This document shows positions 1-64,000 of a stretch of 64,000 nt of DNA, piece by piece. The position numbers and the translations under genes are program-made. Every line of letters begins with the position of its first letter. Within the stretch, counting starts at the first letter, position 1. Location: IMG/VR virus record IMGVR_UViG_3300042691_033915, positions 1,005 to 65,004 of that record. The stretch is one strand, 5' to 3'. The notes under the pieces are model-generated. The model saw only the letters and a program-made list of their open reading frames with translations, was not told the DNA's origin and ran no database searches. Source of the stretch: a virus. Taxonomy: Duplodnaviria; Caudoviricetes.

Positions 1-107
1 GCACCACCACCAGAGAGGGCGAGGGCTGGGGCTTGCGGGATTGCCGACGATGTGCGACAATCTCATCAGCGGGGCAAGTGATCCCGTCAATGGAGAGGAG
101 CGGAACG

Positions 108-284
108 ATGAAGGAAGGACAGACCTGCGAGAGCACCACGAACGAGGAGAGTATCTGCTACGACCCGAAGGGGCTGGACACCTGCGACGAACCCGCAGTC
201 TGGGGGCAGGTGAACGAGGAGACAGGCGCAACCATCTGGCATTGCCAGACGCACGCCGACGCGGTGATGAGTTTCCGCCCATAG
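108..284 (+). CDS. small hypothetical Cys-containing protein
   Basis: ATG at 108 preceded by GGAGAGGAG, in the frame of track ORF 33..284. No recognisable motif. Confidence 0.45.
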   Translation: MKEGQTCESTTNEESICYDPKGLDTCDEPAVWGQVNEETGATIWHCQTHADAVMSFRP

Positions 285-320
285 TTAGGGGTTAGGTTAG
301 GGTTAGGGTTAGGGTTAGGG
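285..320 (+). repeat. TTAGGG tandem repeats (5 perfect units plus one TTAGG)
   Basis: TTAGGG-G-TTAGG-(TTAGGG)4 read directly from the sequence. Confidence 0.95.
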
Positions 321-341
321 GCGGGGTTATCCCGCCCCTAA
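315..341. terminator. GC-rich hairpin, possible terminator
   Basis: TTAGGGGCGGG-GTTAT-CCCGCCCCTAA, a perfect 11-bp stem just after the ORF stop at 284. No clear U-tract. Confidence 0.5.
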
Positions 342-577
342 TCGCTACCCTTCGGGATCGCGTGGGATCGGCTGGGACTAGGAGCCGACTAGTCAGAGAG
401 TCAGAGAGAGAGTCAATCAGAGGCCGACAGAGTTTCGGAGTTTGTGCTAGACCCCCTAACCCCCCGCAGGATTCCGACGAAGTACCCGAGGTGGCTCGCG
501 CTAGGGCCATACTTTTTTTTTACCAAATCTGTGTCGTAGAAGCCCAACCCCTTGCCCTCTGCTATGCTGGGCGTAAC

Positions 578-832
578 ATGTCCACCATGAACTACGTTAT
601 TCGCTACGAAAACGGGAACATCGGCACCTGGCGCGTGACGTCTGACGACTGGGAAGAGGTAGCTCTGACCCCCCGACAAGCGCTGGAAATGATTGCCACA
701 CGGGAAATCAGCGACCGGAACAACGATATCGCCACGATGTCGATTCGCTGGCTGGATGTCCCTGAATGGGAAGAGATCCCAAGTCCCGATGACTTTGAGG
801 CGTTCCACCCTGCGAGGATTCCTCAGCAGTGA
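578..832 (+). CDS. hypothetical protein
   Basis: ATG at 578 (MSTMNYVIRY...) downstream of TGC-TATGCT. Stop overlaps the next start (GTGA). Confidence 0.6.
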   Translation: MSTMNYVIRYENGNIGTWRVTSDDWEEVALTPRQALEMIATREISDRNNDIATMSIRWLDVPEWEEIPSPDDFEAFHPARIPQQ

Positions 833-1092
833 GCAAACACGCTCTTTCCGGTATCAGTGCGAAGGCTGTCGTGGAAGCAGTGGCAAAAGCCCGGCCTGGT
901 TCGGATATAATCGTTTGGTATTATGCGATTGAGGCGATCAAGGCCATACAACTTGGACATCCAGAGCGCGTACCGCTCGTGAACGGGCGTCCGTTTATGG
1001 AGCTGGGCGACCTACGCGGGCTTACCGCTTCCGAGATCGCTTCCCGCCTTTCCCTCCCAGAGGAACTTCTGCACCGCATTTCGGACATGTAA
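829..1092 (+). CDS. hypothetical protein
   Basis: GTGA-coupled to the upstream ORF; 87 aa. Confidence 0.55.
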   Translation: MSKHALSGISAKAVVEAVAKARPGSDIIVWYYAIEAIKAIQLGHPERVPLVNGRPFMELGDLRGLTASEIASRLSLPEELLHRISDM

Positions 1093-1528
1093 GCGGCTCT
1101 CGTTCGGGCTTCTCCATCTCCCCGGAAGCAGCGAGAATATCTTCGATATCCTGGCTATCAAACCCCGTACCGGCAATGGCGTCTTGCTGGGCAAGGAGCG
1201 TCAGCATGTCTGCGAGATACGGCTCGTCCCAGCTGGCAAGGTCGCTCATCCGGTTGTCGGCAATCAGGATCTTCCGGGCCTGGGTATCGTCGCAATCAAC
1301 CCAGAAGACGGGGATGGTCGCCAACCCCGCAATCCTAGCGGCCTGGAGACGATGATTCCCAGCGAGTACCCTTCGGGAAGAAATTTGGGCGACGACGGTG
1401 CCAAACCATCCGTTCTCGGTGATGGATGTGGAGATGGCGCCGATATCCCCCTGTCTCGGGTTCTCCGGGTGTGTCTCCAGGCTGTCGATGTTGACGTACT
1501 CGACGTTTCCGTGCAGGGGGGTTGTCAT
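1022..1528 (-). CDS. ParB/Sulfiredoxin N-terminal domain protein
   Basis: HPENPR...AISTSI...VLAGNHRLQAA...LIADNR are typical ParBc motifs. C-terminal CPKC. Confidence 0.85.
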   Translation of the reverse strand: MTTPLHGNVEYVNIDSLETHPENPRQGDIGAISTSITENGWFGTVVAQISSRRVLAGNHRLQAARIAGLATIPVFWVDCDDTQARKILIADNRMSDLASWDEPYLADMLTLLAQQDAIAGTGFDSQDIEDILAASGEMEKPEREPLTCPKCGAEVPLGGKGGKRSRKR

Positions 1529-1540
1529 GGCTATCCTCTT

Positions 1541-1876
1541 TCATCGTAGCTTGTCGAAATCAAACGCCTTGGCAATCTTCTCCATTGGGTAGCACCCAAG
1601 AAGCACCCGGGGCGACTGAACGCCAACCGGATAGTAGAGCAAGGCCGGAACAGAGGTAATCCCTGCTGCCGCCATGCCTGCTGCCATGCGTGAATTTTCG
1701 TCAAAATTTATTTTTGCAATAAAGATCTTCTCGCCGTACTTATTGTCGAGACGCGTCAGCTCGGCATCTAGCATGAGGCAGGGTTCGCACCAGGGCGCCC
1801 ATACATCCACCAGGATCGGCTTGGTTGAGCCAAGAACGACTGGGCCAAACGTCTCGTCGGTAATGCTAAAGATCAT
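1541..1876 (-). CDS. thioredoxin (WCEPC)
   Basis: ILVDVWAPWCEPC and cis-Pro motif SVPAL; 111 aa. Confidence 0.9.
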   Translation of the reverse strand: MIFSITDETFGPVVLGSTKPILVDVWAPWCEPCLMLDAELTRLDNKYGEKIFIAKINFDENSRMAAGMAAAGITSVPALLYYPVGVQSPRVLLGCYPMEKIAKAFDFDKLR

Positions 1877-1880
1877 GGGG

Positions 1881-2213
1881 TTATTTTACCAGTTCCGAGA
1901 GCCGGAAGCGTCGCTCTAGCTCAATTGCTGTGGTGGCACCCACGACCGAGAGTGGGGCCTCTTTGCCGCCCGGATAGAAGATGATGGTAGGGATGGAGCG
2001 GATATAGAGGCTGCGTGGGGTGAGGGGGTTCTCGTCGACGTTGACCTTGGCGATGCGGAGTTTGCCTCCGTACTGTGCTTCCAGTTTCTCAAGCTCTGTC
2101 GAAATCATCACACAGGGCTTGCACCAAGGGGCCCAGAAATCTACAAGGATTGGACCAGTCGATTCAAGAACGTCGTGCTGAAATTGTGCATCGGTTGTAG
2201 AAAAAATCGACAT
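1881..2213 (-). CDS. trxA: thioredoxin (WCKPC)
   Basis: LVDFWAPWCKPC, KVNVDEN, IRSIPT. GGAGG RBS before the ATG at 2213. Confidence 0.9.
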   Translation of the reverse strand: MSIFSTTDAQFQHDVLESTGPILVDFWAPWCKPCVMISTELEKLEAQYGGKLRIAKVNVDENPLTPRSLYIRSIPTIIFYPGGKEAPLSVVGATTAIELERRFRLSELVK

Positions 2214-2232
2214 ACGGTCCTCCACAGACACT

Positions 2233-2265
2233 GTAGGGCCGGAGGCGTTCAACCCCCGACCCTAC
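2233..2265 (-). terminator. 13-bp hairpin downstream of ssb
   Basis: On the - strand GUAGGGUCGGGGG pairs with CCUCCGGCCCUAC using two G-U pairs that form only on this strand. No U-tract. Confidence 0.5.
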
Positions 2266-2339
2266 GATTGCTCTTCCTCCGTTAATCGGTAGAAGAATAT
2301 ACCGCATGGTACGAATCCATGCGAGACGCAATCAATCTG

Positions 2340-2729
2340 TTAGAACGGCAGCTCGTCGAGGTCCTCTTCGACCTTTGGAGCGTTCATCCCGCCGTTGCCT
2401 TCGTTGATGTTCTTCACACTGCGTGACAACACCTGGAAGTACTTCGCGTGAATGTTCAAGTCAGTCCGTGTGGTTCCTGACTTGTCCTGCCACGAAGAAA
2501 CCTGTGGGGTTCCCTCGATCCAGATAAGGTCACCCTTCTTGACAACCTTCTCTGCAAGCTCTGCGCGACCATCCCAGCAGGTAATCGGATACCAGGTGGC
2601 TTCCGACTCGCCCTTCTCATTCTTCGCGCCGTGTACGGCAACGTTGAAGTTAGCGACTGGGCGACCCTTTGCGGTCTGTCGCGTGGTTGGCTCACCGCCG
2701 ACGCGGCCGATCATCTGTACCTTGATCAT
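2340..2729 (-). CDS. ssb: single-stranded DNA-binding protein
   Basis: OB-fold motifs IGRVGGEP, VANFNVA, KKGDLIWIEG. Acidic C-terminus DELPF. Confidence 0.95.
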   Translation of the reverse strand: MIKVQMIGRVGGEPTTRQTAKGRPVANFNVAVHGAKNEKGESEATWYPITCWDGRAELAEKVVKKGDLIWIEGTPQVSSWQDKSGTTRTDLNIHAKYFQVLSRSVKNINEGNGGMNAPKVEEDLDELPF

Positions 2730-2754
2730 TGCTTAACCCTTCTTCCTGATCGGA

Positions 2755-3201
2755 TTAATATGCGCCAAGGTGCTCTGCATGGCGTAGGGTGACGTGGACA
2801 CCGATCTTGTCCAAATCAACATACTCCTTGGATGCGACAATCCGCACAACATGCGAATCGTCCACCCACACCTTTGCGTCTGTTACACCGTCAAGCACGG
2901 CTCGGACTAACTTGTCCAAATCGGGCTTTGACGTATGGCTCGTGGGGGATGAATCTTTCACCCCCTTTGCGCCGTAGTGATGCTTGGGGCGTGGCAGACA
3001 AAACCGCAACACGACCCAATATGGACTGCTTGGCGGGGTCTGTCGGTGCAGGGCAATTGCCGTGCGCACCTTGGTCCGCCAACCCTTCAGCTTGCGGTTT
3101 GCCGATGTAATCACCGGCCTACCGTTATGCATGAAAGCAGTAGAGGAGCCCTGGGGGATGGGGAGCCCAGGGATAAAGAGAGAGAACGTTACTTCTTCCA
3201 T
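2755..3201 (-). CDS. rusA: RusA family Holliday junction resolvase
   Basis: GLPIPQGS, KPDLDKLVRAVLDG, VWVDDSHV. Confidence 0.9.
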   Translation of the reverse strand: MEEVTFSLFIPGLPIPQGSSTAFMHNGRPVITSANRKLKGWRTKVRTAIALHRQTPPSSPYWVVLRFCLPRPKHHYGAKGVKDSSPTSHTSKPDLDKLVRAVLDGVTDAKVWVDDSHVVRIVASKEYVDLDKIGVHVTLRHAEHLGAY

Positions 3202-3878
3202 TGCAGTGGGCGGTGGTCCGCCGTCTCCAACTTGATGGTGCGGCACATCTGCTGTAGCCGCGATACGGTTGCCCCATAGCCAAGGGAGTCCAACTCGTCG
3301 AGCGTCCGATTGGACGTGACAAGCATGGGGAGCATGTTCTGGTAGCGAGACTCCACAAGCACGTAGAGGCGCTCGGTTGCCCAGTCCGTGGCCTTCTCCT
3401 TACCGAAGTCGTCAAGCACCACAAGCGATGCCTTGGTGCAGGCAAACTCGAACAGGTCTTGGGCTGCGGACTCTGAGAACTTGAAGGATGCGCGAATACG
3501 GTCAAGGAAGATCGGCACGTTCAGGTACCGAATGCCTGACTGACCCTTGCGGACGCGCTCCATTGCTGCTGCGCATACCAAGTGAGTCTTACCCGTGCCT
3601 GGCTCGCCCAGCAGGAAGAAGCCTTCGCCACGTGTCTGGTTTGCGGTGCTGTTGGACCAGTCGAGTGCCACGTCGTAGGCCTTCTGGTTGCCCTTCTCTG
3701 TTCCGAACTCAAGAAATGTAGCGCCCACATAGCGTGGGGGAATAAGGGTTGCCTTCGTCATGCGCTCCAGTACATCTCGCTGTCGAGCAAGGTGCAGCTC
3801 TTCGGCATTCGGAACATCGTGTTCGCCAAGCTGGAATGACCCAGCAATGCGGTCTAGCTCAGGACTCAATGAATGCAT
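3189..3878 (-). CDS. DnaC/IstB-like AAA+ helicase loader
   Basis: Walker A GEPGTGKTH, Walker B LVVLDDFGKE, LVTSN, SRL. Confidence 0.9.
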   Translation of the reverse strand: MHSLSPELDRIAGSFQLGEHDVPNAEELHLARQRDVLERMTKATLIPPRYVGATFLEFGTEKGNQKAYDVALDWSNSTANQTRGEGFFLLGEPGTGKTHLVCAAAMERVRKGQSGIRYLNVPIFLDRIRASFKFSESAAQDLFEFACTKASLVVLDDFGKEKATDWATERLYVLVESRYQNMLPMLVTSNRTLDELDSLGYGATVSRLQQMCRTIKLETADHRPLQWKK

Positions 3879-4515
3879 CCCTTCCTCCTACTTTCTTTTC
3901 AGGCTCCCACTTCTTAAAGCCGCTCATCTTCTGTACGTATGCCAACGGGTCTCCTGTGACGTCCCGCAGGGCTGCGTCAGCCATTGCAGACATGATAGCA
4001 GGAATTCCGCCTGGGTAGGTTTTCATCAACTTGGCGATTCGGCTGTAGTCTCCACGCTGAAGCACAATGCCAAACATTGCCCCCATAAACTCGCCAAGCC
4101 GGCCTTGCGTGTTTGGGCCAGAGACGACATATTCCAACCACTCCTTCATCGTGCGGTAGACAATTTCTGTTCCCTCTTCGTCGCGCAAGCCAAGGCGTTC
4201 CAGTCGGGCAATTGCCGCCGCTGCCTTCTCTGCGCGCTCCTGCGCACCGACGGAGTCTGGGGTCTCCTGCCACTCGTCCCAGTCGTGTACCACCAGGCCG
4301 TCCAGCAGCCCAACCCGTCGGAAGATGGGCAGGTACTTGGCGTTTTGGGTGCCGACCATTGCCTCAATGTGCTGGTCAGACTCAAAGACGCCGCCGCACT
4401 CTGACGCCGCACAAAGCACGGTGACCCACGCCCAGCGAGCACTGTGGTCTGGCAACCGCCAGATCTTCTTATGACGCGGTAGGTCGGCGTAGCACTTCCA
4501 ATAGTGCCGCGCGAT
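3859..4515 (-). CDS. putative replication initiator (start uncertain: ATC at 4515 or an upstream codon)
   Basis: Directly upstream of the DnaC-like gene. N-terminus RHYWK..DLPRHKKIWRL..ARWAWV and VHDWDEWQ resemble phage replisome organisers. Confidence 0.6.
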   Translation of the reverse strand: MARHYWKCYADLPRHKKIWRLPDHSARWAWVTVLCAASECGGVFESDQHIEAMVGTQNAKYLPIFRRVGLLDGLVVHDWDEWQETPDSVGAQERAEKAAAAIARLERLGLRDEEGTEIVYRTMKEWLEYVVSGPNTQGRLGEFMGAMFGIVLQRGDYSRIAKLMKTYPGGIPAIMSAMADAALRDVTGDPLAYVQKMSGFKKWEPEKKVGGRDAFIES

Positions 4516-5387
4516 TACTTCAGGCGACCGCGCAGATTCTCCGAGATACGCACCACTGGCAGGAGCTTCTTCAAGCCCTCCTCCGTTTGCGGTAGCTGTT
4601 GCGGGTGACTCTCCCATCGGTTGCAAGCCTCCTTATACTCGCACGTGGCGTGCGCAAACGCCGTTGGATTAGGATACACAATCCCTTGTTCCATTGCAGT
4701 CAGGACCACTCGCGCCTGCGTGTACAGGCGGTCAATGTCGCCCTGGTTTCGTGTTGTGACCCGTCGATCTACAAGCGGACCCTTAGCGTTCTTGCTAATA
4801 ATGTTAAAGGTCACGCTTGGGTCATGCTCGTAGTTCTGGCGAACCGCCATCGTGTAGGCAGTCGCCTGAATGTCGCCATGCTCTCGACCCTCTTCCCACT
4901 TGCGCGATGCGGTCTTGTGCTCGACCACATCGTTGGTATCAAGCAGCAGGTCAACCTGCGCCTTCAACTTAATAGGAAGCTTGCCAAGGCGACTATGGGT
5001 AATGTCGGCAAACATCGTGTGTTCAATGTGCTTGCCGTTCCAGTCGTCGCCAGCATAGATTGCGGCCTGGAGCATCGTCTTGCCCATTTGGCCTTGACCA
5101 ATCGGATCGGCGTCCTTCTCGGCAGCCCAGTCAACCTTGGCGGACTCCTCAGCAAACGTCTTGTCGTATTGCCGATATGCCAGCCCAATGTCGCCAGTCA
5201 ACTTACCCCCGTGAAGCGGCGCGTACCAGCCAGCAAGGCCAGCGTGCACCGATGTTCCTAAGGCAAAGAATGCCGCAGTCTTATCGGTCCAGAGACCAAG
5301 GCGATAGCGATACCACCAGCGCAGCGGACACGAGAAGTACTCTCGAATCTCGCTGACGCTAATGTGCTCTACATCACGTTCATGCAT
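4515..5387 (-). CDS. PD-(D/E)XK (RecB-family) exonuclease
   Basis: ISVSEIREYFSCPLRW, GTSVH, AQVDLL..VVEHKT, QATAY. TAATG-coupled start at 5387. Confidence 0.85.
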   Translation of the reverse strand: MHERDVEHISVSEIREYFSCPLRWWYRYRLGLWTDKTAAFFALGTSVHAGLAGWYAPLHGGKLTGDIGLAYRQYDKTFAEESAKVDWAAEKDADPIGQGQMGKTMLQAAIYAGDDWNGKHIEHTMFADITHSRLGKLPIKLKAQVDLLLDTNDVVEHKTASRKWEEGREHGDIQATAYTMAVRQNYEHDPSVTFNIISKNAKGPLVDRRVTTRNQGDIDRLYTQARVVLTAMEQGIVYPNPTAFAHATCEYKEACNRWESHPQQLPQTEEGLKKLLPVVRISENLRGRLK

Positions 5388-5974
5388 TACAAGGCAGCCT
5401 TGCGGCTCTTGTACACGCTCTGAAGATAGGTCTTGTCGTCGTCGGAAATCTTGGCCGTCGCAATCTGCTGACCAATCTTGCCAAGCTCCGCTGCAGTCGT
5501 CGCACCGTTGATGGCGTCTGCCCACTCAATGGCGGCAGGGCTTGGTCCGTCAAACACAGCCGCTGCTGCGCGGAGAACCTCTTCGTCATCAATCTTCTGC
5601 TTCTCGCGCTCCTGCATTGGGCTGGTCTTGGCAACCCCTGCCTTGGAACGAATCTCGTCGTCAGAAGCGATGCGCTTGGATGGCAAGCCAGCCATAACTA
5701 GCGCACGACCAACAGCAGAGGTCTCGCAGTTCTCAATCTCCGAGCCGCGCGTGTATGGGGTGCTGCCAGGGATCTGCATGGCGCTATGGCCAACCCCTGC
5801 TGGCTTCTCGTCTGGGACGTCGCCGCGATACGCCTTAGCCTCAATCACAACGCGCTTGTCGTCATGCTCCAGCACGGCAGTCTCAATACGACCGTTTGGG
5901 TAGGCTTCATACCACGCGCGAATCCGCTCCGCGACATCAACGTAATCCTTTAGCGCACTCTTATCAAACGCCAC
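5387..5974 (-). CDS. putative single-strand annealing/recombination protein
   Basis: DYVDVAERI..YPNGRIET and ENCETSAVGRAL; adjacent to the exonuclease. Confidence 0.65.
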   Translation of the reverse strand: MAFDKSALKDYVDVAERIRAWYEAYPNGRIETAVLEHDDKRVVIEAKAYRGDVPDEKPAGVGHSAMQIPGSTPYTRGSEIENCETSAVGRALVMAGLPSKRIASDDEIRSKAGVAKTSPMQEREKQKIDDEEVLRAAAAVFDGPSPAAIEWADAINGATTAAELGKIGQQIATAKISDDDKTYLQSVYKSRKAAL

Positions 5975-6232
5975 TTAACTTTCCTCCTTCATATCCGAGA
6001 ACAATTCGCTCTCGGGGATTCCTAAATACTCACTCAGGCGCTGGCGCATTGCCCCGCTCATTGGAGCGTGACCATACTGCACCTGGTTAAGATAACCATA
6101 CGACACTCCGAGATGCTTTGCAATCCAGCGTCGCTTAATCCCAGACTCGCGGATAATTTCCCACACCTTTGCGGTCTCCCGCTTCTGTGCGAGGCGGATC
6201 TGCTTAAAGTTGTCTCCGCTTTGCTTACTCAT
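5975..6232 (-). CDS. XRE-family HTH transcriptional regulator
   Basis: IAKHLGVSYGYLNQVQYG...LSEYLGIPESELF. Confidence 0.8.
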   Translation of the reverse strand: MSKQSGDNFKQIRLAQKRETAKVWEIIRESGIKRRWIAKHLGVSYGYLNQVQYGHAPMSGAMRQRLSEYLGIPESELFSDMKEES

Positions 6233-6473
6233 CCGCATTCACCTTTGCCAGCACGCCGTCTTCTAGCCATCGCACCGCAACGTGGGAAATACCCTCGCAT
6301 GCCGACAGCCAATCCCCGTGCTCCCAATGACCCTTGTTGCCAAGAGCTTCCTGAGCCTTCGGGATAACGTCCTGCAAAACGGCAATCCGCGTTGCGGGGT
6401 CAGCTGGGAGCTCGGCCGGAAGGAGTTCCGCTAGGGCGCTGGCTCCTTGAATGTATGCATCTTCATACTGCAT
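6225..6473 (-). CDS. hypothetical protein
   Basis: GGAGG RBS, ATG start, 82 aa. Confidence 0.7.
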   Translation of the reverse strand: MQYEDAYIQGASALAELLPAELPADPATRIAVLQDVIPKAQEALGNKGHWEHGDWLSACEGISHVAVRWLEDGVLAKVNADE

Positions 6474-6518
6474 AAAACCTCCAATACTGATAGCAAAGTG
6501 CTATCTGTACGGATAGTA

Positions 6519-6761
6519 TCATACCCCTTTGTCGGGGTCAACTGGCTCCGCACCAGCCTCGTCAATGGCCTGGTGTTCGGTCTTGGCAACAAGGCAGCTG
6601 ATGTGCTTTCGCTTAAAGCCAACCTCAACAACCGGACCAAGGTCTCTAAAATATGCAGTCTTTTCGGAAGAGCCGCTTGTCTTGTTTAGGCAATCGGGCA
6701 TGTCACAGACCAGCCTGCCAAACATCTTCTTGTTCCCGTCCCATCGTCCAAAATTATTCAT
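6519..6761 (-). CDS. hypothetical protein
   Basis: ATG at 6761 overlaps the end of the HNH gene; GGGGG RBS. Confidence 0.6.
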   Translation of the reverse strand: MNNFGRWDGNKKMFGRLVCDMPDCLNKTSGSSEKTAYFRDLGPVVEVGFKRKHISCLVAKTEHQAIDEAGAEPVDPDKGV

Positions 6762-7050
6762 AGTGCCCCCGCAGGTATTCGTTAATTGCCGCTCGCCAGA
6801 CCCGACTTGCTTCGGTCTTGATGCGATGGTGATAACCGCATAATACCACAAGATTTTCTTCTACGGAAGGCCCACGCTTGCCAAACCCAGCGTTGTTTAC
6901 GTGGTCAATCTCTAAGACAACAGGCCTTCCCGGCCCCCACTGGCTACCGCACTCTCCAGTCATGCCAATGCTTGGTCCAATGCAGGATCGCTCGTCCCGC
7001 AACATAACGGCCGCATACACGTCTGGGGTGACGGGGTCTTTATGCGCCAC
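6754..7050 (-). CDS. HNH endonuclease
   Basis: VMLRD..C, LEIDHV, NLVVLCGYHHRIKT. Confidence 0.85.
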   Translation of the reverse strand: MAHKDPVTPDVYAAVMLRDERSCIGPSIGMTGECGSQWGPGRPVVLEIDHVNNAGFGKRGPSVEENLVVLCGYHHRIKTEASRVWRAAINEYLRGHYE

Positions 7051-7186
7051 GTTTCTTCTTCTTAGGCTTCTTGGCTGGCTCCTCTTCCGGAACCGCCTTC
7101 TTGGCGGGCTTGGCTACGCCTTCTTGGCGAAGAGCGCGGCAAGGCAGGCAAAAGCATGTTGCTGGATGGTAGAACTTGTCGCTCAT
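7040..7186 (-). CDS. 48-aa Cys/Lys-rich microprotein (not in ORF track)
   Basis: MSDKFYHPATCFCLPCRALRQEGVAKPAKKAVPEEEPAKKPKKKKRGA. ATGA-coupled to the upstream gene and fills the gap to the HNH gene. Confidence 0.7.
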   Translation of the reverse strand: MSDKFYHPATCFCLPCRALRQEGVAKPAKKAVPEEEPAKKPKKKKRGA

Positions 7187-7950
7187 ACCCGGAAGTTCGG
7201 GTCGAAGACAATGCGCTTGCCATTTTTGCGCATGCGCTCATGCAGCCCAACATGCTCGCACACCTTGCGGCCCAAAAGGTCTTCTGTAGTGTATTTCAGG
7301 AAATGCTCAAACGCGTCTGCGCGGTACAGGGCGGCAGCATTGAACGCTGACCACACTTCCATAGGCTTCTCAACGGTTGGCATATAGTCCTTCCACTGCT
7401 CAACTGCCTCATAGGTTGCGGCAGCCTCGCCCCAGCCCTGAATCTGTACAAGCCAGTACTTGCGGTCCCAGCAGTCATACTCCAGCAACTCTGGGATTCG
7501 CAGTGCATAAATGTCATAGTACCCGCCATAGCCGTTAGCGGTCACAACATCACACTCTGTCAAAGTGTTCATTGCCGAAACAAGCGACTGGGTTTCAATC
7601 GGCCGAGCAAACACATCATCCATATCTACGTTAAGAATCATCTTTGCCTTAGAGAAATCTACGGCGGCAAGGGCAACGTTGCGGGCGTAGCAAATGCGAT
7701 CAACTCGGTCCTTGATTCGCTCTGCCAGGTCGTCTTCAGTCGCAAGGTGTGCGTTGGGCCGCCCGGCAACCCAGCTCTGCAGGCGTGCGCGTGTGTCGTC
7801 GTCTGAGTCGTTTTCAAACAGGCTGAAGTGGATGTCTGGGTAAATCTGAGCGAGCCGCTCAAAGTTTTCAAAGACTGCGTCTAGGTGTGGGCCAACATTC
7901 CTTGCCACTCCTGTGACCCAAAGCTGGTCTGCAAATGAGAGCGGCTGCAC
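7183..7950 (-). CDS. GT-A fold glycosyltransferase (CAP59-like)
   Basis: GVARN, FENDSDD, ARNVAL, DxD motif VDMDD, SAFNAAALY, CEHVGLH. GTG start 1 nt after the portal stop. Confidence 0.75.
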   Translation of the reverse strand: MQPLSFADQLWVTGVARNVGPHLDAVFENFERLAQIYPDIHFSLFENDSDDDTRARLQSWVAGRPNAHLATEDDLAERIKDRVDRICYARNVALAAVDFSKAKMILNVDMDDVFARPIETQSLVSAMNTLTECDVVTANGYGGYYDIYALRIPELLEYDCWDRKYWLVQIQGWGEAAATYEAVEQWKDYMPTVEKPMEVWSAFNAAALYRADAFEHFLKYTTEDLLGRKVCEHVGLHERMRKNGKRIVFDPNFRV

Positions 7951-7951
7951 G

Positions 7952-10099
7952 CTACTTCTTTCCCTTGCTTTGGCGAGATACCTTTGTTGACCACGTCTTC
8001 CCAGGGTCTCCGCCCCATAGTGCCCATGCGATGCGGCCATTGCTCGGGAATCCCTCTGACCCTGGAGCCCAGCCCTTGCCCTGCTTGTCAACTTCGTGGC
8101 GGGCAAAGTACGCGCTCATCTTTCGGATTCGGGCTAGTGTCAAACGGTTGCCAATAATCATCCGTGCGGTAGCCTGGCCTGGGCCAATGCCGCCACGGCC
8201 AAACTCCTCGCGCCACTTCAAGCCCTTTCGGGCTTCTGCCTTAGCGCCGGCTGGGGCGACAGTGCTTGCGCCCTCCTTCTGGGTCTCAATCGGGTCGTTC
8301 TCAATGTTGACTGCCACAAACGAGGCGCCAATCTTCTTGTACTCTTCGGCAAGCTCGCTAGTCTTTTCAATAATCTCCAGTTCGCCGTTTCGCATTAGCT
8401 TACTTGCGGCGTAGAGTCGGAAGCGATTTTCGGTGCCCTCTGGCCACGTGTTGATAATCAAATCGTCATACGGGATCTTGTCTTCTTGAAGCCACTCGGC
8501 AATCTCTTCCTTGTCGTTCTTAAACCCGACAACAATGGCAATGCGTCGACCGGAATCCTTTGCCTCAGTGATTGCCTCGGCAACCTTTGGGCGAACTTCC
8601 CAGTCCTCGTCGTAGAGAGCCTCAATGCCAATCATCAAGCCAAGGAGTGCCTTGCTGGTTTGCTGTTGTGGGCTCATGGTTTCGCCCTGATTTGGCTCTT
8701 CGCCTGGGTTGTCTGGCCCGCCCTGCGCCGGTGCTGCCCCGCCGCCGTCTGGCTCGTTAGGGTCAGTTGGTGGGGTTGGACCGTCCGGGCCTTCAGGCTT
8801 GGCAAGCGCAACGTCAAGATACTCTTCGTAGCGAGAGAGCGGGATATAGCCCTTGGGCGAAGGAACAAAGATGTCATCGCCCATGCCGCCAATGCCCTCA
8901 TGACCACGCTCCTGCAAAGCCTCGTTCAGCTTCAGCCACGGCATGCCCGAAAGCGCAGCCTTGTAATAGCTAGACATAGTGCTTTGGCTTTCTCGGCCAA
9001 CCTCTGTGTAGACAAAGCGAAGGTTCTTGTCGTAGCGCCAAATGATTTCTCGGGTCATGTATTCAGCAATCAGGTCAAGCAGCGGGGCAATGCCGTTGTC
9101 GGCGGTAAATGCTGCTCCAACCTCTGCGCTTGCACGGTTGACGTCCATAGTAATGCCGATGTCTTGTGGCTGCACGCCAAATACGGCGCAGATCTTGCGG
9201 GCGAGGTAGACCTGCCACTCCATGAACTGCATGTCGCGGTTCGACGAGGCAAGTGGAATCCATTGCACGCCCTTGCCGCCGCCGGTAATGGCAATCTGGC
9301 TGCGTCCGGAAATCTCCGTGTCCCAATACGCCTTAAATGAATCAACCTGGTCTGCGCGGATGCCTTCGCCAAGATGCAATACGCCCGGAGGCGCTGCCTG
9401 GGAAACTGCCTTTGCGTTGTAGGCGGCAGCCGTAAGGTCAGCCTCAATCGTGTCCGCAAGAACTTCTAGCGGAGAGAGTCCGATAGGCGAATAAGTAACA
9501 GGGTTTGCAATGATGACCAAAAGCTCATGGTTCTTAAACTTGCGAATCTGCCGACCAGTTTCGTCAACCTCAAAATATCGCGGGTCGGTGTCGTTTTCCC
9601 CGTCCCACTCATTATTGAAAGCAATGCTGCCCCCGTTCTTTGCAATGAGTTCGGCTACTGGCTTTGCTCCTTCAAGCCCAATAGCGCCACCACGCGTCGG
9701 AATGACTTCAATGCAGCCCTGATCAAGCACGAGAATGTCTTCGACAACTGGCTCAATAAGGGAGCGCCAGGAGTCCATGCGGCGGTTTGGGTAGCGCAAA
9801 AGCTCCTTGACCTGGTTAATCTTTCGAATTGTGCCGCGCTGCTCTCCGTCGTAGGTAACAATGTCCCACTTGGCGCGACTAACTTGCTGGCGGCGAAGGT
9901 TGATTGCAGCGCGAATCCATGGGTTGCTGCGGGACCACTTGCGGAGCTGGAGTACGCTTCTGCGAGTCATTTGAACGCTGCCTACGCCACGGGCGTATGG
10001 CCCAATGTCATAGTCAGGAACAATGGCTGACCCACCGCTCTTTACGCTTGTGGTGTCTCGATTCAGTATCCGGTCAATTAGCGACCTATCGTCTGCCAT
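7952..10099 (-). CDS. HK97-family portal protein with two C-terminal accessory domains
   Basis: LLRYPNRR, GLSPLEVL, PPGVL, DMQFME..RKICAVFGVQPQDIG, LNEA. Then a Pro/Gly linker, a HAD-like segment and a RIAWALWGGD domain. Confidence 0.9.
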   Translation of the reverse strand: MADDRSLIDRILNRDTTSVKSGGSAIVPDYDIGPYARGVGSVQMTRRSVLQLRKWSRSNPWIRAAINLRRQQVSRAKWDIVTYDGEQRGTIRKINQVKELLRYPNRRMDSWRSLIEPVVEDILVLDQGCIEVIPTRGGAIGLEGAKPVAELIAKNGGSIAFNNEWDGENDTDPRYFEVDETGRQIRKFKNHELLVIIANPVTYSPIGLSPLEVLADTIEADLTAAAYNAKAVSQAAPPGVLHLGEGIRADQVDSFKAYWDTEISGRSQIAITGGGKGVQWIPLASSNRDMQFMEWQVYLARKICAVFGVQPQDIGITMDVNRASAEVGAAFTADNGIAPLLDLIAEYMTREIIWRYDKNLRFVYTEVGRESQSTMSSYYKAALSGMPWLKLNEALQERGHEGIGGMGDDIFVPSPKGYIPLSRYEEYLDVALAKPEGPDGPTPPTDPNEPDGGGAAPAQGGPDNPGEEPNQGETMSPQQQTSKALLGLMIGIEALYDEDWEVRPKVAEAITEAKDSGRRIAIVVGFKNDKEEIAEWLQEDKIPYDDLIINTWPEGTENRFRLYAASKLMRNGELEIIEKTSELAEEYKKIGASFVAVNIENDPIETQKEGASTVAPAGAKAEARKGLKWREEFGRGGIGPGQATARMIIGNRLTLARIRKMSAYFARHEVDKQGKGWAPGSEGFPSNGRIAWALWGGDPGKTWSTKVSRQSKGKK

Positions 10100-10324
10100 T
10101 TAGCCTCTCCCTCGAATTCCGCCTCGCAGTGCCCTGCGGAAGATTGAATCCGTCATTTGCTTGTTTACGTGGTCTTGCATTTCTGCTCTCGTGCAGGATA
10201 CCACTCTTCTCCCGTTGCGATACGTTACCGTGTGCTGCGACATGTATTGGCTCCACCATACAGGAACTACGCAGGTAATATCAACAAACTCAACCTCTAC
10301 GGTTGATTGAATGTCAGGATTCAT
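10100..10324 (-). CDS. hypothetical protein
   Basis: Abuts the portal start; 74 aa. Confidence 0.6.
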   Translation of the reverse strand: MNPDIQSTVEVEFVDITCVVPVWWSQYMSQHTVTYRNGRRVVSCTRAEMQDHVNKQMTDSIFRRALRGGIRGRG

Positions 10325-10748
10325 TATCTGTCAATGACTCCAACGCCCAAGCCCTGGCTTCGGCTTCGGCTTCTTCTAGGGTTGGCAAATTCGCCTCTTC
10401 TATCTCTTCTTCCTTTTGCAATATTTCGTCAAGTCTCTGGTGGTATTTTCTTGCCTGAGGAACGCTCATCCGAAGGGACTTTAAATGCTTGTGGCAATTC
10501 GGGCAAACCGCGTAACGCTTTTGACCCTTGGCCCGTGGGACCATTGGTTCAAGGACTAGGTTTTGCTCCGTGTGGGATTCCCCGACCAGGATGGTGCACA
10601 GGGCGCACCGGAAGTGGGCCTTGCGCTGGTGATCGTAGCTTTCCAAGATTGGCTGGATGGTTCTTTGTAGGCGAAGGAGCGCCGACGCCAAGTCCTGGAC
10701 CTCAGAACCCGACTCGCGTATCTGTTCGCAAAGTATGCATTTTTCCAT
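10314..10748 (-). CDS. hypothetical protein with three CxxC motifs
   Basis: CILC, CALC, CPNC; TGA-TAACAT 7 nt before the ATG. Confidence 0.7.
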   Translation of the reverse strand: MEKCILCEQIRESGSEVQDLASALLRLQRTIQPILESYDHQRKAHFRCALCTILVGESHTEQNLVLEPMVPRAKGQKRYAVCPNCHKHLKSLRMSVPQARKYHQRLDEILQKEEEIEEANLPTLEEAEAEARAWALESLTDNES

Positions 10749-10905
10749 AGGGGGTATGTTATCATGCTTTCAAGATGGTATGACACTAGACACACAACTG
10801 CGTGCAGATACTATAGGTATAGATTTGTAGCGCGTTGTGTTACAGGATAAAGCATGTGTATTATCTATCCGCTGACCAAGTTGCGTCGGCCATATAGGGG
10901 GAATC
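10749..10905. promoter_or_regulatory. divergent promoter region between portal and head operons
   Basis: AT-richer 157-bp gap between divergent genes. Contains TAACAT (- strand), TACTAT (+ strand) and an AGGGGG RBS. Confidence 0.6.
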
Positions 10906-12672
10906 ATGTCTGATTTCAAGATCTATACAAACGCGTTGAAGGCCTACGAGGCTGATAACGGCGACCGATTCGTAACTGGAACTACCTCCTCAACAATTAG
11001 GGACCTTCATGGAGATGAGATGACCCTATCTGCCTTGAAGAGCATGGAAGCTACCGCCAAGCAGAATATGACTATTTGGCTAAATCACGAATACCAGGTT
11101 CCGGACGACCTTTTTGGCTCCGTCAAGGACGCGCGCATTGTGAAGCGCATTGACGCAACCGGCCAAGAGGTCTTTGACCTTGATGTCGATATATCTGTTG
11201 TTTCTGAGGACGAGAACCCAGAAGCAATTCGTGCTTACCGCGCAATCAAGCGCGGTGTCAAGCTCGGGCTTTCAATTGGTGCGAAGGTTGACAGAGTTAG
11301 CAAAAAGGTTGACAAGTCAACTGGAGAAGAGACATATGTCATTGACAGTGTCAAGTTGATGGAGGCATCGGTTGTTGGTATTCCGGCAAACCAGCGTTCA
11401 TATCTACAGAATGCTGTAAAGAGCCTTCGTGGTGCTTCCCGGGCGGAAATGGACGAGCTCGTGGCTAAGGCTGTTGAGGTCGAGGGCCAGGCTGGAGCCG
11501 ATAAGGCCCCGCTTATTGGCGCGCTGTACACGCTCCTTGCCGAGGCAACCAGTTTCTACCTAAAGGCGCATGGCGCCCATTGGAACGTTGTCGGCGAAGA
11601 GTTTGCCCAATATCATGAGCTCTTCCAGGAAATTTACGAAGACGTTCATGAATCACTTGATCCAATTGCAGAAAACCTTCGCAAGCTAAACTCGGCAGCT
11701 CCTTTTGAGCTGAAGGATTTGGCCCGAATGACCAACGACGCCCCACAGGCGGAGGGCTACGAAGCCGAAGCCCTTGCCTCTAATCTTTATGCTGCCAACG
11801 AATCACTGCTGGAAAACATCATGGTTGCCTTTAAGGCTGCCACTGATGCCAACCAGCAGGGGGTTGCTAATTTCCTGGCCGAGCGCCAGGACATGCACCA
11901 GAAGTGGTCGTGGCAGCTCCGGGCTTCTCTTACTGAGGAGTCGGGCGAGGCTGAAAAGTCAGGCGAGGCAGAAGTACTGTCCTCAGCAATGAAGCAAAAC
12001 AAAGGCCCACAGGGCAACCCATTGGAGGTAAAGAGCGTGGAAAACGAGACCATTAACCCTGAGGCTATTGAGCCTGCCGCCGAGGAGGTTGTCGCCGTTG
12101 AGGAGACTGCCGCCGAAGAGGAGCCAAAGCCACATCACATTGCCGTACTTGAAGAGTTCGGCGCAGAAGTTGTCAAGGATACCGACCTAGAGATTGCCGC
12201 TCGGCAGGCCCAGGCGGCCGCCGATGCAGCAGCTGCTGTAGAGCCAGAGGCACCAGCAGAAGAGAAGGTCGAAGAAGCCCCCGTTGTGGAGGCACCAGCC
12301 GTTGAGCCAGAGGCTCCGGCGGAAGCTCCAGCAACGGAAATTGAACATGCCGCAGAGCCTGAAGCTGCTGCGGATGATAAGTCGGCCGATACAGCAGCCC
12401 TTGCCGAGGTCGCCGAAATTGCCAAGTCTGCGCTAGATGCAGCACTTGCCGCACAGGCAGAAGTAACTGCTCTTAAGAAGAGCGTTGCCGAAGTCATTGC
12501 TGCAAAGGCCAAGGTCGAGCTGGAGTTGGAAAAGACATTGGACCTGGTTGGCAGACTGATTGACGTCCCCGTCGGTCATGTTCCAGCCTTCAAGCGCGCC
12601 ACGGGAGAGATGGCAACATCCGCCCCTTGGCTAAGCCCATACATCCAGCGTGTGCTGGAGACTCAGGAGTAA
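10906..12672 (+). CDS. HK97 prohead protease - Dps/ferritin-like domain - scaffold fusion
   Basis: Protease motifs RDLHGD, WLNH, GLSIG, EASVVGIPAN (aa 1-175). Dps motifs AHWNVVG..YHELF..DPIAE (aa ~200-343). Ala/Glu-rich coiled-coil tail. Confidence 0.9.
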   Translation: MSDFKIYTNALKAYEADNGDRFVTGTTSSTIRDLHGDEMTLSALKSMEATAKQNMTIWLNHEYQVPDDLFGSVKDARIVKRIDATGQEVFDLDVDISVVSEDENPEAIRAYRAIKRGVKLGLSIGAKVDRVSKKVDKSTGEETYVIDSVKLMEASVVGIPANQRSYLQNAVKSLRGASRAEMDELVAKAVEVEGQAGADKAPLIGALYTLLAEATSFYLKAHGAHWNVVGEEFAQYHELFQEIYEDVHESLDPIAENLRKLNSAAPFELKDLARMTNDAPQAEGYEAEALASNLYAANESLLENIMVAFKAATDANQQGVANFLAERQDMHQKWSWQLRASLTEESGEAEKSGEAEVLSSAMKQNKGPQGNPLEVKSVENETINPEAIEPAAEEVVAVEETAAEEEPKPHHIAVLEEFGAEVVKDTDLEIAARQAQAAADAAAAVEPEAPAEEKVEEAPVVEAPAVEPEAPAEAPATEIEHAAEPEAAADDKSADTAALAEVAEIAKSALDAALAAQAEVTALKKSVAEVIAAKAKVELELEKTLDLVGRLIDVPVGHVPAFKRATGEMATSAPWLSPYIQRVLETQE

Positions 12673-12678
12673 TAAATC

Positions 12679-13905
12679 ATGAGCGACCACCGAGAGATCC
12701 TAGGCGGATTCGAGAAGGGTCTTGAAACCCTTAACGAGTCCGTAGTGACCCGCGATTCGGGCACCGGGAAGACTTTCGACGCCGCCGAGGCCTACGCGAT
12801 TCAGAAGGACCTTCGCAAGAAGTTCTCGAAGATGAACACGTCCGACCTTCACGAGATGCTTGACATTCAGGCAGCCCGCGAGACCGGCAAGCAGGCTTCG
12901 TCCGACGTCCTTAATCAGTTGGCAGTTGCTAATCCCAACATTGCCAAGCTTCTTGACAGCAGCGGCGGCGCGGCTCTTATCCGACAGGACTTGGAGCCAA
13001 TCCTCTATTCGCTGTTTGTAAAGAAGTTCCCATTCTTCGAGCGCATTCGCAAGGAGCCGGCAAACGGCCTCGTGCACGCGTTCAACCAGCAGACCGCTTA
13101 CGGTACCGCCGTCTTCCAGACGGAAAGCGGCACCGTGACCGATGATGCCGCGACCTACGTTCGCCAGACGACCAATGTGGCCGTTCTTGCGACACGACGC
13201 GGTATCACGCTGAAGTCGCAGTTCGCCCTTAACCAGGGTGGCGGCCCATTCAACGGGCTTTCGACCGAGCTTGCCTCGGGCGTAACTGCTATTGCAGCGA
13301 AGCTCCAGACTTCTCTCTTCCAGGGCAACGCCACTGTCACCACGGGTGCAGGCGCAGCCACCGAGCTTGGCGCGTATGACGCGAACGGGTTTGATGGTCT
13401 TCGCAAGCAGCTTGGTAACGCAGCTGGTACGTCCCAGCGAGTCAACAAGTCATCCGCTACGTATCTTTCAACGATCAATTCGAACGTTGCATCGATTCTT
13501 AACGCGGGTGGAAACCCAACGGCAATCCTTGCTTCGCCAACGGATTACGCTGGTCTTGTTAACGAAGTAACCAACCTTGTTCGATACAATGCCCCATCGC
13601 AGGGCCAGCAGGTTATGGGCCTCACCCTTGGCACCGTTGTTACGGCTGCCGGTGAGCTTCCAATCCTGTCGGTTCCTGGCGACAGCATTGGTTCGTACTC
13701 GATCAGCACAGACTCGTACCGCGACATGTATGTCGTAGACGAGGATTCCTGGTCGATGCCGTACCTCGGCTCGGACTCGATCACGACGCTGGAGATTCCA
13801 GTCGGCGTGAACGGTGCCCTTTCGCGCCTTTACATTATGTATGTAATGTTTGGTCTTGCGAACAAGGCACCTCAGTTCAACGGCAAGATCCGCGTCACCG
13901 CGTAA
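12679..13905 (+). CDS. major capsid protein
   Basis: 408 aa, directly after the protease/scaffold, GGAG RBS, followed by a terminator. LFQGN and FDGLRK are typical of HK97-fold capsids. Confidence 0.85.
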   Translation: MSDHREILGGFEKGLETLNESVVTRDSGTGKTFDAAEAYAIQKDLRKKFSKMNTSDLHEMLDIQAARETGKQASSDVLNQLAVANPNIAKLLDSSGGAALIRQDLEPILYSLFVKKFPFFERIRKEPANGLVHAFNQQTAYGTAVFQTESGTVTDDAATYVRQTTNVAVLATRRGITLKSQFALNQGGGPFNGLSTELASGVTAIAAKLQTSLFQGNATVTTGAGAATELGAYDANGFDGLRKQLGNAAGTSQRVNKSSATYLSTINSNVASILNAGGNPTAILASPTDYAGLVNEVTNLVRYNAPSQGQQVMGLTLGTVVTAAGELPILSVPGDSIGSYSISTDSYRDMYVVDEDSWSMPYLGSDSITTLEIPVGVNGALSRLYIMYVMFGLANKAPQFNGKIRVTA

Positions 13906-13925
13906 TCTTTTCGATAGGAACTTAC

Positions 13926-13960
13926 GTAGAGGCGGGGCTTATGCCCCGCCTCTACTATTT
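13926..13960 (+). terminator. intrinsic terminator after capsid gene
   Basis: GTAGAGGCGGGGC-TTAT-GCCCCGCCTCTAC (perfect 13-bp stem) followed by TATTT. Confidence 0.8.
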
Positions 13961-13970
13961 AGAGGTAAAA

Positions 13971-14222
13971 ATGCCGCGTAAGAAAATCATTAAACCGCTT
14001 ACCATGGAAGAGCATGCAGCCAACCTTGCCAAAAAGCACATTCGGCAAGTTGCCTTCAGGAAATCAGAACAGATTGTTGAAGTAGAATGGAGCATGGATG
14101 GCGTACTTGGGCTGGACGACGGATACTTTGCGCGCTTTGTAAACAAAAGAGCAAAGATACCTGCGCGATATCTGGACAGCGCCGAGCGCAGCGGTTGCCG
14201 CTTGGTACGTAGCGAAACGTAG
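13971..14222 (+). CDS. hypothetical protein
   Basis: GAGGT RBS, ATG at 13971. Confidence 0.65.
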   Translation: MPRKKIIKPLTMEEHAANLAKKHIRQVAFRKSEQIVEVEWSMDGVLGLDDGYFARFVNKRAKIPARYLDSAERSGCRLVRSET

Positions 14223-14269
14223 ATAGACTCCCTATGGCGTCAAACCGATAAATTTTGGAGAATACGAAT

Positions 14270-15205
14270 ATGGCTGTAAAACTGACAATCAACGTTTCAG
14301 ACATCCAGACCGCCGTGGCAACGTATAACGCCATCCAGGTGGGCAGGGCAGCCACGTCCGCAGATGCTGCGGCTCAAAATGGCACATTCACCAATCTTGG
14401 CTCTGTCATTACCCTTAACGCCGTTGTCTCTGCCTATGAATACACGGACACCGGCTGCGCAAGCAACCAGTGGAGCACGTGGCGCTTGTACAACACCAGC
14501 ACCCTTGCGGGCGGCTCCTGGGCAACCCCCGTGCAGGGTCAACCGCTCGGCTACATCACGGTTGACGAGTTCCGATCCTATGAGATTGGTGACCTGACCG
14601 ACCCAGACGGCACCCCACTTAGCGACCAGAAGATTGAGCGCCTTATTAAGGCTGCCGGCGGGCTTGCTGACTCCTACGTGGGCTACTCGTTTGAGTACGT
14701 GCAGAACAAGGAGAAGCACCCATGGAACCAAAAGAACCGCCGGATTTACGTGCGCCAGCGGCCCATCATTTCGGTTTCAGAGGTAAGCGTTCACGTCAGC
14801 GCCCAGCAAAGCGCTAAATTCACCATCAACGATTTCTACATTAACGAGGATCGCGGATACGTTGAGGTTACATCTCTTGCTGCTGTTACTTACTCGTTGT
14901 TCCCCGCCATTGTGGCCCTGGGAATGATCGAGCCCGTGGTAGAGATTACCTACACACACGGCTATCAGTCCGCCCCGCAGCCAGTAAAGGACGCCGTGGC
15001 ACTGATCACTGTAGACTTGCTGGCAAAGGACAACCTTATTAAGCAGGGTATGGGCGGGCTTTCCCGATTCCGTATTGGTGAGTTTGAGATGTACGCCGCA
15101 AACCCACAAGGGGAGCGCGAAGGCGGTAAGGCGGGAAACAGCATCAGAATCCCACGTTCCGCTATGGCTCTTCTTGACCAGTATCAGGGGACAGCACTGC
15201 GATGA
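14270..15205 (+). CDS. head-tail adaptor/connector with N-terminal extra domain
   Basis: YITVDEF..LIKAA..ADSYVG, ITYTHGY..PQPVKDAV, AMALLDQY; expected gene position. Confidence 0.75.
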   Translation: MAVKLTINVSDIQTAVATYNAIQVGRAATSADAAAQNGTFTNLGSVITLNAVVSAYEYTDTGCASNQWSTWRLYNTSTLAGGSWATPVQGQPLGYITVDEFRSYEIGDLTDPDGTPLSDQKIERLIKAAGGLADSYVGYSFEYVQNKEKHPWNQKNRRIYVRQRPIISVSEVSVHVSAQQSAKFTINDFYINEDRGYVEVTSLAAVTYSLFPAIVALGMIEPVVEITYTHGYQSAPQPVKDAVALITVDLLAKDNLIKQGMGGLSRFRIGEFEMYAANPQGEREGGKAGNSIRIPRSAMALLDQYQGTALR

Positions 15206-15528
15206 TTCCTGGATTCAATGCGTCTATCCAGCTTGCCCGTCCCGGGACAATATCGCAAGACGCCATGGGCACGCCCATCCGCACCACGTCGATAGTGTGG
15301 ACCAAGAAGGGGCACTACCAGAAGCGATACAACATTGAGAACCAGAATGACACCGGCCGCCGCGCGGAAGAGTTTTACGAGTTCTACCTTCCGTTCCTGA
15401 CTGGAACAAGCAGACCGGCGCCAGACGACCGCCTGGTTGTCCACGGCAAGACTTTTATTGTCATTGGTATCCTGCAAGAATCCCTGCGCCATCATCTAAC
15501 AGTGAAGGCAAGAATCTCCGAGGTATAA
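15202..15528 (+). CDS. head closure (head-tail joining) protein
   Basis: QDAMGTP, DDRLVVHGKTFIV, HH; ~108 aa; expected gene position. Confidence 0.7.
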   Translation: MIPGFNASIQLARPGTISQDAMGTPIRTTSIVWTKKGHYQKRYNIENQNDTGRRAEEFYEFYLPFLTGTSRPAPDDRLVVHGKTFIVIGILQESLRHHLTVKARISEV

Positions 15529-16143
15529 ATGAGCAAGGCCGTCAGGGTGCGCGTCAAAGGTGTGATTGGCGGACTTAGCGCGCTTGCAAAAAACTTAGGG
15601 GGAATACCCAAAGAGGCAGAGGCGCAATTTGCTCGGGCGGTCCAGGTTGCTGCGTTCCAGGCGGTGTATTCAGAAGTTGCCCCAAAGGCCGCGCAGGCCG
15701 CCCCGGTTGACTCTGGCGCATTTCAGGCCGGTCTCTCTGGTCAGTGGGGGGCATTTACCTCCAGCAAGCGCAAGGCTGCCAGATACTCAAACCCGGTTTT
15801 TGATCTAACGCCATACGGTGACGACATCACTGTCGAGTACGGAAGCGACCCATTTGAGGAATCAAAAGATGGTGGAGAGCATTACTACGGGCAGTATGTA
15901 AAGTTTAACGTTCAGAAGTACCGACCCATGATCAATCAAGCTGTAACCGGCGCGGTCAAAAGCGCTGCAGAAGAATTTCTGGTGCAACTTTTCGAGAGAG
16001 CGTTAGACAGGGCCTTTTTCCCAACGAAAACTGGGCGCGGATACGGAGCAGCAAAGCTTGCAACGCTGCCCCGTTCCCGTCAGTTAAAGATCTTCCGCCA
16101 GAGAAAGTACATGTTTATGAAGAGGCAACGTGGTGCCGCCTAG
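15529..16143 (+). CDS. HK97 gp10-like neck/tail completion protein
   Basis: AQAAPVDSG and YGQYV motifs; expected gene position. Confidence 0.6.
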   Translation: MSKAVRVRVKGVIGGLSALAKNLGGIPKEAEAQFARAVQVAAFQAVYSEVAPKAAQAAPVDSGAFQAGLSGQWGAFTSSKRKAARYSNPVFDLTPYGDDITVEYGSDPFEESKDGGEHYYGQYVKFNVQKYRPMINQAVTGAVKSAAEEFLVQLFERALDRAFFPTKTGRGYGAAKLATLPRSRQLKIFRQRKYMFMKRQRGAA

Positions 16144-17423
16144 GTAAGGCGAATCAGGTACTCCGCAGATACGCCGTCTGGGTGCTGGAACAACAGCCAC
16201 TGGCATGGCTCGCCAGCAGAAGCAAGCTGCTCCTGGGCGTAGGTGTTGCTGCTCTCTGTTGAGCCACCGTTCCAATGCACGATGCCGTTGAGGTACATCC
16301 GCACTGGCGTGTGGAAGTGACCAGCAACGCTGTAATCAAACGGGGCAACGGTCATATTCCAGCCCTGAATCTTCTTTCCAAATCCGTACCAAGGGAAGCC
16401 AGCAAAGCCGCCGCCAACCTGGTCGCCATGGAATAGGAACCAACGCTTGCCGTACACCTCGTCGGTGCCAAACCAAGCCCGCTCGCCCTTGGAGATGGTC
16501 TCTACCCAATCAACGTGCTTGATGTCCTTAACCAACATAGAAGCAACCTTGTACATCATTGCGTCGGCATTGGACTCTGGGTGGAACGTGCCCTTTCGGC
16601 CAAGTCGCCCATGGTTGCCAATTGCGCCAACAACACGGATGTTCTCAAAGGTTGCCGCCAATCGGCGAACAAGCCCAGCAAGGATTTCCGCGCCACGGAA
16701 GGTCTGGTTGTAGAGAGATGCGTCAATCAAGTGCGCCTGCCCAGGGAAGATGTCTTCTCCCTCAACTAGGTCGCCAAGCAGATACACCCGCAAATCCGTT
16801 ACTGGGTGGTCTGCTCGCTGAATCGCCACAAGTGACTCTACCTTTGCCGCAAGCAGCTCAATTCGCTCTGCGCAAATGTCGCTGTTGTAGGTTGGGGTAA
16901 TCTTGCCAAGCTGCCAGTCAGACAAAAGCAAGATGGCGGTTTCAGGTGCGCTCTTGCGCTTATCCTTGGCCGGAGCCTTAACGGTAGGAAGCGTAATGGC
17001 AGCAGCAGCGTCGCTTGCGGCCTGGTAAACAGCGCGAACCAGCTCTGCTCGGTCGTCGTCCTTTTGGGACAACTTGCGAAGGGCCGCGCGATGAGCCTGC
17101 TTCAACTGTTCAATCTCGCTTCGCACCGCTTCTGATGACAGCTCATCTTCTACAACCTTGGCAACAGCGTTGCGGTCAATTCGACCCTCGCTTGCAACCT
17201 TGGCGGCAAGCGTTCCAGGGAACACGTTGCGCACTGAGCCGTTGTGAACCCGCCTGTCAATAAACGAAGCCTTCCCGTTTAGAAGGGTGTTGCGCTTAAT
17301 GCGATAGGCGTTGGGTGTTCGGGTTGGATACTTTGCATGGAAATCTTCCCACTCCATGCTCACGGCATCCGCCTTCTCTTGGGGGGTCCATGAGAGCACT
17401 AATCGGTCATGACCTTTTTCCAC
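16140..17423 (-). CDS. calcineurin-like metallophosphoesterase with N-terminal coiled coil
   Basis: LSDWQLG, LGDLVEG, GNHGR, HGD, GHFH. GGAGG RBS supports GTG at 17423 rather than the track start at 17903. Confidence 0.85.
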   Translation of the reverse strand: MEKGHDRLVLSWTPQEKADAVSMEWEDFHAKYPTRTPNAYRIKRNTLLNGKASFIDRRVHNGSVRNVFPGTLAAKVASEGRIDRNAVAKVVEDELSSEAVRSEIEQLKQAHRAALRKLSQKDDDRAELVRAVYQAASDAAAAITLPTVKAPAKDKRKSAPETAILLLSDWQLGKITPTYNSDICAERIELLAAKVESLVAIQRADHPVTDLRVYLLGDLVEGEDIFPGQAHLIDASLYNQTFRGAEILAGLVRRLAATFENIRVVGAIGNHGRLGRKGTFHPESNADAMMYKVASMLVKDIKHVDWVETISKGERAWFGTDEVYGKRWFLFHGDQVGGGFAGFPWYGFGKKIQGWNMTVAPFDYSVAGHFHTPVRMYLNGIVHWNGGSTESSNTYAQEQLASAGEPCQWLLFQHPDGVSAEYLIRLT

Positions 17424-17550
17424 AAAACCTCCAATACTTCCGGCATAGTTGCCGCGCCCATAGTATACCCGCCACGCAACCTGCACGCATTTTTTTGCGT
17501 GTAGATGTCTGTGGGCTGGAATCTTACTGAATAGTTGGTAATCTACACAC

Positions 17551-17949
17551 GTGGACGGTATATATGAAGCTTTCTTTACGGCGCTGAGCGGGGACTCGTC
17601 CCTGCAAACCTTGCTGGGCGGCTCGGCGACAGACAAGAAGGTATATCCGATCACAAACACGGGACGGAGCACGCTTCCTGCGGTGAGAATCGCAGTAGTA
17701 GCGGGTAGTAGCGACTTAGGGCTGCCTATTGACAGACCTGTTGTTGACGTGCTTATTGCAAGCAACGCCAGCGCGACAGAGCTGAATAATATTGGTAGTG
17801 CTATAGATGCGGTACTTAACCGTGAGCGTCTGTCTGGACCAAACGGGGCAGTCTTGCACGTAGCGCGTAAAATCGCACAACGTGACGGATATGACCCAAA
17901 CACTTTAGAATATCGGCGAGTAATCCGATATCAAGTCATAAAAACTTAA
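17551..17949 (+). CDS. tail terminator protein
   Basis: ALSGDSSLQTLLG..KVYP...; 132 aa; directly before the tail tube gene. Confidence 0.7.
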   Translation: MDGIYEAFFTALSGDSSLQTLLGGSATDKKVYPITNTGRSTLPAVRIAVVAGSSDLGLPIDRPVVDVLIASNASATELNNIGSAIDAVLNRERLSGPNGAVLHVARKIAQRDGYDPNTLEYRRVIRYQVIKT

Positions 17950-17961
17950 GGGGAGCAAAAA

Positions 17962-18702
17962 ATGCTTACACTTGGTTCCGGTACTATTGATATTGCTTTC
18001 TGGAAGCCTGGCGCAGAAGCCGGCTCGGGCAGCCGCACGGTTCCCTATTTCGATGGGACGACCGGCTACGGCAATTCGGGCGAGCTTGTGACCATTGGTG
18101 AAGTCGGCGGCGACGTCGAGTTCGACATTAACTTCCAGGAGCGCGAGTTCTACGGTCAGCAGAACTTCCCAGTCGCAAAGGCCTTCTTCGGCGGCCGCTG
18201 CGAGGTTCGTGCACGTGGCGTTGAGGTCAACTGGGATAACCTGAAGAACCTCTACCACAACGACCTTGGCGAAGGCACGACGACCACCGCCCTTGTCTAT
18301 GGCACCGCCATTGACACCCATGACGCATCCCCAGGAAGCTATTTGTTCCGCCCGTCAACTGGCGCCGGCGTAACGAATGATGCCGCTGAGCCAAAGCTCT
18401 CAGGCATGCTTCCAGGCGCAGGAACCGGCTTTGTCGGTAACACGCGCGTCGCTGGACAGGGTGGACAGTCAGCCCCGATGGGCCTGCCACGTCCTATTTA
18501 CGTTCGCTTTACGCACCGACGCTCGGATGACCCGTCCCAGACGGTCCGCATCCACCTGCCAAAGGCGTACAGCATGCAGCTGATGTTCCCGTTCACGCGC
18601 GAAGATATCGCAACGATGGACTTGGACTTCTCGGGCACCGTTGATCGAAGCTGCAAGGTTTCGAGCACCGTTACCCCGTCAGTTGTGTTCGTTCAGGCCT
18701 AA
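17962..18702 (+). CDS. major tail tube protein
   Basis: LGSG start, beta-rich, 246 aa, between tail terminator and chaperones. No sheath gene present. Confidence 0.75.
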   Translation: MLTLGSGTIDIAFWKPGAEAGSGSRTVPYFDGTTGYGNSGELVTIGEVGGDVEFDINFQEREFYGQQNFPVAKAFFGGRCEVRARGVEVNWDNLKNLYHNDLGEGTTTTALVYGTAIDTHDASPGSYLFRPSTGAGVTNDAAEPKLSGMLPGAGTGFVGNTRVAGQGGQSAPMGLPRPIYVRFTHRRSDDPSQTVRIHLPKAYSMQLMFPFTREDIATMDLDFSGTVDRSCKVSSTVTPSVVFVQA

Positions 18703-18915
18703 TTTAGGCTCTTAACGACTAGACAGCAAGGGGCCGCTGGGAGTAATCCTGGCGGCCCCAAGCGACCGCTACAAGAGTCGCACCCAATTACCCCCAACCG
18801 GGGCCACACACCATCTACGCTCCCCGTAGATTCGCACCATCTTGGTGTATCATATGTTTGCAGCAGTGCCGTTACGTTGACGGCACGCTATGCAGAGTAG
18901 TAGCAGGAGTAAATC

Positions 18916-19215
18916 ATGGCAAACCTGTCTCAGGTTAGACCTACGAAGGTCCTTACCCTTAATGACCTCGCCGATATCGAGGAGAAGTACGGCTCGCTTG
19001 ATCAGATTGACCTGACCAAGTTCACCGTCATTCGTTATATCCTTTGGCTAGTTCTGAAGAAGGACGAGCCGCAGCTTACCGAGCGCGAAGTGGGCGACCG
19101 CTTCAGCCTCGACACCATGCGAGAAGAGATCGATAAGGTCATGCGCGCAAGCGGTCTTCTTGGCGGTGAGGCTGAGGGCGCTGCGGGAAAAAGCGAGGAG
19201 GCGGCAAAGGCTTAG
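18916..19215 (+). CDS. tail assembly chaperone (gpG-like)
   Basis: AGGAG RBS; ends shortly after the slippery site G GGA AAA. Confidence 0.8.
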   Translation: MANLSQVRPTKVLTLNDLADIEEKYGSLDQIDLTKFTVIRYILWLVLKKDEPQLTEREVGDRFSLDTMREEIDKVMRASGLLGGEAEGAAGKSEEAAKA

Positions 19216-19466
19216 GTTGGAGCGAAATCGACTGGGGGAGCATCATGGCTTCCTACGCGGACAGCTTTGGCTTTACCCCCAGTGATTTTTTCAACTTAAC
19301 CCTCGCCCAGCTCAATGCCTTCTCTCAGTACGCTGAGAAGCGCGATGAAGATATGAAAAAGCGTTCCAAGGGCCAAGGAAATAAAAAGGGCGCAGGAACG
19401 TCAAGCATTGACTCCATTGAGCAGTTAGTGGCAACATTCGGTAAGCCGGGATTCGGCTCGTCCTAG
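19185..19466 (+). CDS. tail assembly chaperone frameshift extension (gpGT-like, -1 frame)
   Basis: The -1 frame from GGGAAAA at 19185-19191 is open through track ORF 19245..19466 (FGFTPSDFFNLTLAQL). Confidence 0.8.
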   Translation, partial: GKKRGGGKGLGWSEIDWGSIMASYADSFGFTPSDFFNLTLAQLNAFSQYAEKRDEDMKKRSKGQGNKKGAGTSSIDSIEQLVATFGKPGFGSS

Positions 19467-19485
19467 TCTCTTGTGAGGAAAACTC

Positions 19486-22400
19486 GTGGCAGATACGGCA
19501 GACCAGTCTAGCACTGGACAGATATCCATTGGTCTTGATACCAGTCAATTTAAGGCTGGAACACAGGCCATCCTTGCGGATATTCGACTGCTTACCCAGG
19601 GTCTTAATCAGTTTGAGGCAGCGGGAAGTAAAGTCGGATCGTCTTTCCGGGGGTTGCGACAAGCCTCTCTTTCACTTAGGCAATTCAGAAGTGCGGTCGA
19701 CGCGGACGCAATTCCTGCACTGCGAAAACTGCAGCTTCAGGCAAACGCCTCTGCTGCAAGCCTAAGCAGGGTATTCAACGTTGGGGCTCAGCCCAATAAC
19801 GCTGTTTCTGGTATTCAGCGCGTTACCAATGCCTTGGCGGCACAAGAGCGCCAGGCAATGCGAACCGCAGACGCGATGGCGCGTGCAGCGATGTCGCAAA
19901 ACCGCACGGGCGCAATGGCATTTAGAAATGCTGGGCGCTCAGGGAGCGGTTCCTTTGGTCGAGGTGGGGCAGGTACGGGAGCCGCAGGAACGCGCGGCGC
20001 CCGCTCCTCACTAGACGATTCCGGGGCGGCTGCCCGCTCTATACCCAGCATAGCGGGCATATCAAGGGCCGCGCTTGGCCTGGAGCTCTCTAAGCGCTCC
20101 GGCATGCGCAAGGCAGGAATTGCCGTTAGGGGCCGGACAGGGGATACGGGACCATCCTTTGACACAGACCAAGGATTTATAGCAAGAGAGTCCAGGTCGC
20201 AGCTTGGTTCCCGTCTTCATGCGCGAGAGCTTGGTCAATATATTTCAAGGTTGCTTGCCTCAGAAACTGGCGACGTCTCGTATCCAGTTGAATCATTAGA
20301 TCTAAGAAACTATGCATTCCGTGGGAGTCGATTTGGACCGCCAAAGCCAAGGCGAAGATCAGGACGCTACGGCACTCAGCAAGCAGACCTAGATCTCTTT
20401 GAAAAGGGATTAGAAGCAGGAGACTTAAACCTTATTGAGCAAGCCTTTGGCGGGCCGCGATCTCGCCTAAGAGAAGACGTCCGGCGTTTGCCTGCGTATC
20501 TGCAAAATTTAATTAAGATGGCTAGAAACGCCAGGAGATCCAGCAGCACTTTCTTCCCGCGCTCTAATCCTGGCAGGCCAATGTCGGTCCACATCCCCGG
20601 TCGAGGCCTAACAGAGCTCTCTAAGAAATCGGGCAGGGGCGGCAGCGGTGGCAACAAGGATATTGACCGCGTAGTTAGCCAGCTATTCCCGCAAGGATGG
20701 AAATTTGAAAAGCGTAAGGGCGGCCACAACGCCGTCATTGCTCCATCTGGCCAAAAAGTATTCTACCCATCATCAGCCTCAGACCGCCGCGCAGTACAAA
20801 ACTTTATTTCCGAGCTGCGCAAGAAGGGTGCCGTTATCGATGGTCGTGGCTACGGCGGCAAAGAGGGCAAGGGCGGGCCGAGCGAAATGTCACGACGCTC
20901 TGGCGGGCGACCCGTTGCTGAGACAGCCTTTGGTTTTGTGCCAGACCGCCGACTTCTGGAAGCAATGCGCAGGGGCGACATGTCGTTTGGCCAGGAGATT
21001 GGCGCTCAACGCCTAAACACAAGGAGAGTATCCGCCACTGTTTCTATGGGCGGAAGATCGGGCCCCGGAAGATATAGCGGCACGGCTATTGCCATGTTCC
21101 CAGAGAACGACAGGGGCCTTCGTGGTCAATCGGGGCGAGAGGTTGGAAGAAACCTTGGGCAAGGAGACAGAAAGACTAGGCGCACTAAACTTTCTCCATA
21201 TAGCCCGATGGCAGAAAAAGTATACGAGGTTCTTGGCGCAATGCTTGGGGCCCCTACGCCTGCGGTCGTTAGAAGAAGGCTAACTCCACTAGAGCAGCAA
21301 CTGGCCACTGGCGGGACACTGCCGCAAGTTGGTTCTTCAGCCAGGGCAAACATTGGAAAAACCCGCAGAGTTGCTTCTGGAAGATTTGAAAACCCACAAG
21401 TGCGTCAACGCCGACCAATGGGCCGCAATGCATGGATGATCCCGTGGCTTGACGATTTCCAACCAATGAAGAGCGTACTTCGCGGGCACCCGACATTTGA
21501 CAACGAGATTAGAACGCAGGCGACCAGACAACTTGGATCAACACGAGACATGCGACGCATCATGCTCCTTGATCAGATCCTTGGTCAGACAGATCGACAC
21601 GGCTCAAACATGATGGTCGGCAAGGGGCGCGGCGGAAAGCGAAGAATTCTTGGAATTGATAACGAGCATATGTTTAGCATGGGCGGCCTCAATAGGCCTA
21701 TCTCAGATCTTGATAGGCAGCTAAACAATACGCCGCAATTCTCGTCATTCTCTGCTCGCTATACGCCGAGAGATGTTCCGCAGGGTGGTGGCACATTGCT
21801 GCCGTGGATGACAAAAGGGAGCGGCTCCAGCCTTTCAAGAATTAAATTAACAAAGCAGGAGCAAGATGCATCTGCGCGCGAAGCAAAAACCCTAAGGGGA
21901 ATCCTTGGCGGCAAGAGGTCAATGAAGATTGTTGAAGAATCCTTCTTGACTGCTGGCTACTCCAAGAGGGACACCGATAGGTACATGGCGGCCCTTCGAA
22001 CAAGGCTAGAGGCTGCGGCAATTACAAGAGAGTCAGAGGCATCTTCCGGGAGCAGCGATGCCGGCGATTATTCGAAAATGTTGGAGATGTCGCGCCGATC
22101 TGGTGCACAAAGAAGGCTTGCATCAAGAGCCAGAGCAACTGGTCGCGGGGTCATGCTTCCTCATGATCTTCCTGGTGGCGATTTTGCGGAACTCCCAAGA
22201 CCGCTTCGGCTGCTTGGCGAAATGCTGCACAGAAAAGAAGTAAACAGGGTAGCTCGGCCGGTAGAGTTTGAAGATTCAACTAGGTCGTCTTTGGTTACGG
22301 GAGAAACGTTTACTCCTGGCCGAGCAAGCAGGGGCTCCCGCCCTGTAATTCCTCAAAACCTTGCTGGCCGAAGCCCAGAGCAAATTTTTGCAGAAGCGCT

Positions 22401-25400
22401 TGTTGCTTCGCACAACGCTGGTATGCGGGTTCGAGAGATTGGCGCAGACCCTGAACGTTTGATTAATGCTCAGCTGCAAGCTATGGGTGTTTCCGTTGCG
22501 CAAGATGGAAACGTTAGGAGAATTATTTCTCGATCAGATCAAATGACTGCAGCGCGCGCGTATCAATTGTTTAGGAGACAGCAAAAAGGAATGGGCTCAA
22601 TTGCCGCATTGTCGCCTGGCTCAGTTAACGTGAGCTCATGGTTGGGCCAACAAGGCGGCGACGAGGGCTCGCGCAAAGACCTTCTTGGCGGAGCCCTTGA
22701 TGCAATGAGCGGTTTTGATGCGTTTAGAGAGGTGAGCGCGGGCACCGCCGGGGCACGCAGAGATAGAAGGGCTGGTCAGAGCGGTAACCGCAGAATTGGC
22801 CTTACGGGCGGATTTATTGCTACCGCGCCTAATAGATTTTACGTTCCAGGGATGCCCGACGCTGCGGGCTTAAGGAATCTTGTTGTTGGCGCAATGACCC
22901 ACAGAATGCCTGGCACACACGAGCAGGGCAAGCTTGCCGGCCTAAAGGGCATTGGGGTGCCAGGTGTCGGCACTAGCCTTATGGCTTACGAGTTGCGTCG
23001 GCACGCGCGGGCGATCATGGAAGCTCGCAGGCGGTACCCCGGTGCCCTGGAGGCTAAGTACGGTGTAACCCCAGAAGATCTTTCAGCACTAGGCAGGCCG
23101 CAAGGTTCTCCTCGCGGCCTTAGCTTAAAGGCGAGCGGTTCTGGAATGGGCCTGTACGAAGCGCTTGGCTTTAGCTTTAGCGATCCCGTTGACGAAGACG
23201 GGAAACTACCGAGCCGATTTATGCACATGGGCGGGCACGCAGTTGTTGACACGTACGAAAAAATCCGCGCAGAGATTAAGCGCGTAGAGGCGGGCCTTGC
23301 CGCTCAGGGCATTGCTTACAGCCCAATGGAGTTTGCGCGAAGGTCGGGTAAGGCTTGGACCGACCCAAATCTTGAAGACCGAAGAACGAGTATTTCAAGC
23401 AGGCTAGTTCCAATGATTTCAGACCCAGAGCAGCTTCGCGTTTCAGAAGAAGACTTGCTTGGGCCGTTTACCAGGGGGACGCGTTTTAAGCTACAGAGCG
23501 AAACATACACTTCTGGCCCATCGGCAGGCAAGCCAATTGCCCGACCAAAATCCCATCGTGGAGTTAAATACTACACCGCCACAACTCCAGGCGGCATAAA
23601 GATCGTCAACATCCCCGAGGACATTGACAAGGGAAGATTGCAGCAACTAATTGCCTCTACGGAAACAATGCGCAGAAAATACCCAGACAAGTATTTTCAG
23701 GTAAACCTGCAATACGGCAAGAGCGACAGGGGGGCTCTGGGCACAGCTGATCTTGGCGGGTCATTAATGGAGCTACGCGACTCGCTGTTTTCGGAATTTG
23801 CAGAACAAACAACGGGGTGGCGAAATGATTTTGAAACATTTGCACCAAAAAACCCCAATCAGGTGCGAGAGCATTATGGGCCTTGGGAAGAGGGAAAGCG
23901 CAGAAAGTTCAGAATGGTCCCTCGTGGCGCCCCAGATGGACGCCACGAAACTCTTGACAACGCACAAACTTTGGTTGCTCACGAATTTGGCCATTTGTTT
24001 TCCCCAGATCAGTGGGGTAGACGGCTTTGGAAAGAGGCAGGATTCCAAGGAACAATGGCTGGCGCCTCGATGCCATACCTTGACTTTAGAAGAAGAGGTA
24101 AGGGCGTCTCAGGGGAATATGGCGACATGGCCACAATTTCCCAATGGCACGACCAGGGACGGAGCCCGGGCGGCGCAATAAAAGATTTCCTTTTGCCTTA
24201 CGAAAGAATAAACTCTAGAGGAAGCTACCGGGGTGCTCCGGGGTATTTTGGCGGGGAATACTCTCCAGGGAGTAAAGCGAATAAGGAAATGCTTGGATCC
24301 CAACATCCGTTGAGAGAAGAAATTTTTCCGGCCATGATGCGGAAGATTGGCGAACTTATGGTCATTGGTGAGTATGGCCCGCTTTCTGCAGTTCTTCCTA
24401 GGTATCAAAAGAAGACAACATCTAAGGGTCGAACACGCATGCCTGGAGACACAAAATTCCAAACCATTGAAGAGGCCATGGACGAACTTTGGAGGATTGG
24501 CGGATACCGCAACGCGGAAACCACATCCCCTGCTTCGGAGTGGTACGCCTCTATGTTTGAGAGGTACAGCACCAGATCATTTGGTCAACCCGGAGCTATC
24601 CCAAAGCACAACATGCTTGGCTATCGCGTTGCAAGGATAATAGCTAAAAACTCTGGCTGGGCTGAGTACAGCAAGCGCTCAGGTGGTATCGGCGGGATGC
24701 TTGGCGGTCTCTTTGGTAAGGGCAGACCGAACATCATGCAGCAGATCACGGGCGGACAAACCTATGGGATGACGCTAGAAGACCTGCTGGGCGGAGAAAT
24801 TATGCCCGGCATGGGAAAAGCGCCTGAAGGGTTCACGGGCGCAACTGGAAAACAAATCTTTAACCTGAAGACCATGGCTGGAGAAATTAGACAGGTTCTT
24901 GCGCAGCCAATAGGCGGCGAGTACTCCCAGGGTGGTCGATTCCCAAACAAGGCAATGGAGATCCTTGCTGGGCTTCTTGGGGTGGAGACCCCAACAATTC
25001 TGGAGCGCAGCATTGGCGGCAGGAGATTGGCCATTCAGCCGATAGCCCCAGCGGACACCGCAAGCAGATTTGTCCAGAAGCGCAACGCGCCCCCATCCAA
25101 GAGGGTTGATGTATGGGAAGACGACGAAATTATTGGCTTCTTCTCTCAGCCCTTAGGCCCGAGCTCAGATGATCCAGACCTTCGCAAGCAGCCGTGGCTT
25201 GCAAGCAGGGGCGGAAGGCGCATGCAGATCCTTGATCACATTGCGCAAACATTCGACCGTCATAATTCAAACTATCTTCTCAATTTAATTGACCCCCAGG
25301 CTGGCCTTGGTCAGCCTGGAAATTATCGCGTTACCGCAATTGACCACGATCTGACCCTTAGCCCACCGGGCACTGGGGTATTAGGTCGGAGTCCATATCG

Positions 25401-28400
25401 GCCAGCCAGCAATGTGCCAATTGGCATCCCCGGACAGTTCCGGGACACTCAAACAAAACTCGCAAGGGAAGAAGCCGCTACCCTTGCGGGCGTTATGACG
25501 CGGCGAAAAGTTATAGAGCCGCAATTGCTTGAAGCATTGCGAGCAGGGGGATATAGTGAGCAGGAAGCACTCGCAACAGTCGATGCTATCTTCAGACGCG
25601 CACGTGAAGCGTTTAGGAGTCGCATGGCTGAATCGCGGGGCGCAGCCCGGCCGGACGGTCGGGAACTATCACGAAGATCAGGGGGTGGCGGTATGAACGG
25701 CCTGACGAACCCCTTTGCCGAATACAGCAAGCGCAGCGGCGGCGCAGCCACAAAAGATCCATATACATCCTTGCAGACCGCCTTTGAGCAGGTCACCCTT
25801 ACCGCCATCAAGAACCTGAAGGTATCCCTTGCTGGGCAGAAAGTAAGTCCTCAACTCCTTAGAAGCAGCTTTGCATCTTTCCAGCAAACAATTCTTGACG
25901 CAGCTACGGGCCAGGGAGAATTTGCTGGCGGCTCGATGCAGAAGGCGCTGCGCGGCATTGCACCAAAGGCACGCAAGTCCTTGATGGGCATGTTCAGCGG
26001 CATCCTGCAGGATATGGTGGACACGGGCACCGCCGCATTCAAGCGTGGCGACTTGAAGGGCATCCCTCTTCGCAAAGTGCTGTTCGGCATGCTTGGCTCA
26101 GTGCCGTCAACCTATGCGCCAGACATTGCGCAGATTGCCGCAAACCCAGCGCTTCAAGGAAAGAAGCCGAGCGGGAGCAGGGACAGAATCCCAGGAATTG
26201 CCGGAATAAATAAATACGCCACTGGGCTACAGCAGCTTGGCGGAGTTCCAATAGCTGCAGGGTTGCGCCTTGCTGGCTCCGCCACGCTTGATCAGCACCT
26301 ATTGGATCAAGGGTTTAACCCAGAAAACTATCGAGGCAGGGCCGGAATTGTTACCGACCTAATGCAAAAATATATGCCGAGCAGCCCAGGACTTCCTTCG
26401 GGCCTTAGATTCACAGACACACTCACCCCAGACAGCGAGGGTCGAAGTTCTTGGGGTAACTACATGCCAAGTAGGGGTGCGGGCATGGTTGGGCCAGGAA
26501 CGGCATACCCAGATGATCGCGTTGGGCAAATTTCTCTTGATCTTGGTAGCCAGGGGGGCATGCGGCGAAACGGCCTGGACAGAAGCACAGTAACCATTGG
26601 CAAGCTACTGGCAACGACGGCACATGAAATTACGCACAAAATGGTTGATGAGGCACAACTAGAAGCCGCAAAACTTTCTATTGGAAAAACTGACGCAGAG
26701 AAAGAAGAAATTCTCAAAAAGGTTACGGCCGCCAGGGGCGTACCGCAGAAAGATAAGTATAGGGCATACTCTGGTATTTCCGGGGAATACATGTTTGTGC
26801 CAAAAGGCAGTGCCCCAATTGGCGCACGTCCAATACCGCTGGGTAGCGGACAAAACCCAGAGGCTTACAGCTACATGGAGCTGCCAAAGGGTTCAATTAC
26901 AGAGTCGGAATACAAGGCTTTAAGCCCCAAGGCCAAGGCATCTTACGAAAAGGGCTACGTAACTGCAGATCAAGCAAGGGCAATTGACTCCAATGCAGGT
27001 GGACAACACATTAACGTCCCTGGACACTTTGGGCCACAGGCAGCAATGCTTGATGATTTTGGTGCCGGAGTTACGGAGTACGCACAGCTTCTTGCAGCAT
27101 CTACAAGGATTTTGCAACCAGGAGAAACACAAGCAAGCCTGCTCAGGTCTACGGCACAAATGAATGCTGGGTCCCGAGCAAACATAACTAGCTTCTCTGC
27201 GGCAACCCCAGGGGTTGCGGGAGTTTTGAACCCATTCCAGGGCGGCTTGCTTAAGGCATTTGATCTTTCCAAGGCGACTGGCGTGGGCTCATCCATGAAG
27301 CCAGTTGCTGAATTCCTTGCAAGGCTTCAAAGGAATATGTCCAGTCAGATGACCGACGCAACGGCCGCTGGTGGGCTTGACCCTAAGGATCTTGGCTCCA
27401 TGTTTACAAAGGCGCTTGCAAAAGCAATAGAGGCAACGCCAAAGGGCGAGCGATCCAGCGCTCTTTCGGCAATACGCCCAGACAGAATGCTTGACGCAGC
27501 TGTCATTCTTGACAGCATCGGTAGAGCAAAAAATATTCCGGCGTTGACGCGGATGATTGATGCGGGCGGGGCAGTTCCCGCAGTTTCAAGCCCGCATGGC
27601 ATTATGGGTTCAGACACGGAAACCGACGCAGACGTACAAAAAATTAACCGAGAGCTTGCCCGGGGCGGAGGGTCTCGCAAAAGAAAGCCAGCGCCCGGAC
27701 CGGCCCCAACCCCAGGCGCAGGACCTGGACTTGGATCTTTGCCACCAGACAGAATTGCAGTCATTGCCCCTAAGGGCGCTGATTTGCTCAGCAAACTCAC
27801 AGAGATTTTGTCAATGGGTGTTTCTGGCGGCGGGAAGGAAAATATTCCTCTCCGCAAGGTTATTCGCAAGGAAGCCGGACTGCCCGACCGACCACTCAGG
27901 GGAACGCAGCTTGCCACGGATAGCCTGACGAGTTCGGGCATTGCTGCGCTTGCGGAGCAGTTCCCAGAGCTTCTGCCGTTTGTACGAGAGTACAGACCAA
28001 ACCATCCGCTTCTTGGGCCTCAGCCAGGAACCAGGCTTCCTGCCACGAAGCGCGGGCGACGCGGAAGCGTAATTCAGTCACGTATTTCGACCTCAACGGC
28101 GGTGCAGCCATACGCTGACACCATGGACCCAGACTATTACCAGAATCAGGCCGATGCAATCTTTGGCTCCCGAGTCAACGATGCCTTTAACATGCTTGGC
28201 GGCCAGAACGGTCTTGGCTATTCGCCACGGGGATTTGGCAACCATATGAACGTCCTATTGGACGTAATGCCAGAAGATCAACTTCAGGGAGGCATAGACA
28301 AGCTTAAGCAGTTTGGCGCAACCATGAAGGACGCCTTCCTAAACTCCAAGCCCGTAGTTGGTTTGATGCAGGACTTTGATGATGCAGTGCTTAGGGCGGC

Positions 28401-31400
28401 AGACGGATCGCTGGACTTCAGTAAATCACTTGATGCGGCAACCGCGAGTAGCGGTGGGTTGGTAAATCAGCTGAAAGAAACGGTAAAACTTGCCGTTGCA
28501 TTCGTTCTTACGCAGAACGCTGCTAATGCTATTTACCGATCTATTAGCCACCTTTCCTCAGGTTTTATCCAGTTTAACCAGTCGCTTGAAGACGCCAAGG
28601 TAGGCTTCTCGACACTGTTCTACAACGCTGGCGATTCCATGGGCGTGGCCGAAGGTCGCGCAACTGGAATGATCGAACGCTTGAAGGAATTTGCTAACGT
28701 AACGCCGTTCTACTTCACGCAGCTGCAAGAAGCAGCTGTCCGAATGCAGGCTTTCGGTCTTGACATCGGGCAGGTTCTGCAGAGAGACCCGAATACGGGC
28801 GAGCTTGTTGGTTACATTAAGAACATCGGAGACGCAGTAGCCGCACTCGGTGGTGGCGATGAAAAGATCATGCGCATTACGTATGCGCTTGGTCAGATGA
28901 ACTCCGCTGGTCGCGTATACCAAAACGACATGATGCAGCTGGCAAACGCCGGTATCGCTGGATACGAAATCCTTGCTGAGGCTCTTATTAATGAGCTTGA
29001 AGCCAAGGGCAAGGACATGACTAATGAGGATAAGAAGATCCTCAACGACTTGTACACAAACCGCGTAGAGGCAATTCGAAAGCTGACAACTTCAGGAAGA
29101 ATTTCTGGTAAGGCTTCGGCTGCTGCCATCCTTTCTGGACTTGGCGAAAAGTACGGCGGCGGAATGGAGCGGTTGTCTAAGACGATGACGGGTGCGTTGA
29201 GCACCGTTTCCGACATGTCTCAGTCGCTTGTTGCAACCTTGACTGGGCCTCTGTACAACGCAATTAGAGACCTAGTTGTTGAGTTCGCAGGCGTTTTGCA
29301 AAGACCAGAAACCTTGGCCGTTTTTGTTACGATGAGCCAAAAGTTGCAAGGCTTTGCTGCTACGATAAAAGAAGCAATTCCCGCAACAGTTGCTACAATC
29401 GTTAATGCGTTTACCTACCTTGGCGGAATTATTGCTAAGGTCTTTGGTGGATCTGGAACCGCAAGCGCTGTTGACCTCCTAAGGTCAGGCCTACAGACAA
29501 TAGGGGATCTCCTTTCTAACAATGTAGTAAGAGCCGCTATCCTGGCAAGCGTTGCACTAAAGGCAATGATGTCAGTTGTTTCGGCAAACCCGCTTGTTGC
29601 GACTATTGGCATTGTTCTTGCGGCCCTTGGGGCCCTCCGTCAAGCCTACGAAAGTAACTTCCTTGGCTTTGCGGATACAGTCGACAACGCAATGGCACCG
29701 CTTGCGGAGATGGGCCCGGATATTGCCGAGTCTATTATCCCGGCGCTCAAAGAACTTATTGCTGCTGCGGCTCAGGTTATTGGCGGCGGTTTGGTTCTTG
29801 CGCTAAAGGCGGCATTGCCGATTATCTCCGCTCTTGCCAGCGCTCTTGGCGGCATGGCTGGAATCCTTGAAAAACTAGCCCCGCTCATTGGTGCATTCAT
29901 GGGGGCGTGGATTGTAAAGAAGGTTGCCATTGAAGGAATGGCTATTCTATTTACCAAACTGCAGAATGCAGCCGCATCAGCCGCAATGGCTGCTGGTGTT
30001 GCTGGGGTTCAGATGTCTTCGTGGGGCAAGCCTGGGGCAACCTACTACTCGCAGAAAATCCCTGTTCGAGCAGAAACCGTGGAGACAGAAGATGGACCGG
30101 TAACTGTATATAGGTCTGCCGCCCCAGAGGAGGGCCCAGGTGCAATCTCTAAGGGTGTTTCAATTGGCGATACGGACAAGGCCAGAGGCGCCATTGCTGG
30201 GCACATGCCGTTTGAGAAAATGTATGCCCTACCGCCAGAGCTTGCAAAAGTTCGATTGCAGTATTTGTCTAACGAAGGAATTATTGACCCAGCAACCGGA
30301 AAGCTGGCCGGGCTTGATGAGCAAGCCGGCACTGCGCAAGGTGCGCGCACGGAAAACAAAATTTTGCGATCAAGAAGCATGGAAGAAATTCTTGCTGCGT
30401 CAGGACGAGTTACGGTAGAGCAAATTGTAGAAGCAAGAAAGCAGCTAAGAGGGGACCAGGCACTTCAAGAGGCAGGTCTTGTTGATGTAAGTGAAACTGG
30501 AGAAGTTACCGCAAGCGAGCGAGGGAGAAGGTTCCTTCGAGAAAAACTTGAAAACGAACGTCAACGCCGAGCATTTGATAATGATATTTCAGTAGAGGAG
30601 CAGGTAAAGCGCGACCAGGCAGAGGCTGCCAGCATTAGGCAGGCCAATAAAGAGGGCCAAAAAGTTCTTGGGTATGTGCCAAGGCAGATTCCTGATTATG
30701 CCATAACCCCAGCTCAGCTAACCCCCGAAGAGGAGCTACAGGCGCTTCGTGGGCTAAAGGGAAGAACCTTTAAGGAAGGGTTTAATTACAACTATACGGC
30801 AGAGCTTTCTAGGCGCCATGCCGAGGCTAGGGCGGCGGGCAGGTATAGAACCGGCCTGGACGGATCAGAAATTCCAAACCTTGGGCTTACAGGAAAACTG
30901 CGAGCGCGAGGCGTTGCCACCGTTAAGACAATAAGCGACATGTTCGCCATGGGCGGACAAACCGAAATGATTGGCACGGCAGCTGATAAGTTTGGCAGCC
31001 TCGCCATGGCCACAAGCGGATTGCTGATGGGCTTTGAGGCCCTTGGCTCTACCGTTGGAATTAGCAGCAAGGAGCTGCAGGGCGTCTCAACGGCCCTTAT
31101 GGGTCTGGCTATTGTCTCAAAGGGTGTTGCTGCCGCAATGGCGGGAATTAGTGCCGCTGGCGGCCTAAAGAACGCCCTTAGTGGTCTACTTGGCTCCATG
31201 GGCGGGCCTATCGGCGCATCAATTATGGCCGCAATGGCTGGGGCCGTTTTTGTTGCGTCTGAAGTCTCTAAGCACGAAGCAGAGGCGCAAGCGTATAAGA
31301 ATCAAAGGAAAGATGACAAAGAGCGAGAAAAAGCAATTAAGACCAATTGGAACGAAAGCGGGCTTGGCTATCAAGTTCCGCTGATGGCTGGCGGCGAAGC

Positions 31401-34400
31401 GCAATATGACCTTTATGGTTTCTCCGATGGGAAGACCCTTGGTGGAAACATGGGCCAATCCAAGATTGACGAGCTCGTCGCGCAAGGATTGTTTAAGAAG
31501 GAAGCCGGCGCAATACCTGGAAGATTTACTTACACCCCAACAGAGGCAGGTAGGGCAAAGGGATACATTAGCGCAAAGGCGCTAACGCAAGCCGCAACCC
31601 CAACGTTTGGCTCTGCCCCAACTGCGGCTGTTAATAGGGTAGACGACCTTCTTGTCAGCTCCACTGGCGGAATTATGGAAGCCACGCCAGCGGAAAGAAT
31701 GGGTCAGGACAATGCAGACAAGCTGCAAACACTTCTTGAAATGGGTGTTGTCAGCGAAGATTTTATTAATCAACTTGTTACAGACATCCGCATATCAGAC
31801 AACGCCAGTTTCTCTGGTACTTATAGAGACATGTACGAGAAATCAGGGGTTATACCGGCTATGCGCGAGAGGTATGGCGCGGCCTACGATAAGTCGTTTG
31901 ATCAGCAACTGTTTGGCTTGTTTAGTACGTTCGATCCAAAAGATTTCATGACCGAAATCTTAAAATCGGAAAACACAGATCGGGCAATCCTTAATAAGCA
32001 TGGACTCAGCCAATACTCGTTTACTGGAGAATATGGAAAAGAGGGCGTGCCAAACGAGGCAATCTTCTCAACGTCTGAATCTCTAAAGCTTCTTAACGAA
32101 AGCCTAGACGACGCAAGCAAGGCGCTTGACGAAGCAAAGAAAAAGCTGTCTAAGCTGTTTGACCCATTTGCAACTGCCTTTGAGCAGTTGATGGGCAGGG
32201 CTAAAGAGCTTCTCCAGCAAGAGTTCCAAGTGGAGCAGGAGCAGCTTAACGCCGAAATGGAAGACGCGTTGTACAACGTTGACGCGCTGTACAACGGGGA
32301 AACCATGCGCCTGGGTGTTTTGGAAGAGCAATACAAACTGCTCCAGGAGCAAAAAGCAGAGCAGGAAAAACTTAATGCTCTTAACGACGCGCAGGAAAAT
32401 GCCGCACGGGCAACCCTTGGGTTGTTTGACGCACAGCAAGACCCAATCCAGGCAGCCATCGCCGCAAGAGAGGCTGCTCAGAAACTGCAAAAAGAAGAGC
32501 AAAACTATCAGCTTAACCAGATGTCTGAATCAATTGATCAGGCAAAGAATAGCGTTCAGTATCAACAGACAACAACGTATTACGACGAGAAGAAAGAAAC
32601 TCTTACGGCAGATCAGGCAGAGCGCTCTAGGCGCCTAGAGGAGCGAGCGCAGCAACTTCTTAAGGATATCCAAGAGGGCAAGATTACTGTAGCCGCAGCT
32701 CAGGAAGAGTTCATGGCAATGTTTGGCGATGCCGGCTTGCCACTTGAATCTATTCTTGAAACTGGCCAGTTCCAAGGCGAAGCCCTTGCGGACATTATGG
32801 GCACAGCGTTTGCCACAAGATTCCAAGAGCTTGGCGACATTATTGTCACCACAATGGCGGATGTGGTCAAGGCTGGTATTGCGGCGGCGGCAGCTGAGGC
32901 AAACGTCGACGCCATTGTAGATCAGATTGACAAAATTGAAAACAAGAAAGACAAGATTAAGAAAAAGGATGTTGAAGCTGAACGAGACCGGATGAAGCAG
33001 GTCCTCATAAAGTCTCGGGCTTCTCTTGACGCATACTCAATTAGCGAGGGTGTTCTTGGCACAGAAGCTGGTAGAAAAGCTAACGCTGCGTCGGAAAGCC
33101 TTGTATCGCTGATTTCCGATTTGGGCAAAATGGACTTTTCTCAGTACGGCGAGTACCTAACAAGGGCTCAGTTCGGTACAGAGTTTGACCGCATTTACAG
33201 CGTCATGGATAACATTTACAAGACCTTTGGTCCATTGCAAATGATTAGCCCGACCTACGGCGATAGCCGTGATCGAACCGATCCAACGCAGCCAGTAATC
33301 AGAACAAGACCACCAAAGCCAACAACATACCCAGTGGGGCACCATGCGGGCAGTGGGTACTGGTATCCGCTCGGCGACGTTGAGTGGGCGTTCTACGATT
33401 CTATGGGTAACTTTGTTGAAAAGCGCGCCAAGGGCGGACCGGTTGGTGCCGGTCAATACATTGTCGGAGAGCGTGGGCCAGAAATGCTCACAATGTTCCC
33501 CAATGGTGGTGGCTACGTCACGCCAAACCATGAGCTTCCAAATAGCATTCAATCCTCTGCTGGCGCGCTTAAGGCAGGCAAGCAGGGACGATACTACGGC
33601 GGCCTGGTTGGTGTAACTGGTCGAGCTGGCGGCGGATATGTCGGTCCAAACCGAGACACCTGGAACTACGATACCCCGTCGGAGAGCTTTACTAGAAGCT
33701 TGGGCTTCGTTGGCGATCCTGTGGGCTTCCAGCAGCACTCGTTCAACGAGTTTATGGATAGCCCGAGCAGGACAAAGGTCGAGAAGAATGAACTAGCCCG
33801 TAGGTTCCCAAAGAACTACGCTCGCTATGTGGCAAGCAAAGTTCGCAGTGGCGGACCAAGGGGCTGGAGCCCAGTCGTCGGTAGAGCCGATGGCGGATAC
33901 CTTGGGGGATGGGATTCTTGGGATAGGCCACAGCCAGCCGAGACGCCAATTCCAGACAAAAAGGGTGGCTATGGGATAGATAGTTGGGGCGCAAGAATTC
34001 AAGACGAAAATCTTGTTAACGGCATCCCTTCGGGAAGAGTTCATTTCCTCGGCGACCTAGACCCTATTCAAAAAATTTGGAACAAGCTTGGTCCAAACGA
34101 AGGGAAAATCGGCGGAAGCGGAGATAAAATTCGCTTTGACTGGGGCGACGTAATTATCTCAGACGACTACAGAAGAACGGGCCAGACGGTTGACTTGGCA
34201 GCTCTATCTGAAGCTGCAAGGCTATCGCTTGCGGCAGCTCCGGAAAACATGTTTGACCCGAGCGATAGAACAAAAAGGGTAACAATTGTTATTACGCCAG
34301 ATTTAGGGGAGTCAGTAACGGGTCGAGTAAAATACCCAACTGGGCCAAGGAAAAATCACATTTACCTTAACCCCAGAGGAAGCACAAAGAGCGGCACCAC

Positions 34401-35973
34401 TTGGGATATGAACAAGCGCGGGGCCGCTAACACTAGCGGGTATCTGTCAACTCTTGCTCATGAAACCGGCCATTTAGTTCATTCAAGAAAACACGGGACG
34501 CCGTTCCTCAGGGGGCAAGGGATCTTTTCTCCGCTTGTTAGCTTGTTAAGCCTTGGAACTCAGGGCGGCATAGGTTTGCCCATGGGACTCCTACAGAAAA
34601 TTGAGGCTGTAAATCCAAAGCTGGCAGTAGCACTGGCGAGAACTTTCCGACTACCTGGTCTTGCGGTAAATACTCAGGGTCGACTTGCTGATCTGAATAG
34701 AGAAGCTTTCTTGCGATCAGCAGCAGGCCAGGGAGGAGATACCTTAAGTTGGGCGAAGTTCTCTGGCGGCAGTCCCTCCGTAAGCTTCTATGGAATGGGT
34801 TCGCCAGCAGAAAACTATGCAGATTCATTTAAGTATCACGTATTAAATCAGGTTCCGGGGACGCAAGGGAAAACCCTTGGGGAACAAATTCTTGGTCCTG
34901 AGCCAACTATGGAGGATCAGAGATACAGGACTGGAACCGGATGGGATCTGGTCCCAGAAAATAACCCAAGGGCGCAATATGAAAAAGACTTGCTGGAATA
35001 TAGAAAAAAGAAAGCCGTTGCCGGAACCTCTAGAGTCCTGGCAATAAGGGAGGGATGGCAAAACATTGAGCAAAACCTAAACAAGCAGTCGCTGTCCCCT
35101 GTTGGCGGTAAGGACGTTGCATATACTCGTGTAGCTGGTGGGCAGCGGCCCGATTCCTTTACGCCAACCTACAGGACCAGCTCGGGCTCTAGCGCAGTAG
35201 GCGCTGGGTTAAAAGTCTTTGACAAAAATATGAACACGAAGAAAGGCAACGTCTTTGCCTCTATTGCTGCTGATATTGGTCAAATGGCAGCATCTGGCCA
35301 GTGGGATTTTGGCAGACTCATCTTTAACAGAATTTTTGATTTGCTTGGCGCAATACCAATGATTGGCGGTAAGCTATCTGTTATCGCTGGTCTTGCAACA
35401 ACGCTACTGAGTGGTGGCGACGTCGGCAGGGCTGGGGTTGGCATGATTGGCTCTCTGCTTGGCGAGTTCCTTGGCTCCATGGCCCTTGCCCCGATTGGCA
35501 TGCCATGGCTTGGTGGATTTGTCGGCGGCGCGCTTGGCGGCTTGTTGGCTGACGCAATTTATGCTAATATTATAAATCCGGCTGCAGCGTCAAAGCCAAA
35601 CGTAATGGTTGGTGGCGGCAAATATGGCGTGTATAACCCTGGCCCAAGCATGCCAGATATTACCAAAATCCTGCCAGAGCAGCGAGCCTTTGGTGGGTCG
35701 ATTGGCAAGAACATGCCATACCTTGTTGGCGAGCGTGGGCCAGAGCTCATGATCCCTGACAGCAGTGGCTACATGTTGCCAAATACCGGTCTTCGAGCAT
35801 TGCAGGCGCCTGGGGACTTGCGAATGGCTGGCGGAGGCGCGACAATCAATGCGTCCGTCACCATTAACAACCCTGTTGTGTCGGATGCCGCAGATATTGA
35901 TAAACTTGCCGAGAAGGTAAGTTCGGCACAGGTACGCACCCTCCGTGCGGCAGGCTTCATGAGGCCAAGTTGA
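19486..35973 (+). CDS. giant multidomain tape measure protein (5495 aa)
   Basis: Follows the G/GT chaperones. TMP-like N-terminus (ISIGLDTSQF). Tape-measure domain near 28570-29250 (EFANVTPF..ITYALGQM..QLANAGI). C-terminal GG and VGERGPE motifs. Internal enzyme-like modules. Confidence 0.9.
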   Translation: MADTADQSSTGQISIGLDTSQFKAGTQAILADIRLLTQGLNQFEAAGSKVGSSFRGLRQASLSLRQFRSAVDADAIPALRKLQLQANASAASLSRVFNVGAQPNNAVSGIQRVTNALAAQERQAMRTADAMARAAMSQNRTGAMAFRNAGRSGSGSFGRGGAGTGAAGTRGARSSLDDSGAAARSIPSIAGISRAALGLELSKRSGMRKAGIAVRGRTGDTGPSFDTDQGFIARESRSQLGSRLHARELGQYISRLLASETGDVSYPVESLDLRNYAFRGSRFGPPKPRRRSGRYGTQQADLDLFEKGLEAGDLNLIEQAFGGPRSRLREDVRRLPAYLQNLIKMARNARRSSSTFFPRSNPGRPMSVHIPGRGLTELSKKSGRGGSGGNKDIDRVVSQLFPQGWKFEKRKGGHNAVIAPSGQKVFYPSSASDRRAVQNFISELRKKGAVIDGRGYGGKEGKGGPSEMSRRSGGRPVAETAFGFVPDRRLLEAMRRGDMSFGQEIGAQRLNTRRVSATVSMGGRSGPGRYSGTAIAMFPENDRGLRGQSGREVGRNLGQGDRKTRRTKLSPYSPMAEKVYEVLGAMLGAPTPAVVRRRLTPLEQQLATGGTLPQVGSSARANIGKTRRVASGRFENPQVRQRRPMGRNAWMIPWLDDFQPMKSVLRGHPTFDNEIRTQATRQLGSTRDMRRIMLLDQILGQTDRHGSNMMVGKGRGGKRRILGIDNEHMFSMGGLNRPISDLDRQLNNTPQFSSFSARYTPRDVPQGGGTLLPWMTKGSGSSLSRIKLTKQEQDASAREAKTLRGILGGKRSMKIVEESFLTAGYSKRDTDRYMAALRTRLEAAAITRESEASSGSSDAGDYSKMLEMSRRSGAQRRLASRARATGRGVMLPHDLPGGDFAELPRPLRLLGEMLHRKEVNRVARPVEFEDSTRSSLVTGETFTPGRASRGSRPVIPQNLAGRSPEQIFAEALVASHNAGMRVREIGADPERLINAQLQAMGVSVAQDGNVRRIISRSDQMTAARAYQLFRRQQKGMGSIAALSPGSVNVSSWLGQQGGDEGSRKDLLGGALDAMSGFDAFREVSAGTAGARRDRRAGQSGNRRIGLTGGFIATAPNRFYVPGMPDAAGLRNLVVGAMTHRMPGTHEQGKLAGLKGIGVPGVGTSLMAYELRRHARAIMEARRRYPGALEAKYGVTPEDLSALGRPQGSPRGLSLKASGSGMGLYEALGFSFSDPVDEDGKLPSRFMHMGGHAVVDTYEKIRAEIKRVEAGLAAQGIAYSPMEFARRSGKAWTDPNLEDRRTSISSRLVPMISDPEQLRVSEEDLLGPFTRGTRFKLQSETYTSGPSAGKPIARPKSHRGVKYYTATTPGGIKIVNIPEDIDKGRLQQLIASTETMRRKYPDKYFQVNLQYGKSDRGALGTADLGGSLMELRDSLFSEFAEQTTGWRNDFETFAPKNPNQVREHYGPWEEGKRRKFRMVPRGAPDGRHETLDNAQTLVAHEFGHLFSPDQWGRRLWKEAGFQGTMAGASMPYLDFRRRGKGVSGEYGDMATISQWHDQGRSPGGAIKDFLLPYERINSRGSYRGAPGYFGGEYSPGSKANKEMLGSQHPLREEIFPAMMRKIGELMVIGEYGPLSAVLPRYQKKTTSKGRTRMPGDTKFQTIEEAMDELWRIGGYRNAETTSPASEWYASMFERYSTRSFGQPGAIPKHNMLGYRVARIIAKNSGWAEYSKRSGGIGGMLGGLFGKGRPNIMQQITGGQTYGMTLEDLLGGEIMPGMGKAPEGFTGATGKQIFNLKTMAGEIRQVLAQPIGGEYSQGGRFPNKAMEILAGLLGVETPTILERSIGGRRLAIQPIAPADTASRFVQKRNAPPSKRVDVWEDDEIIGFFSQPLGPSSDDPDLRKQPWLASRGGRRMQILDHIAQTFDRHNSNYLLNLIDPQAGLGQPGNYRVTAIDHDLTLSPPGTGVLGRSPYRPASNVPIGIPGQFRDTQTKLAREEAATLAGVMTRRKVIEPQLLEALRAGGYSEQEALATVDAIFRRAREAFRSRMAESRGAARPDGRELSRRSGGGGMNGLTNPFAEYSKRSGGAATKDPYTSLQTAFEQVTLTAIKNLKVSLAGQKVSPQLLRSSFASFQQTILDAATGQGEFAGGSMQKALRGIAPKARKSLMGMFSGILQDMVDTGTAAFKRGDLKGIPLRKVLFGMLGSVPSTYAPDIAQIAANPALQGKKPSGSRDRIPGIAGINKYATGLQQLGGVPIAAGLRLAGSATLDQHLLDQGFNPENYRGRAGIVTDLMQKYMPSSPGLPSGLRFTDTLTPDSEGRSSWGNYMPSRGAGMVGPGTAYPDDRVGQISLDLGSQGGMRRNGLDRSTVTIGKLLATTAHEITHKMVDEAQLEAAKLSIGKTDAEKEEILKKVTAARGVPQKDKYRAYSGISGEYMFVPKGSAPIGARPIPLGSGQNPEAYSYMELPKGSITESEYKALSPKAKASYEKGYVTADQARAIDSNAGGQHINVPGHFGPQAAMLDDFGAGVTEYAQLLAASTRILQPGETQASLLRSTAQMNAGSRANITSFSAATPGVAGVLNPFQGGLLKAFDLSKATGVGSSMKPVAEFLARLQRNMSSQMTDATAAGGLDPKDLGSMFTKALAKAIEATPKGERSSALSAIRPDRMLDAAVILDSIGRAKNIPALTRMIDAGGAVPAVSSPHGIMGSDTETDADVQKINRELARGGGSRKRKPAPGPAPTPGAGPGLGSLPPDRIAVIAPKGADLLSKLTEILSMGVSGGGKENIPLRKVIRKEAGLPDRPLRGTQLATDSLTSSGIAALAEQFPELLPFVREYRPNHPLLGPQPGTRLPATKRGRRGSVIQSRISTSTAVQPYADTMDPDYYQNQADAIFGSRVNDAFNMLGGQNGLGYSPRGFGNHMNVLLDVMPEDQLQGGIDKLKQFGATMKDAFLNSKPVVGLMQDFDDAVLRAADGSLDFSKSLDAATASSGGLVNQLKETVKLAVAFVLTQNAANAIYRSISHLSSGFIQFNQSLEDAKVGFSTLFYNAGDSMGVAEGRATGMIERLKEFANVTPFYFTQLQEAAVRMQAFGLDIGQVLQRDPNTGELVGYIKNIGDAVAALGGGDEKIMRITYALGQMNSAGRVYQNDMMQLANAGIAGYEILAEALINELEAKGKDMTNEDKKILNDLYTNRVEAIRKLTTSGRISGKASAAAILSGLGEKYGGGMERLSKTMTGALSTVSDMSQSLVATLTGPLYNAIRDLVVEFAGVLQRPETLAVFVTMSQKLQGFAATIKEAIPATVATIVNAFTYLGGIIAKVFGGSGTASAVDLLRSGLQTIGDLLSNNVVRAAILASVALKAMMSVVSANPLVATIGIVLAALGALRQAYESNFLGFADTVDNAMAPLAEMGPDIAESIIPALKELIAAAAQVIGGGLVLALKAALPIISALASALGGMAGILEKLAPLIGAFMGAWIVKKVAIEGMAILFTKLQNAAASAAMAAGVAGVQMSSWGKPGATYYSQKIPVRAETVETEDGPVTVYRSAAPEEGPGAISKGVSIGDTDKARGAIAGHMPFEKMYALPPELAKVRLQYLSNEGIIDPATGKLAGLDEQAGTAQGARTENKILRSRSMEEILAASGRVTVEQIVEARKQLRGDQALQEAGLVDVSETGEVTASERGRRFLREKLENERQRRAFDNDISVEEQVKRDQAEAASIRQANKEGQKVLGYVPRQIPDYAITPAQLTPEEELQALRGLKGRTFKEGFNYNYTAELSRRHAEARAAGRYRTGLDGSEIPNLGLTGKLRARGVATVKTISDMFAMGGQTEMIGTAADKFGSLAMATSGLLMGFEALGSTVGISSKELQGVSTALMGLAIVSKGVAAAMAGISAAGGLKNALSGLLGSMGGPIGASIMAAMAGAVFVASEVSKHEAEAQAYKNQRKDDKEREKAIKTNWNESGLGYQVPLMAGGEAQYDLYGFSDGKTLGGNMGQSKIDELVAQGLFKKEAGAIPGRFTYTPTEAGRAKGYISAKALTQAATPTFGSAPTAAVNRVDDLLVSSTGGIMEATPAERMGQDNADKLQTLLEMGVVSEDFINQLVTDIRISDNASFSGTYRDMYEKSGVIPAMRERYGAAYDKSFDQQLFGLFSTFDPKDFMTEILKSENTDRAILNKHGLSQYSFTGEYGKEGVPNEAIFSTSESLKLLNESLDDASKALDEAKKKLSKLFDPFATAFEQLMGRAKELLQQEFQVEQEQLNAEMEDALYNVDALYNGETMRLGVLEEQYKLLQEQKAEQEKLNALNDAQENAARATLGLFDAQQDPIQAAIAAREAAQKLQKEEQNYQLNQMSESIDQAKNSVQYQQTTTYYDEKKETLTADQAERSRRLEERAQQLLKDIQEGKITVAAAQEEFMAMFGDAGLPLESILETGQFQGEALADIMGTAFATRFQELGDIIVTTMADVVKAGIAAAAAEANVDAIVDQIDKIENKKDKIKKKDVEAERDRMKQVLIKSRASLDAYSISEGVLGTEAGRKANAASESLVSLISDLGKMDFSQYGEYLTRAQFGTEFDRIYSVMDNIYKTFGPLQMISPTYGDSRDRTDPTQPVIRTRPPKPTTYPVGHHAGSGYWYPLGDVEWAFYDSMGNFVEKRAKGGPVGAGQYIVGERGPEMLTMFPNGGGYVTPNHELPNSIQSSAGALKAGKQGRYYGGLVGVTGRAGGGYVGPNRDTWNYDTPSESFTRSLGFVGDPVGFQQHSFNEFMDSPSRTKVEKNELARRFPKNYARYVASKVRSGGPRGWSPVVGRADGGYLGGWDSWDRPQPAETPIPDKKGGYGIDSWGARIQDENLVNGIPSGRVHFLGDLDPIQKIWNKLGPNEGKIGGSGDKIRFDWGDVIISDDYRRTGQTVDLAALSEAARLSLAAAPENMFDPSDRTKRVTIVITPDLGESVTGRVKYPTGPRKNHIYLNPRGSTKSGTTWDMNKRGAANTSGYLSTLAHETGHLVHSRKHGTPFLRGQGIFSPLVSLLSLGTQGGIGLPMGLLQKIEAVNPKLAVALARTFRLPGLAVNTQGRLADLNREAFLRSAAGQGGDTLSWAKFSGGSPSVSFYGMGSPAENYADSFKYHVLNQVPGTQGKTLGEQILGPEPTMEDQRYRTGTGWDLVPENNPRAQYEKDLLEYRKKKAVAGTSRVLAIREGWQNIEQNLNKQSLSPVGGKDVAYTRVAGGQRPDSFTPTYRTSSGSSAVGAGLKVFDKNMNTKKGNVFASIAADIGQMAASGQWDFGRLIFNRIFDLLGAIPMIGGKLSVIAGLATTLLSGGDVGRAGVGMIGSLLGEFLGSMALAPIGMPWLGGFVGGALGGLLADAIYANIINPAAASKPNVMVGGGKYGVYNPGPSMPDITKILPEQRAFGGSIGKNMPYLVGERGPELMIPDSSGYMLPNTGLRALQAPGDLRMAGGGATINASVTINNPVVSDAADIDKLAEKVSSAQVRTLRAAGFMRPS

Positions 35974-38900
35974 TGAATATAACAAAAGACCTGAAAGTAG
36001 AAATACAGCCCAGGTTTGAAGGTGCTACCGACCCGTTGGCGTTTTACGACGTCACGGGTCGAGTAGACGCCGACGCTTTTGAGTTTACATCAAGTGCCGA
36101 CGGATCAACCGCCAATGCGGACATTGGCATCTATACGCTATTCCCCTTTTCAGGCAAGCGCTGGAATGAGTACGCAGCAACAGAAGCAGAGTCTATTGCC
36201 GAGGCGTTGCTTGACCCTACGTTTAGGTTTGAAATTCCTCTTCGCAGCGAGATAAAGATATCGCAGTCGTATGGCGATCTGGCAAAGTATTATGCGGTTA
36301 CGCACTACAGTCAAAGCGGCACTACGGTAACGCTTACACTCAACCAGTCCCACACGCTTATTGTTGGCAACTCGCTGGTAGTCACCTTGGCCGGAGATGC
36401 CTCTCGCTCCCCTAACCCCCTGACTCTTGGTGGGCAGCGGACCATTACCGCTGTTACCAGCACGACTATTAGCTACGCAGAAACCACGTCCAGAACTATC
36501 TCTCAGACCGCCGTTGCTTCTGGGACAAACTCCGCCGTGCTGTACGCGCAAGTAACCGAACTGCTCTTTGGCGGAATCATGATGTCCGTTGAGGAGAAGC
36601 GCGCTGGCGGAGTAATTTTGCAGCAAGTCACGTGTGCGGACTACACCGCCCTGCTCGACGAGCGAGTCATTGACCGATACCGCGTACCGCAGGACACCTA
36701 CGGCTGGGAGATGATTGTTGGCGGAGAGCTGTATGAGGCAGGAAAGATAGGCGTTAATAGAATTTCTACCAGCACACCAGATGTTCCTCTGTACACGTTT
36801 ACCCAGGTCTCATATAACTCGGACAACGGAGTGCAAAAAGCCGCAACGACAACCACCCACGGCATCCGTCGTAACGAAAGATTTAAGTACAGCACCAGCG
36901 GCTATGAGTATCAAGTTGTTGGGCTTTGGGAAGATACAAACTCTTCTGGTATTTACTACCAAGTGTGCGATTCCTTAAATGCTGGGGCTATGATCGCGGA
37001 CGGCCAGCAGTTTAAGCTGTGGAACCATGAGGTAGTGGTTGACAGCGCGGAAGACCACCAGCTGCAAGTTGGGCAGGCGTTTAAGGTAAACAACGAATCG
37101 CACACAGATCCAAGCCTATGGAACGGCATTGCCAAACTTGCTAACACAAAATACATTGTTGACATTATTGAAAACTCTCGCAAGTTTTTCTTTTCCCACC
37201 GCGTAGCAACCCCCTCCGCAACCGCCTCTAGCCCGTTTACAAACGCAAGTATTCTCTCCCCATTCCTTGCCTCTGGATATGATCCCGTTCGCAAGAAAGA
37301 GAGCACAGATAAAGCTACATTTACAACCGCCACTCCGCATGGTCTTTCTGGCTCGGACACCGTATTAATATCTCCTGAAACCTACGATCAGCTTGCGCCT
37401 TGGACGGGAGGGTTTTCTGCCGTATCAACCGCCGATGGAACCTGGTACACGGGAACAGTTTCAGACGTTGCGGACGCAAACAATTTTCAGATGCTGTATG
37501 CAAGTTCTGGCGGCGAATCGGAAGCACGATTGCAATTTTATCAAGAGGAGTATCCGCTTGAAATTCAGGCGATTACTACTTCTATCTTTGAATCTATTCG
37601 ATCAACAGACCCGTACAATGAAAACTACGATGGGCTTGGAATTAACTACCTTGACAAAATTGATCATGTAGAAAACGTTCGCTACAACCCCATCCTTCGG
37701 CAATGGATGCCTGGATACCCAACAAAAGCCTACGAGGACAGCGACGCTATTGATCGAATTACAACAGTTGCAGATTTTGTTGCAGAGCTTTCGCCGACCT
37801 TAAACCCCTATGCCTACGACCCTATTGTTTCAACAAACACTAGCAACGTTAAGCACATGCCAAAAGTAGTCATTAACCAAGGCTCCCCAAAGCAGCACCT
37901 CTTGCAGAAGTCGCTTGTTTTGCCTGTTTACATTGAGGCAGGAGAGCTTATTATTACCGCGTTCAATGACTGCGCTGAAGGAGATAAATTCTATTTGAAG
38001 AAAATAGAAGGCATTACCAGCGGTGCAAGCCCGGCGTTTAAAACATTCACCGCCAACGAGAATACAAGCGCAACTGAAATACGAGCAACTATTGAGCCAG
38101 AGGACGCAACGTTTGACATGGCGTCTGGCGGAACAGCAGAAGTTGTCTTTCTTCCTGTTCACAACGAGCAAACTGGAAGACTAAAACTTTATACCAGCAG
38201 ACATCACGCCATAAGGGTTGGAGACACAATTAAAATAAATAATTACGATATTACAGAAAGCCAGCAGTACGAGGGTGGGCTTGACAACGAGTTTGTTGTT
38301 GAAGAAGTTTCGTCAAAGCTTGAAGACGCCACCAAGTCATTTAGCAGCATTAGCATTGCCGTTGGTTCAGAAGACCCTGGAATGCAAATATTCCCCAATC
38401 AGGAAACTCCGAGCAGCGCAACAACTTTCGAGGAAAGCGAGAAGTTCCTTGGCACTAGGTCAAACCGATACCGAATTATCCACGCCCGCAAGCAGAGCGG
38501 CGTTGCAGAGCTTACTGTTGTCATTGCGGAAGTCATCGTTGCATACGAAATTGTTGACGATAAGCAAATCAAGATAACGCTTAACGTAGAAGCCGACTCG
38601 TTTTCAGAAAATCAGGTTGTCCGAATACTTGGCTTAATACCCCCGCTTTCTGCTCTCTATTCCGTCGTTGCCGTAAGCGGAAAGACCATTACCCTAGCAT
38701 CGTATTCAAACGCTACTATTTTTAGGTCGGCAAGCGCTGCGCTATCCGGGACCCCAACGTGGAATAGCTCTACAAAGAGGCTGACTATTACCTCCGGAAC
38801 GCATCCTTTTTCAGTTGGGGAGTATGTAAACATTTACCAAAGCAGCGGCGGCACCAGCCCCGTTATTTACAGAGAAAAGATTGTTGATAAAACAAACAAC

Positions 38901-41900
38901 ACATTTACAATCCACAGGCCGTATAACCCAGGCCTTGGATCTCTCACTGGATACCGAGCGGCCTCTGGCTACCTCTGCGCATTTACCGCACAATCCTATA
39001 GCCCTGGAACCCTAAAAACAACGTTCACCGCCGCCGCCCACCCGTTTGCACTGGGAGATAAGGTTTCCATTCCCGGAAATGTTTATTGCACAAACGCTGA
39101 GGTAACTCTTGTTACTACGGATACCGTCGTTGTGGCTACGGGTGCAAACGTTGGGGTTGCAAGCGGAACTCTGGTGCTTGGGGAAGTCCCAGCTCGCACA
39201 ACAGCATCTGGCCTAATAAGAAATTTTGACGCAAATTTTAAACGCGACGTTTTGCAAATTGCAACAACTGATAGCCACGGGTTTGTTAGAAACCCAGCCT
39301 CTTTGATCGACATTGTCCCGCTTGACGTCATTGGGGAATTAGAATCAGAAGGCGGCATTGCCACTATCTTGCAAGTTCTTAACGCTCGGGAATTTGTTGT
39401 TGGGGCGGACTCGACGGGAACATTGACATCTGCCGGAACCCCGTTCGACATGATCATTGATAAAAATGTTGGCAATTTTGGCGCTGAAACCTCTTCCGCC
39501 CTGGGCATTGTTATGTCCAGAGTTGGCGAAGGCATGGTTGAGCATGAGGCTATTACCGTTAGTGGCGTTGGTGGTTCAATTTTTGACACAAGTTCCCCAA
39601 GAAGAATTGGCGGGATTAAGCACCGTGGGGTGACCTATGGACAAAACGCTATGTCGCTCTGGTGGGAAGCAAACGGCATAGTGACGTTGTATTTTGCGGA
39701 AGAATTAGGCACGGAGCTTGAAAGCGCGTTTATGCAAGGCCGATCTGTATACCTGGACATTAGCTCTGCCGAGTTTGGATATGAAAACAAGTTTGCCGGT
39801 ATCCGCACATTGATAAATTCTGGTGCGGTAAAAGAGCATGATGAACACGATGATTTGCGCGGCAGGGCAGTTGGCGATCAATACATCCAATGGAAGCAAG
39901 ACGCCCCTGCAGCATCAGAGGTTGGGGCATACGCTGTTCGCCCAGGGTCTGTTGTTAGCGCCGACGTTATTGAGTACGTAGACACGCAAAAAAAGGACTC
40001 GCAAGATTATGTGGTGGCTGAGCCAGCGTCGGAAAACAAGGGCATTGCAAATCTTAGCAATGTGCCAATTAGTCATTGGAGCTACCTCAATGGCGTGTTT
40101 AGATTTACCACAACAAAAAAGCATAAAAGGAAAGCCGGAGACACGGTGTATTTCTCTTCAATCGGGTCTATGGTTCTAAATGGGCAATGGAACTTTAACA
40201 ACATTTCCCCAACAACCGCAAAAAAGAAGATCACCATTGTTGGCACTGCCGGAAATGTATTTGGCGTTTCTGTAGGAGACGGGTCGTACAAGATTAAGTC
40301 TATCCGCTGTACTAACCCAACAACGGACAGAGACGCTTTTGAGGTTGAGCTATCAGAAGATTGCGCGGAGCTTGATTTTCCAACCCTTGGGTTTACCCTT
40401 AAGGGAACATTGGGGAGCCTGCAAAACATTAATAATCTTTCAGGAGCCTCCAGGGTTAGCGCAAGAAAGTTTTTGTTTGAAACACAGTTTCCTGTTTCGG
40501 GAATACTTGCTGCTGGAAAAGTATTTGTAAACGCCGGTGCAACAATAACGTTTAAAGAAAAAATTAAAACAGCCTTTGCTACAAATTTAAAAGCGTTTTT
40601 CAGGGGAATAAGACCAAGCTCAACATCTACCTCTGATTGGTCTAAGGTAAATATTGATTCTCCATTTACGCAAACAGCAACAGATGGGACTTCAGAAAAA
40701 AATTACGTTAACGATTTAAAAATACCGAAAGGCAACAGTGGCGCTTTTGCGGAAATGTATTACTACGAGTACCTTGCTAAGGCAAGAAACGGGTCTTATA
40801 CAGCAAGTCTTGGGCATTACTACGTTACAACCGATGAGCCGCACAACCTTGGTGATCGGCAGCCCGAAGTTGTGTTTACTCCCAATGGCGGAAGCCCAAT
40901 TAACGTTAGCGCAATCGCCGATGAAGAATTGCAAATGGTTGTTACGGGCAACAATACGTTTGAGTTTATAAGTGGAAGCGCAACTGTTTCTCCTGCGGCG
41001 GATTGCACGGTGCAAACTAGGGCGGCATACGTTCCCGGTGCGACACGGCCAACCATGCCTAGGAACCCAGATGTTTTTGTTGGCGGGAGAAAAGGGCTGA
41101 ATTTTGTAAAAAGTAAGTGGAGTCTTTTGAGAACAGATACAGCGTATCCATCATTTAAAGACAATTCTGTTGAGGGGTTCTTTAGCCCAAGCCTGGACTA
41201 CCATCAGTGGTGGACATTTGTCATAAGGCCAAATACCACCACGTCTGACATGAAGATACTTCAACGCGGAGATCGATCTACGTACATGGCATTTGGCATA
41301 AATTCATCTAATCATCCATTTGTCGAGCTGTGCGTAGGGAACACTGCTACATTTACAAAATACTCAATTGACGACATTACCATCGAGGACGAAGAAGAAT
41401 GCGTTTTGCAATTTGTGGTTGACGTCGATTCTGTGTACAGAACAGCATCAATAACAGCTTACAAAAATTTTGACGAGAGCGGCACGGCGGTAAGTGGAGC
41501 GCTGTATCAAACCGACGGGTTAGAAATTGATCACGACAGCCTAGACACCCTTGGGTATGGCCCAGGGACAGTTGTGGTCGGCGCGGGGATCGAATCTGCC
41601 AACACATACGAAGAGCCGTTTGATGGGTACATTGCAGAAATTATTGGTTTTGATCGACTGCCAGCAACGAGCCCAAAGCCAGAGTCCGAGCTGTTGCGCG
41701 CTTGGCTGTTACACAAGTACGGTCTTTCTTCGTTGATTGACCCGGACTACGAGCCAGATTACAGGGACATTAATAATGTTCCAAATCAACGTTTGTCTGA
41801 AGCATCGCAAGTGAAGGACACACAATTTGGCGGCAGGACACTGCGCCAAGTTCTTGACTTTATTTCAAAAAACAGCGGGGCTCAGTTCTGGGTTAACAAG

Positions 41901-43919
41901 AATAAAGAATTAGAATACCGAAAAATTAGCACGACAAACTTGGTGAAAAATCCAATGTTTGAGAATGATCGTGGAACCGGCAGCGTTAAAAGGTGGAACG
42001 GCACTGTCGAGGGTCATACCCTGGCAAAAAATGGCGCCCTTGAATTTGATAGAACCGCAGGCCCGTGGGGATATGGATACGCAATGGAGGCGTCTGGCAC
42101 TGCTGCAACGTCAGTCTATTCAGACTTTATTAATATTGGCCCATCAGAAGAAACCCTTGCGGCGGGAGACAAGTTCTTTATTTCTGCATATGTAAAATCT
42201 TCTGACGTTGCGCGCATGGCAGTGCGCGTGCATTTTTACTCTTCGGCTACAAACACAGTTGGCGCTGGATATTCTACCAGCTACGAAGACTTATATGACG
42301 GATGGTGCAATAACAACGAATGGCGAAGGGTATGGAAGATTGTTCAAATTCCAGCTGGAAGCGCTAAGTTTACCGTAGGTCTTCTTGCCCTTGCTGGGGC
42401 CACGTCTGCAACGCACTACTGGACAGACATTCGCGCTGTTAAGCTGACTGGAGAGTTTGGTTTTGCCGACGAAGGGAACTACAGCCCCAACGTATTGCTG
42501 CTCAACAACGGTGGCACCAGTGCAGATTTGCCAATAGCGACTTATCCGTTTGAGTCTCCTGACAATATTCGCAGCGCAGGTGCCTCGGCAAACAGGCTGT
42601 ACCTGTACACTACTATCCCAGACTCTGACGAAAACGGGATAACAACTACTGCTGTTTCCTCTAATCAGGAGCTAATGGAATATACATTTGATCACGTTCA
42701 AGGCGTGTGGAACTCTCACGGAAAAATTGTAGAAGGAAGCAAGGCAGAGGAGTCCGCCCGAACGCTCAAAGAAGTTTCCGGAAAAGCAGGTGCGTTCTTT
42801 AGCGAAAGCGGCCAGGCCGCAGCAAGCTATCAATTTGAGCATCCAAACAACGGCTTGCCTGGTCTTCTCACCCCCGGCTCTGTGGTTCCATACTTCTGGT
42901 CAGAGGTTGACATTTGGGAGCCAATGATTGTAAAGAGTCAAAGCACCAAACTAATTGGCCCAGAGATGTATCACACGGTTACGCTGCAGCAAGAGCCAGA
43001 CTACCAAAAGAACGCGCTGGTGCTAATTGGAAGGCGAATTATATCGGTAGACCTTGCATCCGCCGCGCCTGCTTCCGAAAGGCCACCAGCACCACAAAGA
43101 TTTAATGTTGAAGCAAAAGACCCTGACGGTTTTGCCAGCACTGTTGACACGCTGTTTGACCTTACTTGGTCGTACCCATTTGGCGATGCAACAACTAAGG
43201 GGGTGGAGGTTGGCGGTTTCCAGGTCCAGGTTCGCAAGCGAAAGCGCGCCCAGGTAACATTAAGCAAAAAGCAAATAGGCACTACAGAAAAAAAGGGGAA
43301 AACGGTGGCTTGGTCCGCCTCAAACGGAGAGCCACAAACTCTTGTTTCAATGTACGGTAAATTCTCAGGAATTGGGGTTGGGAATCCCGTAACAATTACA
43401 GGGGTTCCGGAAAATAGCGCAAAAAATAAGATTACGCCTAGCGGCATGAGTTTTAATGGTACATTTAGAGTTCACAGTTTGATATATGGTGACGAGAATG
43501 AAACAATTGTGGTAGGATTTAAGTATTACGTTATGACTCCGCCAGAAACAAACGAGGCAACTGAAGAGACGTTTGTAAGCACTCCTGCGGGGTATTATCT
43601 CAATAAAACACTCGATGCAAAATTTACCGTTTCGTACAAAAAGGAACAAAAGGGAAGCTTTGGGCCATGGCTAACAAATACCAGCGAGACGTTGTCGGTC
43701 AGCGGCGCGGCCACTCGGGCGTCGTGGGACCCGTCTAAGCTTGCCGTGGACCCGTCTAGCGGCACTGGGGATCAAAACCCTGATCAGGACTATCAATTCC
43801 GCATTCGCGCTATTTCAAGAACCGGAGCGGGACAGACAAAAGTAGATACTTACTCGGAGTGGGTACAATACCCAATGGCCGATGATGCCATCTCCGTTGG
43901 TGGCAAGGGAGTACTGTAA
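35973..43919 (+). CDS. very large tail tip/hub protein with repeated beta-domains
   Basis: TGATG-coupled to the TMP. VTCADYTALLD and FWVNKNKELEY hub-like motifs, about 10 T-x-x-x-H-x-x-x-x-G-[DEN] type repeats, LamG-like FDGYIAEII, CBM-like NLVKNPMFE, FN3-like YQFRIRAI. Confidence 0.7.
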   Translation: MNITKDLKVEIQPRFEGATDPLAFYDVTGRVDADAFEFTSSADGSTANADIGIYTLFPFSGKRWNEYAATEAESIAEALLDPTFRFEIPLRSEIKISQSYGDLAKYYAVTHYSQSGTTVTLTLNQSHTLIVGNSLVVTLAGDASRSPNPLTLGGQRTITAVTSTTISYAETTSRTISQTAVASGTNSAVLYAQVTELLFGGIMMSVEEKRAGGVILQQVTCADYTALLDERVIDRYRVPQDTYGWEMIVGGELYEAGKIGVNRISTSTPDVPLYTFTQVSYNSDNGVQKAATTTTHGIRRNERFKYSTSGYEYQVVGLWEDTNSSGIYYQVCDSLNAGAMIADGQQFKLWNHEVVVDSAEDHQLQVGQAFKVNNESHTDPSLWNGIAKLANTKYIVDIIENSRKFFFSHRVATPSATASSPFTNASILSPFLASGYDPVRKKESTDKATFTTATPHGLSGSDTVLISPETYDQLAPWTGGFSAVSTADGTWYTGTVSDVADANNFQMLYASSGGESEARLQFYQEEYPLEIQAITTSIFESIRSTDPYNENYDGLGINYLDKIDHVENVRYNPILRQWMPGYPTKAYEDSDAIDRITTVADFVAELSPTLNPYAYDPIVSTNTSNVKHMPKVVINQGSPKQHLLQKSLVLPVYIEAGELIITAFNDCAEGDKFYLKKIEGITSGASPAFKTFTANENTSATEIRATIEPEDATFDMASGGTAEVVFLPVHNEQTGRLKLYTSRHHAIRVGDTIKINNYDITESQQYEGGLDNEFVVEEVSSKLEDATKSFSSISIAVGSEDPGMQIFPNQETPSSATTFEESEKFLGTRSNRYRIIHARKQSGVAELTVVIAEVIVAYEIVDDKQIKITLNVEADSFSENQVVRILGLIPPLSALYSVVAVSGKTITLASYSNATIFRSASAALSGTPTWNSSTKRLTITSGTHPFSVGEYVNIYQSSGGTSPVIYREKIVDKTNNTFTIHRPYNPGLGSLTGYRAASGYLCAFTAQSYSPGTLKTTFTAAAHPFALGDKVSIPGNVYCTNAEVTLVTTDTVVVATGANVGVASGTLVLGEVPARTTASGLIRNFDANFKRDVLQIATTDSHGFVRNPASLIDIVPLDVIGELESEGGIATILQVLNAREFVVGADSTGTLTSAGTPFDMIIDKNVGNFGAETSSALGIVMSRVGEGMVEHEAITVSGVGGSIFDTSSPRRIGGIKHRGVTYGQNAMSLWWEANGIVTLYFAEELGTELESAFMQGRSVYLDISSAEFGYENKFAGIRTLINSGAVKEHDEHDDLRGRAVGDQYIQWKQDAPAASEVGAYAVRPGSVVSADVIEYVDTQKKDSQDYVVAEPASENKGIANLSNVPISHWSYLNGVFRFTTTKKHKRKAGDTVYFSSIGSMVLNGQWNFNNISPTTAKKKITIVGTAGNVFGVSVGDGSYKIKSIRCTNPTTDRDAFEVELSEDCAELDFPTLGFTLKGTLGSLQNINNLSGASRVSARKFLFETQFPVSGILAAGKVFVNAGATITFKEKIKTAFATNLKAFFRGIRPSSTSTSDWSKVNIDSPFTQTATDGTSEKNYVNDLKIPKGNSGAFAEMYYYEYLAKARNGSYTASLGHYYVTTDEPHNLGDRQPEVVFTPNGGSPINVSAIADEELQMVVTGNNTFEFISGSATVSPAADCTVQTRAAYVPGATRPTMPRNPDVFVGGRKGLNFVKSKWSLLRTDTAYPSFKDNSVEGFFSPSLDYHQWWTFVIRPNTTTSDMKILQRGDRSTYMAFGINSSNHPFVELCVGNTATFTKYSIDDITIEDEEECVLQFVVDVDSVYRTASITAYKNFDESGTAVSGALYQTDGLEIDHDSLDTLGYGPGTVVVGAGIESANTYEEPFDGYIAEIIGFDRLPATSPKPESELLRAWLLHKYGLSSLIDPDYEPDYRDINNVPNQRLSEASQVKDTQFGGRTLRQVLDFISKNSGAQFWVNKNKELEYRKISTTNLVKNPMFENDRGTGSVKRWNGTVEGHTLAKNGALEFDRTAGPWGYGYAMEASGTAATSVYSDFINIGPSEETLAAGDKFFISAYVKSSDVARMAVRVHFYSSATNTVGAGYSTSYEDLYDGWCNNNEWRRVWKIVQIPAGSAKFTVGLLALAGATSATHYWTDIRAVKLTGEFGFADEGNYSPNVLLLNNGGTSADLPIATYPFESPDNIRSAGASANRLYLYTTIPDSDENGITTTAVSSNQELMEYTFDHVQGVWNSHGKIVEGSKAEESARTLKEVSGKAGAFFSESGQAAASYQFEHPNNGLPGLLTPGSVVPYFWSEVDIWEPMIVKSQSTKLIGPEMYHTVTLQQEPDYQKNALVLIGRRIISVDLASAAPASERPPAPQRFNVEAKDPDGFASTVDTLFDLTWSYPFGDATTKGVEVGGFQVQVRKRKRAQVTLSKKQIGTTEKKGKTVAWSASNGEPQTLVSMYGKFSGIGVGNPVTITGVPENSAKNKITPSGMSFNGTFRVHSLIYGDENETIVVGFKYYVMTPPETNEATEETFVSTPAGYYLNKTLDAKFTVSYKKEQKGSFGPWLTNTSETLSVSGAATRASWDPSKLAVDPSSGTGDQNPDQDYQFRIRAISRTGAGQTKVDTYSEWVQYPMADDAISVGGKGVL

Positions 43920-43920
43920 T

Positions 43921-46146
43921 ATGGCAATAAACAGAAGATCTGGAAACAAGAAAAGAACCAGGTTTCGCAGCGATGCCGTTGCGGCTGCGGGGCAATCAGT
44001 TTCAGGTTTTTCAATTGACGGCCCAAACATAAGTATTGTCAACCCTTCCACAACGCAGGACTCTTCGGGGAATATTGTCCCCCCAGGCTCTTCCATTATG
44101 TCCGTAGGGCCAAACAGCGCAACGATTAATGCTTCATACATTAAAACAGGCGTCCTTGATGCCAACCTTATGCGCACCGGGCAAATACAAACTATTGCCT
44201 CCTGGAACAGCCGATCTTACGGATCTGACTTTGATGCCATTGAGGCGCAGCAGGGCTTTACTGGCGGCTACGTCTACCTGCAGAACTGGTCAACGGTCTC
44301 AGAGAACACGGTCTACGCGGAGTTTGCCCCGTGGGCGACCTATGAGTCCGGCACCACTACTGCTACGGTTGGGGCAAGCGCAATGTTTGAAGTTGGCGAT
44401 TACGTCCGCGTTACCGGCGCCTATTTTGGCGATCCAGACAACCTTACCCGATCTATTGGGCAAAACGCTAACGTTGGAATTATTGACCAGAATGATGGCC
44501 CGCTTGGCTATGGAGAAATTGTTGCGGTCGATACCGTAGGAACTGGCGTTACCTACACGGTTGGCGATACCAGAAAAAGCCTTTTGGAATCTGGTTTGGT
44601 TGCACAAACGCAACAGTACATACCAACAATGTCCAGAGCAAACCAGGTTCTCTCTATTGATGCGCAAAGAATCTCTGGGCCCAACCCGGCAGGGATCTAT
44701 TCTGTATTTGTCACAACGGTAAAAGAGCACGACCTTGTTGTTGGCGATTACGCTGAGCTGGCTTCGTGTGGCCCTGTCTACTCGGGCGTCTGGTACATCG
44801 TTAGCGTTCCGTCAACTAGGCAGTTTGTCTTCCGCCACCGCTTTAACCTTGATTTCGGTGCGCAAATTTCTTCCGATTCCCTGCCGTCTATTGACGCCCC
44901 TGTGGCTATCCGCGTGCGCAAGGCCTACTCCGTTACCTCTAACGGCGACCTAACCTCAGCCTCATTGAACATCCGCACCGCTAAGACCCAGGACGGCGGA
45001 GAGCCGGTCTTCCAGGTGCTTAACGACAGCATTGTTATCCGCAAGCCTGACGGCAGCATCCTGCTTGGAGTAACCGCTGGCGGATCGTTCATTGACATCG
45101 GCACCGTCACCGCAGACGAAATTACCGTGGGCGGAGACATTGACGCAAACCAGGTCGTGCGCGTCGGCACCAACGCCAGCCCTGCGTTCCAGGGAATCTG
45201 GGCGGGGAACGCCAACCCTACGTCGGCAGAGTTCTCGGTTGACCTTGACGGCAACCTTGTGGCCAGCAACGCCACTATTAGCGGCACAATCCGCGCTACT
45301 ACCGGTCAGATTGGCGGCTTTACGATTGGCGCAACTGCCCTGACTGCCACCAACATTGTTGCAGACAGCTCAGGCTATGTCAGCGTTGGCTCAGGCGACG
45401 ACGTTGCGGTCATGAGCGGGGCAGACGCCGCATACAGGTTCTGGGCAGGTAAGGCAGATGCCGCCACTGCCAACTTCGTCGTTGACAAGGCGGGAAACAT
45501 TACCGCACGTGCCTTTAACCTTACCGGAATCGGCAGCATCAGTGCTATTAATGCCATCACCGTTTCAGACGTGCTAGGCACTGGAGTCGTTACTAACGCA
45601 AAGATTAAAGATCTGACCGCTGATAAAATTACCTCTGGAACAATTGACGCAAACGTTATTGACGTAGCAAACCTCAACGCAGGTCAGATCAGGGCCGGAG
45701 ACATTCAGTTCCTTTCAGACACCGGCACGCGCTCCGCAGGCGCCTCGACAATCATATTCTTTGGCCCAGGTGAAGGAAACACGTCACGAGGCGCAGTTTG
45801 GGACGTAGACAAGCTTGTGCTTAACGACCTGGACACTTATGAATATGGGCCGGATCGATCTAGCAACCGTATAGAAATTGAAAACGGTGCAATCAACGTA
45901 TTTTCTGATAACGTTCCTTCTGTTGCACTTGACGGGAATGGTATTAACGCTTCGGTGATTTCCAGGGGCGCAATGCCAGGCGGATCAAATATGATTCCAA
46001 ACTCTTCGTTCGAGCTATCTGGATTTGTTACGCCAACAGCTTCGGTGAAGACTACAACTGCAGAGCTGGGGACATGGCTAAGCGGCTCTGCTATTAACAT
46101 TACAGCGGTTAGCAATGCGCTAACGCTAACAACATACGGGTACTAA
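43921..46146 (+). CDS. tail tip/fibre protein
   Basis: Beta-helix-like repeats INASYIKTGVL, TADKITSGTIDA, GQIGGFTI; C-terminal NMIPNSSFE. Confidence 0.7.
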   Translation: MAINRRSGNKKRTRFRSDAVAAAGQSVSGFSIDGPNISIVNPSTTQDSSGNIVPPGSSIMSVGPNSATINASYIKTGVLDANLMRTGQIQTIASWNSRSYGSDFDAIEAQQGFTGGYVYLQNWSTVSENTVYAEFAPWATYESGTTTATVGASAMFEVGDYVRVTGAYFGDPDNLTRSIGQNANVGIIDQNDGPLGYGEIVAVDTVGTGVTYTVGDTRKSLLESGLVAQTQQYIPTMSRANQVLSIDAQRISGPNPAGIYSVFVTTVKEHDLVVGDYAELASCGPVYSGVWYIVSVPSTRQFVFRHRFNLDFGAQISSDSLPSIDAPVAIRVRKAYSVTSNGDLTSASLNIRTAKTQDGGEPVFQVLNDSIVIRKPDGSILLGVTAGGSFIDIGTVTADEITVGGDIDANQVVRVGTNASPAFQGIWAGNANPTSAEFSVDLDGNLVASNATISGTIRATTGQIGGFTIGATALTATNIVADSSGYVSVGSGDDVAVMSGADAAYRFWAGKADAATANFVVDKAGNITARAFNLTGIGSISAINAITVSDVLGTGVVTNAKIKDLTADKITSGTIDANVIDVANLNAGQIRAGDIQFLSDTGTRSAGASTIIFFGPGEGNTSRGAVWDVDKLVLNDLDTYEYGPDRSSNRIEIENGAINVFSDNVPSVALDGNGINASVISRGAMPGGSNMIPNSSFELSGFVTPTASVKTTTAELGTWLSGSAINITAVSNALTLTTYGY

Positions 46147-46147
46147 A

Positions 46148-49021
46148 ATGGCAACAAAAACATTTGCTATATCTAAGGACTCAATAGTAGTCGTCAGGGG
46201 CATAGACGGAGCGTCATTTGGCGCCGGTAAGGACTATCACAACTACGTTGGCGACAGCGGCGACTATACAATCCGCTCGCTTCTGCAATTTACTCTTGAC
46301 TTCACAAACGTTGCATCAATCAACAGCGCAACGTTGTACCTCAAAACCCCAAGGTCAAGCGACGGCACGGTAAATGGTGTTCTTCGAGACACGCACGGCA
46401 CGTGGAATTCCGGTTCAATAAAATTCAGCCGCGTCACAAGCACTTGGACAGAAGGAACTTACGGCACCGACGAAGGATTTAACGGAGTTAACTCTGTTGA
46501 GTGGGACAACCAACCGAGCACAACAACTACTGGTGCGGTTAACTTTACCACCAGAGCATCTCGCCCATCAAGCCCTTCTAACGACACTATTGTTATTACT
46601 GACATTGTCAAGGCTTGGGCCCCGCTTACCGTTACCGGCGGCGGTAACGCAACTAACTACGGTATTCAAATTCGCAACAACACCGAGGGCGGATCGGACT
46701 ATTGCGAGTGGTACAGCCTTGAAGGCGGCGCCAGCGGCATTTCCGGAGCTGTCGCTCCATACATTGTTATTGATTACAACCCAGCCGTTCCAACCGTATC
46801 AATTGGCGGCGCAAGCACTCCTGCAAGCGCAGGGATTGCAAGAGTTGTTAACCTTAATGACACCACCGAATGGTCGGCCTCTACGGAGCTTGCAAGGCCA
46901 AGACTTGGCTGGAACTACGCAAGTGCTGCCGGCCTCACCCAGGGAGCATGGAGAGTAAGAATTTATTCCGCATCTACTGGTGGCACAACGTATTACGACT
47001 CTGGGTTGGTGACTAATGCAGCATATAAAACGGCTACATTTTTTGATATTCCAACCAACGCCGGGGCAGAAACTTGGCTGACATCTGCCGCTGGATATAC
47101 GGGCTGGAGCACAATTACTGGCTTGGTTAACGGAACTGAGTATTGGTGGACTATTGAAGTTCAAGACTCATCAGGTCAAACGTCCTCAGAGTCGGCTCGA
47201 TACGCCTTTAAGGTCCGGTGGGGCCAAGTCATTCACTCATGGGATTCTGGTTCTACAAGCAGTTCACAATGGGATCTTGACTACCCAGCAGCACCGGCGG
47301 GCACTCAGACTATAGTCCTGTATCGATCTACCACAACGTCTACGGAAACAACCGGGACCTGGTATTCGTCCCTTTCCGATGTTGACACTGGAAAGAGATA
47401 TCTGCAGACAATGTTGCGGCTTTCCACTGATGCTGGGGCACAGCCGTCTACTGCAGACATGACCTTTAGCTATCTTGGAACATCAGTTTCCCCTGACAAT
47501 TGGGAAGTAGATGCCAACGGAACGCTTGTTCTTGACAATTCTACGTATCGCTTTGGAACAAAGTCTGGATACCTAGAGGCAACAAGCTCTGCGGCGACAT
47601 TGATTCAACCAAAGAGAAACACTTCTGAGTGGGATGTTTCGGTGATTCCTGGAAACTCTTATATTTTCTCTGCTTACGTTCGACCAAGCACCCAAACGCT
47701 TGCGTCATCCAGGACAATTAAACTGAGAATATACAACGGTAGCGGTAGCAGCTCGTCTCCTGAGGCAGAGGTTGGGTTGGGCTCGGATAATTACACCGAT
47801 TTTGAGGTCCAAGACGGTTGGTATCGTTTGTCTTACTCATTTATCGCACCTGGGCACTGGGCAAAGCCAGTCATTGAGCTTGGCACCGGAGCGGGCGCCG
47901 CTGCTCTTGACGCAATGCACGTTGACGGAGCACAAATTGAAGAAGGTAACGTTGTGCGTTCATGGACCCCGGGCTTTGTCACGCAAGCTATTACCATGGA
48001 AGGCTCTGGCATTGCAATTGACAAGCAGGGTGGCGGCTCGCTTAGGCTTCGTGGCTCTGATACAATTGGCACTAGAAACATTATTGAACTTGGCGCAAAC
48101 GGGCTTGACTTTGGCGGATCGATTAACCCTGCCAAGATTTACGGCGGTGCGGAATACCAGCTAACCCTTGCTGGTCACCTTCGCTCACTCAGCGGCACAA
48201 CAACATCAGGTGCTTTCTATTCTTCAATAGAATCAGACACCGTTGATAGGTTTGCCATTCTTGCAGACGGGCAGCATGAGTGGGGGGCCGGCGGGTCAAC
48301 GGCAAGAGATGCAAACCTGTACCGCAGCGAAGCCAACGTTCTTAAGACAGACGACTCTTTGTGGGTTGCCGGAAACACCCTCAGCTCGGTTGATAGGTCT
48401 GGCTCAGCAGACAGCACTACAATTACATATGCCACAGAATATTATGCGCTTACAAACGCAGAGGTTTCATTTACCCCAGCTTTTGTCGGTCAAAGATGGC
48501 TCCTAACATTAACTGGATCTGTCTCGCTGAACACCACGACCGTTCAATATGCTTTTATTCGCGGCTCGGTTAACAACTCAGCGGTTGCTGTTTCTACCGC
48601 AGCAAGATCCAGCACAACCGCGACAATTAACACATCAACCGCCCACGGAATGACTGCTGGTGATACGTTTATCCTTGCGCTGACAAGCGGACCGACAAAC
48701 TTTGCGCAACTCAACGGTCTGTATACGGTTGCAACTGCCCCGACAACTACTTCATTTACGTATACCGCACCATCAAGCGGAACAATCACCTCTGGTGCTA
48801 CTGTTGGGAGCGTGTACAAGCAAGTAGCAAACATGGGCTTCAGTAGGGCAGATAACTATGGCTATAGCGGAAGAGGCGGTACTGTCGCACTTACAAGGGT
48901 GTACACGGCCACTGCCGCTGGGGTCCCACTTGTGTTTAAGTTTACAGGCACAGTGCAAACAACCGCTGGTCTAACCCTTTCGCTGGCATACACCCAAATC
49001 AATGCGTATCCACTGGGGTAA
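46148..49021 (+). CDS. tail fibre / receptor-binding protein
   Basis: RSLLQF..INSATLYL (DNRLRE-like), FN3-like YWWTIEV, CBM-like YIFSAYV..VDGAQIEEG; Ser/Thr-rich. Confidence 0.7.
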   Translation: MATKTFAISKDSIVVVRGIDGASFGAGKDYHNYVGDSGDYTIRSLLQFTLDFTNVASINSATLYLKTPRSSDGTVNGVLRDTHGTWNSGSIKFSRVTSTWTEGTYGTDEGFNGVNSVEWDNQPSTTTTGAVNFTTRASRPSSPSNDTIVITDIVKAWAPLTVTGGGNATNYGIQIRNNTEGGSDYCEWYSLEGGASGISGAVAPYIVIDYNPAVPTVSIGGASTPASAGIARVVNLNDTTEWSASTELARPRLGWNYASAAGLTQGAWRVRIYSASTGGTTYYDSGLVTNAAYKTATFFDIPTNAGAETWLTSAAGYTGWSTITGLVNGTEYWWTIEVQDSSGQTSSESARYAFKVRWGQVIHSWDSGSTSSSQWDLDYPAAPAGTQTIVLYRSTTTSTETTGTWYSSLSDVDTGKRYLQTMLRLSTDAGAQPSTADMTFSYLGTSVSPDNWEVDANGTLVLDNSTYRFGTKSGYLEATSSAATLIQPKRNTSEWDVSVIPGNSYIFSAYVRPSTQTLASSRTIKLRIYNGSGSSSSPEAEVGLGSDNYTDFEVQDGWYRLSYSFIAPGHWAKPVIELGTGAGAAALDAMHVDGAQIEEGNVVRSWTPGFVTQAITMEGSGIAIDKQGGGSLRLRGSDTIGTRNIIELGANGLDFGGSINPAKIYGGAEYQLTLAGHLRSLSGTTTSGAFYSSIESDTVDRFAILADGQHEWGAGGSTARDANLYRSEANVLKTDDSLWVAGNTLSSVDRSGSADSTTITYATEYYALTNAEVSFTPAFVGQRWLLTLTGSVSLNTTTVQYAFIRGSVNNSAVAVSTAARSSTTATINTSTAHGMTAGDTFILALTSGPTNFAQLNGLYTVATAPTTTSFTYTAPSSGTITSGATVGSVYKQVANMGFSRADNYGYSGRGGTVALTRVYTATAAGVPLVFKFTGTVQTTAGLTLSLAYTQINAYPLG

Positions 49022-49030
49022 GAGGATTAT

Positions 49031-49150
49031 ATGTGGGTTTTAATTTGCTTTTTAGAAAATTGTCCAGCCGGCGGATCTGAGCAGGAAGCAAAAGGTTCTT
49101 CTTACGCTTGCGTGGGTTGCGGGGCACTCTACGAACGCCCATCTGCCTGA
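49031..49150 (+). CDS. 39-aa four-Cys microprotein (not in ORF track)
   Basis: GAGG RBS. MWVLICFLENCPAGGSEQEAKGSSYACVGCGALYERPSA. Paralogue at 52904..53044. Confidence 0.75.
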   Translation: MWVLICFLENCPAGGSEQEAKGSSYACVGCGALYERPSA

Positions 49151-49238
49151 TCGCAGAACTCGAAGCGCGTGAATAAATAACTACCTCCAGGTAAAATACT
49201 GTAAGCCCCAGAGAGGGCAATTCAGCATGGAGGTTGAC

Positions 49239-49964
49239 ATGGGAGTTCGATTTAGAGTCAAGTCACAGCTTGACCACGAGGAGAAGGGCGGCATTCTTGA
49301 TGACTGCGGCCCATCGTCTATAGCAGCATGCGTTTCCTGGGTAAACAAGTACGCTCCTGGCGGAGATTTTACCGCAGCGCAGGGCATTGCAGCTAAGACT
49401 AAGGCAACCGGAAAGATTGACAAGCAGGGCGTGAGCGACAATGGCTCGACCCTTGGCGACCTTATCCTCACCGCACGTCAGCTTGGCGCAAAGGCGCGCT
49501 GGGCCAAGGACTGGAACGACGTCATTACTAGCGCCAAGAAGGGCGCAGCAATTGGCGTTTGGGTTGAGCAGCCGTTTGGTTACCCGAAGGACCTTGAAGT
49601 GTCTGAGTGGCATGCCAAGTGGCAGCGCTGGTGGTGGGTTAAGCAGAAGCAGCCTACCCGCACCTACGGCCACATGACTGCGGCTGTTTGGGACCCAGAG
49701 CTTGGATGGCAGTGGGCGTGCCCAACGCGATCCGGCAAGGGCAAGGAGCAGTTCGGCGTGCAAATCAGCGAAGAGACGCTGCTAAAGCTTTGCGACAGCA
49801 AGCGCCTCTCAAAGAAGCACATTGCTCCGGCGTTTAAGCACACTATCATTATCGAGGCGGGCACCGTTGTGGCTGCTGCGCCCGCACCAACCCCAGCACC
49901 AGCGCCAGTTCCGGTTGCCCCGGTTCCGTGCCCTGCCTGCGGCGGTACTGGCATCAAGAAGTAA
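49239..49964 (+). CDS. putative endolysin, C39-like cysteine peptidase
   Basis: SQLD..DDCGPSS (Cys) and YGHM (His); next to a holin-like gene; GGAGG RBS. Confidence 0.7.
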   Translation: MGVRFRVKSQLDHEEKGGILDDCGPSSIAACVSWVNKYAPGGDFTAAQGIAAKTKATGKIDKQGVSDNGSTLGDLILTARQLGAKARWAKDWNDVITSAKKGAAIGVWVEQPFGYPKDLEVSEWHAKWQRWWWVKQKQPTRTYGHMTAAVWDPELGWQWACPTRSGKGKEQFGVQISEETLLKLCDSKRLSKKHIAPAFKHTIIIEAGTVVAAAPAPTPAPAPVPVAPVPCPACGGTGIKK

Positions 49965-49978
49965 TTTGGAGGTACAAC

Positions 49979-50374
49979 ATGAGCGCACTAATTTCAAAGG
50001 TTAAGTGGATTTTTGACAACACGGGGATTGACGAGGCGCTTCTTGAAGCGTTCCGCGTTGGACTTGCAACGGGTATCGCCGTTATGCTTGCCACCGGTGC
50101 ACCAATCCTTGACATGACCAACGACGACTTCCGAACGGTTGCTTCGGGTGCCATTGCGGCAACCCTCCAGGTGATCGTCCGCGCCCTCAACCCAGAGGAC
50201 ACGAAGTTTGGTGTTGGCAAGGCAAAGGCCGCAAAGGCTGAGGAGAAGGCCGCCCTTGCGGATACCTCTCACATTGCCGGCTCCGCCATTGACACTGACG
50301 GCGATGGCATCCCTGATGAGCTTGCTGGCAGCCTTGCTGGCGAGACCGCATGGGAAGACGAAGCCGCAAAGTAA
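49979..50374 (+). CDS. putative holin
   Basis: Two hydrophobic segments, RALNPEDTKFG motif, follows the endolysin. Confidence 0.7.
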   Translation: MSALISKVKWIFDNTGIDEALLEAFRVGLATGIAVMLATGAPILDMTNDDFRTVASGAIAATLQVIVRALNPEDTKFGVGKAKAAKAEEKAALADTSHIAGSAIDTDGDGIPDELAGSLAGETAWEDEAAK

Positions 50375-50425
50375 TGTGGTATAGTTGTCTTACGGCAGAA
50401 AGCCGCAAGTACAAGGAGGCCAGTA

Positions 50426-50635
50426 ATGGTCAAGAATAACAAGGTGGCCCCAAAGGCCCCAGTTAAGCCGGCTGCAAAGCCTGCTGTGAAGGCTGCCGCT
50501 AAGCCAGCTGCGAAGCCTGCCGTTAAGGCAGCTGCAAAGCCGGTGAAGAAGGCTCCTGCCAAGAAGGCCGTTGTGGCCCCAAAGGCTGAAAAGAAGTCCC
50601 TTCTTGGGAAGGTCGGGTCCTGGTTTAAGCGTTAA
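50426..50635 (+). CDS. histone H1-like Lys/Ala/Pro-rich protein
   Basis: AGGAGG RBS; repeated AKPA/VKAA units. Confidence 0.75.
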   Translation: MVKNNKVAPKAPVKPAAKPAVKAAAKPAAKPAVKAAAKPVKKAPAKKAVVAPKAEKKSLLGKVGSWFKR

Positions 50636-50658
50636 CGCCAACTAGGACGGCTGATACG

Positions 50659-50692
50659 GAGAGCGCCCCGCATGTGCGGGGCGTTTCTCTTT
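50659..50692. terminator. hairpin terminator between convergent operons
   Basis: CGCCCCGCA-TG-TGCGGGGCG followed by TTTCTCTTT. Confidence 0.75.
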
Positions 50693-50894
50693 AGTCGAGA
50701 TAAATGTCGGTGCCTGTGCCCCTGCGGTCGATCTTGGACCAACCCTCTCCCTTGAACACGACGCCGCTAAGAGAAATGATTTTGCGCATAGCCTTTTCGC
50801 AACGCGGGCAGGGGTGCTCCGACTCATCGGACATTGGGTGAACGATCTCCACCACTACTTTACACTCTTTGCATGCGTAGTCATATGTCGCCAT
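50691..50894 (-). CDS. FmdB-family zinc ribbon protein
   Basis: MATYDYACKEC...CPRC...FKGEGW. Confidence 0.85.
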   Translation of the reverse strand: MATYDYACKECKVVVEIVHPMSDESEHPCPRCEKAMRKIISLSGVVFKGEGWSKIDRRGTGTDIYLD

Positions 50895-50908
50895 ACGGCG
50901 ATTATACA

Positions 50909-51109
50909 CTACTCTTCGTCGTCAAACGACACGCGGAGCGGCATGGTTACTGCCCAAGCCAACGTCAGAACTGCAAGGGTTGCCCCTACAAAGTTGCGCG
51001 TCTCGCCGTCTGGCAGAACAATCCAACCAACCAGAAGACCAAAAATGGTCCACGACTGGCTTACCACGTCATTTACCGCCTGAATCAACAGGCTCTTCCA
51101 CTTGCTCAT
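50909..51109 (-). CDS. small two-TM membrane protein
   Basis: [14 protein letters not shown] and [14 protein letters not shown]. Confidence 0.7.
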
Positions 51110-52626
51110 TTTACAATTCTCCTCTGCCCGTTCTGGGCAACTTTTCCTTGTGCCTTGGCCTGCTGTAGCTTTGCTCCACTGACGCGCTTTGCTCCGCCGC
51201 GTCCGCCACGACCCTTGCCGCCACCGTCTCCACCACCACCGCTAAAGCCACCACCAGAACTGGCGGCACCTTTTGCGGCAGCTGCTGACACTGCGGCTTG
51301 TGCAATAGTCGTCATGATTACTGCGGGCCCAACAACCGTGCGGGCCTCTTCTTTTTCTTCTTCGGTGATATCATTACCAAGATTGGCAACAGTGTCAACA
51401 GCAGCACCTACTGCTTCTCCAACTGCTGCAACAGCTTCTCCAACCGCTTCCGTAACCGCCTCTACAGCAGCGCCCGGATCAATCGGTCCAGGTGCGTCAG
51501 TAGGTACAGGGCTGGGATCAGGAGAAGGGGAAGGAGGGTCCGTAGGGGTGGCCGTTGGCTCGGGCGTCGGCTCGGGTGTGGCAGTCGGGTCCGGTGTTGG
51601 CTCATTGGTGACCTCCGGGGTTGGCGTCGGTGTTGGCACCGGCGACGGGCTTACAGACGGCTCTGGCGTGGGCGTAGGAGCCACGCTAGGGCTTGGTGTT
51701 GGTGGTTCTGGGGTAGGAGAAGGGGTCGGCTCAGGTGTGGGCTCTGGGGTCGGCGTAGGGGTTGGTTCAGGTGTCGGGCTTGGGGTCGGTGGCGGCGGGG
51801 CCGGCACAAACACGGACACCGTGTCTGAGTTGGGCGAATACACGCTAAGCGTGTCGTTGTCAGCCCTTACCCAGAATGTGTACGTTTGGTCAACGCCGCC
51901 CGTAATAACAAAGACGTTACTGGCAATGCCCATATTGGTCTCTGTGGATGCAGCGCCCCAGCCCGACAGATTCCCCGTAGTCCAGAACACGCCGTATCGC
52001 TCAATGTCGGTACCGCTTGCCTCTGGGGCGTTCCACGTCAGATAGACGTTGCCATCTGTGTACACGGTGACCATGAGGCCCGTAGGGGCGTTGAGGTATG
52101 GGCTCGGCACGGGCGTGGGCGTTGGCTCTGGTGTCGGGGTGGGAGTTGGCTCAGGCGTTGGCGTCCACGTCGCAGACGGCGTTCCAGGAGCAAGCTCAGC
52201 GTCAAAATTGCTAATGAGGTAGTAGTGATTGCCGTAGAAGCGGTCTGCCGTTGGGTCACCGCAGCACACCCCAGCGCGCACGCGATACTCGCCGGCGTCT
52301 ACGGTAATGATGATGGTTGAGGCAAGGGAGTAACCGCCAGTGTGATCCGTGTACGAGTCGTCGTTGGCAGCGAGAAGCGTGCCGTTGCTGTCGTACAGCC
52401 AAAGCATGGAGTCAACCGTGCCGGGGCACCAAGGGGCGGTGCTGTCGTCGCACAAGTCGGTCCAAAGGTGCAGCGACCCAGCTTCTGGAACGGTAATCCA
52501 GAAGTCTTTGGTTGCATCTACGTAGTTGCTTTGTGCGCCAGAAACTGGCGAGGCAATGACGCTGTACGCAAGCGTTGCTACAATAAGCCAAATAGAGGCA
52601 AGGATAGTAAGAAATTTAGTATTCAT
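51106..52626 (-). CDS. exported Pro/Thr-rich protein (signal peptide, PPC-like and FN3 domains)
   Basis: Hydrophobic N-terminus, [39 protein letters not shown], long PTPEPT repeats, hydrophobic segment then basic tail. Confidence 0.75.
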
Positions 52627-52808
52627 TGTCCCTGCCCCGATAGCCACGTAACGAGTCCGCCAACTCCTGAAAGTCCGAGAATGGCGAGGACAAACTTTGC
52701 GAGTCGAAAGGCCCCCCTCGTTTCGGCCATTTCGTTTTTGAGCGCGTCAATGTCTCGCTGAATGCGATCAAGACGATCCAAAATAATATCTGATTGTGAT
52801 TTTGTCAT
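52623..52808 (-). CDS. small coiled-coil protein with C-terminal TM helix
   Basis: [16 protein letters not shown] followed by [18 protein letters not shown]; GGAGG RBS. Confidence 0.7.
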
Positions 52809-52850
52809 GCGCCCTCCATCTCCTTGGTGACGCGTCTATTGTCTCAAATA

Positions 52851-52878
52851 AAAAACGCAATTGCATTAGCAATTGCGT
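52851..52878 (-). terminator. intrinsic terminator of the fibre cluster
   Basis: ACGCAATTGC-ATTA-GCAATTGCGT perfect inverted repeat followed on the - strand by a T-run. Confidence 0.65.
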
Positions 52879-52903
52879 CTACAAAAAAAAGATTATGTTT
52901 GTA

Positions 52904-53044
52904 TTATTCTGGTCGAGCGTACACCGTATTGCAACCACCGCATTCCGCTTCTTCGCCGGAGATAGGAAAACTAATCCCGGAAAGTTCGCACCCGTCTGTG
53001 GTGCACGTTAAATGCCAGAAATTAAGCTCAACGACTTTACTCAT
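52904..53044 (-). CDS. 46-aa four-Cys microprotein (not in ORF track)
   Basis: TAAGGAG RBS. MSKVVELNFWHLTCTTDGCELSGISFPISGEEAECGGCNTVYARPE. Confidence 0.8.
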   Translation of the reverse strand: MSKVVELNFWHLTCTTDGCELSGISFPISGEEAECGGCNTVYARPE

Positions 53045-53053
53045 GTTTACTCC

Positions 53054-53584
53054 TTACGCACTCATGTTGCCCATATAGACAACCGAGCATGCGGAAATTC
53101 TTGACCCACCAATTGTCTTGGCGGTTGTTGACGCAGATGCTCGGAAAACCAATGAGTCCGCTGCAGTTAGGTACTGGATTGTAGTAATCGCAGGAGTGTC
53201 ATTGTTGGTGTTTGCTTGTGCCTGCGTCTCATTTCTCGCAACTACGGTTCCGTTCACCACAACGTACAGCCTAAATGCAAAACCGGTACCGAGGCCGCCG
53301 CCGCTGGTGAGGTGGCAAGTAATGCTGTACCAGCCAGTCAATGGAATAGTAATGGTTGAGCCAGAGGACCAGTAGGCATAGAGAGCAGTGTTTTTGATTG
53401 CACTAGACCAAGTAATTGCCGTTGCGGATGCATCCGTAGATGTGTTTACGGTCAGGGTAGTAGTTCGTTGCAGGGTAATCCCGTGAACAAGGTCGGTTGT
53501 GACGCCGTCACCAGTAATCGCGCCAACAACGGTTAGATCGTCTGTTGTTGCGGGCAAAACGAGGTCGCTAAGAATTCTTACCAT
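53054..53584 (-). CDS. fibre-tip-like protein (C1q/TNF-like beta sandwich)
   Basis: TITIPLTGWYSI and YLTAADSL motifs. Confidence 0.6.
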   Translation of the reverse strand: MVRILSDLVLPATTDDLTVVGAITGDGVTTDLVHGITLQRTTTLTVNTSTDASATAITWSSAIKNTALYAYWSSGSTITIPLTGWYSITCHLTSGGGLGTGFAFRLYVVVNGTVVARNETQAQANTNNDTPAITTIQYLTAADSLVFRASASTTAKTIGGSRISACSVVYMGNMSA

Positions 53585-53593
53585 AGGGGTATC

Positions 53594-55075
53594 TTACCCT
53601 AGAACGACGACTCGGTATGTTCCTGCAAGGCTGATTGTGACCGTCAGCGTGTTTGTGGTGGCCGTTACCACATCACAGAACACCTGAGCGTCGCCCGAAT
53701 CGTACACGGATACCACTACGTCCTTGGTGCCAAGGTTGTGGGTAACGGTTTTGGCCTCGCCAGCCGTCCACGTTGCGCTGGTGTTGTAGCGAAGTGCTCC
53801 GCCGTAGGTCGAGGCGATAGCCGTACCCTGCCAAGTTCCTGCCGCAATGGTGCCGACCGTTGTAATGCTGTCATCACCGCTGTAGGTTCCGCCAGCAACC
53901 GCAGCAAGCGTGCTGTTGTAGGCCTGGACATTCGTGCCGATTGCAAGGCCAAGGGCTGTTCGTGCAGCGCCGGCGTCAGTTGCGCCAGTACCACCGTTCG
54001 CAATGGCAATTGCAGTACCGTTCCAAGTTCCAGAGGTAATTGTGCCAACCGAGGTTAGGCTTGACCCGGTAACCCCTGAGCCAAGCGCAGTGCCGCTAAG
54101 GACTTCCGTGCCATTGATTCTGTATACTTTGCCATTGGCAATGTTGACATGCTCGGAGAGAGTCCAGGCGTCAGTAGCGTCAACCCAGTTAATCGTCTTG
54201 TCGGTAGTTCCCTTAAGCGTAATACCGCCGCCGTCTGCGGCTGCATCTGACGGCTCGGCAGTTGAGCCGAGCTCAATGTTCTTGTCGTCTACCGATAGGG
54301 TTGTTGAGTTGATGGTGGTTGTGGTCCCGTTGACCGTCAGATCGCCAGAAAGCACAAGGCTTGTACCGGTTGCCGCGCCAATGTTTGGCGTAACAAGCGT
54401 TGGCGTGTTTGCAAATACCAAGGCGCCCGTTCCGGTCTCGTCGGTTACCGCACTGATAAGGTTGGCCGATGATGGCGTGGCTAGGAACGTTGCAACGCCA
54501 GTTCCAAGACCGGAAACACCGGTGCTGATTGGCAGTCCGGTTGCGTTTGTAAGCGTCGCGCTCGACGGAGTTCCAAGCGCTGGGGTCACCAACGCTGGGC
54601 TATTAGCAAATACCAGCGCGCCAGTGCCAGTCTCGTCAGAGATAACACCGGCAAGTTCTGCCGATGTGGTAGCTGCAAAGTCGCTCAGCTTATTAGAGGT
54701 GCTGGCCTTTCCAGCAGCGAGGTCATACGCAGCCTTTACGGATGCTGGGACGGCAGCGGTGGTTGTTGAGGTGCTGGAGGTTGAGTTTTCCAGCTGGACA
54801 GCGCCCTTCTGGGAAGTCGTGCCGTCCTGGATGCTGATGGTTGGCGTGCTTCCGCCGGTAGAAGAAAGTGGGCTAGAGGCACTAACCGAGGTGACAGTTC
54901 CTGCGCCAGTTGAGAGCGTTACCCACGCCGCGCCGTCATAGACCTTAATCGCGTCAGAGGCGGTGTTGTAGTAGATCTGCCCCTGAACCGGGGTGCTTGG
55001 GTCTGTAGCTAGGTTCTGAATGACTGCGTTCTGCAGCTCATTTTTCTGCAGGTCTAGAACGGTTAGAAACTTCAT
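53594..55075 (-). CDS. virion fibre/decoration protein
   Basis: GQIYYNT, KGAVQL..AVPASVKAAYD, DETGTGALVFAN twice, IAIANGGTGAT, VTHNLGT. Confidence 0.7.
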   Translation of the reverse strand: MKFLTVLDLQKNELQNAVIQNLATDPSTPVQGQIYYNTASDAIKVYDGAAWVTLSTGAGTVTSVSASSPLSSTGGSTPTISIQDGTTSQKGAVQLENSTSSTSTTTAAVPASVKAAYDLAAGKASTSNKLSDFAATTSAELAGVISDETGTGALVFANSPALVTPALGTPSSATLTNATGLPISTGVSGLGTGVATFLATPSSANLISAVTDETGTGALVFANTPTLVTPNIGAATGTSLVLSGDLTVNGTTTTINSTTLSVDDKNIELGSTAEPSDAAADGGGITLKGTTDKTINWVDATDAWTLSEHVNIANGKVYRINGTEVLSGTALGSGVTGSSLTSVGTITSGTWNGTAIAIANGGTGATDAGAARTALGLAIGTNVQAYNSTLAAVAGGTYSGDDSITTVGTIAAGTWQGTAIASTYGGALRYNTSATWTAGEAKTVTHNLGTKDVVVSVYDSGDAQVFCDVVTATTNTLTVTISLAGTYRVVVLG

Positions 55076-55084
55076 GGCTCCCCC

Positions 55085-55618
55085 TTAATTCAGATAGGCT
55101 TTGCCGCCAAAAGCGGCAACAAATTGGACAGTCAAACTATTATTATCTATATACGTGATATCGCCAATGACTAGCGTTCCTGCACTGTCAACGACTTCGA
55201 CGGACGGAAAACATGCCAAGTTGTGCGTAATTGTCCACGTGGCAGACGCGGAGTTTTGCGTGTGCGTATAAGTTGAGTGCGAAGCACCGCTTCCTTGTAT
55301 TCCCTGCGGCCCCGTTGCTCCGGTTGCTCCGGTTGGCCCCTGAACACCCTGCTCTCCTTGCGGTCCGGTCGCCCCCGTTGCCCCAGTAGCACCCGTTGAG
55401 CCAGTGGCGCCCGTTGCCCCGGTGGGTCCGGTGGCTCCCGTTGGTCCCTGTGGCCCAGTTGGGCCTTGGAGGCCCTGCACTGTTCCCCCGCTGGCGCTTG
55501 TTATGGTCAGGGTGGGTGCGCTAACGGACACGGAAACAGGGTTAGTTGTTGCAGTAACGCTATTGCTTTGCTGCGTTACGTTGATATTCTTCGTCTGCTC
55601 TGAAACCTCTACGGTCAT
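55085..55618 (-). CDS. collagen-like (Gly-X-Y) fibre protein
   Basis: About 20 consecutive G-X-Y triplets, then a WTITHNL..PSVEVVD domain. Confidence 0.85.
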
Positions 55619-55971
55619 CTGGTTACTTCTCCGGACACTGTAAACAGGCCAGAGATAAGCTTCACCATGGCTCCGCCAACAGGGTTTACTTCAAGGTCGT
55701 AGACATAGGTCCCTGGGGCAATGAGGCTAAGGGCTTCGTCTGATACGTAAACGGTTATTGCGCCATTGGTGGTTCCAAGGGCAATGCCGGTTGTGGTTCC
55801 GTTTGTGCTGGAAAGACGCAAGAATGCCTCTTGCGCGCCCTGCCTTCTTCGAACGTGCATGGCCGCAGTGGCCCCCGTAAGATTGACAAGGCTGCCAGCC
55901 GCGTCACGGTATTCAAGGCTGATGGTCAGGTAGCTGCCTTGTTCCGCTGTAATATCGTAAGTCGTGGCCAT
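55615..55971 (-). CDS. virion structural protein (BppU N-terminal-like)
   Basis: [33 protein letters not shown]. Confidence 0.65.
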
Positions 55972-56058
55972 AGGAATCCCCCTTGCCCGCATTTTATGGT
56001 GCGGACAGGCAAATGACCAGAACGGTAGTTTCTACGATTGGTATGTTATCATTGTTAC

Positions 56059-56571
56059 ATGGCAAGACCAGGCCGCATGCCGGCAGAACAACTAGCAGCA
56101 CTCCGGGAGCGCATTAAAATGTTGATGCTCCAAGGTGTTTCCCTGTCCGAAATCGCCGGGATCGTTAGCCTGAGCGAGGAAACAGTTCGAAAACACAGCT
56201 ACGTGATTAAGAAATCATGGGTTGACCCCAACCCAGACCCCGCAACCAACAAGGGCGAACTGATTGAGCGTGCAAACCTGGTCTCCAAGATGGCTGCTGC
56301 GGCTGCTGCGCGCGCCAAAGGGACCAGCAATGAGGCGCAGTTCCTAAAGATTCAGCTAGAAGTCATTGACCGTATAGCCAGGCTAACTGGCGCTTATGAG
56401 CCAGACCGCACTGAGATCACGGGCAAGAACGGGGCAGCAATCCAACTATCCGCTGTTCCCCACGAGATCGACACCCTTCCTAGGGAGCAGCTGGCAACAC
56501 GCCTGCAGGCCTGGGCAGAGGCAATGAAAGAAGAGCCCATTGAGGGCAAGGCGACAGAAATTGAGCCTTAG
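56059..56571 (+). CDS. terS: terminase small subunit
   Basis: N-terminal HTH (SLSEIAGIVSLSEETVRK), TEITGKNGAAI; overlaps terL. Confidence 0.75.
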   Translation: MARPGRMPAEQLAALRERIKMLMLQGVSLSEIAGIVSLSEETVRKHSYVIKKSWVDPNPDPATNKGELIERANLVSKMAAAAAARAKGTSNEAQFLKIQLEVIDRIARLTGAYEPDRTEITGKNGAAIQLSAVPHEIDTLPREQLATRLQAWAEAMKEEPIEGKATEIEP

Positions 56572-57988
56572 CATTAGCAACAGCGAATACCGAGAGTGGC
56601 TACGCAAGAAGGCAGCCACATCTGATGCTGCTTTTGCCGAGTACATGAGCGGCTTGGTGTTCCCTAAGCATCTGCGCGAAATGGAAAAGTTCATGGATAG
56701 CCACGACCGCGCTCTGGTGCTTATGCCCCGTGGTCACGCAAAAACTACTGCGCTAATCTTCCGGGCGGCACGAATCATTGGCATGACTAAGGGGAATATT
56801 CGCATCGGCATCCTTACGGCTGTGCTTGCCGACTCAATGTCAAGATCCCGAGCCATCAAAACGCTTATTGAGAGCCCGCTCTTTGCTGAAGTGTTCCCCT
56901 GGGCAGCCGACGGCGTAGTTGGAAACAAGTGGACCGACGAAACTTGGACCATTAAGGGCGTAAACATGGGCAAAGATGCCACGTGCTTTGCCGATGGCCT
57001 TGGCTCAATTAAGCCGGGAGCGCGTCTTGACCTCTTGTTTGCGGACGACATGGTTGGCATGAAGGAGAATGCCACTGCTGGTCAACGGCAAAAGGCGTCA
57101 GATACTTACTGGCAGGTTGTCGACCCAATGCTTGTCCCGGGATCAAAGAAGTGGTACGTTGGGACGCGCTGGCATGAGGACGATTTCTACGCTGAGCTTA
57201 TGCGCAAAGGAATTCAGGAGTATCAGCGCAGGGCCCTGGAAGATGGTCAGCCATTGTGGCCAGAGATGTACACGGTTGATGCCCTTAACCAGAAGAAAGA
57301 GGAGCTTGGCACGCCAATCTTCATGCTTCAATTCCAAAATGACGTTACCTCTATGGGCGGGAACATCTTCCGGCACGACTGGTTCCAGCGCACGGACAAA
57401 CTCCCGGAAGGCGCTAGGCGAATTGGCGTTGACCTTGCCTCTTCTATTAGCGAACGCAGCGACTATACGACCGCAGTAGAAGTACTAGAGGACGATGACC
57501 ACAACCTTTACGTTATTGGCGCTTGGAAAGAGCGCATCAACGAAGGCCATCAGGAGTGGCTGACTGGCATTAATCGTCACGGGGAGATTGGCAGCTCTAA
57601 GGGCCCTAAGATCCTTTGGCCGCAACGGATGCTCAGCCTGCGGGGTCTTAACTACGAGGCGGAAGAGCCACGGTTCATTGAGTCACTCAACATTGAAGCC
57701 GTGCAGCACCAAAGCACGTTTGTTCGGGAGATCCTGGGGACCACTAGCCTTCCTGCCCGCGCTATCCGACCAGATAAAGACAAGGTCAGCCGAAGCCGCG
57801 CGCTTGCGGCGCGATACGAGGCGGGTAAGGTCTTCCACCTTAACGGCGCCCCTGGGATTGATAGCCTGGAGCACGAAATGCTGTCGTTCCCAAATGGGGA
57901 ACACGACGACCTTGTTGACGCGCTGGTGTATGCGGCGGACCTAAGCGGTAACTCGTTCTACTTTACTTCTGGCAGAAGGTTCTTTTAG
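56561..57988 (+). CDS. terL: terminase large subunit
   Basis: MPRGHAKTT, LLFADD, VGTRWHEDD, GVDLA, HDDLVDA. Confidence 0.95.
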   Translation: MSLSISNSEYREWLRKKAATSDAAFAEYMSGLVFPKHLREMEKFMDSHDRALVLMPRGHAKTTALIFRAARIIGMTKGNIRIGILTAVLADSMSRSRAIKTLIESPLFAEVFPWAADGVVGNKWTDETWTIKGVNMGKDATCFADGLGSIKPGARLDLLFADDMVGMKENATAGQRQKASDTYWQVVDPMLVPGSKKWYVGTRWHEDDFYAELMRKGIQEYQRRALEDGQPLWPEMYTVDALNQKKEELGTPIFMLQFQNDVTSMGGNIFRHDWFQRTDKLPEGARRIGVDLASSISERSDYTTAVEVLEDDDHNLYVIGAWKERINEGHQEWLTGINRHGEIGSSKGPKILWPQRMLSLRGLNYEAEEPRFIESLNIEAVQHQSTFVREILGTTSLPARAIRPDKDKVSRSRALAARYEAGKVFHLNGAPGIDSLEHEMLSFPNGEHDDLVDALVYAADLSGNSFYFTSGRRFF

Positions 57989-58917
57989 TCCCACCAGTCA
58001 GCCCACCACTCCCCGTCACTGACGTTGTATAGGTCAGTATTTAGGTAGAGCAAGTCGCTTGACGTAGTGCGATAGCCGCAGCAGATTGCCCCGACGGTTG
58101 TTCCCAAAAACAATACTGACATGGCGTCGTATGTCTCTAGGCCGTACATGGAAGCCGTGGCAGCAATAGCGCCGCTTACAAATGCCGCAGCGCCCGATGT
58201 TCCCGTCTGCTTAATTTGCCCCTTTAAGGGGTGGTAAACGGTAATGTTTTCTCCAGGGGCATACAGGGAAATGCATGGACCAATGTTGCTGCTCCTAGAT
58301 CGCAAATCGAGGCGGGTAGAGGCGCCAATTGTAAGCGCCCCATCGGCTCGTCCTGGGCTGTAGCGGCAGGCATCCCGCCCGTCGTTCCCAGAGGCAACAA
58401 CTACTGGGAAACCAGCATCAACCATCTCGTTTACCTTATCGTCAAGGGACTGCGTCGCCGCACCGCTAATAGACATGTTTACAACAGATGTTCCTGGGTC
58501 GGCATTTTGCAAAATCCAATCAAGCCCAGCAATGATGTTCTTTGGGTTCCCCTTACCCGCGCAATTCATAACGCGCACGGATACAATCTTTGCCTTTTGT
58601 GCAAGCCCTAGATTGCGACCAGCAATAATTGAAGCAATCATGCTGCCGTGATAGGCCCCGCACGTAACCTTCCCGTCGGAGAATGCATTGAATCCCTGCT
58701 CTACTCCGCCCCTAAACATTCCGGAATCGTATACTCCGCTGTCCACAACGTAGACGGTAATGCCGGCGCCGTAGTCCTTTCCGTTCCAGCTCTTGCCATC
58801 CATAATGTGGGCGCGCTGATTAACTCGATCATGTTCCCACCCAGCAACAGAAAACTGGTTCGGGTCAGGGGTGTTCGGGACTGCCAGCAGGGCAGCCGCA
58901 AGGATAAGGCGAATCAT
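57985..58917 (-). CDS. secreted subtilisin-like (S8) serine protease
   Basis: Signal-like N-terminus; catalytic triad motifs VVDSG, HGSMIA, GTSGAAAFVSG; oxyanion ASGN. Confidence 0.9.
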   Translation of the reverse strand: MIRLILAAALLAVPNTPDPNQFSVAGWEHDRVNQRAHIMDGKSWNGKDYGAGITVYVVDSGVYDSGMFRGGVEQGFNAFSDGKVTCGAYHGSMIASIIAGRNLGLAQKAKIVSVRVMNCAGKGNPKNIIAGLDWILQNADPGTSVVNMSISGAATQSLDDKVNEMVDAGFPVVVASGNDGRDACRYSPGRADGALTIGASTRLDLRSRSSNIGPCISLYAPGENITVYHPLKGQIKQTGTSGAAAFVSGAIAATASMYGLETYDAMSVLFLGTTVGAICCGYRTTSSDLLYLNTDLYNVSDGEWWADWWD

Positions 58918-59249
58918 GCCAACTGCTCGTTAATGGTTTCGGGAGTGTTGGCATCTTCGTCAACAAAGACTGGGGTTGAATCGCCCACCCAAGCGCCCTG
59001 GATGTTGAACGAAAAGTATTCTTCGGCTTCCGCAAAGAAGTCTCGGTCCCCACGGTAGACGTCGTTGTCGTCAAACTCCTTGTTGTCGCGGGCATCTGCA
59101 GCAAACTCATTAACAAGCTTTGCCAGGATCTTGTTCTTGCTGTAGACAATAAGCGGCTTATTAAACTGCCACCCTAGGCCAATGATGCAGTCGTCCCAGC
59201 CATCAGCCAGCAAGACATCGTAAGCAGGAACGCTAGACTTCTCGTTCAT
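58914..59249 (-). CDS. conserved phage hypothetical protein
   Basis: ADGWDDCIIG..EAEEYFSFNIQGAWVG..TP; overlapping neighbours. Confidence 0.7.
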   Translation of the reverse strand: MNEKSSVPAYDVLLADGWDDCIIGLGWQFNKPLIVYSKNKILAKLVNEFAADARDNKEFDDNDVYRGDRDFFAEAEEYFSFNIQGAWVGDSTPVFVDEDANTPETINEQLA

Positions 59250-59445
59250 CTTCCCTCCTTTTTACGCGGAACAGCCGCGTTGCCCGACACACCATGCAAG
59301 AGGCGTGCTTAAAGTCTTGGTGCAAGGTATTGCTTCGAACGGATTGCACTACATCGCTTTGTCGGTCATCCCCGCACACCGAGCAAACCCATACCTCTTG
59401 GGGCTGGGTGTAAGCGTATCCGATAGTGTCACTCTTCTTCAACAA
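59233..59445 (-). CDS. small CxxC..CxxC protein
   Basis: CSVC and CMVC; fills the operon gap. Confidence 0.6.
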   Translation of the reverse strand: MLKKSDTIGYAYTQPQEVWVCSVCGDDRQSDVVQSVRSNTLHQDFKHASCMVCRATRLFRVKRREDEREV

Positions 59446-59737
59446 CGCGAGCCTCGCAGGTATTTACCCACCTGGAAACGGCAATAATCTTGTCGTCGCG
59501 GGTTTGCAGAACACCCTTGTTTACAAGCTGGCGAACAAGTTCTTCATTTTCGCTCCACCACTTCAGCCAAAACCAGCCTTCGATAGGCGTCTGCTTTTCA
59601 ACGACACAGGAGATGCGCGCGTATGGCTCGCCAGTGTCTGCCATAACAGCCTCACAGGAATCCCCGTCTTGCACAACCCTAATGAGGGCGTCACCAGACT
59701 TGTCGTCTACGTACTGGAACACTCGCTCAACCAACAT
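59429..59737 (-). CDS. hypothetical protein
   Basis: GGAG RBS before the ATG at 59737. Confidence 0.65.
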   Translation of the reverse strand: MLVERVFQYVDDKSGDALIRVVQDGDSCEAVMADTGEPYARISCVVEKQTPIEGWFWLKWWSENEELVRQLVNKGVLQTRDDKIIAVSRWVNTCEARVVEEE

Positions 59738-60140
59738 CTGCCCTCTCCTTTTGCTTCTTAGTAAGCTGCGTCTTGCGCGCAACAACGTGGTTTGCCCACG
59801 CGCTTGCCGCGTCAATAAGCCCAGCAGGGCTCTTGGCACTTACCATACAGGTAAATGGGATCTTGTTCAACTTGACAACTGCAATAAAACGCCAATTAGA
59901 GTGCCCCTCGGATGGCGGGAGAATTGCCCCCTCAATCTCGCACTTCTCGTAATTACCAATCAGCAAAATGTCTGCAATGTTTTGGCTAATCTCGCCTTCA
60001 AGAACCGCCTCTGCTCCTGGAGTCCAACGCTCTGGGAGGAGGCCAAGGGTCCTTGCGGTTGAGCTGTAGGCTGCGTTAAGCCAGCCGCGCAGCCAGTCGT
60101 GATCATAGTCCTGGGTCATCTTTGCTTTCTTCTTGCTCAT
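59727..60140 (-). CDS. hypothetical protein
   Basis: ATG start, overlapping neighbours. Confidence 0.65.
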   Translation of the reverse strand: MSKKKAKMTQDYDHDWLRGWLNAAYSSTARTLGLLPERWTPGAEAVLEGEISQNIADILLIGNYEKCEIEGAILPPSEGHSNWRFIAVVKLNKIPFTCMVSAKSPAGLIDAASAWANHVVARKTQLTKKQKERADVG

Positions 60141-60339
60141 TCAGCACGTACCCTTTCAATAAAGACGGGGAATCCGACACATACCTTACAAATGAAAGCA
60201 GTCTTTCGGTCTCGGCATAAACCCTTTCTGCTTCCCCCGAGGCAATAGAGCCAATGACCATCATTGTTTCGCTGTCATACACCTCGGAGGAGCATTGTCC
60301 GTCTTCCAGCGTTGTATAGACGGTGGGGAACCAGACCAT
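60103..60339 (-). CDS. hypothetical protein
   Basis: TAATG-coupled start at 60339. Confidence 0.6.
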   Translation of the reverse strand: MVWFPTVYTTLEDGQCSSEVYDSETMMVIGSIASGEAERVYAETERLLSFVRYVSDSPSLLKGYVLNEQEESKDDPGL

Positions 60340-60842
60340 TACATCCTCTTGGCGTTTGGCGATAGCCGCATGTCGCTGTATTCGCGCAGGGAGCAATTGC
60401 TCCAATGGCAATAGCTGTCCTTGCTTTCAGCAGACCCGCCGACACAATCCTCGCACATCTTGCGAATAGCAAGCAACATTCCAGCCGCCTGCGTAGCGCC
60501 CTGCAGCTTATTGACAGACTTCTCAATCTTATCTACCGTCTCCGTCAGCGTGTCAATCTTAGAAATCACACTGCTGACTTCTGCGCCGCTGTCCTCTTCC
60601 GCCTCGGCAATGATGTCAACAAGCTCTGGGTGATTGTTCTTGACGTATTCAATGACTGCCACTGAGTAATCAGCGGGGATAGAACGCTGGTTGCTTGCGT
60701 ATGCCTCCACCGTTCGTGGGGAGCGGCGGTGCTCTGGCGATAGGACCTCGTTCATTCGCTGGGCAAACATCTTTGCCGCGCTTCCGCGTGAATTGTGCGG
60801 GAATACCGATTGAGCAATTTGTGCCAGCAAATCAGACCGCAT
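60339..60842 (-). CDS. hypothetical protein, possible DNA-binding with C-terminal Cys cluster
   Basis: HTH-like SPRTVEAY..QRSIP, coiled coil, AIRKMCEDCVGG..C...CSL. Confidence 0.6.
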   Translation of the reverse strand: MRSDLLAQIAQSVFPHNSRGSAAKMFAQRMNEVLSPEHRRSPRTVEAYASNQRSIPADYSVAVIEYVKNNHPELVDIIAEAEEDSGAEVSSVISKIDTLTETVDKIEKSVNKLQGATQAAGMLLAIRKMCEDCVGGSAESKDSYCHWSNCSLREYSDMRLSPNAKRM

Positions 60843-61668
60843 TCTTCTTCTCCTTTTCTGCCATAAACTCCGTAATCGTTTCCGCAATGCCCTTCCAATT
60901 GAACTCGATAGCCAACTGGCCGTGGTGCTTTGTCTTGGCTGCGACTAGTAGGTCTACCTCTCCGCCAATCTTCCGCCAATTGTTGCAGAAGGTGTAGTCC
61001 TCTCCGTATTGAGTCTTTGTTTCCTCGTCCTGAGAATAACTAAAGAACTGATAAAGCTTTCCTTGCGTTGTGTTGAAATAGTTGTCTGGGTTTTCAGCCA
61101 TCAACTTCTCAAAAGCTTCGCGCTTTACCATCATGGCGCCAGTGCCAACCTTCAAGACCTTTGCAAAACCAGCTTCATCCACCTTGAACACATCCTCCTC
61201 CGTGGAGAAGTTCCCTTCGGCAATAAGGGCTGGGTAGAGTTCCAGGCTTGTGTTTGGGTACGCCGAAACGAACTCGCCCAAGCGGTTCCAAACAACTTCC
61301 CTCTTGGAGCACGGCAGCGCGCTGACCATGCGGTCATGACCGAGTAGGTACAAGATGTGCCTTGGGTCAACCTGGATGTCGCTGTCAATCATAAACAGGT
61401 GAGTTGCCTTCGTCTCCAAGAATTGCTTAGTAAGTTCGTTTCGCGCAAGCGGAAGAATGGAGTTGCCCGCAAGGACCTTCCACGTAAAGGAAATACCCTG
61501 CTCAATGCACAGCTTCTGCAACTGCATAACCGTTGCGACGCAGCCAGCGTGTAGCCTGCCGTCCAACGTAGGGGTTGCGACGCAGATGCCGACACTCTTT
61601 TGTGGCGTGCCAACGCTTTGCGCATCAAACGACCTAGGGTTCCTTGCTCGCTTTGACTTCTTACTCAC
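60832..61668 (-). CDS. GT-A (family 2-like) glycosyltransferase
   Basis: VATP, ARNEL..FL, FMIDSDI, GTGAMMVKR, GEDYTFC. Confidence 0.85.
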   Translation of the reverse strand: MSKKSKRARNPRSFDAQSVGTPQKSVGICVATPTLDGRLHAGCVATVMQLQKLCIEQGISFTWKVLAGNSILPLARNELTKQFLETKATHLFMIDSDIQVDPRHILYLLGHDRMVSALPCSKREVVWNRLGEFVSAYPNTSLELYPALIAEGNFSTEEDVFKVDEAGFAKVLKVGTGAMMVKREAFEKLMAENPDNYFNTTQGKLYQFFSYSQDEETKTQYGEDYTFCNNWRKIGGEVDLLVAAKTKHHGQLAIEFNWKGIAETITEFMAEKEKKNAV

Positions 61669-62132
61669 TTCTTCTTCGCTCCCATCACATTCACCCTAAG
61701 GTTTGCCAGCGAGAGATTGGGTGCATCCCCTCGCGGAGCCTTCGTTTCCTTTTCAAAGCGGTGAAGTTCTGCTGGGAGACCATCAAGCGGCCGCCCCCAC
61801 TTAGATCGCTGAAGCGCAACGGTGATGAGCGCATAGTTTGCAATATCAAGCATCGTATCGGCAAGCGACTCGTCACCGCCGTCTGGCAGAGGGTCTAGGG
61901 TGACCTCTCCGTCAACAACCTTCCCGTTGAGGAAGCGCTTGGCTCGCTCGATCTTGTCGTAGGCAATGCGGCTAACTACGCCGTGAATTCCAAGCTGCTG
62001 AATGTTTGAGTCTCCGTATCGTTCTTGCTTGCGCACAAGAAGGGCAAACGCTTCGGAGTAGATCTCCGCAAAGGTCGCCTCAAAGCTTTGCTCCGCCGTA
62101 GCTACAACCCGGCCCTTTGTTGGATTAGCCAA
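61665..62132 (-). CDS. nucleotide-modification-associated domain 1 (Nmad1/DUF1599-like)
   Basis: RKQERYG..SRI..DKIER..ESLADTMLDIANYALI. Confidence 0.75.
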   Translation of the reverse strand: MANPTKGRVVATAEQSFEATFAEIYSEAFALLVRKQERYGDSNIQQLGIHGVVSRIAYDKIERAKRFLNGKVVDGEVTLDPLPDGGDESLADTMLDIANYALITVALQRSKWGRPLDGLPAELHRFEKETKAPRGDAPNLSLANLRVNVMGAKKK

Positions 62133-62314
62133 TTTGCCTCCTTCTCCGTGACTCGCATGAGTACGGCTGCATCGATGTGCTGGCCACAGATTACCAGATA
62201 GGGCTCCAGGTCGTCCTCGGAGCGGGGCTCCAAGGTAAGGGTGATTGGATTGTCCTGCGACCAGAGAATCCAGATAGCGCGAGCGCGTTGACTTGGGAAC
62301 GAATGACTTTCCAT
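62102..62314 (-). CDS. hypothetical protein (alternative start 62356)
   Basis: Both in-frame ATGs have a -10-like hexamer 6 nt upstream. Confidence 0.55.
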   Translation of the reverse strand: MESHSFPSQRARAIWILWSQDNPITLTLEPRSEDDLEPYLVICGQHIDAAVLMRVTEKEANWLIQQRAGL

Positions 62315-62379
62315 TGGCGCAGTATGGCAGATTTGTGAGAAGTCCACAAGTCTCATAGGGCCATGATAGTATGTAATTT

Positions 62380-62545
62380 GCCGCCCCTCCTCAACGGGAG
62401 GCAGCTTGCCGACGGTATGGTCGGCTAGGGCGGGAAGGTTAACGAGGCTTTGAGGGCCTCATGAAACGGTGTTGGCGGCCGCGCGAGCCGACGGGCTGCG
62501 TCGCATCCAGGCGTTCCTCCGTTGCCTTCCCGCCGACCTATTGAT
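62380..62545 (+). ncRNA. candidate structured RNA / 5' leader
   Basis: Perfect 10-bp long-range stem 62429-62438 / 62525-62534 enclosing several hairpins in a GC-rich intergenic region. No family recognised. Confidence 0.4.
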
Positions 62546-62555
62546 AGAGGTGTTT

Positions 62556-62741
62556 ATGGCTGGTAAGAAAACTCTTGCAAAGAACAAAGGCGAAAAGAAA
62601 GCCGAAACGCTTACGAAGCGTATTTGCTCAGTATGCGATCAGCCGATGCTCGCAAGCCAAATAAGGGCTAAGTATGTAATTAGCTTTGTTGGCGCAAAGA
62701 GCAGCTCGCGTCTTTTGCACCATCACGCAAAGTGCGCCTAG
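62556..62741 (+). CDS. small basic Zn-finger-like protein
   Basis: GAGGTG RBS; CSVC...HAKC. Confidence 0.65.
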   Translation: MAGKKTLAKNKGEKKAETLTKRICSVCDQPMLASQIRAKYVISFVGAKSSSRLLHHHAKCA

Positions 62742-63253
62742 CCCCACAACCCGTATTCTGACGGTGGCGGCGGCACGTATCCTGGAAGCGTTGTGATGTC
62801 ATGCAGATGAGCCTTGGGCACAAAGTACAGCGCCTTGTCTTCGTGGTAGTACTTCTCCTCCATGCCTTCTTTCGCAGACATCCATCCAACCACTTCAAAA
62901 ATAAAATTCTTCATATCCGCCGGCAAGACAAGAACGTAGATTGACTTCTTGCTATCTGCCTTGCGGATAGACAAATCCTGATAGTGGCCAGGGCGGAATC
63001 GGACTTGTACGTTTTCCCCAACGTCTGCGCCCTTAAAGGTGTCAATGTCTTCTCCTGTCCACGGTAGGCCCGTTGCAACGGAGGCTGCCACCTCGCCCAT
63101 AGCACCCTCGATGTGCTGCTTCCAGCCATCTCGTTCCCAGTTGTACCTGTCCTTTAGTCCGTCCCTAATTGCGCGCAACTCCCGCAGGGCGCCAGCAATA
63201 ACGGCACGCTCAATTTGCTTCTGGTTCAACTGCACCATGACTGAATTAGTCAC
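62738..63253 (-). CDS. hypothetical protein, possible nuclease fold
   Basis: GAMGEVA..ADVG..VQVR..VVGW; GTGA-coupled to nusG. Confidence 0.6.
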   Translation of the reverse strand: MTNSVMVQLNQKQIERAVIAGALRELRAIRDGLKDRYNWERDGWKQHIEGAMGEVAASVATGLPWTGEDIDTFKGADVGENVQVRFRPGHYQDLSIRKADSKKSIYVLVLPADMKNFIFEVVGWMSAKEGMEEKYYHEDKALYFVPKAHLHDITTLPGYVPPPPSEYGLWG

Positions 63254-63801
63254 TGCTTTGTAACCTCCGAATAACTAAGCTCCACTACCGTTTCCCTACC
63301 AAAGAACGATAGGGTTACCTTTAGTCTCTGTTTCTGGTCGTCCGCAAGGAACACTGATCCAATCATCTCCGCAAAAGGCCCAACAACGATCTTGACGCTG
63401 TCCCCATTGTTAAAGATGTTAGTCGGCTTTAGCACTTTCTTTTCCCCCACCCCAAGAATGACATTCATCTCCGCCTGCGTAATTGGCGACGGGTCGTTTC
63501 GGTGGTTCTGAAGCGAGTTGTTATTGGCAAAACCCGCTATTGACGGGGTGCCTTTTACAACAAAGAAGCTTTCTGGGCTCATAACCATTTCAATAAATAT
63601 GTACCCCGGATAGATGCACTCCTCAACCTTATGCCTCTTGCCCCCACTCCACTTGTTTACCTCTCGTCTTGGGATAAAGACTGTTCGGAATAGGTCTTCC
63701 ATGCCCATAGAGGTTATCCGCTGCTCCAGCAGGCGCTTGGCGCGCTCTTCCCTGCCAGGCATGCAGTAGGCTCCGTACCAAGAGAATTTAATGTCGTTCA
63801 T
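63250..63801 (-). CDS. nusG: NusG-family transcription elongation/antitermination factor
   Basis: NGN domain WY..GRE..YPGYIFIEM..TP..GF; KOW domain GDSVKIVVGPF..FGRETVVEL. Confidence 0.92.
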   Translation of the reverse strand: MNDIKFSWYGAYCMPGREERAKRLLEQRITSMGMEDLFRTVFIPRREVNKWSGGKRHKVEECIYPGYIFIEMVMSPESFFVVKGTPSIAGFANNNSLQNHRNDPSPITQAEMNVILGVGEKKVLKPTNIFNNGDSVKIVVGPFAEMIGSVFLADDQKQRLKVTLSFFGRETVVELSYSEVTKQ

Positions 63802-64000
63802 CCGCGAACCTTCCTATTCAAGATTTCCTTTTTCATATTACTAAAGTGCTCAGCCGCCTGCTTAAAGGCCGCAATGTTTGCGTCAATGGCTGAAATGAGC
63901 TCAGACTGCGAGTGGTCAATAAGCCGCCAGGCAGACTCCTCATACCTTCGCATGTCCTCAATGTCGGAGGCCATGACCTTGTACGCCTTGCTCTTGTTGC
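63798..64000 (-). CDS. partial hypothetical protein (5' end outside window)
   Basis: Open frame ending ...MKKEILNRKVRG* with ATGA overlap onto nusG. Confidence 0.55.
   Translation of the reverse strand, partial: NKSKAYKVMASDIEDMRRYEESAWRLIDHSQSELISAIDANIAAFKQAAEHFSNMKKEILNRKVRG

Follow-up and report, generated by a model that had tools for sequence, protein, structure and literature searches.

Prohead protease and scaffold are encoded by fused or nested genes in phages lambda (C/Nu3) and Mu (I/Z), and we know of no such protease-scaffold protein that holds an enzyme passenger between the two parts. Passengers of other kinds are familiar: the IPs and Alt of T4, with their capsid-targeting sequence, and the MuF-toxin fusions are head-internal or ejected proteins, that is, non-structural passengers that reach the procapsid via head-assembly components and are freed by the prohead protease, and encapsulins take up ferritin-superfamily cargo (EncFtn, Flp, IMEF) into an HK97-fold shell via a C-terminal shell-binding element. 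In engineered P22 nanoreactors, as described in excerpts of one report, the cargo is joined to a truncated form of the scaffold end (PMC9962691), and the retention of biochemical functions by scaffolds is a matter of speculation only in the excerpted text of a 2026 paper (PMC13669383). Phages of several groups (Gratiaviridae, other gut phages and Lactobacillus plantarum myophages; PHROG 3636) encode Dps (mini-ferritin) proteins by separate genes; excerpts of two reports propose an antioxidant or iron role for these proteins and place the genes near DNA-metabolism genes, which is read as action in the host cell (PMC8008677, PMC6669764). That phage heads carry passengers and that encapsulins carry ferritin-like enzymes is known; a natural phage scaffold bearing a ferritin-family enzyme does not occur in the openly searchable articles, among which only standalone phage Dps was found and none that is joined to the protease or scaffold of a prohead. 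Two further papers (PMC12796354, PMC7354516) are irrelevant as far as their excerpted text goes, the terms standing there for decoration proteins ('DPs') and for the dps gene of the host.

In the uncultured freshwater phage analyzed here, represented by a 64 000-nucleotide stretch of DNA (the window), Dps probably enters each new head as optional cargo, judging from the gene in which it is embedded (Table 1). A single ORF encodes, from the N- to the C-terminus, an S78 protease, the Dps domain, a disordered acidic linker and a helical scaffold end, and stops 6 nt before the major capsid gene. The layout described in the earlier note, with Dps in frame between prohead protease and scaffold and just 5' of the capsid gene, is borne out by the Pfam S78 and Ferritin matches within this one ORF; the segment given there for Dps, 11506-11934, corresponds to aa 201-343. 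As in lambda and Mu, one frame just 5' of the capsid gene encodes the protease at its N-terminal end and the scaffold at its C-terminal end, with a possible internal start, but the slot that holds no passenger in those phages is occupied here by swappable cassettes.

Table 1. Features of the protease-Dps-scaffold locus (positions in the window).
Feature	Position	Strand	Basis
Portal protein, divergent transcription	7952..10099	-	Pfam, PHROG
Protease-Dps-scaffold ORF, 588 aa	10906..12672	+	ORF call, Pfam S78 and Ferritin, AF2 layout
S78 (HK97 gp4-like) prohead serine protease, aa 1-179	10906..11442	+	PF04586, PHROGs
Block exchanged for Hva1_TUDOR-like cassette in sibling L017 (approximate)	11440..11960	+	DNA and protein alignments, Pfam
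Short acidic linker with KAVEVEG-type motif, aa 180-195	11443..11490	+	Alignment of 33 sequences
Dps (mini-ferritin) domain, aa 196-343	11491..11934	+	Pfam, PHROG, PDB matches, AF2
Ferroxidase ligand codon H225	11578-11580	+	
W226 codon	11581-11583	+	
Ferroxidase ligand codon H237	11614-11616	+	
Ferroxidase ligand codon D252	11659-11661	+	
Ferroxidase ligand codon E256	11671-11673	+	
Ala/Glu/Pro-rich acidic region, aa 344-495	11935..12390	+	Charge, pLDDT, dN/dS
Candidate nested scaffold start: GGAGG, 8-nt spacer, GTG	12024..12039	+	Motif, alignment
Scaffold C-terminal end, aa 496-588	12391..12672	+	Alignments, AF2 helices
Major capsid protein, SU10_MCP-like, HK97 fold	12679..13905	+	PF17236 (E 2e-10), major head protein PHROGs

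A head-tail adaptor and tail genes accompany the portal gene (Pfam, PHROG), so that this is a genuine tailed phage, and the parallel with encapsulin cargo loading that had been drawn earlier holds as an analogy of mechanism, not as membership. The gene architecture is compatible with cargo loading of the encapsulin type, but encapsulin cargo is EncFtn or Flp on a short targeting peptide, whereas the cargo here is of the Dps type and sits on a full scaffold with its protease. The likeness to the passengers of T4 is similarly partial: the IPs and Alt are anti-host effectors with a targeting peptide, whereas this protein has no N-terminal targeting peptide and an iron enzyme is embedded in the protease-scaffold itself. 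The portal protein has an extra C-terminal phrog_2859 domain (aa 612-709).

The earlier note had raised the possibility of a stop codon dividing the domains. The window has none. Contigs of three independent DNA runs, each from a different study, span the domain junctions free of indels and with the frame open, and the frame is also open in a variant contig (X7). The contigs of an RNA-library run (X15) cover only 11302-11429, 12005-12049 and 12205-12800, with the Dps part outside the coverage, and the one at 11302-11429 continues into a non-Dps variant; shares of 0.07-0.22 were recorded for five other RNA runs. The AF2 model of the full-length protein (mean pLDDT 54.3, pTM 0.31) scores so low that it serves for the domain layout only.

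The assignment of the middle domain to the Dps family comes from several comparisons. It matches Pfam Ferritin (PF00210) at aa 206-343 (E 3.7e-12; 46.8 bits, cut-off 24.5; profile positions 3-137 of 142) and PHROG 3636, the family of the standalone phage Dps, at aa 201-342 (E 1.6e-23), and the best solved structure is that of Pseudomonas aeruginosa Dps, 8ff9 (E 1.8e-17), with aa 197-342 aligned to chain residues 9-154 (146 residues); identity to solved Dps is at best ~31% (Foldseek). The AF2 model of the domain (pLDDT 90.4, pTM 0.86) has helices at 9-38, 44-71, 80-84, 98-125 and 129-153 (model numbering) and superimposes on 8ff9 with TM 0.85/0.88 in Foldseek, many other Dps structures being similar; the predicted fold is a four-helix bundle whose long BC loop contains a short helix. 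Cellular Dps (P. aeruginosa PA0962, 8ff9; V. cholerae, 3iq1) share this bundle and BC-loop helix, the H/H/D/E inter-subunit ligands along with the adjacent Trp, the xKxxWxL-type C-terminal helix and the two-fold dimer, here predicted. They are free proteins, whereas the phage domain is embedded in a head protein, as it is also, in contrast to the standalone phage Dps, in frame inside a protease-scaffold.

The ligands H225, H237, D252 and E256 and the C-terminal KWSWQL (aa 333-338, of the xKxxWxL type) had been read off the sequence earlier, and both are present. The four residues, which we take to be the counterparts of H51, H63, D78 and E82 of E. coli Dps, lie opposite H, H, D and E of 8ff9, which was used for this check instead of E. 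coli Dps, the latter being absent from the 49 PDB matches with E <= 0.01. Neither they nor W226 vary in any of 121 homologous domains or in any of 38 domains from viral loci, and an alignment of 54 divergent Dps-bearing proteins, in which only 13 columns are invariant, has the four ligands among those 13. The invariance among the 121 domains appears only moderately specific, (59/150)^5 ~0.01, because the whole domain is highly conserved, with 59 of the 150 columns of that alignment at least 97% conserved. At position 241, four residues past H237, where we assume Asp to be the canonical Dps residue, the 121 domains vary (E, G or Q). Q317-Q318 stand opposite the D-E pair that opens the last helix in both printed alignments with solved Dps (8ff9, 3iq1), so that iron entry may differ from that in the solved proteins. 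The domain falls into a separate viral clade, whose invariant signature is DMHQKWSW. The dN/dS of the domain relative to loci L002-L004 is 0.06-0.08, compared with 0.24-0.30 for the long acidic linker (aa 344-495), and shows purifying selection on Dps.

A dimer of the domain was predicted with an ipSAE of 0.69 (best control, 0.00); the calibration mark is reached by 20 of the 30 proteins solved as pairs and by one of the 23 solved as single chains, and the pass may merely reflect solved Dps structures that the predictor has learned. Agreement between runs is 100% of the contacts, with the partner pLDDT at least 91, and residue 37 (W226) of one copy contacts residues 63 and 67 (D252, E256) of the other, as predicted for a Dps-type two-fold dimer that forms an inter-subunit ferroxidase site. 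With a pI of 4.66 and a net charge of about -12, the domain is strongly acidic; the flanking linkers are acidic as well, and a search of the domain for a Lys/Arg-rich terminal tail found none. DNA binding through such a tail is of the E. coli type and not universal in the Dps family; with an acidic domain (pI 4.7) lacking a Lys-rich tail, this mode is unlikely, the case for any direct DNA binding is weakened, and the acidity would disfavour a position against the DNA. Fenton protection or iron carriage remains the best guess for the function of the domain.

The protease part matches Peptidase_S78 (PF04586) at aa 48-170 (E 3.7e-7; 30.8 bits, cut-off 21) as well as head maturation protease PHROGs, and H61 and S123, presumably the catalytic residues of the S78 protease, are invariant in 33 of 33 sequences. 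It ends in K172-S173-L174-R175, a KSLR invariant in 8/8 sequences. In the linker that follows, K188, A189, V190, E191, E193 and G194 of the KAVEVEG-type motif (aa 188-194; nt 11467-11487) are likewise invariant in all 33; the motif, present in this lineage only and missing from the others, is a candidate processing site, where cleavage may occur, and a candidate upstream boundary of the cassette. E[LMFY][SA][KR][KR]SG, the motif of the giant ORF's linkers in its strict form, has 8 matches in that ORF and 0 in the protease-Dps-scaffold, portal and capsid proteins. A relaxed pattern finds those 8 sites and, beyond them, only SLRGA at aa 173; composed after the SLRGA site was known, it provides a lead, not a test.

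Downstream of Dps, the acidic region carries a net charge of about -33 and is predicted to be mostly disordered, with pLDDT <50 over most of aa 345-495. The scaffold end has a predicted long helix (496-553), a terminal helix (578-587) and an invariant motif comprising A573, W575, L576 and P578. Its position, and the way in which scaffold proteins generally behave, make it the presumed capsid-binding end. Within the acidic region, GGAGG (12024-12028) precedes an in-frame GTG (12037-12039; aa 378) by 8 nt, and the block ATTGGAGGTAAAGA[G/A]CGTGGAA is identical in the 8 aligned sequences (the window and 7 loci) and present in 10/10 related loci that carry the motif; this GTG is a candidate start codon that would yield the scaffold alone.

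The fusion is widespread among close relatives. A search for Peptidase_S78 plus Ferritin architectures, as proposed in the earlier note, found both PF04586 and PF00210 in 112 of the best 120 database relatives, so that what had looked like a singular oddity is a widespread modular cassette. Sibling architectures include those with no Dps (P0019), with TUDOR only (P0024) and with TUDOR plus Dps (P0005), their protease residues being 98% identical. In the sibling L017, a TUDOR-like cassette occupies the same slot and Dps is absent; the flanking DNA is ~88% identical (~85-97% per 60-nt block) with a clean block replacement in between, the similarity extends on through the capsid gene, and the rest of the 58.5-kb sibling record gave no Ferritin match. 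Because this sibling keeps the flanks and carries a TUDOR-like cassette without Dps, the latter is a dispensable, swappable cargo, and the protease-scaffold slot holds, in these alignments, no cassette, a TUDOR-like one, Dps or both.

These siblings bear directly on the possibility that Dps is a structural hub, with its oligomer multimerizing the protease and scaffold ends for procapsid nucleation, sizing or protease activation and with iron irrelevant. The predicted Dps-type dimer is compatible with such a role, scaffold proteins commonly act as oligomers, and the PDB matches include Dps-family chimeras with a foreign segment (7rzq, 8fa1 and others), which implies that terminal fusions are tolerated. 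However, the Dps-less siblings, with 98% of the protease residues identical, a closely similar scaffold end and a closely similar capsid gene, show that assembly needs no Dps, and four metal ligands among 13 invariant columns in 54 proteins would be unexpected if iron did not matter, although a dimer interface could explain them. The hub is therefore improbable, and of the purposes offered in the earlier note for loading Dps into the head, the organization of the scaffold is the one that is weakened. Loading as such gains from the covalent place of Dps between the protease and the capsid-binding end and from the repeated fusion of its clade to other head-internal carriers.

Across the wider viral clade, Dps is fused to other prohead proteases, MuF and portal-like proteins. 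Among 54 other Dps-bearing cluster representatives, Pfam recognizes S78 in 15, Phage_Mu_F in 2, and Mu-like_Pro and Peptidase_S78_2 in 1 each, and PHROGs recognize the head maturation protease phrog_80 in 17 and the portal phrog_859 in 5; a jackhmmer classification gives a recognizable head partner in 27 of the 54, but its database of 278 sequences and lenient E-values make the Pfam and PHROG tallies preferable. Dps follows the protease in L042 and L049 and precedes it in L045, so that both orders exist. By these matches, Dps is recurrently fused to head proteins.

The same survey contains the evidence for a role in the infected cell, where Dps, free or fused, would act as the product of an auxiliary metabolic gene that cuts cytoplasmic Fe2+ and H2O2 during replication and assembly, the late, strongly expressed head gene being just a handy expression vehicle and head-borne Dps degraded and without a role. 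In 14 of 22 Dps-only viral loci of the same clade, Dps is a standalone protein of 144-196 aa without a visible carrier; of five such neighborhoods inspected, only that of L052 has Dps beside a head gene (directly downstream of the capsid gene), those of L033 and L041 being ~4 kb from TerL amid unannotated genes. Excerpts of the literature read standalone phage Dps in this way (PMC8008677, PMC6669764). Against this, the fusion partners that can be named are nearly all head-internal (three protease Pfam families, MuF and portal-like proteins), none of them serves replication or metabolism, and convenience of expression poorly explains both domain orders; the slot between the protease and the capsid-binding end would make entry into the procapsid nearly unavoidable. 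A role confined to the infected cell is thus unlikely, if less so than the hub.

Members of the clade also occur in proteins bearing MuF, Zeta-toxin, WGR and kinase-like modules, which resemble virion-delivered polyvalent proteins, and this phage encodes a 5,495-aa multi-module virion protein. Both observations fit an ejected effector, whereby Dps would be injected with the DNA and refold, then protect the incoming DNA or alter the iron or oxidative-stress state of the host. Dps cages are very stable, however, and a folded oligomer is too big to traverse the tail channel; the domain, moreover, has no DNA-binding tail. Ejection is about as improbable as the structural hub.

The reading that we prefer, with a probability of roughly 0.6 for the whole, is that of a capsid-targeted accessory Dps that is processed, retained in the head and limits Fenton damage; entry into procapsids, processing, oligomerization, persistence in mature heads and the chemistry are all inferred. 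Dps would be translated as the middle part of the protease-scaffold protein, and the C-terminal scaffold helices would anchor the protein to the inside of the SU10-like HK97-fold shell during assembly. Each procapsid would thus receive as many Dps domains as full-length chains, possibly few if the nested start at aa 378 yields most of the scaffold. Inside the shell, two-fold dimers would form di-iron sites, with H225 and H237 from one chain and D252 and E256 from the other, and the dimers would probably build dodecamers. The S78 protease would then cut the linkers flanking Dps, and might also degrade Dps; a folded oligomer, too big for the capsid pores or the portal, would most likely stay in the head next to the DNA, where, by using up Fe2+ and H2O2, it would restrict the Fenton damage that the genome suffers in oxic, sunlit fresh water.

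Loading of an active Dps, if it occurs, would give viruses a new means of genome protection outside the cell. Nature would then have its own version of the engineered P22 scaffold-fusion nanoreactors, and procapsids and encapsulins would share a functional connection open to testing. The Dps+ and Dps- siblings and the cassette variants in one slot make the loading question directly testable. A broader proposal, held only tentatively and rather doubtful, is that a widespread group of freshwater phages keeps iron-bearing Dps cages next to the DNA in mature heads, as an encapsulin-like iron and peroxide sink that prolongs virion survival in oxic, sunlit water, the slot being a general cargo site for Dps, TUDOR-like, phrog_2859 and other modules. 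Such iron-filled cages, if real, would make these virions a living functional intermediate between phage procapsid and encapsulin and a hidden pool of virus-bound iron, which may bear on the amount of iron bound to virus particles in lakes.

Among 50,697 phage records, tblastn with the entire protein gave only two weak matches, both to the Dps part alone (22% and 12% of the query), and a search with the capsid protein among phage records gave none, so that a cultured model phage is lacking. In genomes sampled as one for each of 185,579 species, only 4 contigs, all of them from MAGs, out of 94 pattern matches carry the DMHQKWSW clade.

The 588-aa protein encoded by the ORF 10906..12672 (+ strand) combines two Pfam domains, Peptidase_S78 (aa 48-170; E 3.7e-7, 30.8 bits, cut-off 21) and Ferritin (aa 206-343; E 3.7e-12, 46.8 bits, cut-off 24.5, profile positions 3-137 of 142), and its aa 201-342 match PHROG 3636, the phage Dps family that is labelled 'DNA binding protein' (E 1.6e-23). 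The 49 distinct PDB sequences that match at E <= 0.01 are all Dps-family proteins, except for engineered chimeras on a Dps-family scaffold; in the alignment with the top match, P. aeruginosa Dps 8ff9 (E 1.8e-17; aa 197-342 versus chain residues 9-154), the ligands H225, H237, D252 and E256 lie opposite H, H, D and E, and the protein also has the neighboring W226. The Dps domain that the earlier note had recognized at 11506-11934 (aa 201-343) is thus confirmed, far above chance. The parent IMG/VR viral record comprises 65,004 bases, with the CheckV completeness of 72%.

The domain junctions are bridged by contigs from three DNA runs of different studies, namely, X2 (10800-11910 and 11889-12355) and X6 (11066-11756), both with zero differences from the window, and X7 (11392-12800), with 15 substitutions that cause 8 residue changes and leave the reading frame open. 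With no insertions or deletions reported in these contigs, and no stop codon between the domains in the window or in any of them, the single fused frame is upheld against the break that the earlier note had named as its refutation. Other X2 contigs match the window only at the most conserved Dps core (11554-11603 and 11889-11931) and then diverge, which suggests that this sample holds several lineages of Dps-bearing phages.

Features of the fusion protein, its genomic setting, the variants of the protease-scaffold slot and other Dps carriers
Feature	Location	Remark
Protease domain, beta-rich	aa 1-179	ends in invariant KSLR
Short acidic linker after protease		holds invariant KAVEVEG, aa 188-194
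Dps four-helix bundle	aa 196-343	
Disordered Ala/Glu/Pro-rich stretch	aa 344-495	net charge about -33
Long helix	aa 496-553	C-terminal part of the ORF 10906..12672 protein
Terminal helix	aa 578-587	with invariant A573, W575, L576, P578 motif
Candidate nested start	12024-12039, aa 378	GGAGG, 8-nt spacer, in-frame GTG; inside acidic linker
SU10-like HK97-fold capsid protein	12679..13905	next gene after ORF 10906..12672
Portal gene	7952..10099	opposite strand, upstream of ORF 10906..12672
Head-tail adaptor and tail genes		downstream of capsid gene
Slot: nothing	P0019, 435 aa	
Slot: Hva1_TUDOR	P0024, 527 aa	
Slot: Dps alone	window protein, 588 aa	
Slot: TUDOR plus Dps	P0005	
Slot: Dps plus second TUDOR-like unit	P0012	
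Locus L042		protease, then Dps
Locus L049		protease, small domain, Dps
Locus L045	1506-3143	phrog_2859, Dps, protease; Dps precedes protease
Locus L032	1723-6942	1,740-aa portal-like + protease protein, Dps at its end
Locus L052		standalone Dps immediately 3' of capsid gene

Between the divergently oriented portal and protease genes lies a 144-aa ORF (10314-10748, minus) with several Cys pairs in a zinc-finger-like pattern; a PHROG search with it yielded no match.

The S78-Ferritin architecture, for which the earlier note proposed to search, is present elsewhere and is not a one-off: among 8,000 candidates scored in the database search, 504 proteins match at E <= 0.001, and PF04586 and PF00210 occur together in 112 of the 120 best relatives. 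One related cluster bears the NCBI name 'DNA-binding protein Dps [uncultured Caudovirales phage]'. When representatives were searched exhaustively, 3,817 clusters matched at E <= 0.001, and 192 of them still did so at E <= 1e-30; these counts take in matches to either domain. By comparison of the related proteins, the slot between protease and scaffold is modular, and P0019 and P0024 agree with the window protein at 98% of the protease residues. The related phage contig L017 shows about 85-97% DNA identity to the window per 60-nt block on both flanks of the slot and remains similar through the capsid gene, with nucleotides roughly 11440-11960 swapped for other sequence; no Ferritin match was found across the 58.5 kb of this record (rated only 64% complete). 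Given such flanks and capsid gene in a phage that lacks Dps, the domain is dispensable for the assembly of this capsid. These siblings weaken the view of Dps as a purely structural oligomerization hub, and with it the scaffold-organizing purpose that the earlier note had considered. In another relative, P0142 (777 aa), two Dps domains occur in tandem (aa 39-181 and 202-343).

The model of the Dps domain on its own (pLDDT 90.4, pTM 0.86) superimposes on many solved Dps structures with TM 0.85-0.88. For two copies with iron, a Dps-type two-fold dimer is predicted (ipSAE 0.69, best control 0.00). In the calibration, 20 of 30 proteins solved as pairs attained the mark, against 1 of 23 solved as single chains; for Dps, the contacts agree 100% between runs, partner pLDDT is at least 91, and W226 contacts D252 and E256 of the other copy. 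Because many solved Dps dimers exist, this prediction attests to likeness and is not proof of binding.

The four ligands and W226 are unchanged in 121 of 121 Dps domains of database relatives (one of 122 matches, aligned over <120 residues, was left out), a set in which conservation reaches 97% or more at 59 of 150 columns. Among 54 Dps-bearing proteins of far greater divergence, the invariant columns number only 13 and include all four ligands; conservation of the Trp is 90% or higher. Nei-Gojobori dN/dS values for Dps, 0.074, 0.080 and 0.060 versus the related loci L002, L003 and L004, respectively, compared with 0.24-0.30 for the acidic linker and 0.011-0.018 for the protease, point to strong purifying selection on the domain, with synonymous sites saturated in the more distant pairs. 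Across this gene, dS versus L002 is 1.98 in the protease and 0.48 in Dps, and identity to L021 and L022 is 82% in Dps, 70% in the protease and 52% in the scaffold end; the gene appears to be a mosaic, with cassettes recombining between lineages.

The fusion, the fold, the ligands, selection, modularity and recurrent association with head proteins are observed, and the mechanism that follows is the most likely one built on them. The C-terminal helices, the expected capsid-binding scaffold end, would bring the entire protein into the procapsid; Dps would dimerize and probably assemble into dodecamers; the protease would cleave the linkers on either side; and the oligomer, too large to escape, would remain beside the DNA and clear Fe2+ and H2O2. 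E. coli-style DNA condensation is unlikely for this acidic domain (pI 4.66, net charge about -12), which lacks a Lys-rich tail. Position 241 varies among relatives, and Q317-Q318 lie opposite D-E in both printed solved Dps alignments, departures from canonical Dps that presumably bear on iron chemistry, on which they counsel caution. The proposal that the phage loads Dps into its head is partly supported, by architecture and head association. The parallel with encapsulins holds in that the arrangement would work like their cargo loading, yet the system itself is no encapsulin. We infer the cargo role from sequence and models, and the significance of the fusion hinges on experiment.

The block with the putative nested start is identical in 8 of 8 aligned sequences, though codons nearby vary, and the block recurs in all 10 related loci that have the motif. 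The scaffold may thus have a nested start here; if so, most of it would lack Dps, and Dps would enter at a lower, protease-like copy number. Elsewhere, a 5,495-aa ORF (19486-35973) contains eight copies of the motif E[LMFY][SA][KR][KR]SG; the relaxed, post-hoc form [SA][KRL][KR][SG][GA] has only one other site in the 13 proteins scanned, SLRGA (aa 173-177; 11422-11436), just where the protease domain ends, and the two may represent a shared processing site.

A full-text literature search found no published account of a fusion of Dps with a prohead protease or scaffold, although phage head-internal passengers and protease-scaffold fusions are known kinds of which this is a variant. Published sources describe standalone DPS genes in Gratiaviridae, 36 other gut phage genomes and Lactobacillus phages (PMC8008677, PMC6669764), P22 scaffold fusions engineered for encapsulation (PMC9962691), and the speculation that scaffolds might retain biochemical functions (PMC13669383).

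Members of this Dps clade are also carried by other head proteins. Among 54 other Dps-bearing cluster representatives (each >300 aa), Pfam identifies S78 in 15, Phage_Mu_F in 2, Mu-like_Pro in 1, Peptidase_S78_2 in 1, Zeta_toxin in 2 and HAD phosphatase in 3, and PHROGs identify phrog_80 (head maturation protease) in 17, phrog_859 (portal) in 5 and phrog_2859 in 9. The co-occurring MuF and Zeta-toxin modules suggest an ejected effector, a role difficult to square with the stability of the cage. Standalone Dps of 144-196 aa is found in 14 of 22 Dps-only loci; in two of these, TerL is about 4 kb away and the neighboring genes are unannotated. Such loci argue against a universal cargo role in the clade, and action in the infected cell, the published reading for standalone phage Dps, is a rival explanation. 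The signature DMHQKWSW is invariant in this viral clade, which occurs in only 4 contigs, all from MAGs, across 185,579 species with one genome each. The window's portal carries an appended C-terminal domain (aa 612-709; 7952-8260, minus) that matches phrog_2859 (E 6.8e-15), a family that is N-terminal in the Dps-protease proteins of other lineages (L045, aa 6-102; L032, aa 79-182) and appears to be a second passenger module associated with the head.

Follow-up and report, generated by a model that had tools for sequence, protein, structure and literature searches.

The window (the whole 64-kb stretch of DNA that was analysed) carries a very large ORF in which a single frame stays open for 5,495 codons, and this one-ORF state is kept in the complete relatives L015 (5,429 aa), L016 (5,438 aa), L007 (5,178 aa), L008 and L009 (5,165 aa). 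A TMP_3 domain was detected at approximately aa 3053-3251 (nt 28642-29238) with an E-value of 2.5e-11 and 44.1 bits against the Pfam cut-off of 41. The tail assembly chaperone pair preceding the ORF matched the tail protein family phrog_2115 (E 2.9e-10). Its G part covers 18916-19215 and has a slippery heptamer, GGGAAAA, at 19185-19191, from which the -1 frame, read directly, is open up to a stop at 19464-19466; the pair most likely represents a lambda G/GT-type frameshift at this heptamer. With the domain above threshold and a G/GT frameshift chaperone just upstream, the original prediction of a tape-measure protein is borne out.

The protein has three parts, an N-terminal domain, a cargo of 1,886 aa with six modules and the ruler (aa 2086-5495), and each cargo module ends in a heptad (Table 1). 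None of the 5,495 residues, cargo included, is a cysteine, the cysteine content of neighbouring proteins being 0-1.2%, and this absence over both cargo and ruler suggests one common constraint on the two. AlphaFold2 models (n=2) had pLDDT values of 33-35 and were unusable. Among the relatives, we refer to 8 proteins, which are 37-39% identical to the window protein in the ruler, as clade 2.

Table 1. Features of the tape-measure locus in the window
Feature	Residues (aa)	Position (nt)	Strand	Remarks
Tail assembly chaperone pair		18916..19466	+	just upstream of the tape-measure ORF
Tape-measure ORF P0001	5,495 aa	19486..35973	+	one open frame
N-terminal domain S1	1-199	19486..20082	+	sole front-end stretch shared with clade 2 besides the module 5 family
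Site 1, ELSKRSG	200-206	20083..20103	+	kept in all relatives covering it
Module 2	207-376	20104..20613	+	family not found
Site 2, ELSKKSG	377-383	20614..20634	+	found by regex; compared across relatives
Module 3	384-466	20635..20883	+	small phage protein family, weak HicA-like signal
Site 3, EMSRRSG	467-473	20884..20904	+	found by regex; compared across relatives
Module 4, PI3/PI4-kinase-like 1	474-866	20905..22083	+	DRHGSN at aa 703 (nt 21592-21609)
Site 4, EMSRRSG	867-873	22084..22104	+	QMSRRSG in all relatives covering it
Module 5, originally "GNAT"	874-1281	22105..23328	+	only cargo family shared with clade 2
Site 5, EFARRSG	1282-1288	23329..23349	+	found by regex; compared across relatives
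Module 6	1289-1726	23350..24663	+	HEFGH at aa 1499 (nt 23980-23994)
Site 6, EYSKRSG	1727-1733	24664..24684	+	EYNRRSG in L001
Module 7, PI3/PI4-kinase-like 2	1734-2059	24685..25662	+	DRHNSN at aa 1924 (nt 25255-25272)
Double site, ELSRRSG and EYSKRSG	2060-2066 and 2079-2085	25663..25740	+	12-aa spacer (aa 2067-2078); heptads start at nt 25663 and 25720
Tape measure proper (ruler)	2086-5495	25741..35973	+	clade-2 homology starts at aa 2056-2120; TMP_3
HExxH module 2, candidate in-cis protease	2173-2581	26002..27228	+	HEITH at aa 2380 (nt 26623-26637)
Third HExxH, HETGH	4992	34459..34473	+	in C-terminal insert

A regular-expression search of the ORF for E[LMFY][SA][KR][KR]SG recovered exactly eight copies, all at the positions originally predicted. 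As had also been noted for the tape-measure half, no full heptad was found past aa 2085, ruler included, and a six-frame scan of the whole window revealed none outside the tape-measure ORF; a looser five-residue pattern gave one additional match, at aa 4975. Shuffling the first 2,100 residues 20,000 times gave 0.00115 heptads on average and never more than one, so that the eight copies are far more than expected by chance, a test that the original prediction had proposed. The glycine fraction in the 12 residues on either side of the sites was 0.21 on average, compared with 0.125 in the N-terminal half, a level that 0.24% of 10,000 randomly placed site sets attained.

Uncultured relatives retain all eight sites, and in 6 related contigs every covered site is kept. 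The sole amino-acid changes within the heptads of relatives are E/Q, L/F, S/A/N and K/R, each within its residue class, and Ser6 and Gly7 are invariant, encoded in the relatives by TCA/TCT/TCG/TCC/AGC and GGC/GGT/GGA/GGG, respectively. Conservation of the protein sequence with varying codons, as originally noted between copies, thus extends to synonymous drift across relatives. Retention of the covered sites, class-conservative changes and synonymous drift of the Ser and Gly codons show that the peptide is under selection, and this substitution pattern marks the heptad as a selected peptide signal. The related pattern [LMFYW][SAN][KR][KR][SG] has 8-9 copies in 4/4 clade-1 proteins, 2-6 in all 8 clade-2 proteins and 0-1 in 8/8 more distant giant tape measures, with shuffle means of 0.30-0.65.

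What clade 2 has in common with the window protein is limited to the ruler, one module family and the first 186 aa; the other cargo differs. Homology to clade 2 stops at aa 186 and again at aa 1286-1287; it resumes at aa 2086 in three of the eight proteins, at 2120 in four and at 2056 in one. A variant of the site, [RKQ][FY][AND][KR][KR][GS]xL, is found at the ends of clade 2's own, different modules; alignments between units there cover an inter-site segment from end to end, and the proteins differ by whole inter-site units, gained or lost. In clade 2, the counterpart of site 5 in the alignment is R/K-F-A-K-R-[SG], which closes the same module family, and indels and hypervariable stretches directly follow sites 5 and 6. 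The borders given by clade-2 homology, by phrog_2089 (below) and by the kinase-like paralogues were obtained independently of the motif and agree with its placement at module boundaries. As these borders match the sites and the units vary, the sites bracket modules and the modules vary; the original prediction had proposed to check for bracketing and for swapping. On this comparison, the heptads sit in glycine-rich joints between independently evolving modules. Their flavour tracks the upstream module, F-A-basic-basic being found after the shared family and [ML]-S-R-R-S-G after the kinase-like modules; therefore, the heptad could form a conserved cap at the C-terminus of each module instead of a free linker signal.

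In the N-terminal domain, aa 10-186 showed 65-69% identity to 6/8 clade-2 proteins, the remaining two being N-truncated gene calls, and the domain weakly matched the TMP N-terminus family phrog_1293 (E 0.007). For module 2, nothing was found in Pfam, PHROG or NCBIfam. The stand-alone phage family phrog_2089 spans the entire 83-aa module 3 (E 5.3e-10, residues 7-80 of a 97-aa piece), and the HicA-like signal claimed for this module is present at a weak level (Pfam HicA_toxin, E 0.057; 14 bits, cut-off 27). The kinase-like label is likewise weak: modules 4 and 7 gave PF00454 signals below the gathering score, with E-values of 3.1e-5 (24.4 bits, cut-off 27.1) and 0.009, respectively. Module 4 fell in the ESM Atlas among PI3_PI4_kinase, Fam20C and HipA_2 clusters with scores of 0.93-0.95, and the two modules are paralogues (25% identity over 311 aa, E 6e-8), with an alignment that runs up to the heptad in both. 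Module 5, called GNAT on the basis of motifs, had no Pfam match at E<=1 and no GNAT among its PDB matches. The part of it at aa ~1080-1287 showed 28-32% identity to clade 2, where the family is present in several copies. Module 6 had no family match; its HExxH is kept in group-1 proteins despite 35% identity of the module between P0001 and P0005, whose flanks are 75-95% identical. The module names of the original prediction are weak.

The same prediction had named zincins, and at each of the three HExxH positions in the protein this motif is the whole of the zincin signal; no recognised protease family was found anywhere in ORF 19486..35973, nor was a GDSGG-like or subtilisin-like motif. The third HExxH lies in an insert flanked by two VGERGPE motifs (aa 4661 and 5415), which is replaced in P0005 (identity 0.14-0.30 over aa 4801-5400). 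The second one, HExxH module 2, has the invariant residues H208, E209, H212, E221, H336, N338 and H342 (alignment A4). Of 99 related proteins and ORFs, its HMM matched 29, each from clade 1 or 2, and none of the other 70; the module is present in every protein of these two clades and is the sole HExxH of clade 2. Lying right after the last site, it is the best candidate for an in-cis protease as judged from position and conservation, and its co-occurrence with the motif may just reflect the sister-group status of clades 1 and 2.

We propose, at roughly even odds (a probability of about 0.5), that the heptad is a protease recognition site at which the modules are cut apart. Recognition would extend from about P5 to P2', reading E/Q, a bulky hydrophobic residue, a small one, two basic ones and then two small ones, and a cut beside the dibasic pair would part the modules from one another and from the ruler. 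The cutting would most plausibly take place after ejection into the host, by analogy with the tape measure of Thermus phage P23-45, uncut in the virion, and the protease would be the HExxH module that follows the last site, working in cis like the MARTX cysteine protease domain on inter-effector Leu sites. The ruler, which must stay whole, is without any site, and a double site with a short spacer precedes it in both clades (the spacer in clade 2 is about 21-23 aa); both observations speak for cleavage. A cut at site 1 would detach the conserved N-terminal domain from the ruler, which speaks against it.

It is possible, if unlikely, that the joint stays uncut. As a short basic motif, the heptad would then serve for docking or anchoring, for instance to a host factor, the G/GT chaperone or the lumen of the tail tube, and would keep the modules spaced and in place in a protein that remains whole, like the tape measure of P23-45. 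In the P23-45 study, gp96 is described as full size and uncut in virions, with its N-terminal enzyme attached and acting in the host (PMC10770324); cutting is thus not required for cargo delivery or function. An uncut protein would also keep the conserved N-terminal domain attached to the ruler, and it agrees with the lack of a recognisable protease in the ORF and with a motif flavour that tracks the upstream module. However, a motif docking to the tube or the chaperone is expected along the 3,410-aa ruler too, where there is none, and the invariant small residues after the dibasic pair and the tandem double site with its spacer are typical of cleavage sites. Moreover, gp96 has just one generic match to the motif, which is about chance.

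We consider it improbable that cutting takes place in the producing cell while virions are assembled, with either a host protease or the S78 prohead protease acting on the sites, so that only aa 2086-5495 enters the tail. The ORF would then be an expression polyprotein, with modules that either function late in the infected cell or use a different packaging route. In favour of this, 10906-12672 encodes a Peptidase_S78 domain (E 3.7e-7; 30.8 bits, cut-off 21), and the lumen of a siphophage tail tube would not accommodate folded modules of 170-440 aa. Prohead proteases act inside the procapsid, however, and the heptad is absent from their usual targets, the capsid, scaffold and portal proteins. 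The lack of cysteine spans cargo and ruler alike, and the P23-45 precedent puts the cargo in the virion.

A modification site, with for example its Ser phosphorylated by the two kinase-like modules, is very doubtful. Basic residues beside Ser do resemble basophilic kinase sites, but clade 2 keeps the signal without a kinase-like module (PF00454 is listed for 0/8 proteins), K and R swap freely, and clade-2 sites read A-K-R-G, with neither Ser of the heptad kept. The positions common to the sites of both clades are only hydrophobic, small, basic, basic and small; as Ser, Thr and Lys all lack conservation between the clades, protease subsites fit better. That the heptads are a functionless relic of module duplication or composition is barely credible: paralogous modules (the two kinase-like ones, the shared family in clade 2) may have carried the motif along, but the same heptad follows the unrelated S1, module 2, phrog_2089 module and HExxH-1 module, shuffles yield 0.001 copies, and it persists even as its codons and the residues around it change.

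Among known systems, flavivirus NS2B-NS3 and the kexin/furin-type convertases cut after a basic pair that precedes Gly, Ser or Ala, at sites repeated in a polyprotein or precursor. The likeness to the preferred reading, cleavage at the heptads, is in site form only, and neither serine protease type was found in the ORF. The tape measure of mycobacteriophage TM4 reportedly has an embedded enzymatic motif whose activity is used at infection; proteins of this type differ in having single peptidoglycan-hydrolase motifs within the ruler, without a module array or joints. Head-internal and ejection proteins of the T4 and phiKZ/SPN3US type are cut by the prohead protease at L/I-x-E and S/A/G-x-E, and thus resemble the proposed case as ejection-bound virion proteins with a short recurring motif at which they are cut. 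Their cuts are made after Glu by a T4 gp21-type protease inside the capsid, whereas the sites compared here accept Gln, Arg or Lys in place of Glu and belong to a tail protein.

MARTX toxins are alike in working logic only: as described in PMC2900308, they are very large translocated proteins with exchangeable central effectors, short sites in unstructured segments between these, and an in-cis protease that frees the modules in the target cell, an InsP6-activated cysteine protease cutting after Leu. Sequence and biology are unrelated, MARTX toxins being made by bacteria and directed at eukaryotic cells, whereas the window has only an HExxH candidate, together with a dibasic site in a phage tail protein. 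Polyvalent proteins unite numerous domains of effector type, such as kinase, GNAT and peptidase, within a single virion-associated polypeptide, and in-cis processing by zincin-type metallopeptidases has been proposed for them (Iyer et al. 2017, PMC5512222). The main text of that paper has no "tape measure", no "linker" and no defined cleavage site, a term that occurs there solely in a reference title, and its supplements may list such architectures. Their kinases, as described there, are of the Ser/Thr/Tyr type, whereas the kinase-like modules here look PI3/PI4-kinase-like, and the window's modules match none of the Pfam models; the hallmark DdrB-ParB domain is carried by more distant relatives of the window's tape measure.

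The closest precedent is the tape measure of P23-45, gp96, a 5,002-aa protein with an N-terminal virion RNA polymerase (PMC10770324). It showed no blastp similarity to the window protein at E<1e-3, and differs in having one cargo enzyme instead of six modules, no repeated joint motif and no HExxH. Both are giant tape measures without a single Cys in which enzyme cargo, not ruler, makes up the N-terminal 1,000-2,000 residues.

Gene annotation of the window showed a virus record with a siphophage-type structural block, the features of which are collected in the table. The ORF studied here is a single frame of 5,495 codons that starts 20 bases past the chaperone stop and follows, in gene order, the likely tail tube gene and a chaperone pair of G/GT type that has a -1 slippery site. 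A GGGAAAA heptamer was found at 19185-19191, and the -1 frame is open to a stop at 19464-19466; this layout suggests a G/GT tail chaperone arrangement over 18916-19466, for which we infer the -1 frameshifting itself. The gene at the tube position had no Pfam or PHROG match. The long ORF matched Pfam TMP_3 (E 2.5e-11, 44.1 bits against a cut-off of 41, about aa 3053-3251), five PHROG tape-measure families and, just over its cut-off, NCBIfam tape_meas_nterm (21.8 against 21.35). By tblastn, similarity to annotated tape measures was also seen in 27 phage records (25-28% identity), all of it within the TMP_3 domain. By gene order and family matches, the ORF is a siphophage tape-measure protein. 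With the usual helix rise of 0.15 nm per residue, aa 2086-5495 alone would correspond to a tail of about 510 nm and the complete protein to about 820 nm.

Features of the structural block and tape-measure region, in bases of the window
Feature	Position	Strand	Remark
Portal	7952-10099	-	Structural block
S78 prohead protease fused to ferritin-like domain	10906-12672	+	
SU10-type major capsid protein	12679-13905		
Head-tail adaptor	14255-15205		
Exonuclease-like gene	16140-17903	-	587 aa
Likely tube protein	17962-18702		From gene order only
Tail protein, G of a G/GT-type chaperone pair	18916-19215	+	99 aa; pair extends to 19466
Tape-measure ORF	19486-35973	+	
Next ORF	35970-43919	+	2,649 aa

In the prohead protease gene, aa 48-170 form the S78 domain and aa 206-343 a ferritin/Dps-like domain (Pfam Ferritin E 3.7e-12, phrog_3636 E 1.6e-23); the gene further encodes an extended acidic region rich in Ala, Glu and Pro, and a helical tail that resembles a scaffold. 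The fused ferritin-like domain, which would be delivered into the capsid, recalls encapsulin cargo. The exonuclease-like gene (phrog_284, E 4e-43) lies on the opposite strand amid the head and tail structural genes, with the connector genes on one side and the tube gene on the other. The ORF after the tape measure showed no Pfam match at E<=0.001, and the two together occupy 24.4 kb of the 64-kb window (record 65,004 bases). At the rear of the tape measure (33466-35973), the C-terminal motif VGERGPE occurs twice (aa 4661 and 5415), flanking an insert with a third HExxH (aa 4992), at which the relative P0005 has unrelated sequence instead (identity 0.14-0.30); the tail end may thus contain a second swappable module.

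The original prediction described this protein as effector modules separated by a heptad, E[LMFY][SA][KR][KR]SG. A regex search of the ORF recovered eight copies exactly at the predicted residues (sites 1-8 at aa 200, 377, 467, 867, 1282, 1727, 2060 and 2079) and bases, and none past aa 2085, in agreement with the claim that the ruler half holds no full copy. The heptad was absent from every other frame and gene of the 64-kb window. In 20,000 shuffles of the first 2,100 residues, the mean was 0.00115 copies against the 8 observed, and never more than 1. The heptad is real and far beyond chance, and the feature looked for, a recurring short site in the inter-module joints, is present; Gly is enriched in its flanks (0.21 against 0.125, P about 0.002).

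The GTG start agrees with the relatives, whose proteins start at the matching position. In the record's own annotation, the call P0003 (4,921 aa) begins at Met575, 574 residues late, and so lacks the N-terminal domain along with three sites and two and a half modules (19486-21208), while another call, P0002, begins at the Met directly after site 1. Internal translation starts at the heptads were nevertheless rejected, as no Shine-Dalgarno-like stretch was seen by eye before that Met and the ORF is unbroken in all complete relatives, although P0002 was called from there. A DNA-level repeat was rejected as the source of the heptads since codons differ between the copies, which was also borne out for the eight sites as predicted, and a Tat-type twin-arginine signal was rejected because K and R are interchangeable and most sites lack a hydrophobic region behind them. 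Separately, a basic-basic-(Pro)-Ser-Gly element at aa 2223-2229 (about 26152-26172) is conserved upstream of the HExxH of a second HExxH module at the ruler head. It reads GKKPSG in the window, KKRPSG in the related contig L016 and RRRSG in clade 2 (below), with Ser and Gly invariant in the alignment of this module (A4), and could represent a ninth site in degenerate form or a pseudo-substrate.

A long-protein search over 5.8 billion protein clusters retrieved three relatives at 71-83% identity, and six related contigs were found in IMG/VR. In these close relatives (clade 1), all covered sites are retained; in L001 the first regex found 7 sites, and the sixth, EYNRRSG, was caught by a wider pattern. 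Substitutions were limited to E/Q at position 1, L/F at 2, S/A/N at 3 and K/R at 4 and 5, whereas Ser6 and Gly7 are invariant while their codons change. Directly after sites 5 and 6, hypervariable stretches with indels were observed. Since clade-1 relatives are so close (mean column conservation 0.88), the contrast in conservation between motif and flanks says little.

Searching with the ruler (aa 2086-3600) yielded eight giant proteins (P0008-P0015, clade 2) at 37-39% identity, in addition to eight more distant ones. By local blastp, clade 2 and the window have only four parts in common: aa 10-186 (65-69% identity), the rear of module 5 (aa ~1080-1287, 28-32%), the ruler (from aa 2086 in three of the eight proteins, 2120 in four and 2056 in one) and the last ~100 residues (80-86%). 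Clade 2 carries the module-5 family in three to five paralogous copies, and none of the kinase-like, HicA-like or HExxH-1 modules. Its units end in their own form of the signal, e.g. EVQF-AKKG-KLGG, SVRF-AKRG-SLSS and REQY-ARRG-SLAP, and a last site, T-SKRG, is found ~21-23 residues further on, directly before the ruler. Unit alignments span whole inter-site segments from first to last residue (e.g. 1-293/293 against 1-292/292), and P0008 has one extra unit of ~340 aa compared with P0012. Judged by such homology breakpoints rather than by structure, the claim that the joint brackets modules gained support: whole units are gained or lost, and cargo varies between clades. An architecture of clade-variable modules bracketed by a conserved joint is therefore supported at the level of sequence.

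Both clades share a core of the form hydrophobic-small-basic-basic-small. The generic pattern [LMFYW][SAN][KR][KR][SG] occurred 8-9 times in all four clade-1 proteins, 2-6 times in all eight of clade 2 and 0-1 times in all eight more distant proteins, against shuffle means of 0.30-0.65. Upstream of the TMP_3 motif, at least two matches were found in 15 of 78 wider-family loci, all of clade 1 or 2 and including several contigs fetched twice; the remaining 63 had none or one. The stretch before this motif ranges from 259 to 3,112 residues across the 78 loci, and so variable a length makes front-end expansion a general theme. A crude k-mer scan of 27 giant ORFs chosen from them (25 from other clades, one each from clades 1 and 2) detected no other recurring joint motif in other clades, although weaker motifs could escape it. 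L017-L078 form a large uncultured tape-measure family (1,500-5,600 aa) with the YQNDMMQ stretch of TMP_3 in common, and some of its members carry DdrB-ParB, typical of polyvalent proteins.

The window's tape-measure group is known only from metagenomes. A tblastn search of aa 1-2105 against 50,697 phage records gave no match, and a word-index search for shorter proteins gave only 2 fragments. No relative was among the 404 pattern matches of a metagenome scan with the kinase-1 alignment; the same held for 23 matches of a P0013 scan of genome contigs, which thus revealed no prophage or host. Anchor scans with the N-terminal domain recovered 8 viral and 2 metagenome loci and no new clade.

Six cargo modules were delimited, whose Pfam matches fall below threshold. 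For the two kinase-like modules, PF00454 gave E 3e-5 and 0.009 (24.4 and 16.4 bits against a gathering score of 27.1), and precomputed Pfam annotation includes it for all three clade-1 relatives as well as for the window's own gene call. A D-R-H-x-x-N catalytic loop followed by I-D-x-x is what we take to be the PI3/PI4-kinase signature. Kinase-like 1 has DRHGSN at aa 703 with GIDNEH downstream, and kinase-like 2 has DRHNSN at aa 1924 with AIDHD downstream; the two are paralogues (25% identity, E 6e-8). ESM Atlas placed them with PI3_PI4_kinase, Fam20C and HipA_2 clusters (0.93-0.95), as leads only. Thus the predicted kinase resemblance holds in the motifs of both modules but misses the Pfam gathering score. 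The HicA-like label likewise kept a faint signal (E 0.057) at 14 bits against a cut-off of 27; this module belongs to phrog_2089 (E 5.3e-10), a family of unknown function. As for the 'zincin' label, HExxH at aa 1499, 2380 and 4992 is conserved in relatives but had no Pfam, PDB or ESM Atlas profile support. The 'GNAT' label of module 5 found no support in profiles or solved structures: Pfam gave no match at E<=1, and no PDB GNAT was matched by the sequence, a clade-1 profile or a 10-row cross-clade profile. By eye, the module shows only a resemblance to the G-x-G motif.

Wider searches of the cargo were equally sparse. When 1.84 billion representatives were searched exhaustively by phmmer with aa 867-2066, there were 2 matches, its own protein and one 278-aa fragment. 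Three modules searched against PDB by phmmer gave 0, 1 (E 0.46) and 0 matches, profiles from alignments A2, A3, A4 and A5 gave chance-level PDB matches only, and NCBIfam gave no match on the cargo. AlphaFold2 models of aa 200-1290 and 1282-2300 from 7-row alignments had mean pLDDT of 35.0 and 33.3, and every residue scored below 70. Module identities can hardly be stated with any confidence, and the functions proposed are hypotheses drawn from sequence. Among the 1.84 billion representatives, aa 867-2066 has no relative outside this small group, so the cargo may hold unknown host-takeover or anti-defence activities.

Two candidate proteases for the joints were identified: the S78 prohead protease and HExxH module 2 (aa 2173-2581), ~90 residues past the last site. 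The latter has an invariant H-E-x-x-H, a Glu nine residues after the second His and an H-x-N-x-x-x-H-F-x-P-Q block (alignment A4), and is the sole HExxH of clade 2. Its HMM matched 29 of 99 related proteins or ORFs, all of clades 1 and 2, while the 70 others gave no match; this co-occurrence with the motif may reflect shared ancestry and no more. Pfam gave nothing relevant on A4 members, and the best ESM Atlas score was 0.77, a lead only. A complex prediction of the module with a 61-aa piece holding sites 7 and 8 scored 0.00 and carries no weight either way.

We favour, at a probability of about one half, the hypothesis that the heptad is a protease recognition site. The cut would fall next to the dibasic pair and would most plausibly be made in cis by HExxH module 2, once the protein has been ejected. 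Several observations suggest cleavage: the site has a fitting form, it stands strictly in joints and never in the ruler, both clades double it just ahead of the ruler, and there are precedents. The tape measure also has 0 Cys in 5,495 residues, compared with 0-1.2% in neighbouring proteins and 11 Cys in the 2,649-aa ORF, and Cys is absent from 69 of 78 related tape-measure ORFs; this suggests that cargo and ruler share one route. The strongest point against cutting is the Thermus phage P23-45, in which, according to PMC10770324, an enzyme fused to a 5,002-aa tape measure is found in virions within the full-size protein and is thought to be active while attached. An uncut docking joint, on which modules stay attached, is the leading rival, though we consider it unlikely; even if uncut, a seven-residue signal conserved across two clades with different cargo needs a function. 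That the prohead protease or a protease of the host cuts the sites while the virion is assembled is improbable. No Ser, Thr or Lys is conserved across clades, which argues for a protease site and makes a modification site very improbable, and a functionless relic is scarcely credible.

Taking protease recognition further, the tape measure might be a self-processing effector magazine, a phage counterpart of a MARTX toxin, which as a whole we regard as possible yet doubtful. The whole 5,495-aa protein would be loaded into the tail and leave it before the DNA does; the HExxH module that heads the ruler would then cut the hydrophobic-small-basic-basic/small joints and free orphan enzymes in the host (two PI3/PI4-kinase-like, HicA-like and metalloprotease-like modules, and others). 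The joint would double as a portable cassette boundary through which clades gain, lose and duplicate modules.

Should the joints turn out to be cleavage sites, the protein would become the first known example of a tail tape measure that delivers several separable enzymes, with a defined pair of site and protease testable by simple reporters. It would also link polyvalent proteins, enzyme-bearing giant tape measures such as that of P23-45, and autoprocessed modular toxins, so far separate fields. The literature searched held no tape measure with a repeated inter-module motif, and the main text of PMC5512222 does not mention tape measures or a defined site. DdrB-ParB was not detected by Pfam in the window; among distant relatives, precomputed annotation lists it for P0016 and P0017, and it is sub-threshold in L019 and L022. 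Membership of the window protein in the polyvalent class is unproven, as no hallmark domain reaches threshold there. The P23-45 tape measure gp96 (5,002 aa) is Cys-free like that of the window but differs in having no such joints. In its working mode, the window's tape measure would be similar to polyvalent proteins (PMC5512222) and to the MARTX-type autoprocessed effector carrier (PMC2900308).

Follow-up and report, generated by a model that had tools for sequence, protein, structure and literature searches.

The longest open reading frame (ORF) of the window, i.e. of the whole 64,000-nt stretch of DNA analysed here, is best read as one genuine tape measure protein (TMP) gene that appears to have been enlarged into a carrier of other proteins. 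We propose, with a probability of roughly 60%, that its product is a TMP fused to a polyvalent cargo array, which is probably carried into the host, and that a recurring heptapeptide is the probable cleavage site. The predicted cargo array would take up ~2,950 residues in at least eight modules fused before the tape measure core, the first eight of which end in the heptapeptide; at the level of signatures it contains two loops of the PI3/4-kinase/HipA type, two conserved HExxH motifs and one small HicA-like fold.

Gene and genomic position

The gene consists of one uninterrupted frame with a GTG start, preceded 6 nt upstream by the Shine-Dalgarno-like word GAGGA, and encodes a protein of 5,495 aa (589 kDa). 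An earlier note on this DNA had reported a 16.5-kb ORF in the TMP position, and the gene order agrees: head genes and a frameshifted tail assembly chaperone pair lie upstream, and distal tail genes downstream.

10906-12672, S78 protease, upstream head gene
12679-13905, major head protein, upstream head gene
14255-15205, head-tail adaptor, upstream head gene
18916..19466, + strand, tail assembly chaperone pair of the G/GT type (ORF 18916-19215 plus -1 frame)
19486..35973, + strand, tape measure gene

The ORF at 18916-19215 matches phrog_2115 ("tail protein", E 2.9e-10) and carries the canonical slippery sequence GGGAAAA at 19185-19191, and the sequence with its translation reveals a stop-free -1 frame to 19466. 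A 246-aa ORF in the tail-tube position, upstream of the TMP gene, has no family match. On the other side, the TMP gene is followed by a 2,649-aa ORF and then by a tail-fibre/Tal-like gene.

Nine distinct versions of the ORF were found in other assemblies, all of them uninterrupted, with 62-87% identity in a pairwise comparison of seven of the nine. The three full-length versions measure 5,495, 5,435 and 5,426 aa, a near-constant length despite 62-76% identity. Searches against 50,697 phage records revealed no close phage, and two scans of genome contigs that used the TMP core and the major head protein as queries returned no relative. In metagenomes from lakes and other freshwater the phage is widespread and, in several runs of lake water, abundant; at least half of the sampled words occur in 12 runs, and the 20 rows of runs with its sequence come from 14 studies. 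An RNA-library run yielded a few matching contigs (10/30 bins) and is not evidence of transcription.

The tape measure core

Judged by its sequence, the ordinary, and already long, tape measure is confined to aa ~2951-4700 of the chain.

28336..33423, + strand, ordinary tape measure core (aa 2951-4646), acidic, pI 4.6-5.6

The Pfam family TMP_3 (PF20155) matches aa 3053-3251, nt 28642-29238 (E 3.1e-11, 43.8 bits, just above the cut-off of 41), so the canonical domain is indeed displaced by about 3,000 residues, as the earlier note had stated (28570-29250 there). The only NCBIfam match, TIGR02675 "tape_meas_nterm" at aa 3114-3166, also lies just above its cut-off (21.6 bits vs 21.35), and TMP PHROGs match with E-values down to 8.7e-13. 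Thirty phage records match query residues ~167-627 only, which correspond to aa ~2967-3427 of the protein, and among the 25 of them that were listed the annotated ones are tape measures, bar one hypothetical protein. Hydrophobic, membrane-like segments occur at aa 3347-3461 and 3867-3927 (Kyte-Doolittle windows >1.6), and by composition a helix-rich stretch extends over aa ~4191-4500 (nt 32056-32985). In aa 4251-4500 the Gly plus Pro fraction is 0.05 and helix-forming residues make up 58%, a composition consistent with a coiled coil near 32050-33000.

The flanks are of another sequence type. Residues 1-2950 are basic (pI 9.6-11.7, net charge +128), and the Gly plus Pro fraction is 0.14-0.21 over aa 251-3000 vs 0.05-0.16 over aa 3001-4500; the region aa 4501-5495 is also Gly/Pro-rich (0.14-0.23 for the two flanks together), with few helix formers. 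The suggestion that much of the chain is cargo and not part of the ruler thus finds support, since ~2,950 residues at the N-terminus and ~600 at the C-terminus contrast strongly with the core in their composition and charge and carry enzyme signatures, and the N-terminal modules are split by a conserved peptide. Homology searches lend no support to the "normal TMP-like" character ascribed to the first ~130 aa: residues 1-206 have no match in Pfam, PHROG or NCBIfam, nor any tblastn match at E <= 0.01 among the 50,697 phage records.

The heptapeptide and the N-terminal modules

The N-terminal ~2,950 residues are divided into modules by eight copies of the motif E-hydrophobic-S/A-K/R-K/R-S-G, which occurs nowhere else in the six frames of the 65-kb record; the number expected by chance is 0.0035 on average, with a maximum of 1 (2,000 shuffles).

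19486..20103, + strand, module M0 (aa 1-206), basic, pI 11.7; ends in junction motif 1, ELSKRSG (nt 20083-20103)
20104..20634, + strand, M1 (aa 207-383), no family at E <= 5; junction motif 2, ELSKKSG (nt 20614-20634)
20635..20904, + strand, M2 (aa 384-473), weakly HicA-like; junction motif 3, EMSRRSG (nt 20884-20904)
20905..22104, + strand, M3 (aa 474-873), kinase-like module 1; junction motif 4, EMSRRSG (nt 22084-22104)
22105..23349, + strand, M4 (aa 874-1288), no Pfam match; junction motif 5, EFARRSG (nt 23329-23349)
23350..24684, + strand, M5 (aa 1289-1733), HExxH module; junction motif 6, EYSKRSG (nt 24664-24684)
24685..25683, + strand, M6 (aa 1734-2066), kinase-like module 2; junction motif 7, ELSRRSG (nt 25663-25683)
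25684..25740, + strand, M7 (aa 2067-2085), 19 residues between junction motifs 7 and 8 (EYSKRSG, nt 25720-25740)
25741..28335, + strand, M8 (aa 2086-2950), basic, Gly/Pro-rich, without a further junction motif; no family match

All eight motif positions are kept in the relatives P0005 and P0006, and seven in P0003, whose gene call begins at the Met right behind the first copy; in another relative (L001) one copy reads EYNRRSG. Among the copies as well as among the relatives the codons vary and the residues remain constant, and the heptapeptide is probably a cleavage site. Nothing links the motif to the prohead S78 protease of the phage, for neither the head protein nor the protease-scaffold protein contains it, nor does any other frame.

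The best conserved piece of the N-terminal half is M0, which has a dN/dS of 0.045 and is 92-100% identical to its counterparts in P0005 and P0006 when scored per 100 aa. Across the nine relatives the N-terminal modules show neither gains nor losses, and none has an unrelated module in its place. Module M5 does exist in three allelic forms, of which the other two are homologous and ~41% identical to that of the window; the sequences of the relatives part right behind motif 5 and come together again ~15 residues ahead of motif 6. A role as an exchange joint is indicated only for such divergence boundaries and for the C-terminal slot (see below).

Both kinase-like modules share the loop DRHxxN, followed by a predicted metal-binding Asp, and every relative with coverage of these residues keeps them. 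M3 has DRHGSN at aa 703-708 (nt 21592-21609), followed by IDNEH, and M6 has DRHNSN at aa 1924-1929 (nt 25255-25272), followed by IDHD. The Pfam family PI3_PI4_kinase (PF00454) matches aa 686-731, in M3, with 35.4 bits when the module is searched within a 2,000-aa piece and with 24.5 bits when it is searched alone, the latter below the cut-off of 27.1; for M6 the match (E 0.0087, 16.4 bits) is likewise below it. These matches cover a region of ~45-80 residues around the catalytic loop (profile positions 131-173 of 241), and no ATP-binding lysine could be placed. M3 and M6 are the only pair of modules linked to each other by hhalign (probability 66%, E 5.6e-5).

HExxH motifs occur at three places, HEFGH in M5 (aa 1499-1503, nt 23980-23994), a conserved HEITH in M8 (aa 2380-2384, nt 26623-26637) and a third in the C-terminal slot, and all relatives that have the cassette keep them. 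None of the HExxH modules has a match to a peptidase family at E <= 5, and hhalign aligns them over the motif helix only (E 0.009-0.04). M2 is matched by phrog_2089 (E 2.9e-8), with a His conserved in the relatives, and below the cut-off of 27 by Pfam HicA_toxin (PF07927; E 0.046, 14.3 bits). Its alpha-beta-beta-beta-alpha arrangement (pLDDT 58-81) is the only part supported at that level in the AlphaFold2 (AF2) model of aa 207-1288, which was built from a five-row alignment and has a mean pLDDT of 36; the model of M5 (seven rows, mean pLDDT 42) is too poor to use. For M4 the atlas search gave a best score of 0.77 (0.75-0.77), below the useful level, with GNAT families among the weak rows, and we mention its GNAT-like motifs as a lead only.

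Profiles of aa 207-1288 and 1289-2400 gave 0 matches and 1 meaningless match (E 0.35), respectively, against PDB sequences; blastp of the TMP against itself detected no internal repeats, and no shorter homologue of aa 207-2900 was present among 8,000 scored candidates. An HMMER search with aa 474-1673 against 1.84 billion representatives returned four matches: the window's own protein, a 278-aa fragment, and two distant, unrelated arrays of kinase-like repeats that have the same loop and lack the heptapeptide.

The C-terminal slot

Downstream of the core, an R|AxGG motif resembling the cleavage site of T5 pb2 occurs four times and fences a slot of ~600 aa.

33424..33906, + strand, first T5 pb2-type motif (R4647|AKGG...GERGPEM) and GRAxGGY repeats (R4713, R4800)
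33883..35682, + strand, C-terminal cassette slot (aa 4800-5399), basic
35683..35970, + strand, second pb2-type motif (R5400|AFGG...GERGPEL) and conserved C-terminal end

The first pb2-type motif is matched by the TMP family phrog_1538 (profile positions 707-753 of 811) and the second by the TMP family phrog_5062 (positions 646-709 of 753). The second motif and C-terminal end are 41.5% identical over 65 aa to the TMP of Roseobacter phage CRP-701, and the C-terminus aligns with T5 pb2 1114-1197 at 28% over 104 aa (blastp, E 0.089). The third HExxH motif, HETGH, lies in the slot at aa 4992-4996 (nt 34459-34473). The corresponding slot of relative L004 holds an unrelated cassette (622 vs 601 aa, no BLAST similarity at E < 1), so that comparison of the sequences shows one non-homologous cassette swap at this motif-fenced slot. 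A joint 33626->35711 in run X10 is weak, with one side short.

Comparison with known systems

The closest precedent is gp96 of Thermus phage P23-45, a TMP of 5,002 aa that has a virion RNA polymerase at its N-terminus and is present at full size in virions (PMC10770324); it is the only TMP of such size known to have been studied experimentally. Phages of the P23-45/P74-26 type have a tail of nearly 1 µm (PMC10034513), P74-26 being described as the bearer of the longest known viral tail, which amounts to ~0.16-0.2 nm per residue over the whole chain (PMC10770324, PMC10034513). The two systems have in common a giant single-gene TMP, the siphovirus gene order and, here as predicted from signatures, N-terminal enzymatic cargo with metallopeptidase and transmembrane parts further along the chain. 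They differ in that the cargo here consists of several modules with kinase-type or HExxH signatures that are fenced by heptapeptides, basic and Gly/Pro-rich, whereas gp96 is rich in helix formers nearly throughout (Gly plus Pro 0.06-0.14 in 17 of its 20 full 250-aa windows and up to 0.18 in the rest), and in that the ORF described here is 493 residues longer. The TMP has no blastp match to gp96 at E <= 1, and its 5,495 aa contain no D.D.D match to the DxDxD catalytic motif of gp96.

Polyvalent proteins, as described by Iyer et al. in 2017, combine many unrelated enzyme-like domains in one huge phage polypeptide, a likeness that holds at the signature level here; they include kinases among the cargo and HExxH zincin-type domains that are predicted to process the chain (PMC5512222). 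They are found in phages and conjugative elements and have been proposed to act early after entry (PMC5512222). There are also differences: "tape measure" has 0 occurrences in the main text of that paper, no regular heptapeptide fence is known from it, and the kinases there are of a Ser/Thr type lacking the C-lobe, while the signature here is of the PI3/4K/HipA type (PMC5512222). In our searches, the zincin-like MPTase and Kinase-PolyVal families of Pfam had no match at E <= 0.1 with pieces of the protein or at E <= 5 with single modules, HMMER filters dropping most matches above about 0.1. The families in question, PF18818 and PF18762, are what we take to be the dedicated Pfam families of polyvalent-protein domains.

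T5 pb2 is cut after R1127 (PMC10038345), and its sequence ...PR|AEGG...GEHGTE resembles the R|AxGG...GERGPE found here at R4647 and R5400, the motif following a hydrophobic stretch in both proteins. Unlike the single copy in pb2, the motif here is repeated and brackets ~750 residues including the swappable ~600-aa slot; the similarity to pb2 is weak, and the N-terminal heptapeptide is another motif. The TMP of mycobacteriophage TM4 contains an embedded peptidoglycan-hydrolase motif that acts at infection, in which it resembles the present case, but that is a small motif in a normal-sized ruler, as opposed to thousands of residues in separate modules (PMC1796659). A literature search for kinase-bearing or polyprotein-type TMPs yielded nothing beyond P23-45 and the polyvalent-protein paper; a match to MinS1 proved irrelevant, and a jumbo-phage review restates the concept only.

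Fate of the cargo and length of the tail

According to the reading that we prefer, the chain, like other tape measures, would occupy the tail lumen in a non-native state and would leave it for the host envelope before the DNA does. Cutting at the heptapeptides would follow, whether by HExxH modules of the protein itself or by a different protease, and the separated modules would act in the host. We infer the presence of the cargo in virions, its cutting, the enzyme activities and the tail length, as well as the delivery into the recipient cell, the last solely from the fusion to a TMP. The tail tube lumen has a diameter of about 4 nm, and three folded 330-kDa cargo arrays are too large for it, so storage would have to be non-native or elsewhere. 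The finding of full-size gp96 in virions speaks against cutting, as it indicates that cargo need not be cut (PMC10770324). The earlier note had opposed an extraordinarily long tail to cargo; its cargo half is supported by the above, and the either/or is probably a false choice, because cargo and extreme length coexist in P23-45/P74-26. The tail may measure anything from about 250 nm to 0.8-0.9 µm, and the P23-45 precedent favours the long end.

The strongest competitor, which we nevertheless consider unlikely, is that all 5,495 residues serve as the ruler and lie in the tube, uncut in the virion, and that the heptapeptide is a joint for structure or docking. The tail would then measure about 0.8-0.9 µm and be similar in length to that of P74-26, or longer. 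Carriage of the modules is common to this explanation and to ours, and the two differ on cutting and on the role of the motif. It is favoured by the one studied TMP of 5,000 aa, with its N-terminal enzyme, full-size chain and tail of nearly 1 µm (PMC10770324, PMC10034513), and by the strong conservation of the extreme N-terminus, as would be expected for a functional end of the tape. The near-constant length of the full-length versions and the almost equal size of the unrelated C-terminal cassettes point the same way, but this constancy comes from few, closely related genomes. Moreover, gp96 and T5 pb2 do not share the high Gly/Pro content and the scarcity of helix formers seen in aa 251-3000 and 4501-5495, and a peptide that recurs eight times precisely where modules end, with its residues conserved, is more what one expects of processing sites.

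Less probable still is a fusion that matters for expression and processing only, in which the modules would be cut off in the producer cell during tail assembly and the core alone (~1,700 aa) would remain in the tube, giving a tail of roughly 250 nm at 0.15 nm per residue; the freed modules would act in the producer cell or be packaged elsewhere. The core alone does have all features of a complete TMP, and the fourfold R|AxGG motif of the pb2 type fits such trimming. By a volume calculation with the lumen diameter given above, three whole chains would fill ~68% of a 250-nm tube, which is implausible, so that a short tail requires removal of the cargo. Lambda gpH and T5 pb2 are both cut during tail morphogenesis, but the known trimming of TMPs is C-terminal, and the tail retains the piece cut from T5 pb2 (PMC10038345). 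A conserved S8 subtilase of the proteinase K type, also encoded by the phage, could be invoked as the cutter; its hydrophobic, signal-like N-terminal segment, however, suggests that it may act outside the cytoplasm, where tails are not assembled. A complex prediction of aa 20-310 of the subtilase with aa 2036-2105 of the TMP scored 0.01, which speaks neither for nor against such a role. Finally, this explanation does not account for the fusion, in 9/9 relatives, of enzymes that serve the producer cell alone to the protein that leaves the virion first.

The ORF at 19486-35973 is real and not a chance opening. A misassembly fusing separate genes, which the earlier note had raised and which is refuted by the nine uninterrupted versions and the purifying selection in every module, or a decaying pseudogene, has next to nothing in its favour except that gene callers disagree on the start (the product of the window is stored as 4,921 aa and that of one relative as 5,298 aa), and against it stand dN/dS values well below 1 throughout, aa 1-206 included, the pattern of indels and the GAGGA word before the GTG. 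In comparison with four related loci, dN/dS is 0.007-0.41 in all 15 segments where it was computable, four saturated segment/locus cells giving no value. Contigs from independent runs tile the gene (30/30 bins in run X3, 26/30 in X10 and 23/30 in X8), and in the rows shown they contain no isolated frame-breaking indel; the indels in other runs either offset one another in pairs or add up to a multiple of three, as do the 33 gap letters of a contig from X8.

Implications

With 5,495 residues the protein exceeds the 5,002-residue TMP of P23-45, and it therefore tests the rule that the length of the TMP sets the length of the tail; the outcome would be informative whether it proved to be a new length record or a clear exception. 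A bolder version of our proposal, which we regard as rather doubtful, is that the tail, near or over the 1-µm record, is a protein-injection cartridge with three 589-kDa chains, each cut at the heptapeptides on ejection into at least eight basic proteins that precede the DNA into the host. Each chain would in this manner deliver about 330 kDa of protein, comprising kinases, metallopeptidases, a HicA-like RNase and others. If that were true, the heptapeptide would be a new lineage-specific processing signal, and the slot fenced by R|AxGG a second, exchangeable cargo bay. The regular heptapeptide provides a direct experimental handle on the proposed processing. If the modules are indeed carried and released, the TMP would be a general vehicle for the delivery of enzymes, with about 1 MDa of cargo per virion, a scale that, if true, far exceeds the single RNA polymerase of P23-45.

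Genomic setting of the tape measure gene

The tape measure protein (TMP) is encoded in a single open frame of 5,495 codons, which runs from a GTG at 19486, with a GAGGA word 6 bases 5' of it, to a stop ending at 35973 on the + strand. The position assigned to this ORF in the earlier note proved correct, with head genes and a chaperone pair upstream and distal tail genes downstream:

10906-12672, +, upstream: prohead protease (Peptidase_S78)
upstream, +: major head protein
upstream, +: head-tail adaptor
upstream, +: HK97-gp10-like protein
upstream, +: 246-aa gene where the tail-tube gene would be expected, matching no family
upstream, +: 99-aa ORF, assigned to a PHROG "tail protein" family, with the canonical slippery heptamer GGGAAAA (19185-19191) at its end
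35970-43919, +: 2,649-aa ORF, overlapping the TMP stop by 4 bases
downstream: tail fibre/Tal-like gene

The -1 frame at the GGGAAAA slip site is open up to 19466, and together with the 99-aa ORF it makes up a predicted G/GT tail chaperone pair in the usual arrangement. The 2,649-aa ORF gave zero Pfam or PHROG matches, and its product is presumably a giant protein of the distal tail or of the central fibre; an open-ended 251-aa beginning of this ORF is also found 3' of the TMP gene in the related loci L008 and L009. The record containing the window is a single virus contig of 65,004 bases, and may be partial, since the sister record G002 (which contains L008) is 90,839 bases long, carries direct terminal repeats and has a completeness rating of 100%. 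The TMP gene thus probably takes up closer to 18% of the genome than 25%.

Other genes of the window have features of their own. In the prohead protease gene, Peptidase_S78 (aa 48-170) is fused to a domain of ferritin-like/Dps type (aa 206-343), which matches Pfam Ferritin (E 3.7e-12) and phrog_3636 "DNA binding protein" (E 1.6e-23), and the product ends in an acidic Ala/Glu/Pro-rich tail; a ferritin-like domain on a capsid-internal protease/scaffold recalls the ferritin-like cargo of encapsulins. Amid the structural module, between the head-tail connector and tail-tube-position genes, an exonuclease-family gene (587 aa, 16140-17903, - strand; phrog_284, E 4e-43) runs against the direction of its neighbours; a shorter ORF of 427 aa takes its place in L008 and in L004, another related locus. 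The portal gene (7952-10099, -) is on the strand opposite to the adjoining protease and head genes, and the large terminase gene (56540-57988, +) is ~46 kb away from it, a layout that is unusual for a siphovirus packaging and head module.

Integrity of the reading frame

Comparison of the architecture with relatives, suggested in the earlier note, revealed giant uninterrupted ORFs in nine distinct TMP sequences besides that of the window, with no stop in the TMP frame among the relatives found. Searches of protein and viral-contig collections identified related ORFs of 5,435 and 5,426 aa and a third called at 5,298 aa, whose start is the Met after the first junction motif (see below); others are open to their contig ends (at least 5,322, 4,775, 3,999 and 3,151 aa). 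Pairwise identity among seven of the nine is 62-87%. The dN/dS ratio (Nei-Gojobori, against four related loci, with four cells saturated) is 0.007-0.41 in all 15 segments where computable; the TMP core (0.007-0.11) and aa 1-206 (0.045) have the lowest values, and the cargo modules range over 0.08-0.41. When contigs from four public runs, of different studies, were aligned to the gene in 30 bins, they covered 30/30 (run X3), 26/30 (X10), 23/30 (X8) and 10/30 bins (an RNA library); the 12 indel rows listed, of 15, are +1/-1 pairs that compensate each other or changes by a multiple of three, and in a diverged X8 contig the gap letters total 33. Misassembly fusing separate genes, the doubt raised in the earlier note, is rejected because the nine relatives are unbroken, dN/dS is low throughout and the indels in contigs of independent runs preserve the frame in this way. 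The collection's own gene call for the window (4,921 aa) begins 574 codons too late, and the part upstream of it is under strong purifying selection.

An ordinary tape-measure core in a three-part chain

The chain consists of three sharply different parts. Part 1 (aa 1-2950) is basic, with pI 9.6-11.7 in every module and a net charge sum of +128; aa 251-3000 have a Gly+Pro fraction of 0.14-0.21 and 0.30-0.41 helix-forming residues. Part 2 (aa 2951-4646) is acidic (pI 4.6-5.6), and aa 3001-4500 show Gly+Pro of 0.05-0.16 and helix formers of 0.42-0.58. Part 3 (aa 4647-5495) is again basic and Gly/Pro-rich. P23-45 gp96 and T5 pb2, taken for comparison, are rich in helix formers and low in Gly+Pro over nearly their whole length. 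The features of part 2 are:

aa 3053-3251: TMP_3 domain
aa 3347-3461 and 3867-3927: hydrophobic stretches
aa ~4191-4500: very helix-prone stretch (by composition)

The displacement of the tape-measure domain claimed earlier is borne out by the Pfam TMP_3 match (nt 28642-29238), which scores barely over the cut-off, as does TIGR02675 (aa 3114-3166), a model named for the TMP N-terminus; three TMP PHROGs agree with this identity. A tblastn search with aa 2801-4800 against 50,697 phage records matched 30; of the 25 listed, those that carry an annotation are tape measures, save one hypothetical protein, and all listed matches are confined to query positions ~167-627 (aa ~2967-3427). The "TMP-like" character ascribed to the first 130 aa found no homology support in the family and phage searches.

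A heptapeptide at the module junctions

Part 1 contains eight copies of a heptapeptide, HEPTAPEPTIDE, of the pattern [E/Q]-[L/M/F/Y]-[S/A]-[K/R]-[K/R]-S-G, which bound the N-terminal modules M0-M8:

aa 200, 377, 467, 867, 1282, 1727, 2060, 2079: heptapeptide copies 1-8

No further copy occurs elsewhere in the record in six frames, and 2,000 protein shuffles gave a mean of 0.0035 copies and a maximum of one. Full-length relatives retain all eight positions (one copy in the related locus L001 reads EYNRRSG). Codons for Ser, Arg/Lys and Gly vary between copies, and a given copy shows synonymous changes from relative to relative; because codons vary and residues stay, it is the peptide and not a DNA repeat that is under selection. 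Every copy is preceded by a conserved stretch, and four of the eight are immediately followed by Gly (a Gly run in three); after motif 2 comes RGGSGG.

Right after the ...RRSG of motif 5 the relatives split three ways, to reconverge ~15 residues before motif 6. Module M5, which lies between these motifs, has three alleles, the other two ~41% identical to that of the window, all with HExGH. A joint in X10 (23342->24658) coincides with motifs 5 and 6, and is most simply a diverged M5 allele below the 90% likeness threshold. Gain, loss or unrelated replacement of an N-terminal module was not found among the relatives compared.

Module content

LDxxxxQTxDRHxxN ... ID[N/H], the predicted catalytic and metal-binding loops of PI3/PI4-kinase/HipA type, is present in both M3 (aa 474-873) and M6 (aa 1734-2066). 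Against a cut-off of 27.1 bits, Pfam PI3_PI4_kinase scored 35.4 in a piece of 2,000 aa, 24.5 in M3 alone and 16.4 in M6 alone, and only ~45 positions of the profile are matched. M3 and M6 are related (hhalign 66%, E 5.6e-5), and among 1.84 billion representative proteins the only distant matches to aa 474-1673 were two large kinase-like repeat arrays, aligned over the same loop. HExxH occurs at aa 1499 (M5), 2380 (M8) and 4992 (C-terminal cassette) and is retained in every relative with corresponding sequence; searches with these modules gave no match to a peptidase family or to a solved structure. AlphaFold2 produced a model of some confidence for M2 alone (aa 384-473; pLDDT 58-81), as a helix, three strands and a helix; this module has a HicA_toxin match below threshold (E 0.046) and a conserved His. 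Weak Atlas rows give the impression, as a lead, that M4 may be GNAT-like, and the remaining modules have no annotation.

C-terminal motifs and a cassette slot

T5 pb2 is reported to be cut after R1127 (...PR|AEGG...GEHGTE), with a hydrophobic segment on one side and a metallopeptidase motif on the other, and the cut piece to remain in the tail (PMC10038345). A motif of this kind occurs twice in the present TMP, as R4647|AKGG...GERGPEM and R5400|AFGG...GERGPEL, alongside a pair of shorter GRAxGGY copies (R4713, R4800). The long copies match the C-terminal ends of TMP PHROG profiles (707-753 of 811, 646-709 of 753), and that at R5400 also matches a Roseobacter phage TMP. Ordinary tape measures have an R|AxGG-type motif once, close to the end; here the copies bracket ~750 residues. 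From the last GRAxGGY to RAFGG there are 601 aa with HETGH in the window and 622 aa in L004, and the two cassettes have no detectable similarity (best BLAST E 1.2, 9 residues). Judged from these sequences, the slot is the site of a true non-homologous cassette swap, fenced by the motifs. A second X10 joint (33626->35711) has the same borders and is weak because one side is short.

Proposed working and candidate proteases

In the simplest model, an ordinary long TMP (aa ~2951-4700) would carry an N-terminal array of cargo modules and a C-terminal cargo slot. As far as architecture and selection go, the suggestion of the earlier note that much of the chain is cargo is supported. A putative processing site is the best explanation of the heptapeptide. 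Chemically plausible registers of cleavage would be after Glu, as in the T4 and phiKZ prohead proteases, before the hydrophobic residue, as in thermolysin-like zincins, or after the dibasic pair. Candidate proteases would be the chain's own HExxH modules, a host protease, or a phage S8 subtilase:

57985-58917, -: S8 subtilase, 310 aa, proteinase K/aqualysin-type

Subtilases are unusual in phages. This one, 91-92% identical in two related records, is without a pro-domain, has a hydrophobic, signal-like N-terminus and is encoded convergently with the large terminase gene; to tie it to TMP processing is only a guess. For polyvalent proteins, processing of the chain by its own zincin-type HExxH domains has been proposed (PMC5512222).

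Tail length

Reckoned at 0.15 nm per residue, the tail would be ~250 nm long from the core alone and ~820 nm long from the whole chain. The lumen of a tail tube is ~4 nm wide, and three 589-kDa chains have a calculated volume of ~2,100 nm3, which on this lumen would fill ~68% of a 250-nm tube, vs roughly 20% calculated for lambda, T5 and P23-45. Therefore, cargo in the lumen would require a tail much longer than the core predicts, and a short tail would require cargo removal. A long tail is favoured because the three full-length versions stay within ~1.3% of each other in total TMP length, even with strong divergence and with an unrelated cassette almost equal in length, and because P23-45/P74-26 are reported to have both a cargo-bearing TMP of 5,002 aa, present in virions at full size, and a tail nearly 1 µm long (PMC10770324, PMC10034513). 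We put the odds of a tail above 0.6 µm at about even.

Novelty and distribution

TMPs with embedded functions are described for TM4 (PMC1796659), T5 pb2 (PMC10038345) and P23-45 gp96 (PMC10770324), and the concept of very large, multi-enzyme "polyvalent" proteins of phages that are processed by zincins has been described (PMC5512222). The literature searched yielded no TMP in which kinase-type and HExxH modules form a fenced array, no mention of the junction heptapeptide, and no TMP as long as 5,495 aa. Scans of genome contigs found no host. DNA near-identical to 19300-36100 occurs in public runs whose labels are freshwater, lake water, aquatic, "fungus" and crustacean metagenome; at least half of the sampled words are present in each of 12 runs, and the 20 rows of runs with such DNA derive from 14 studies. 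This type of phage is widespread in fresh water.
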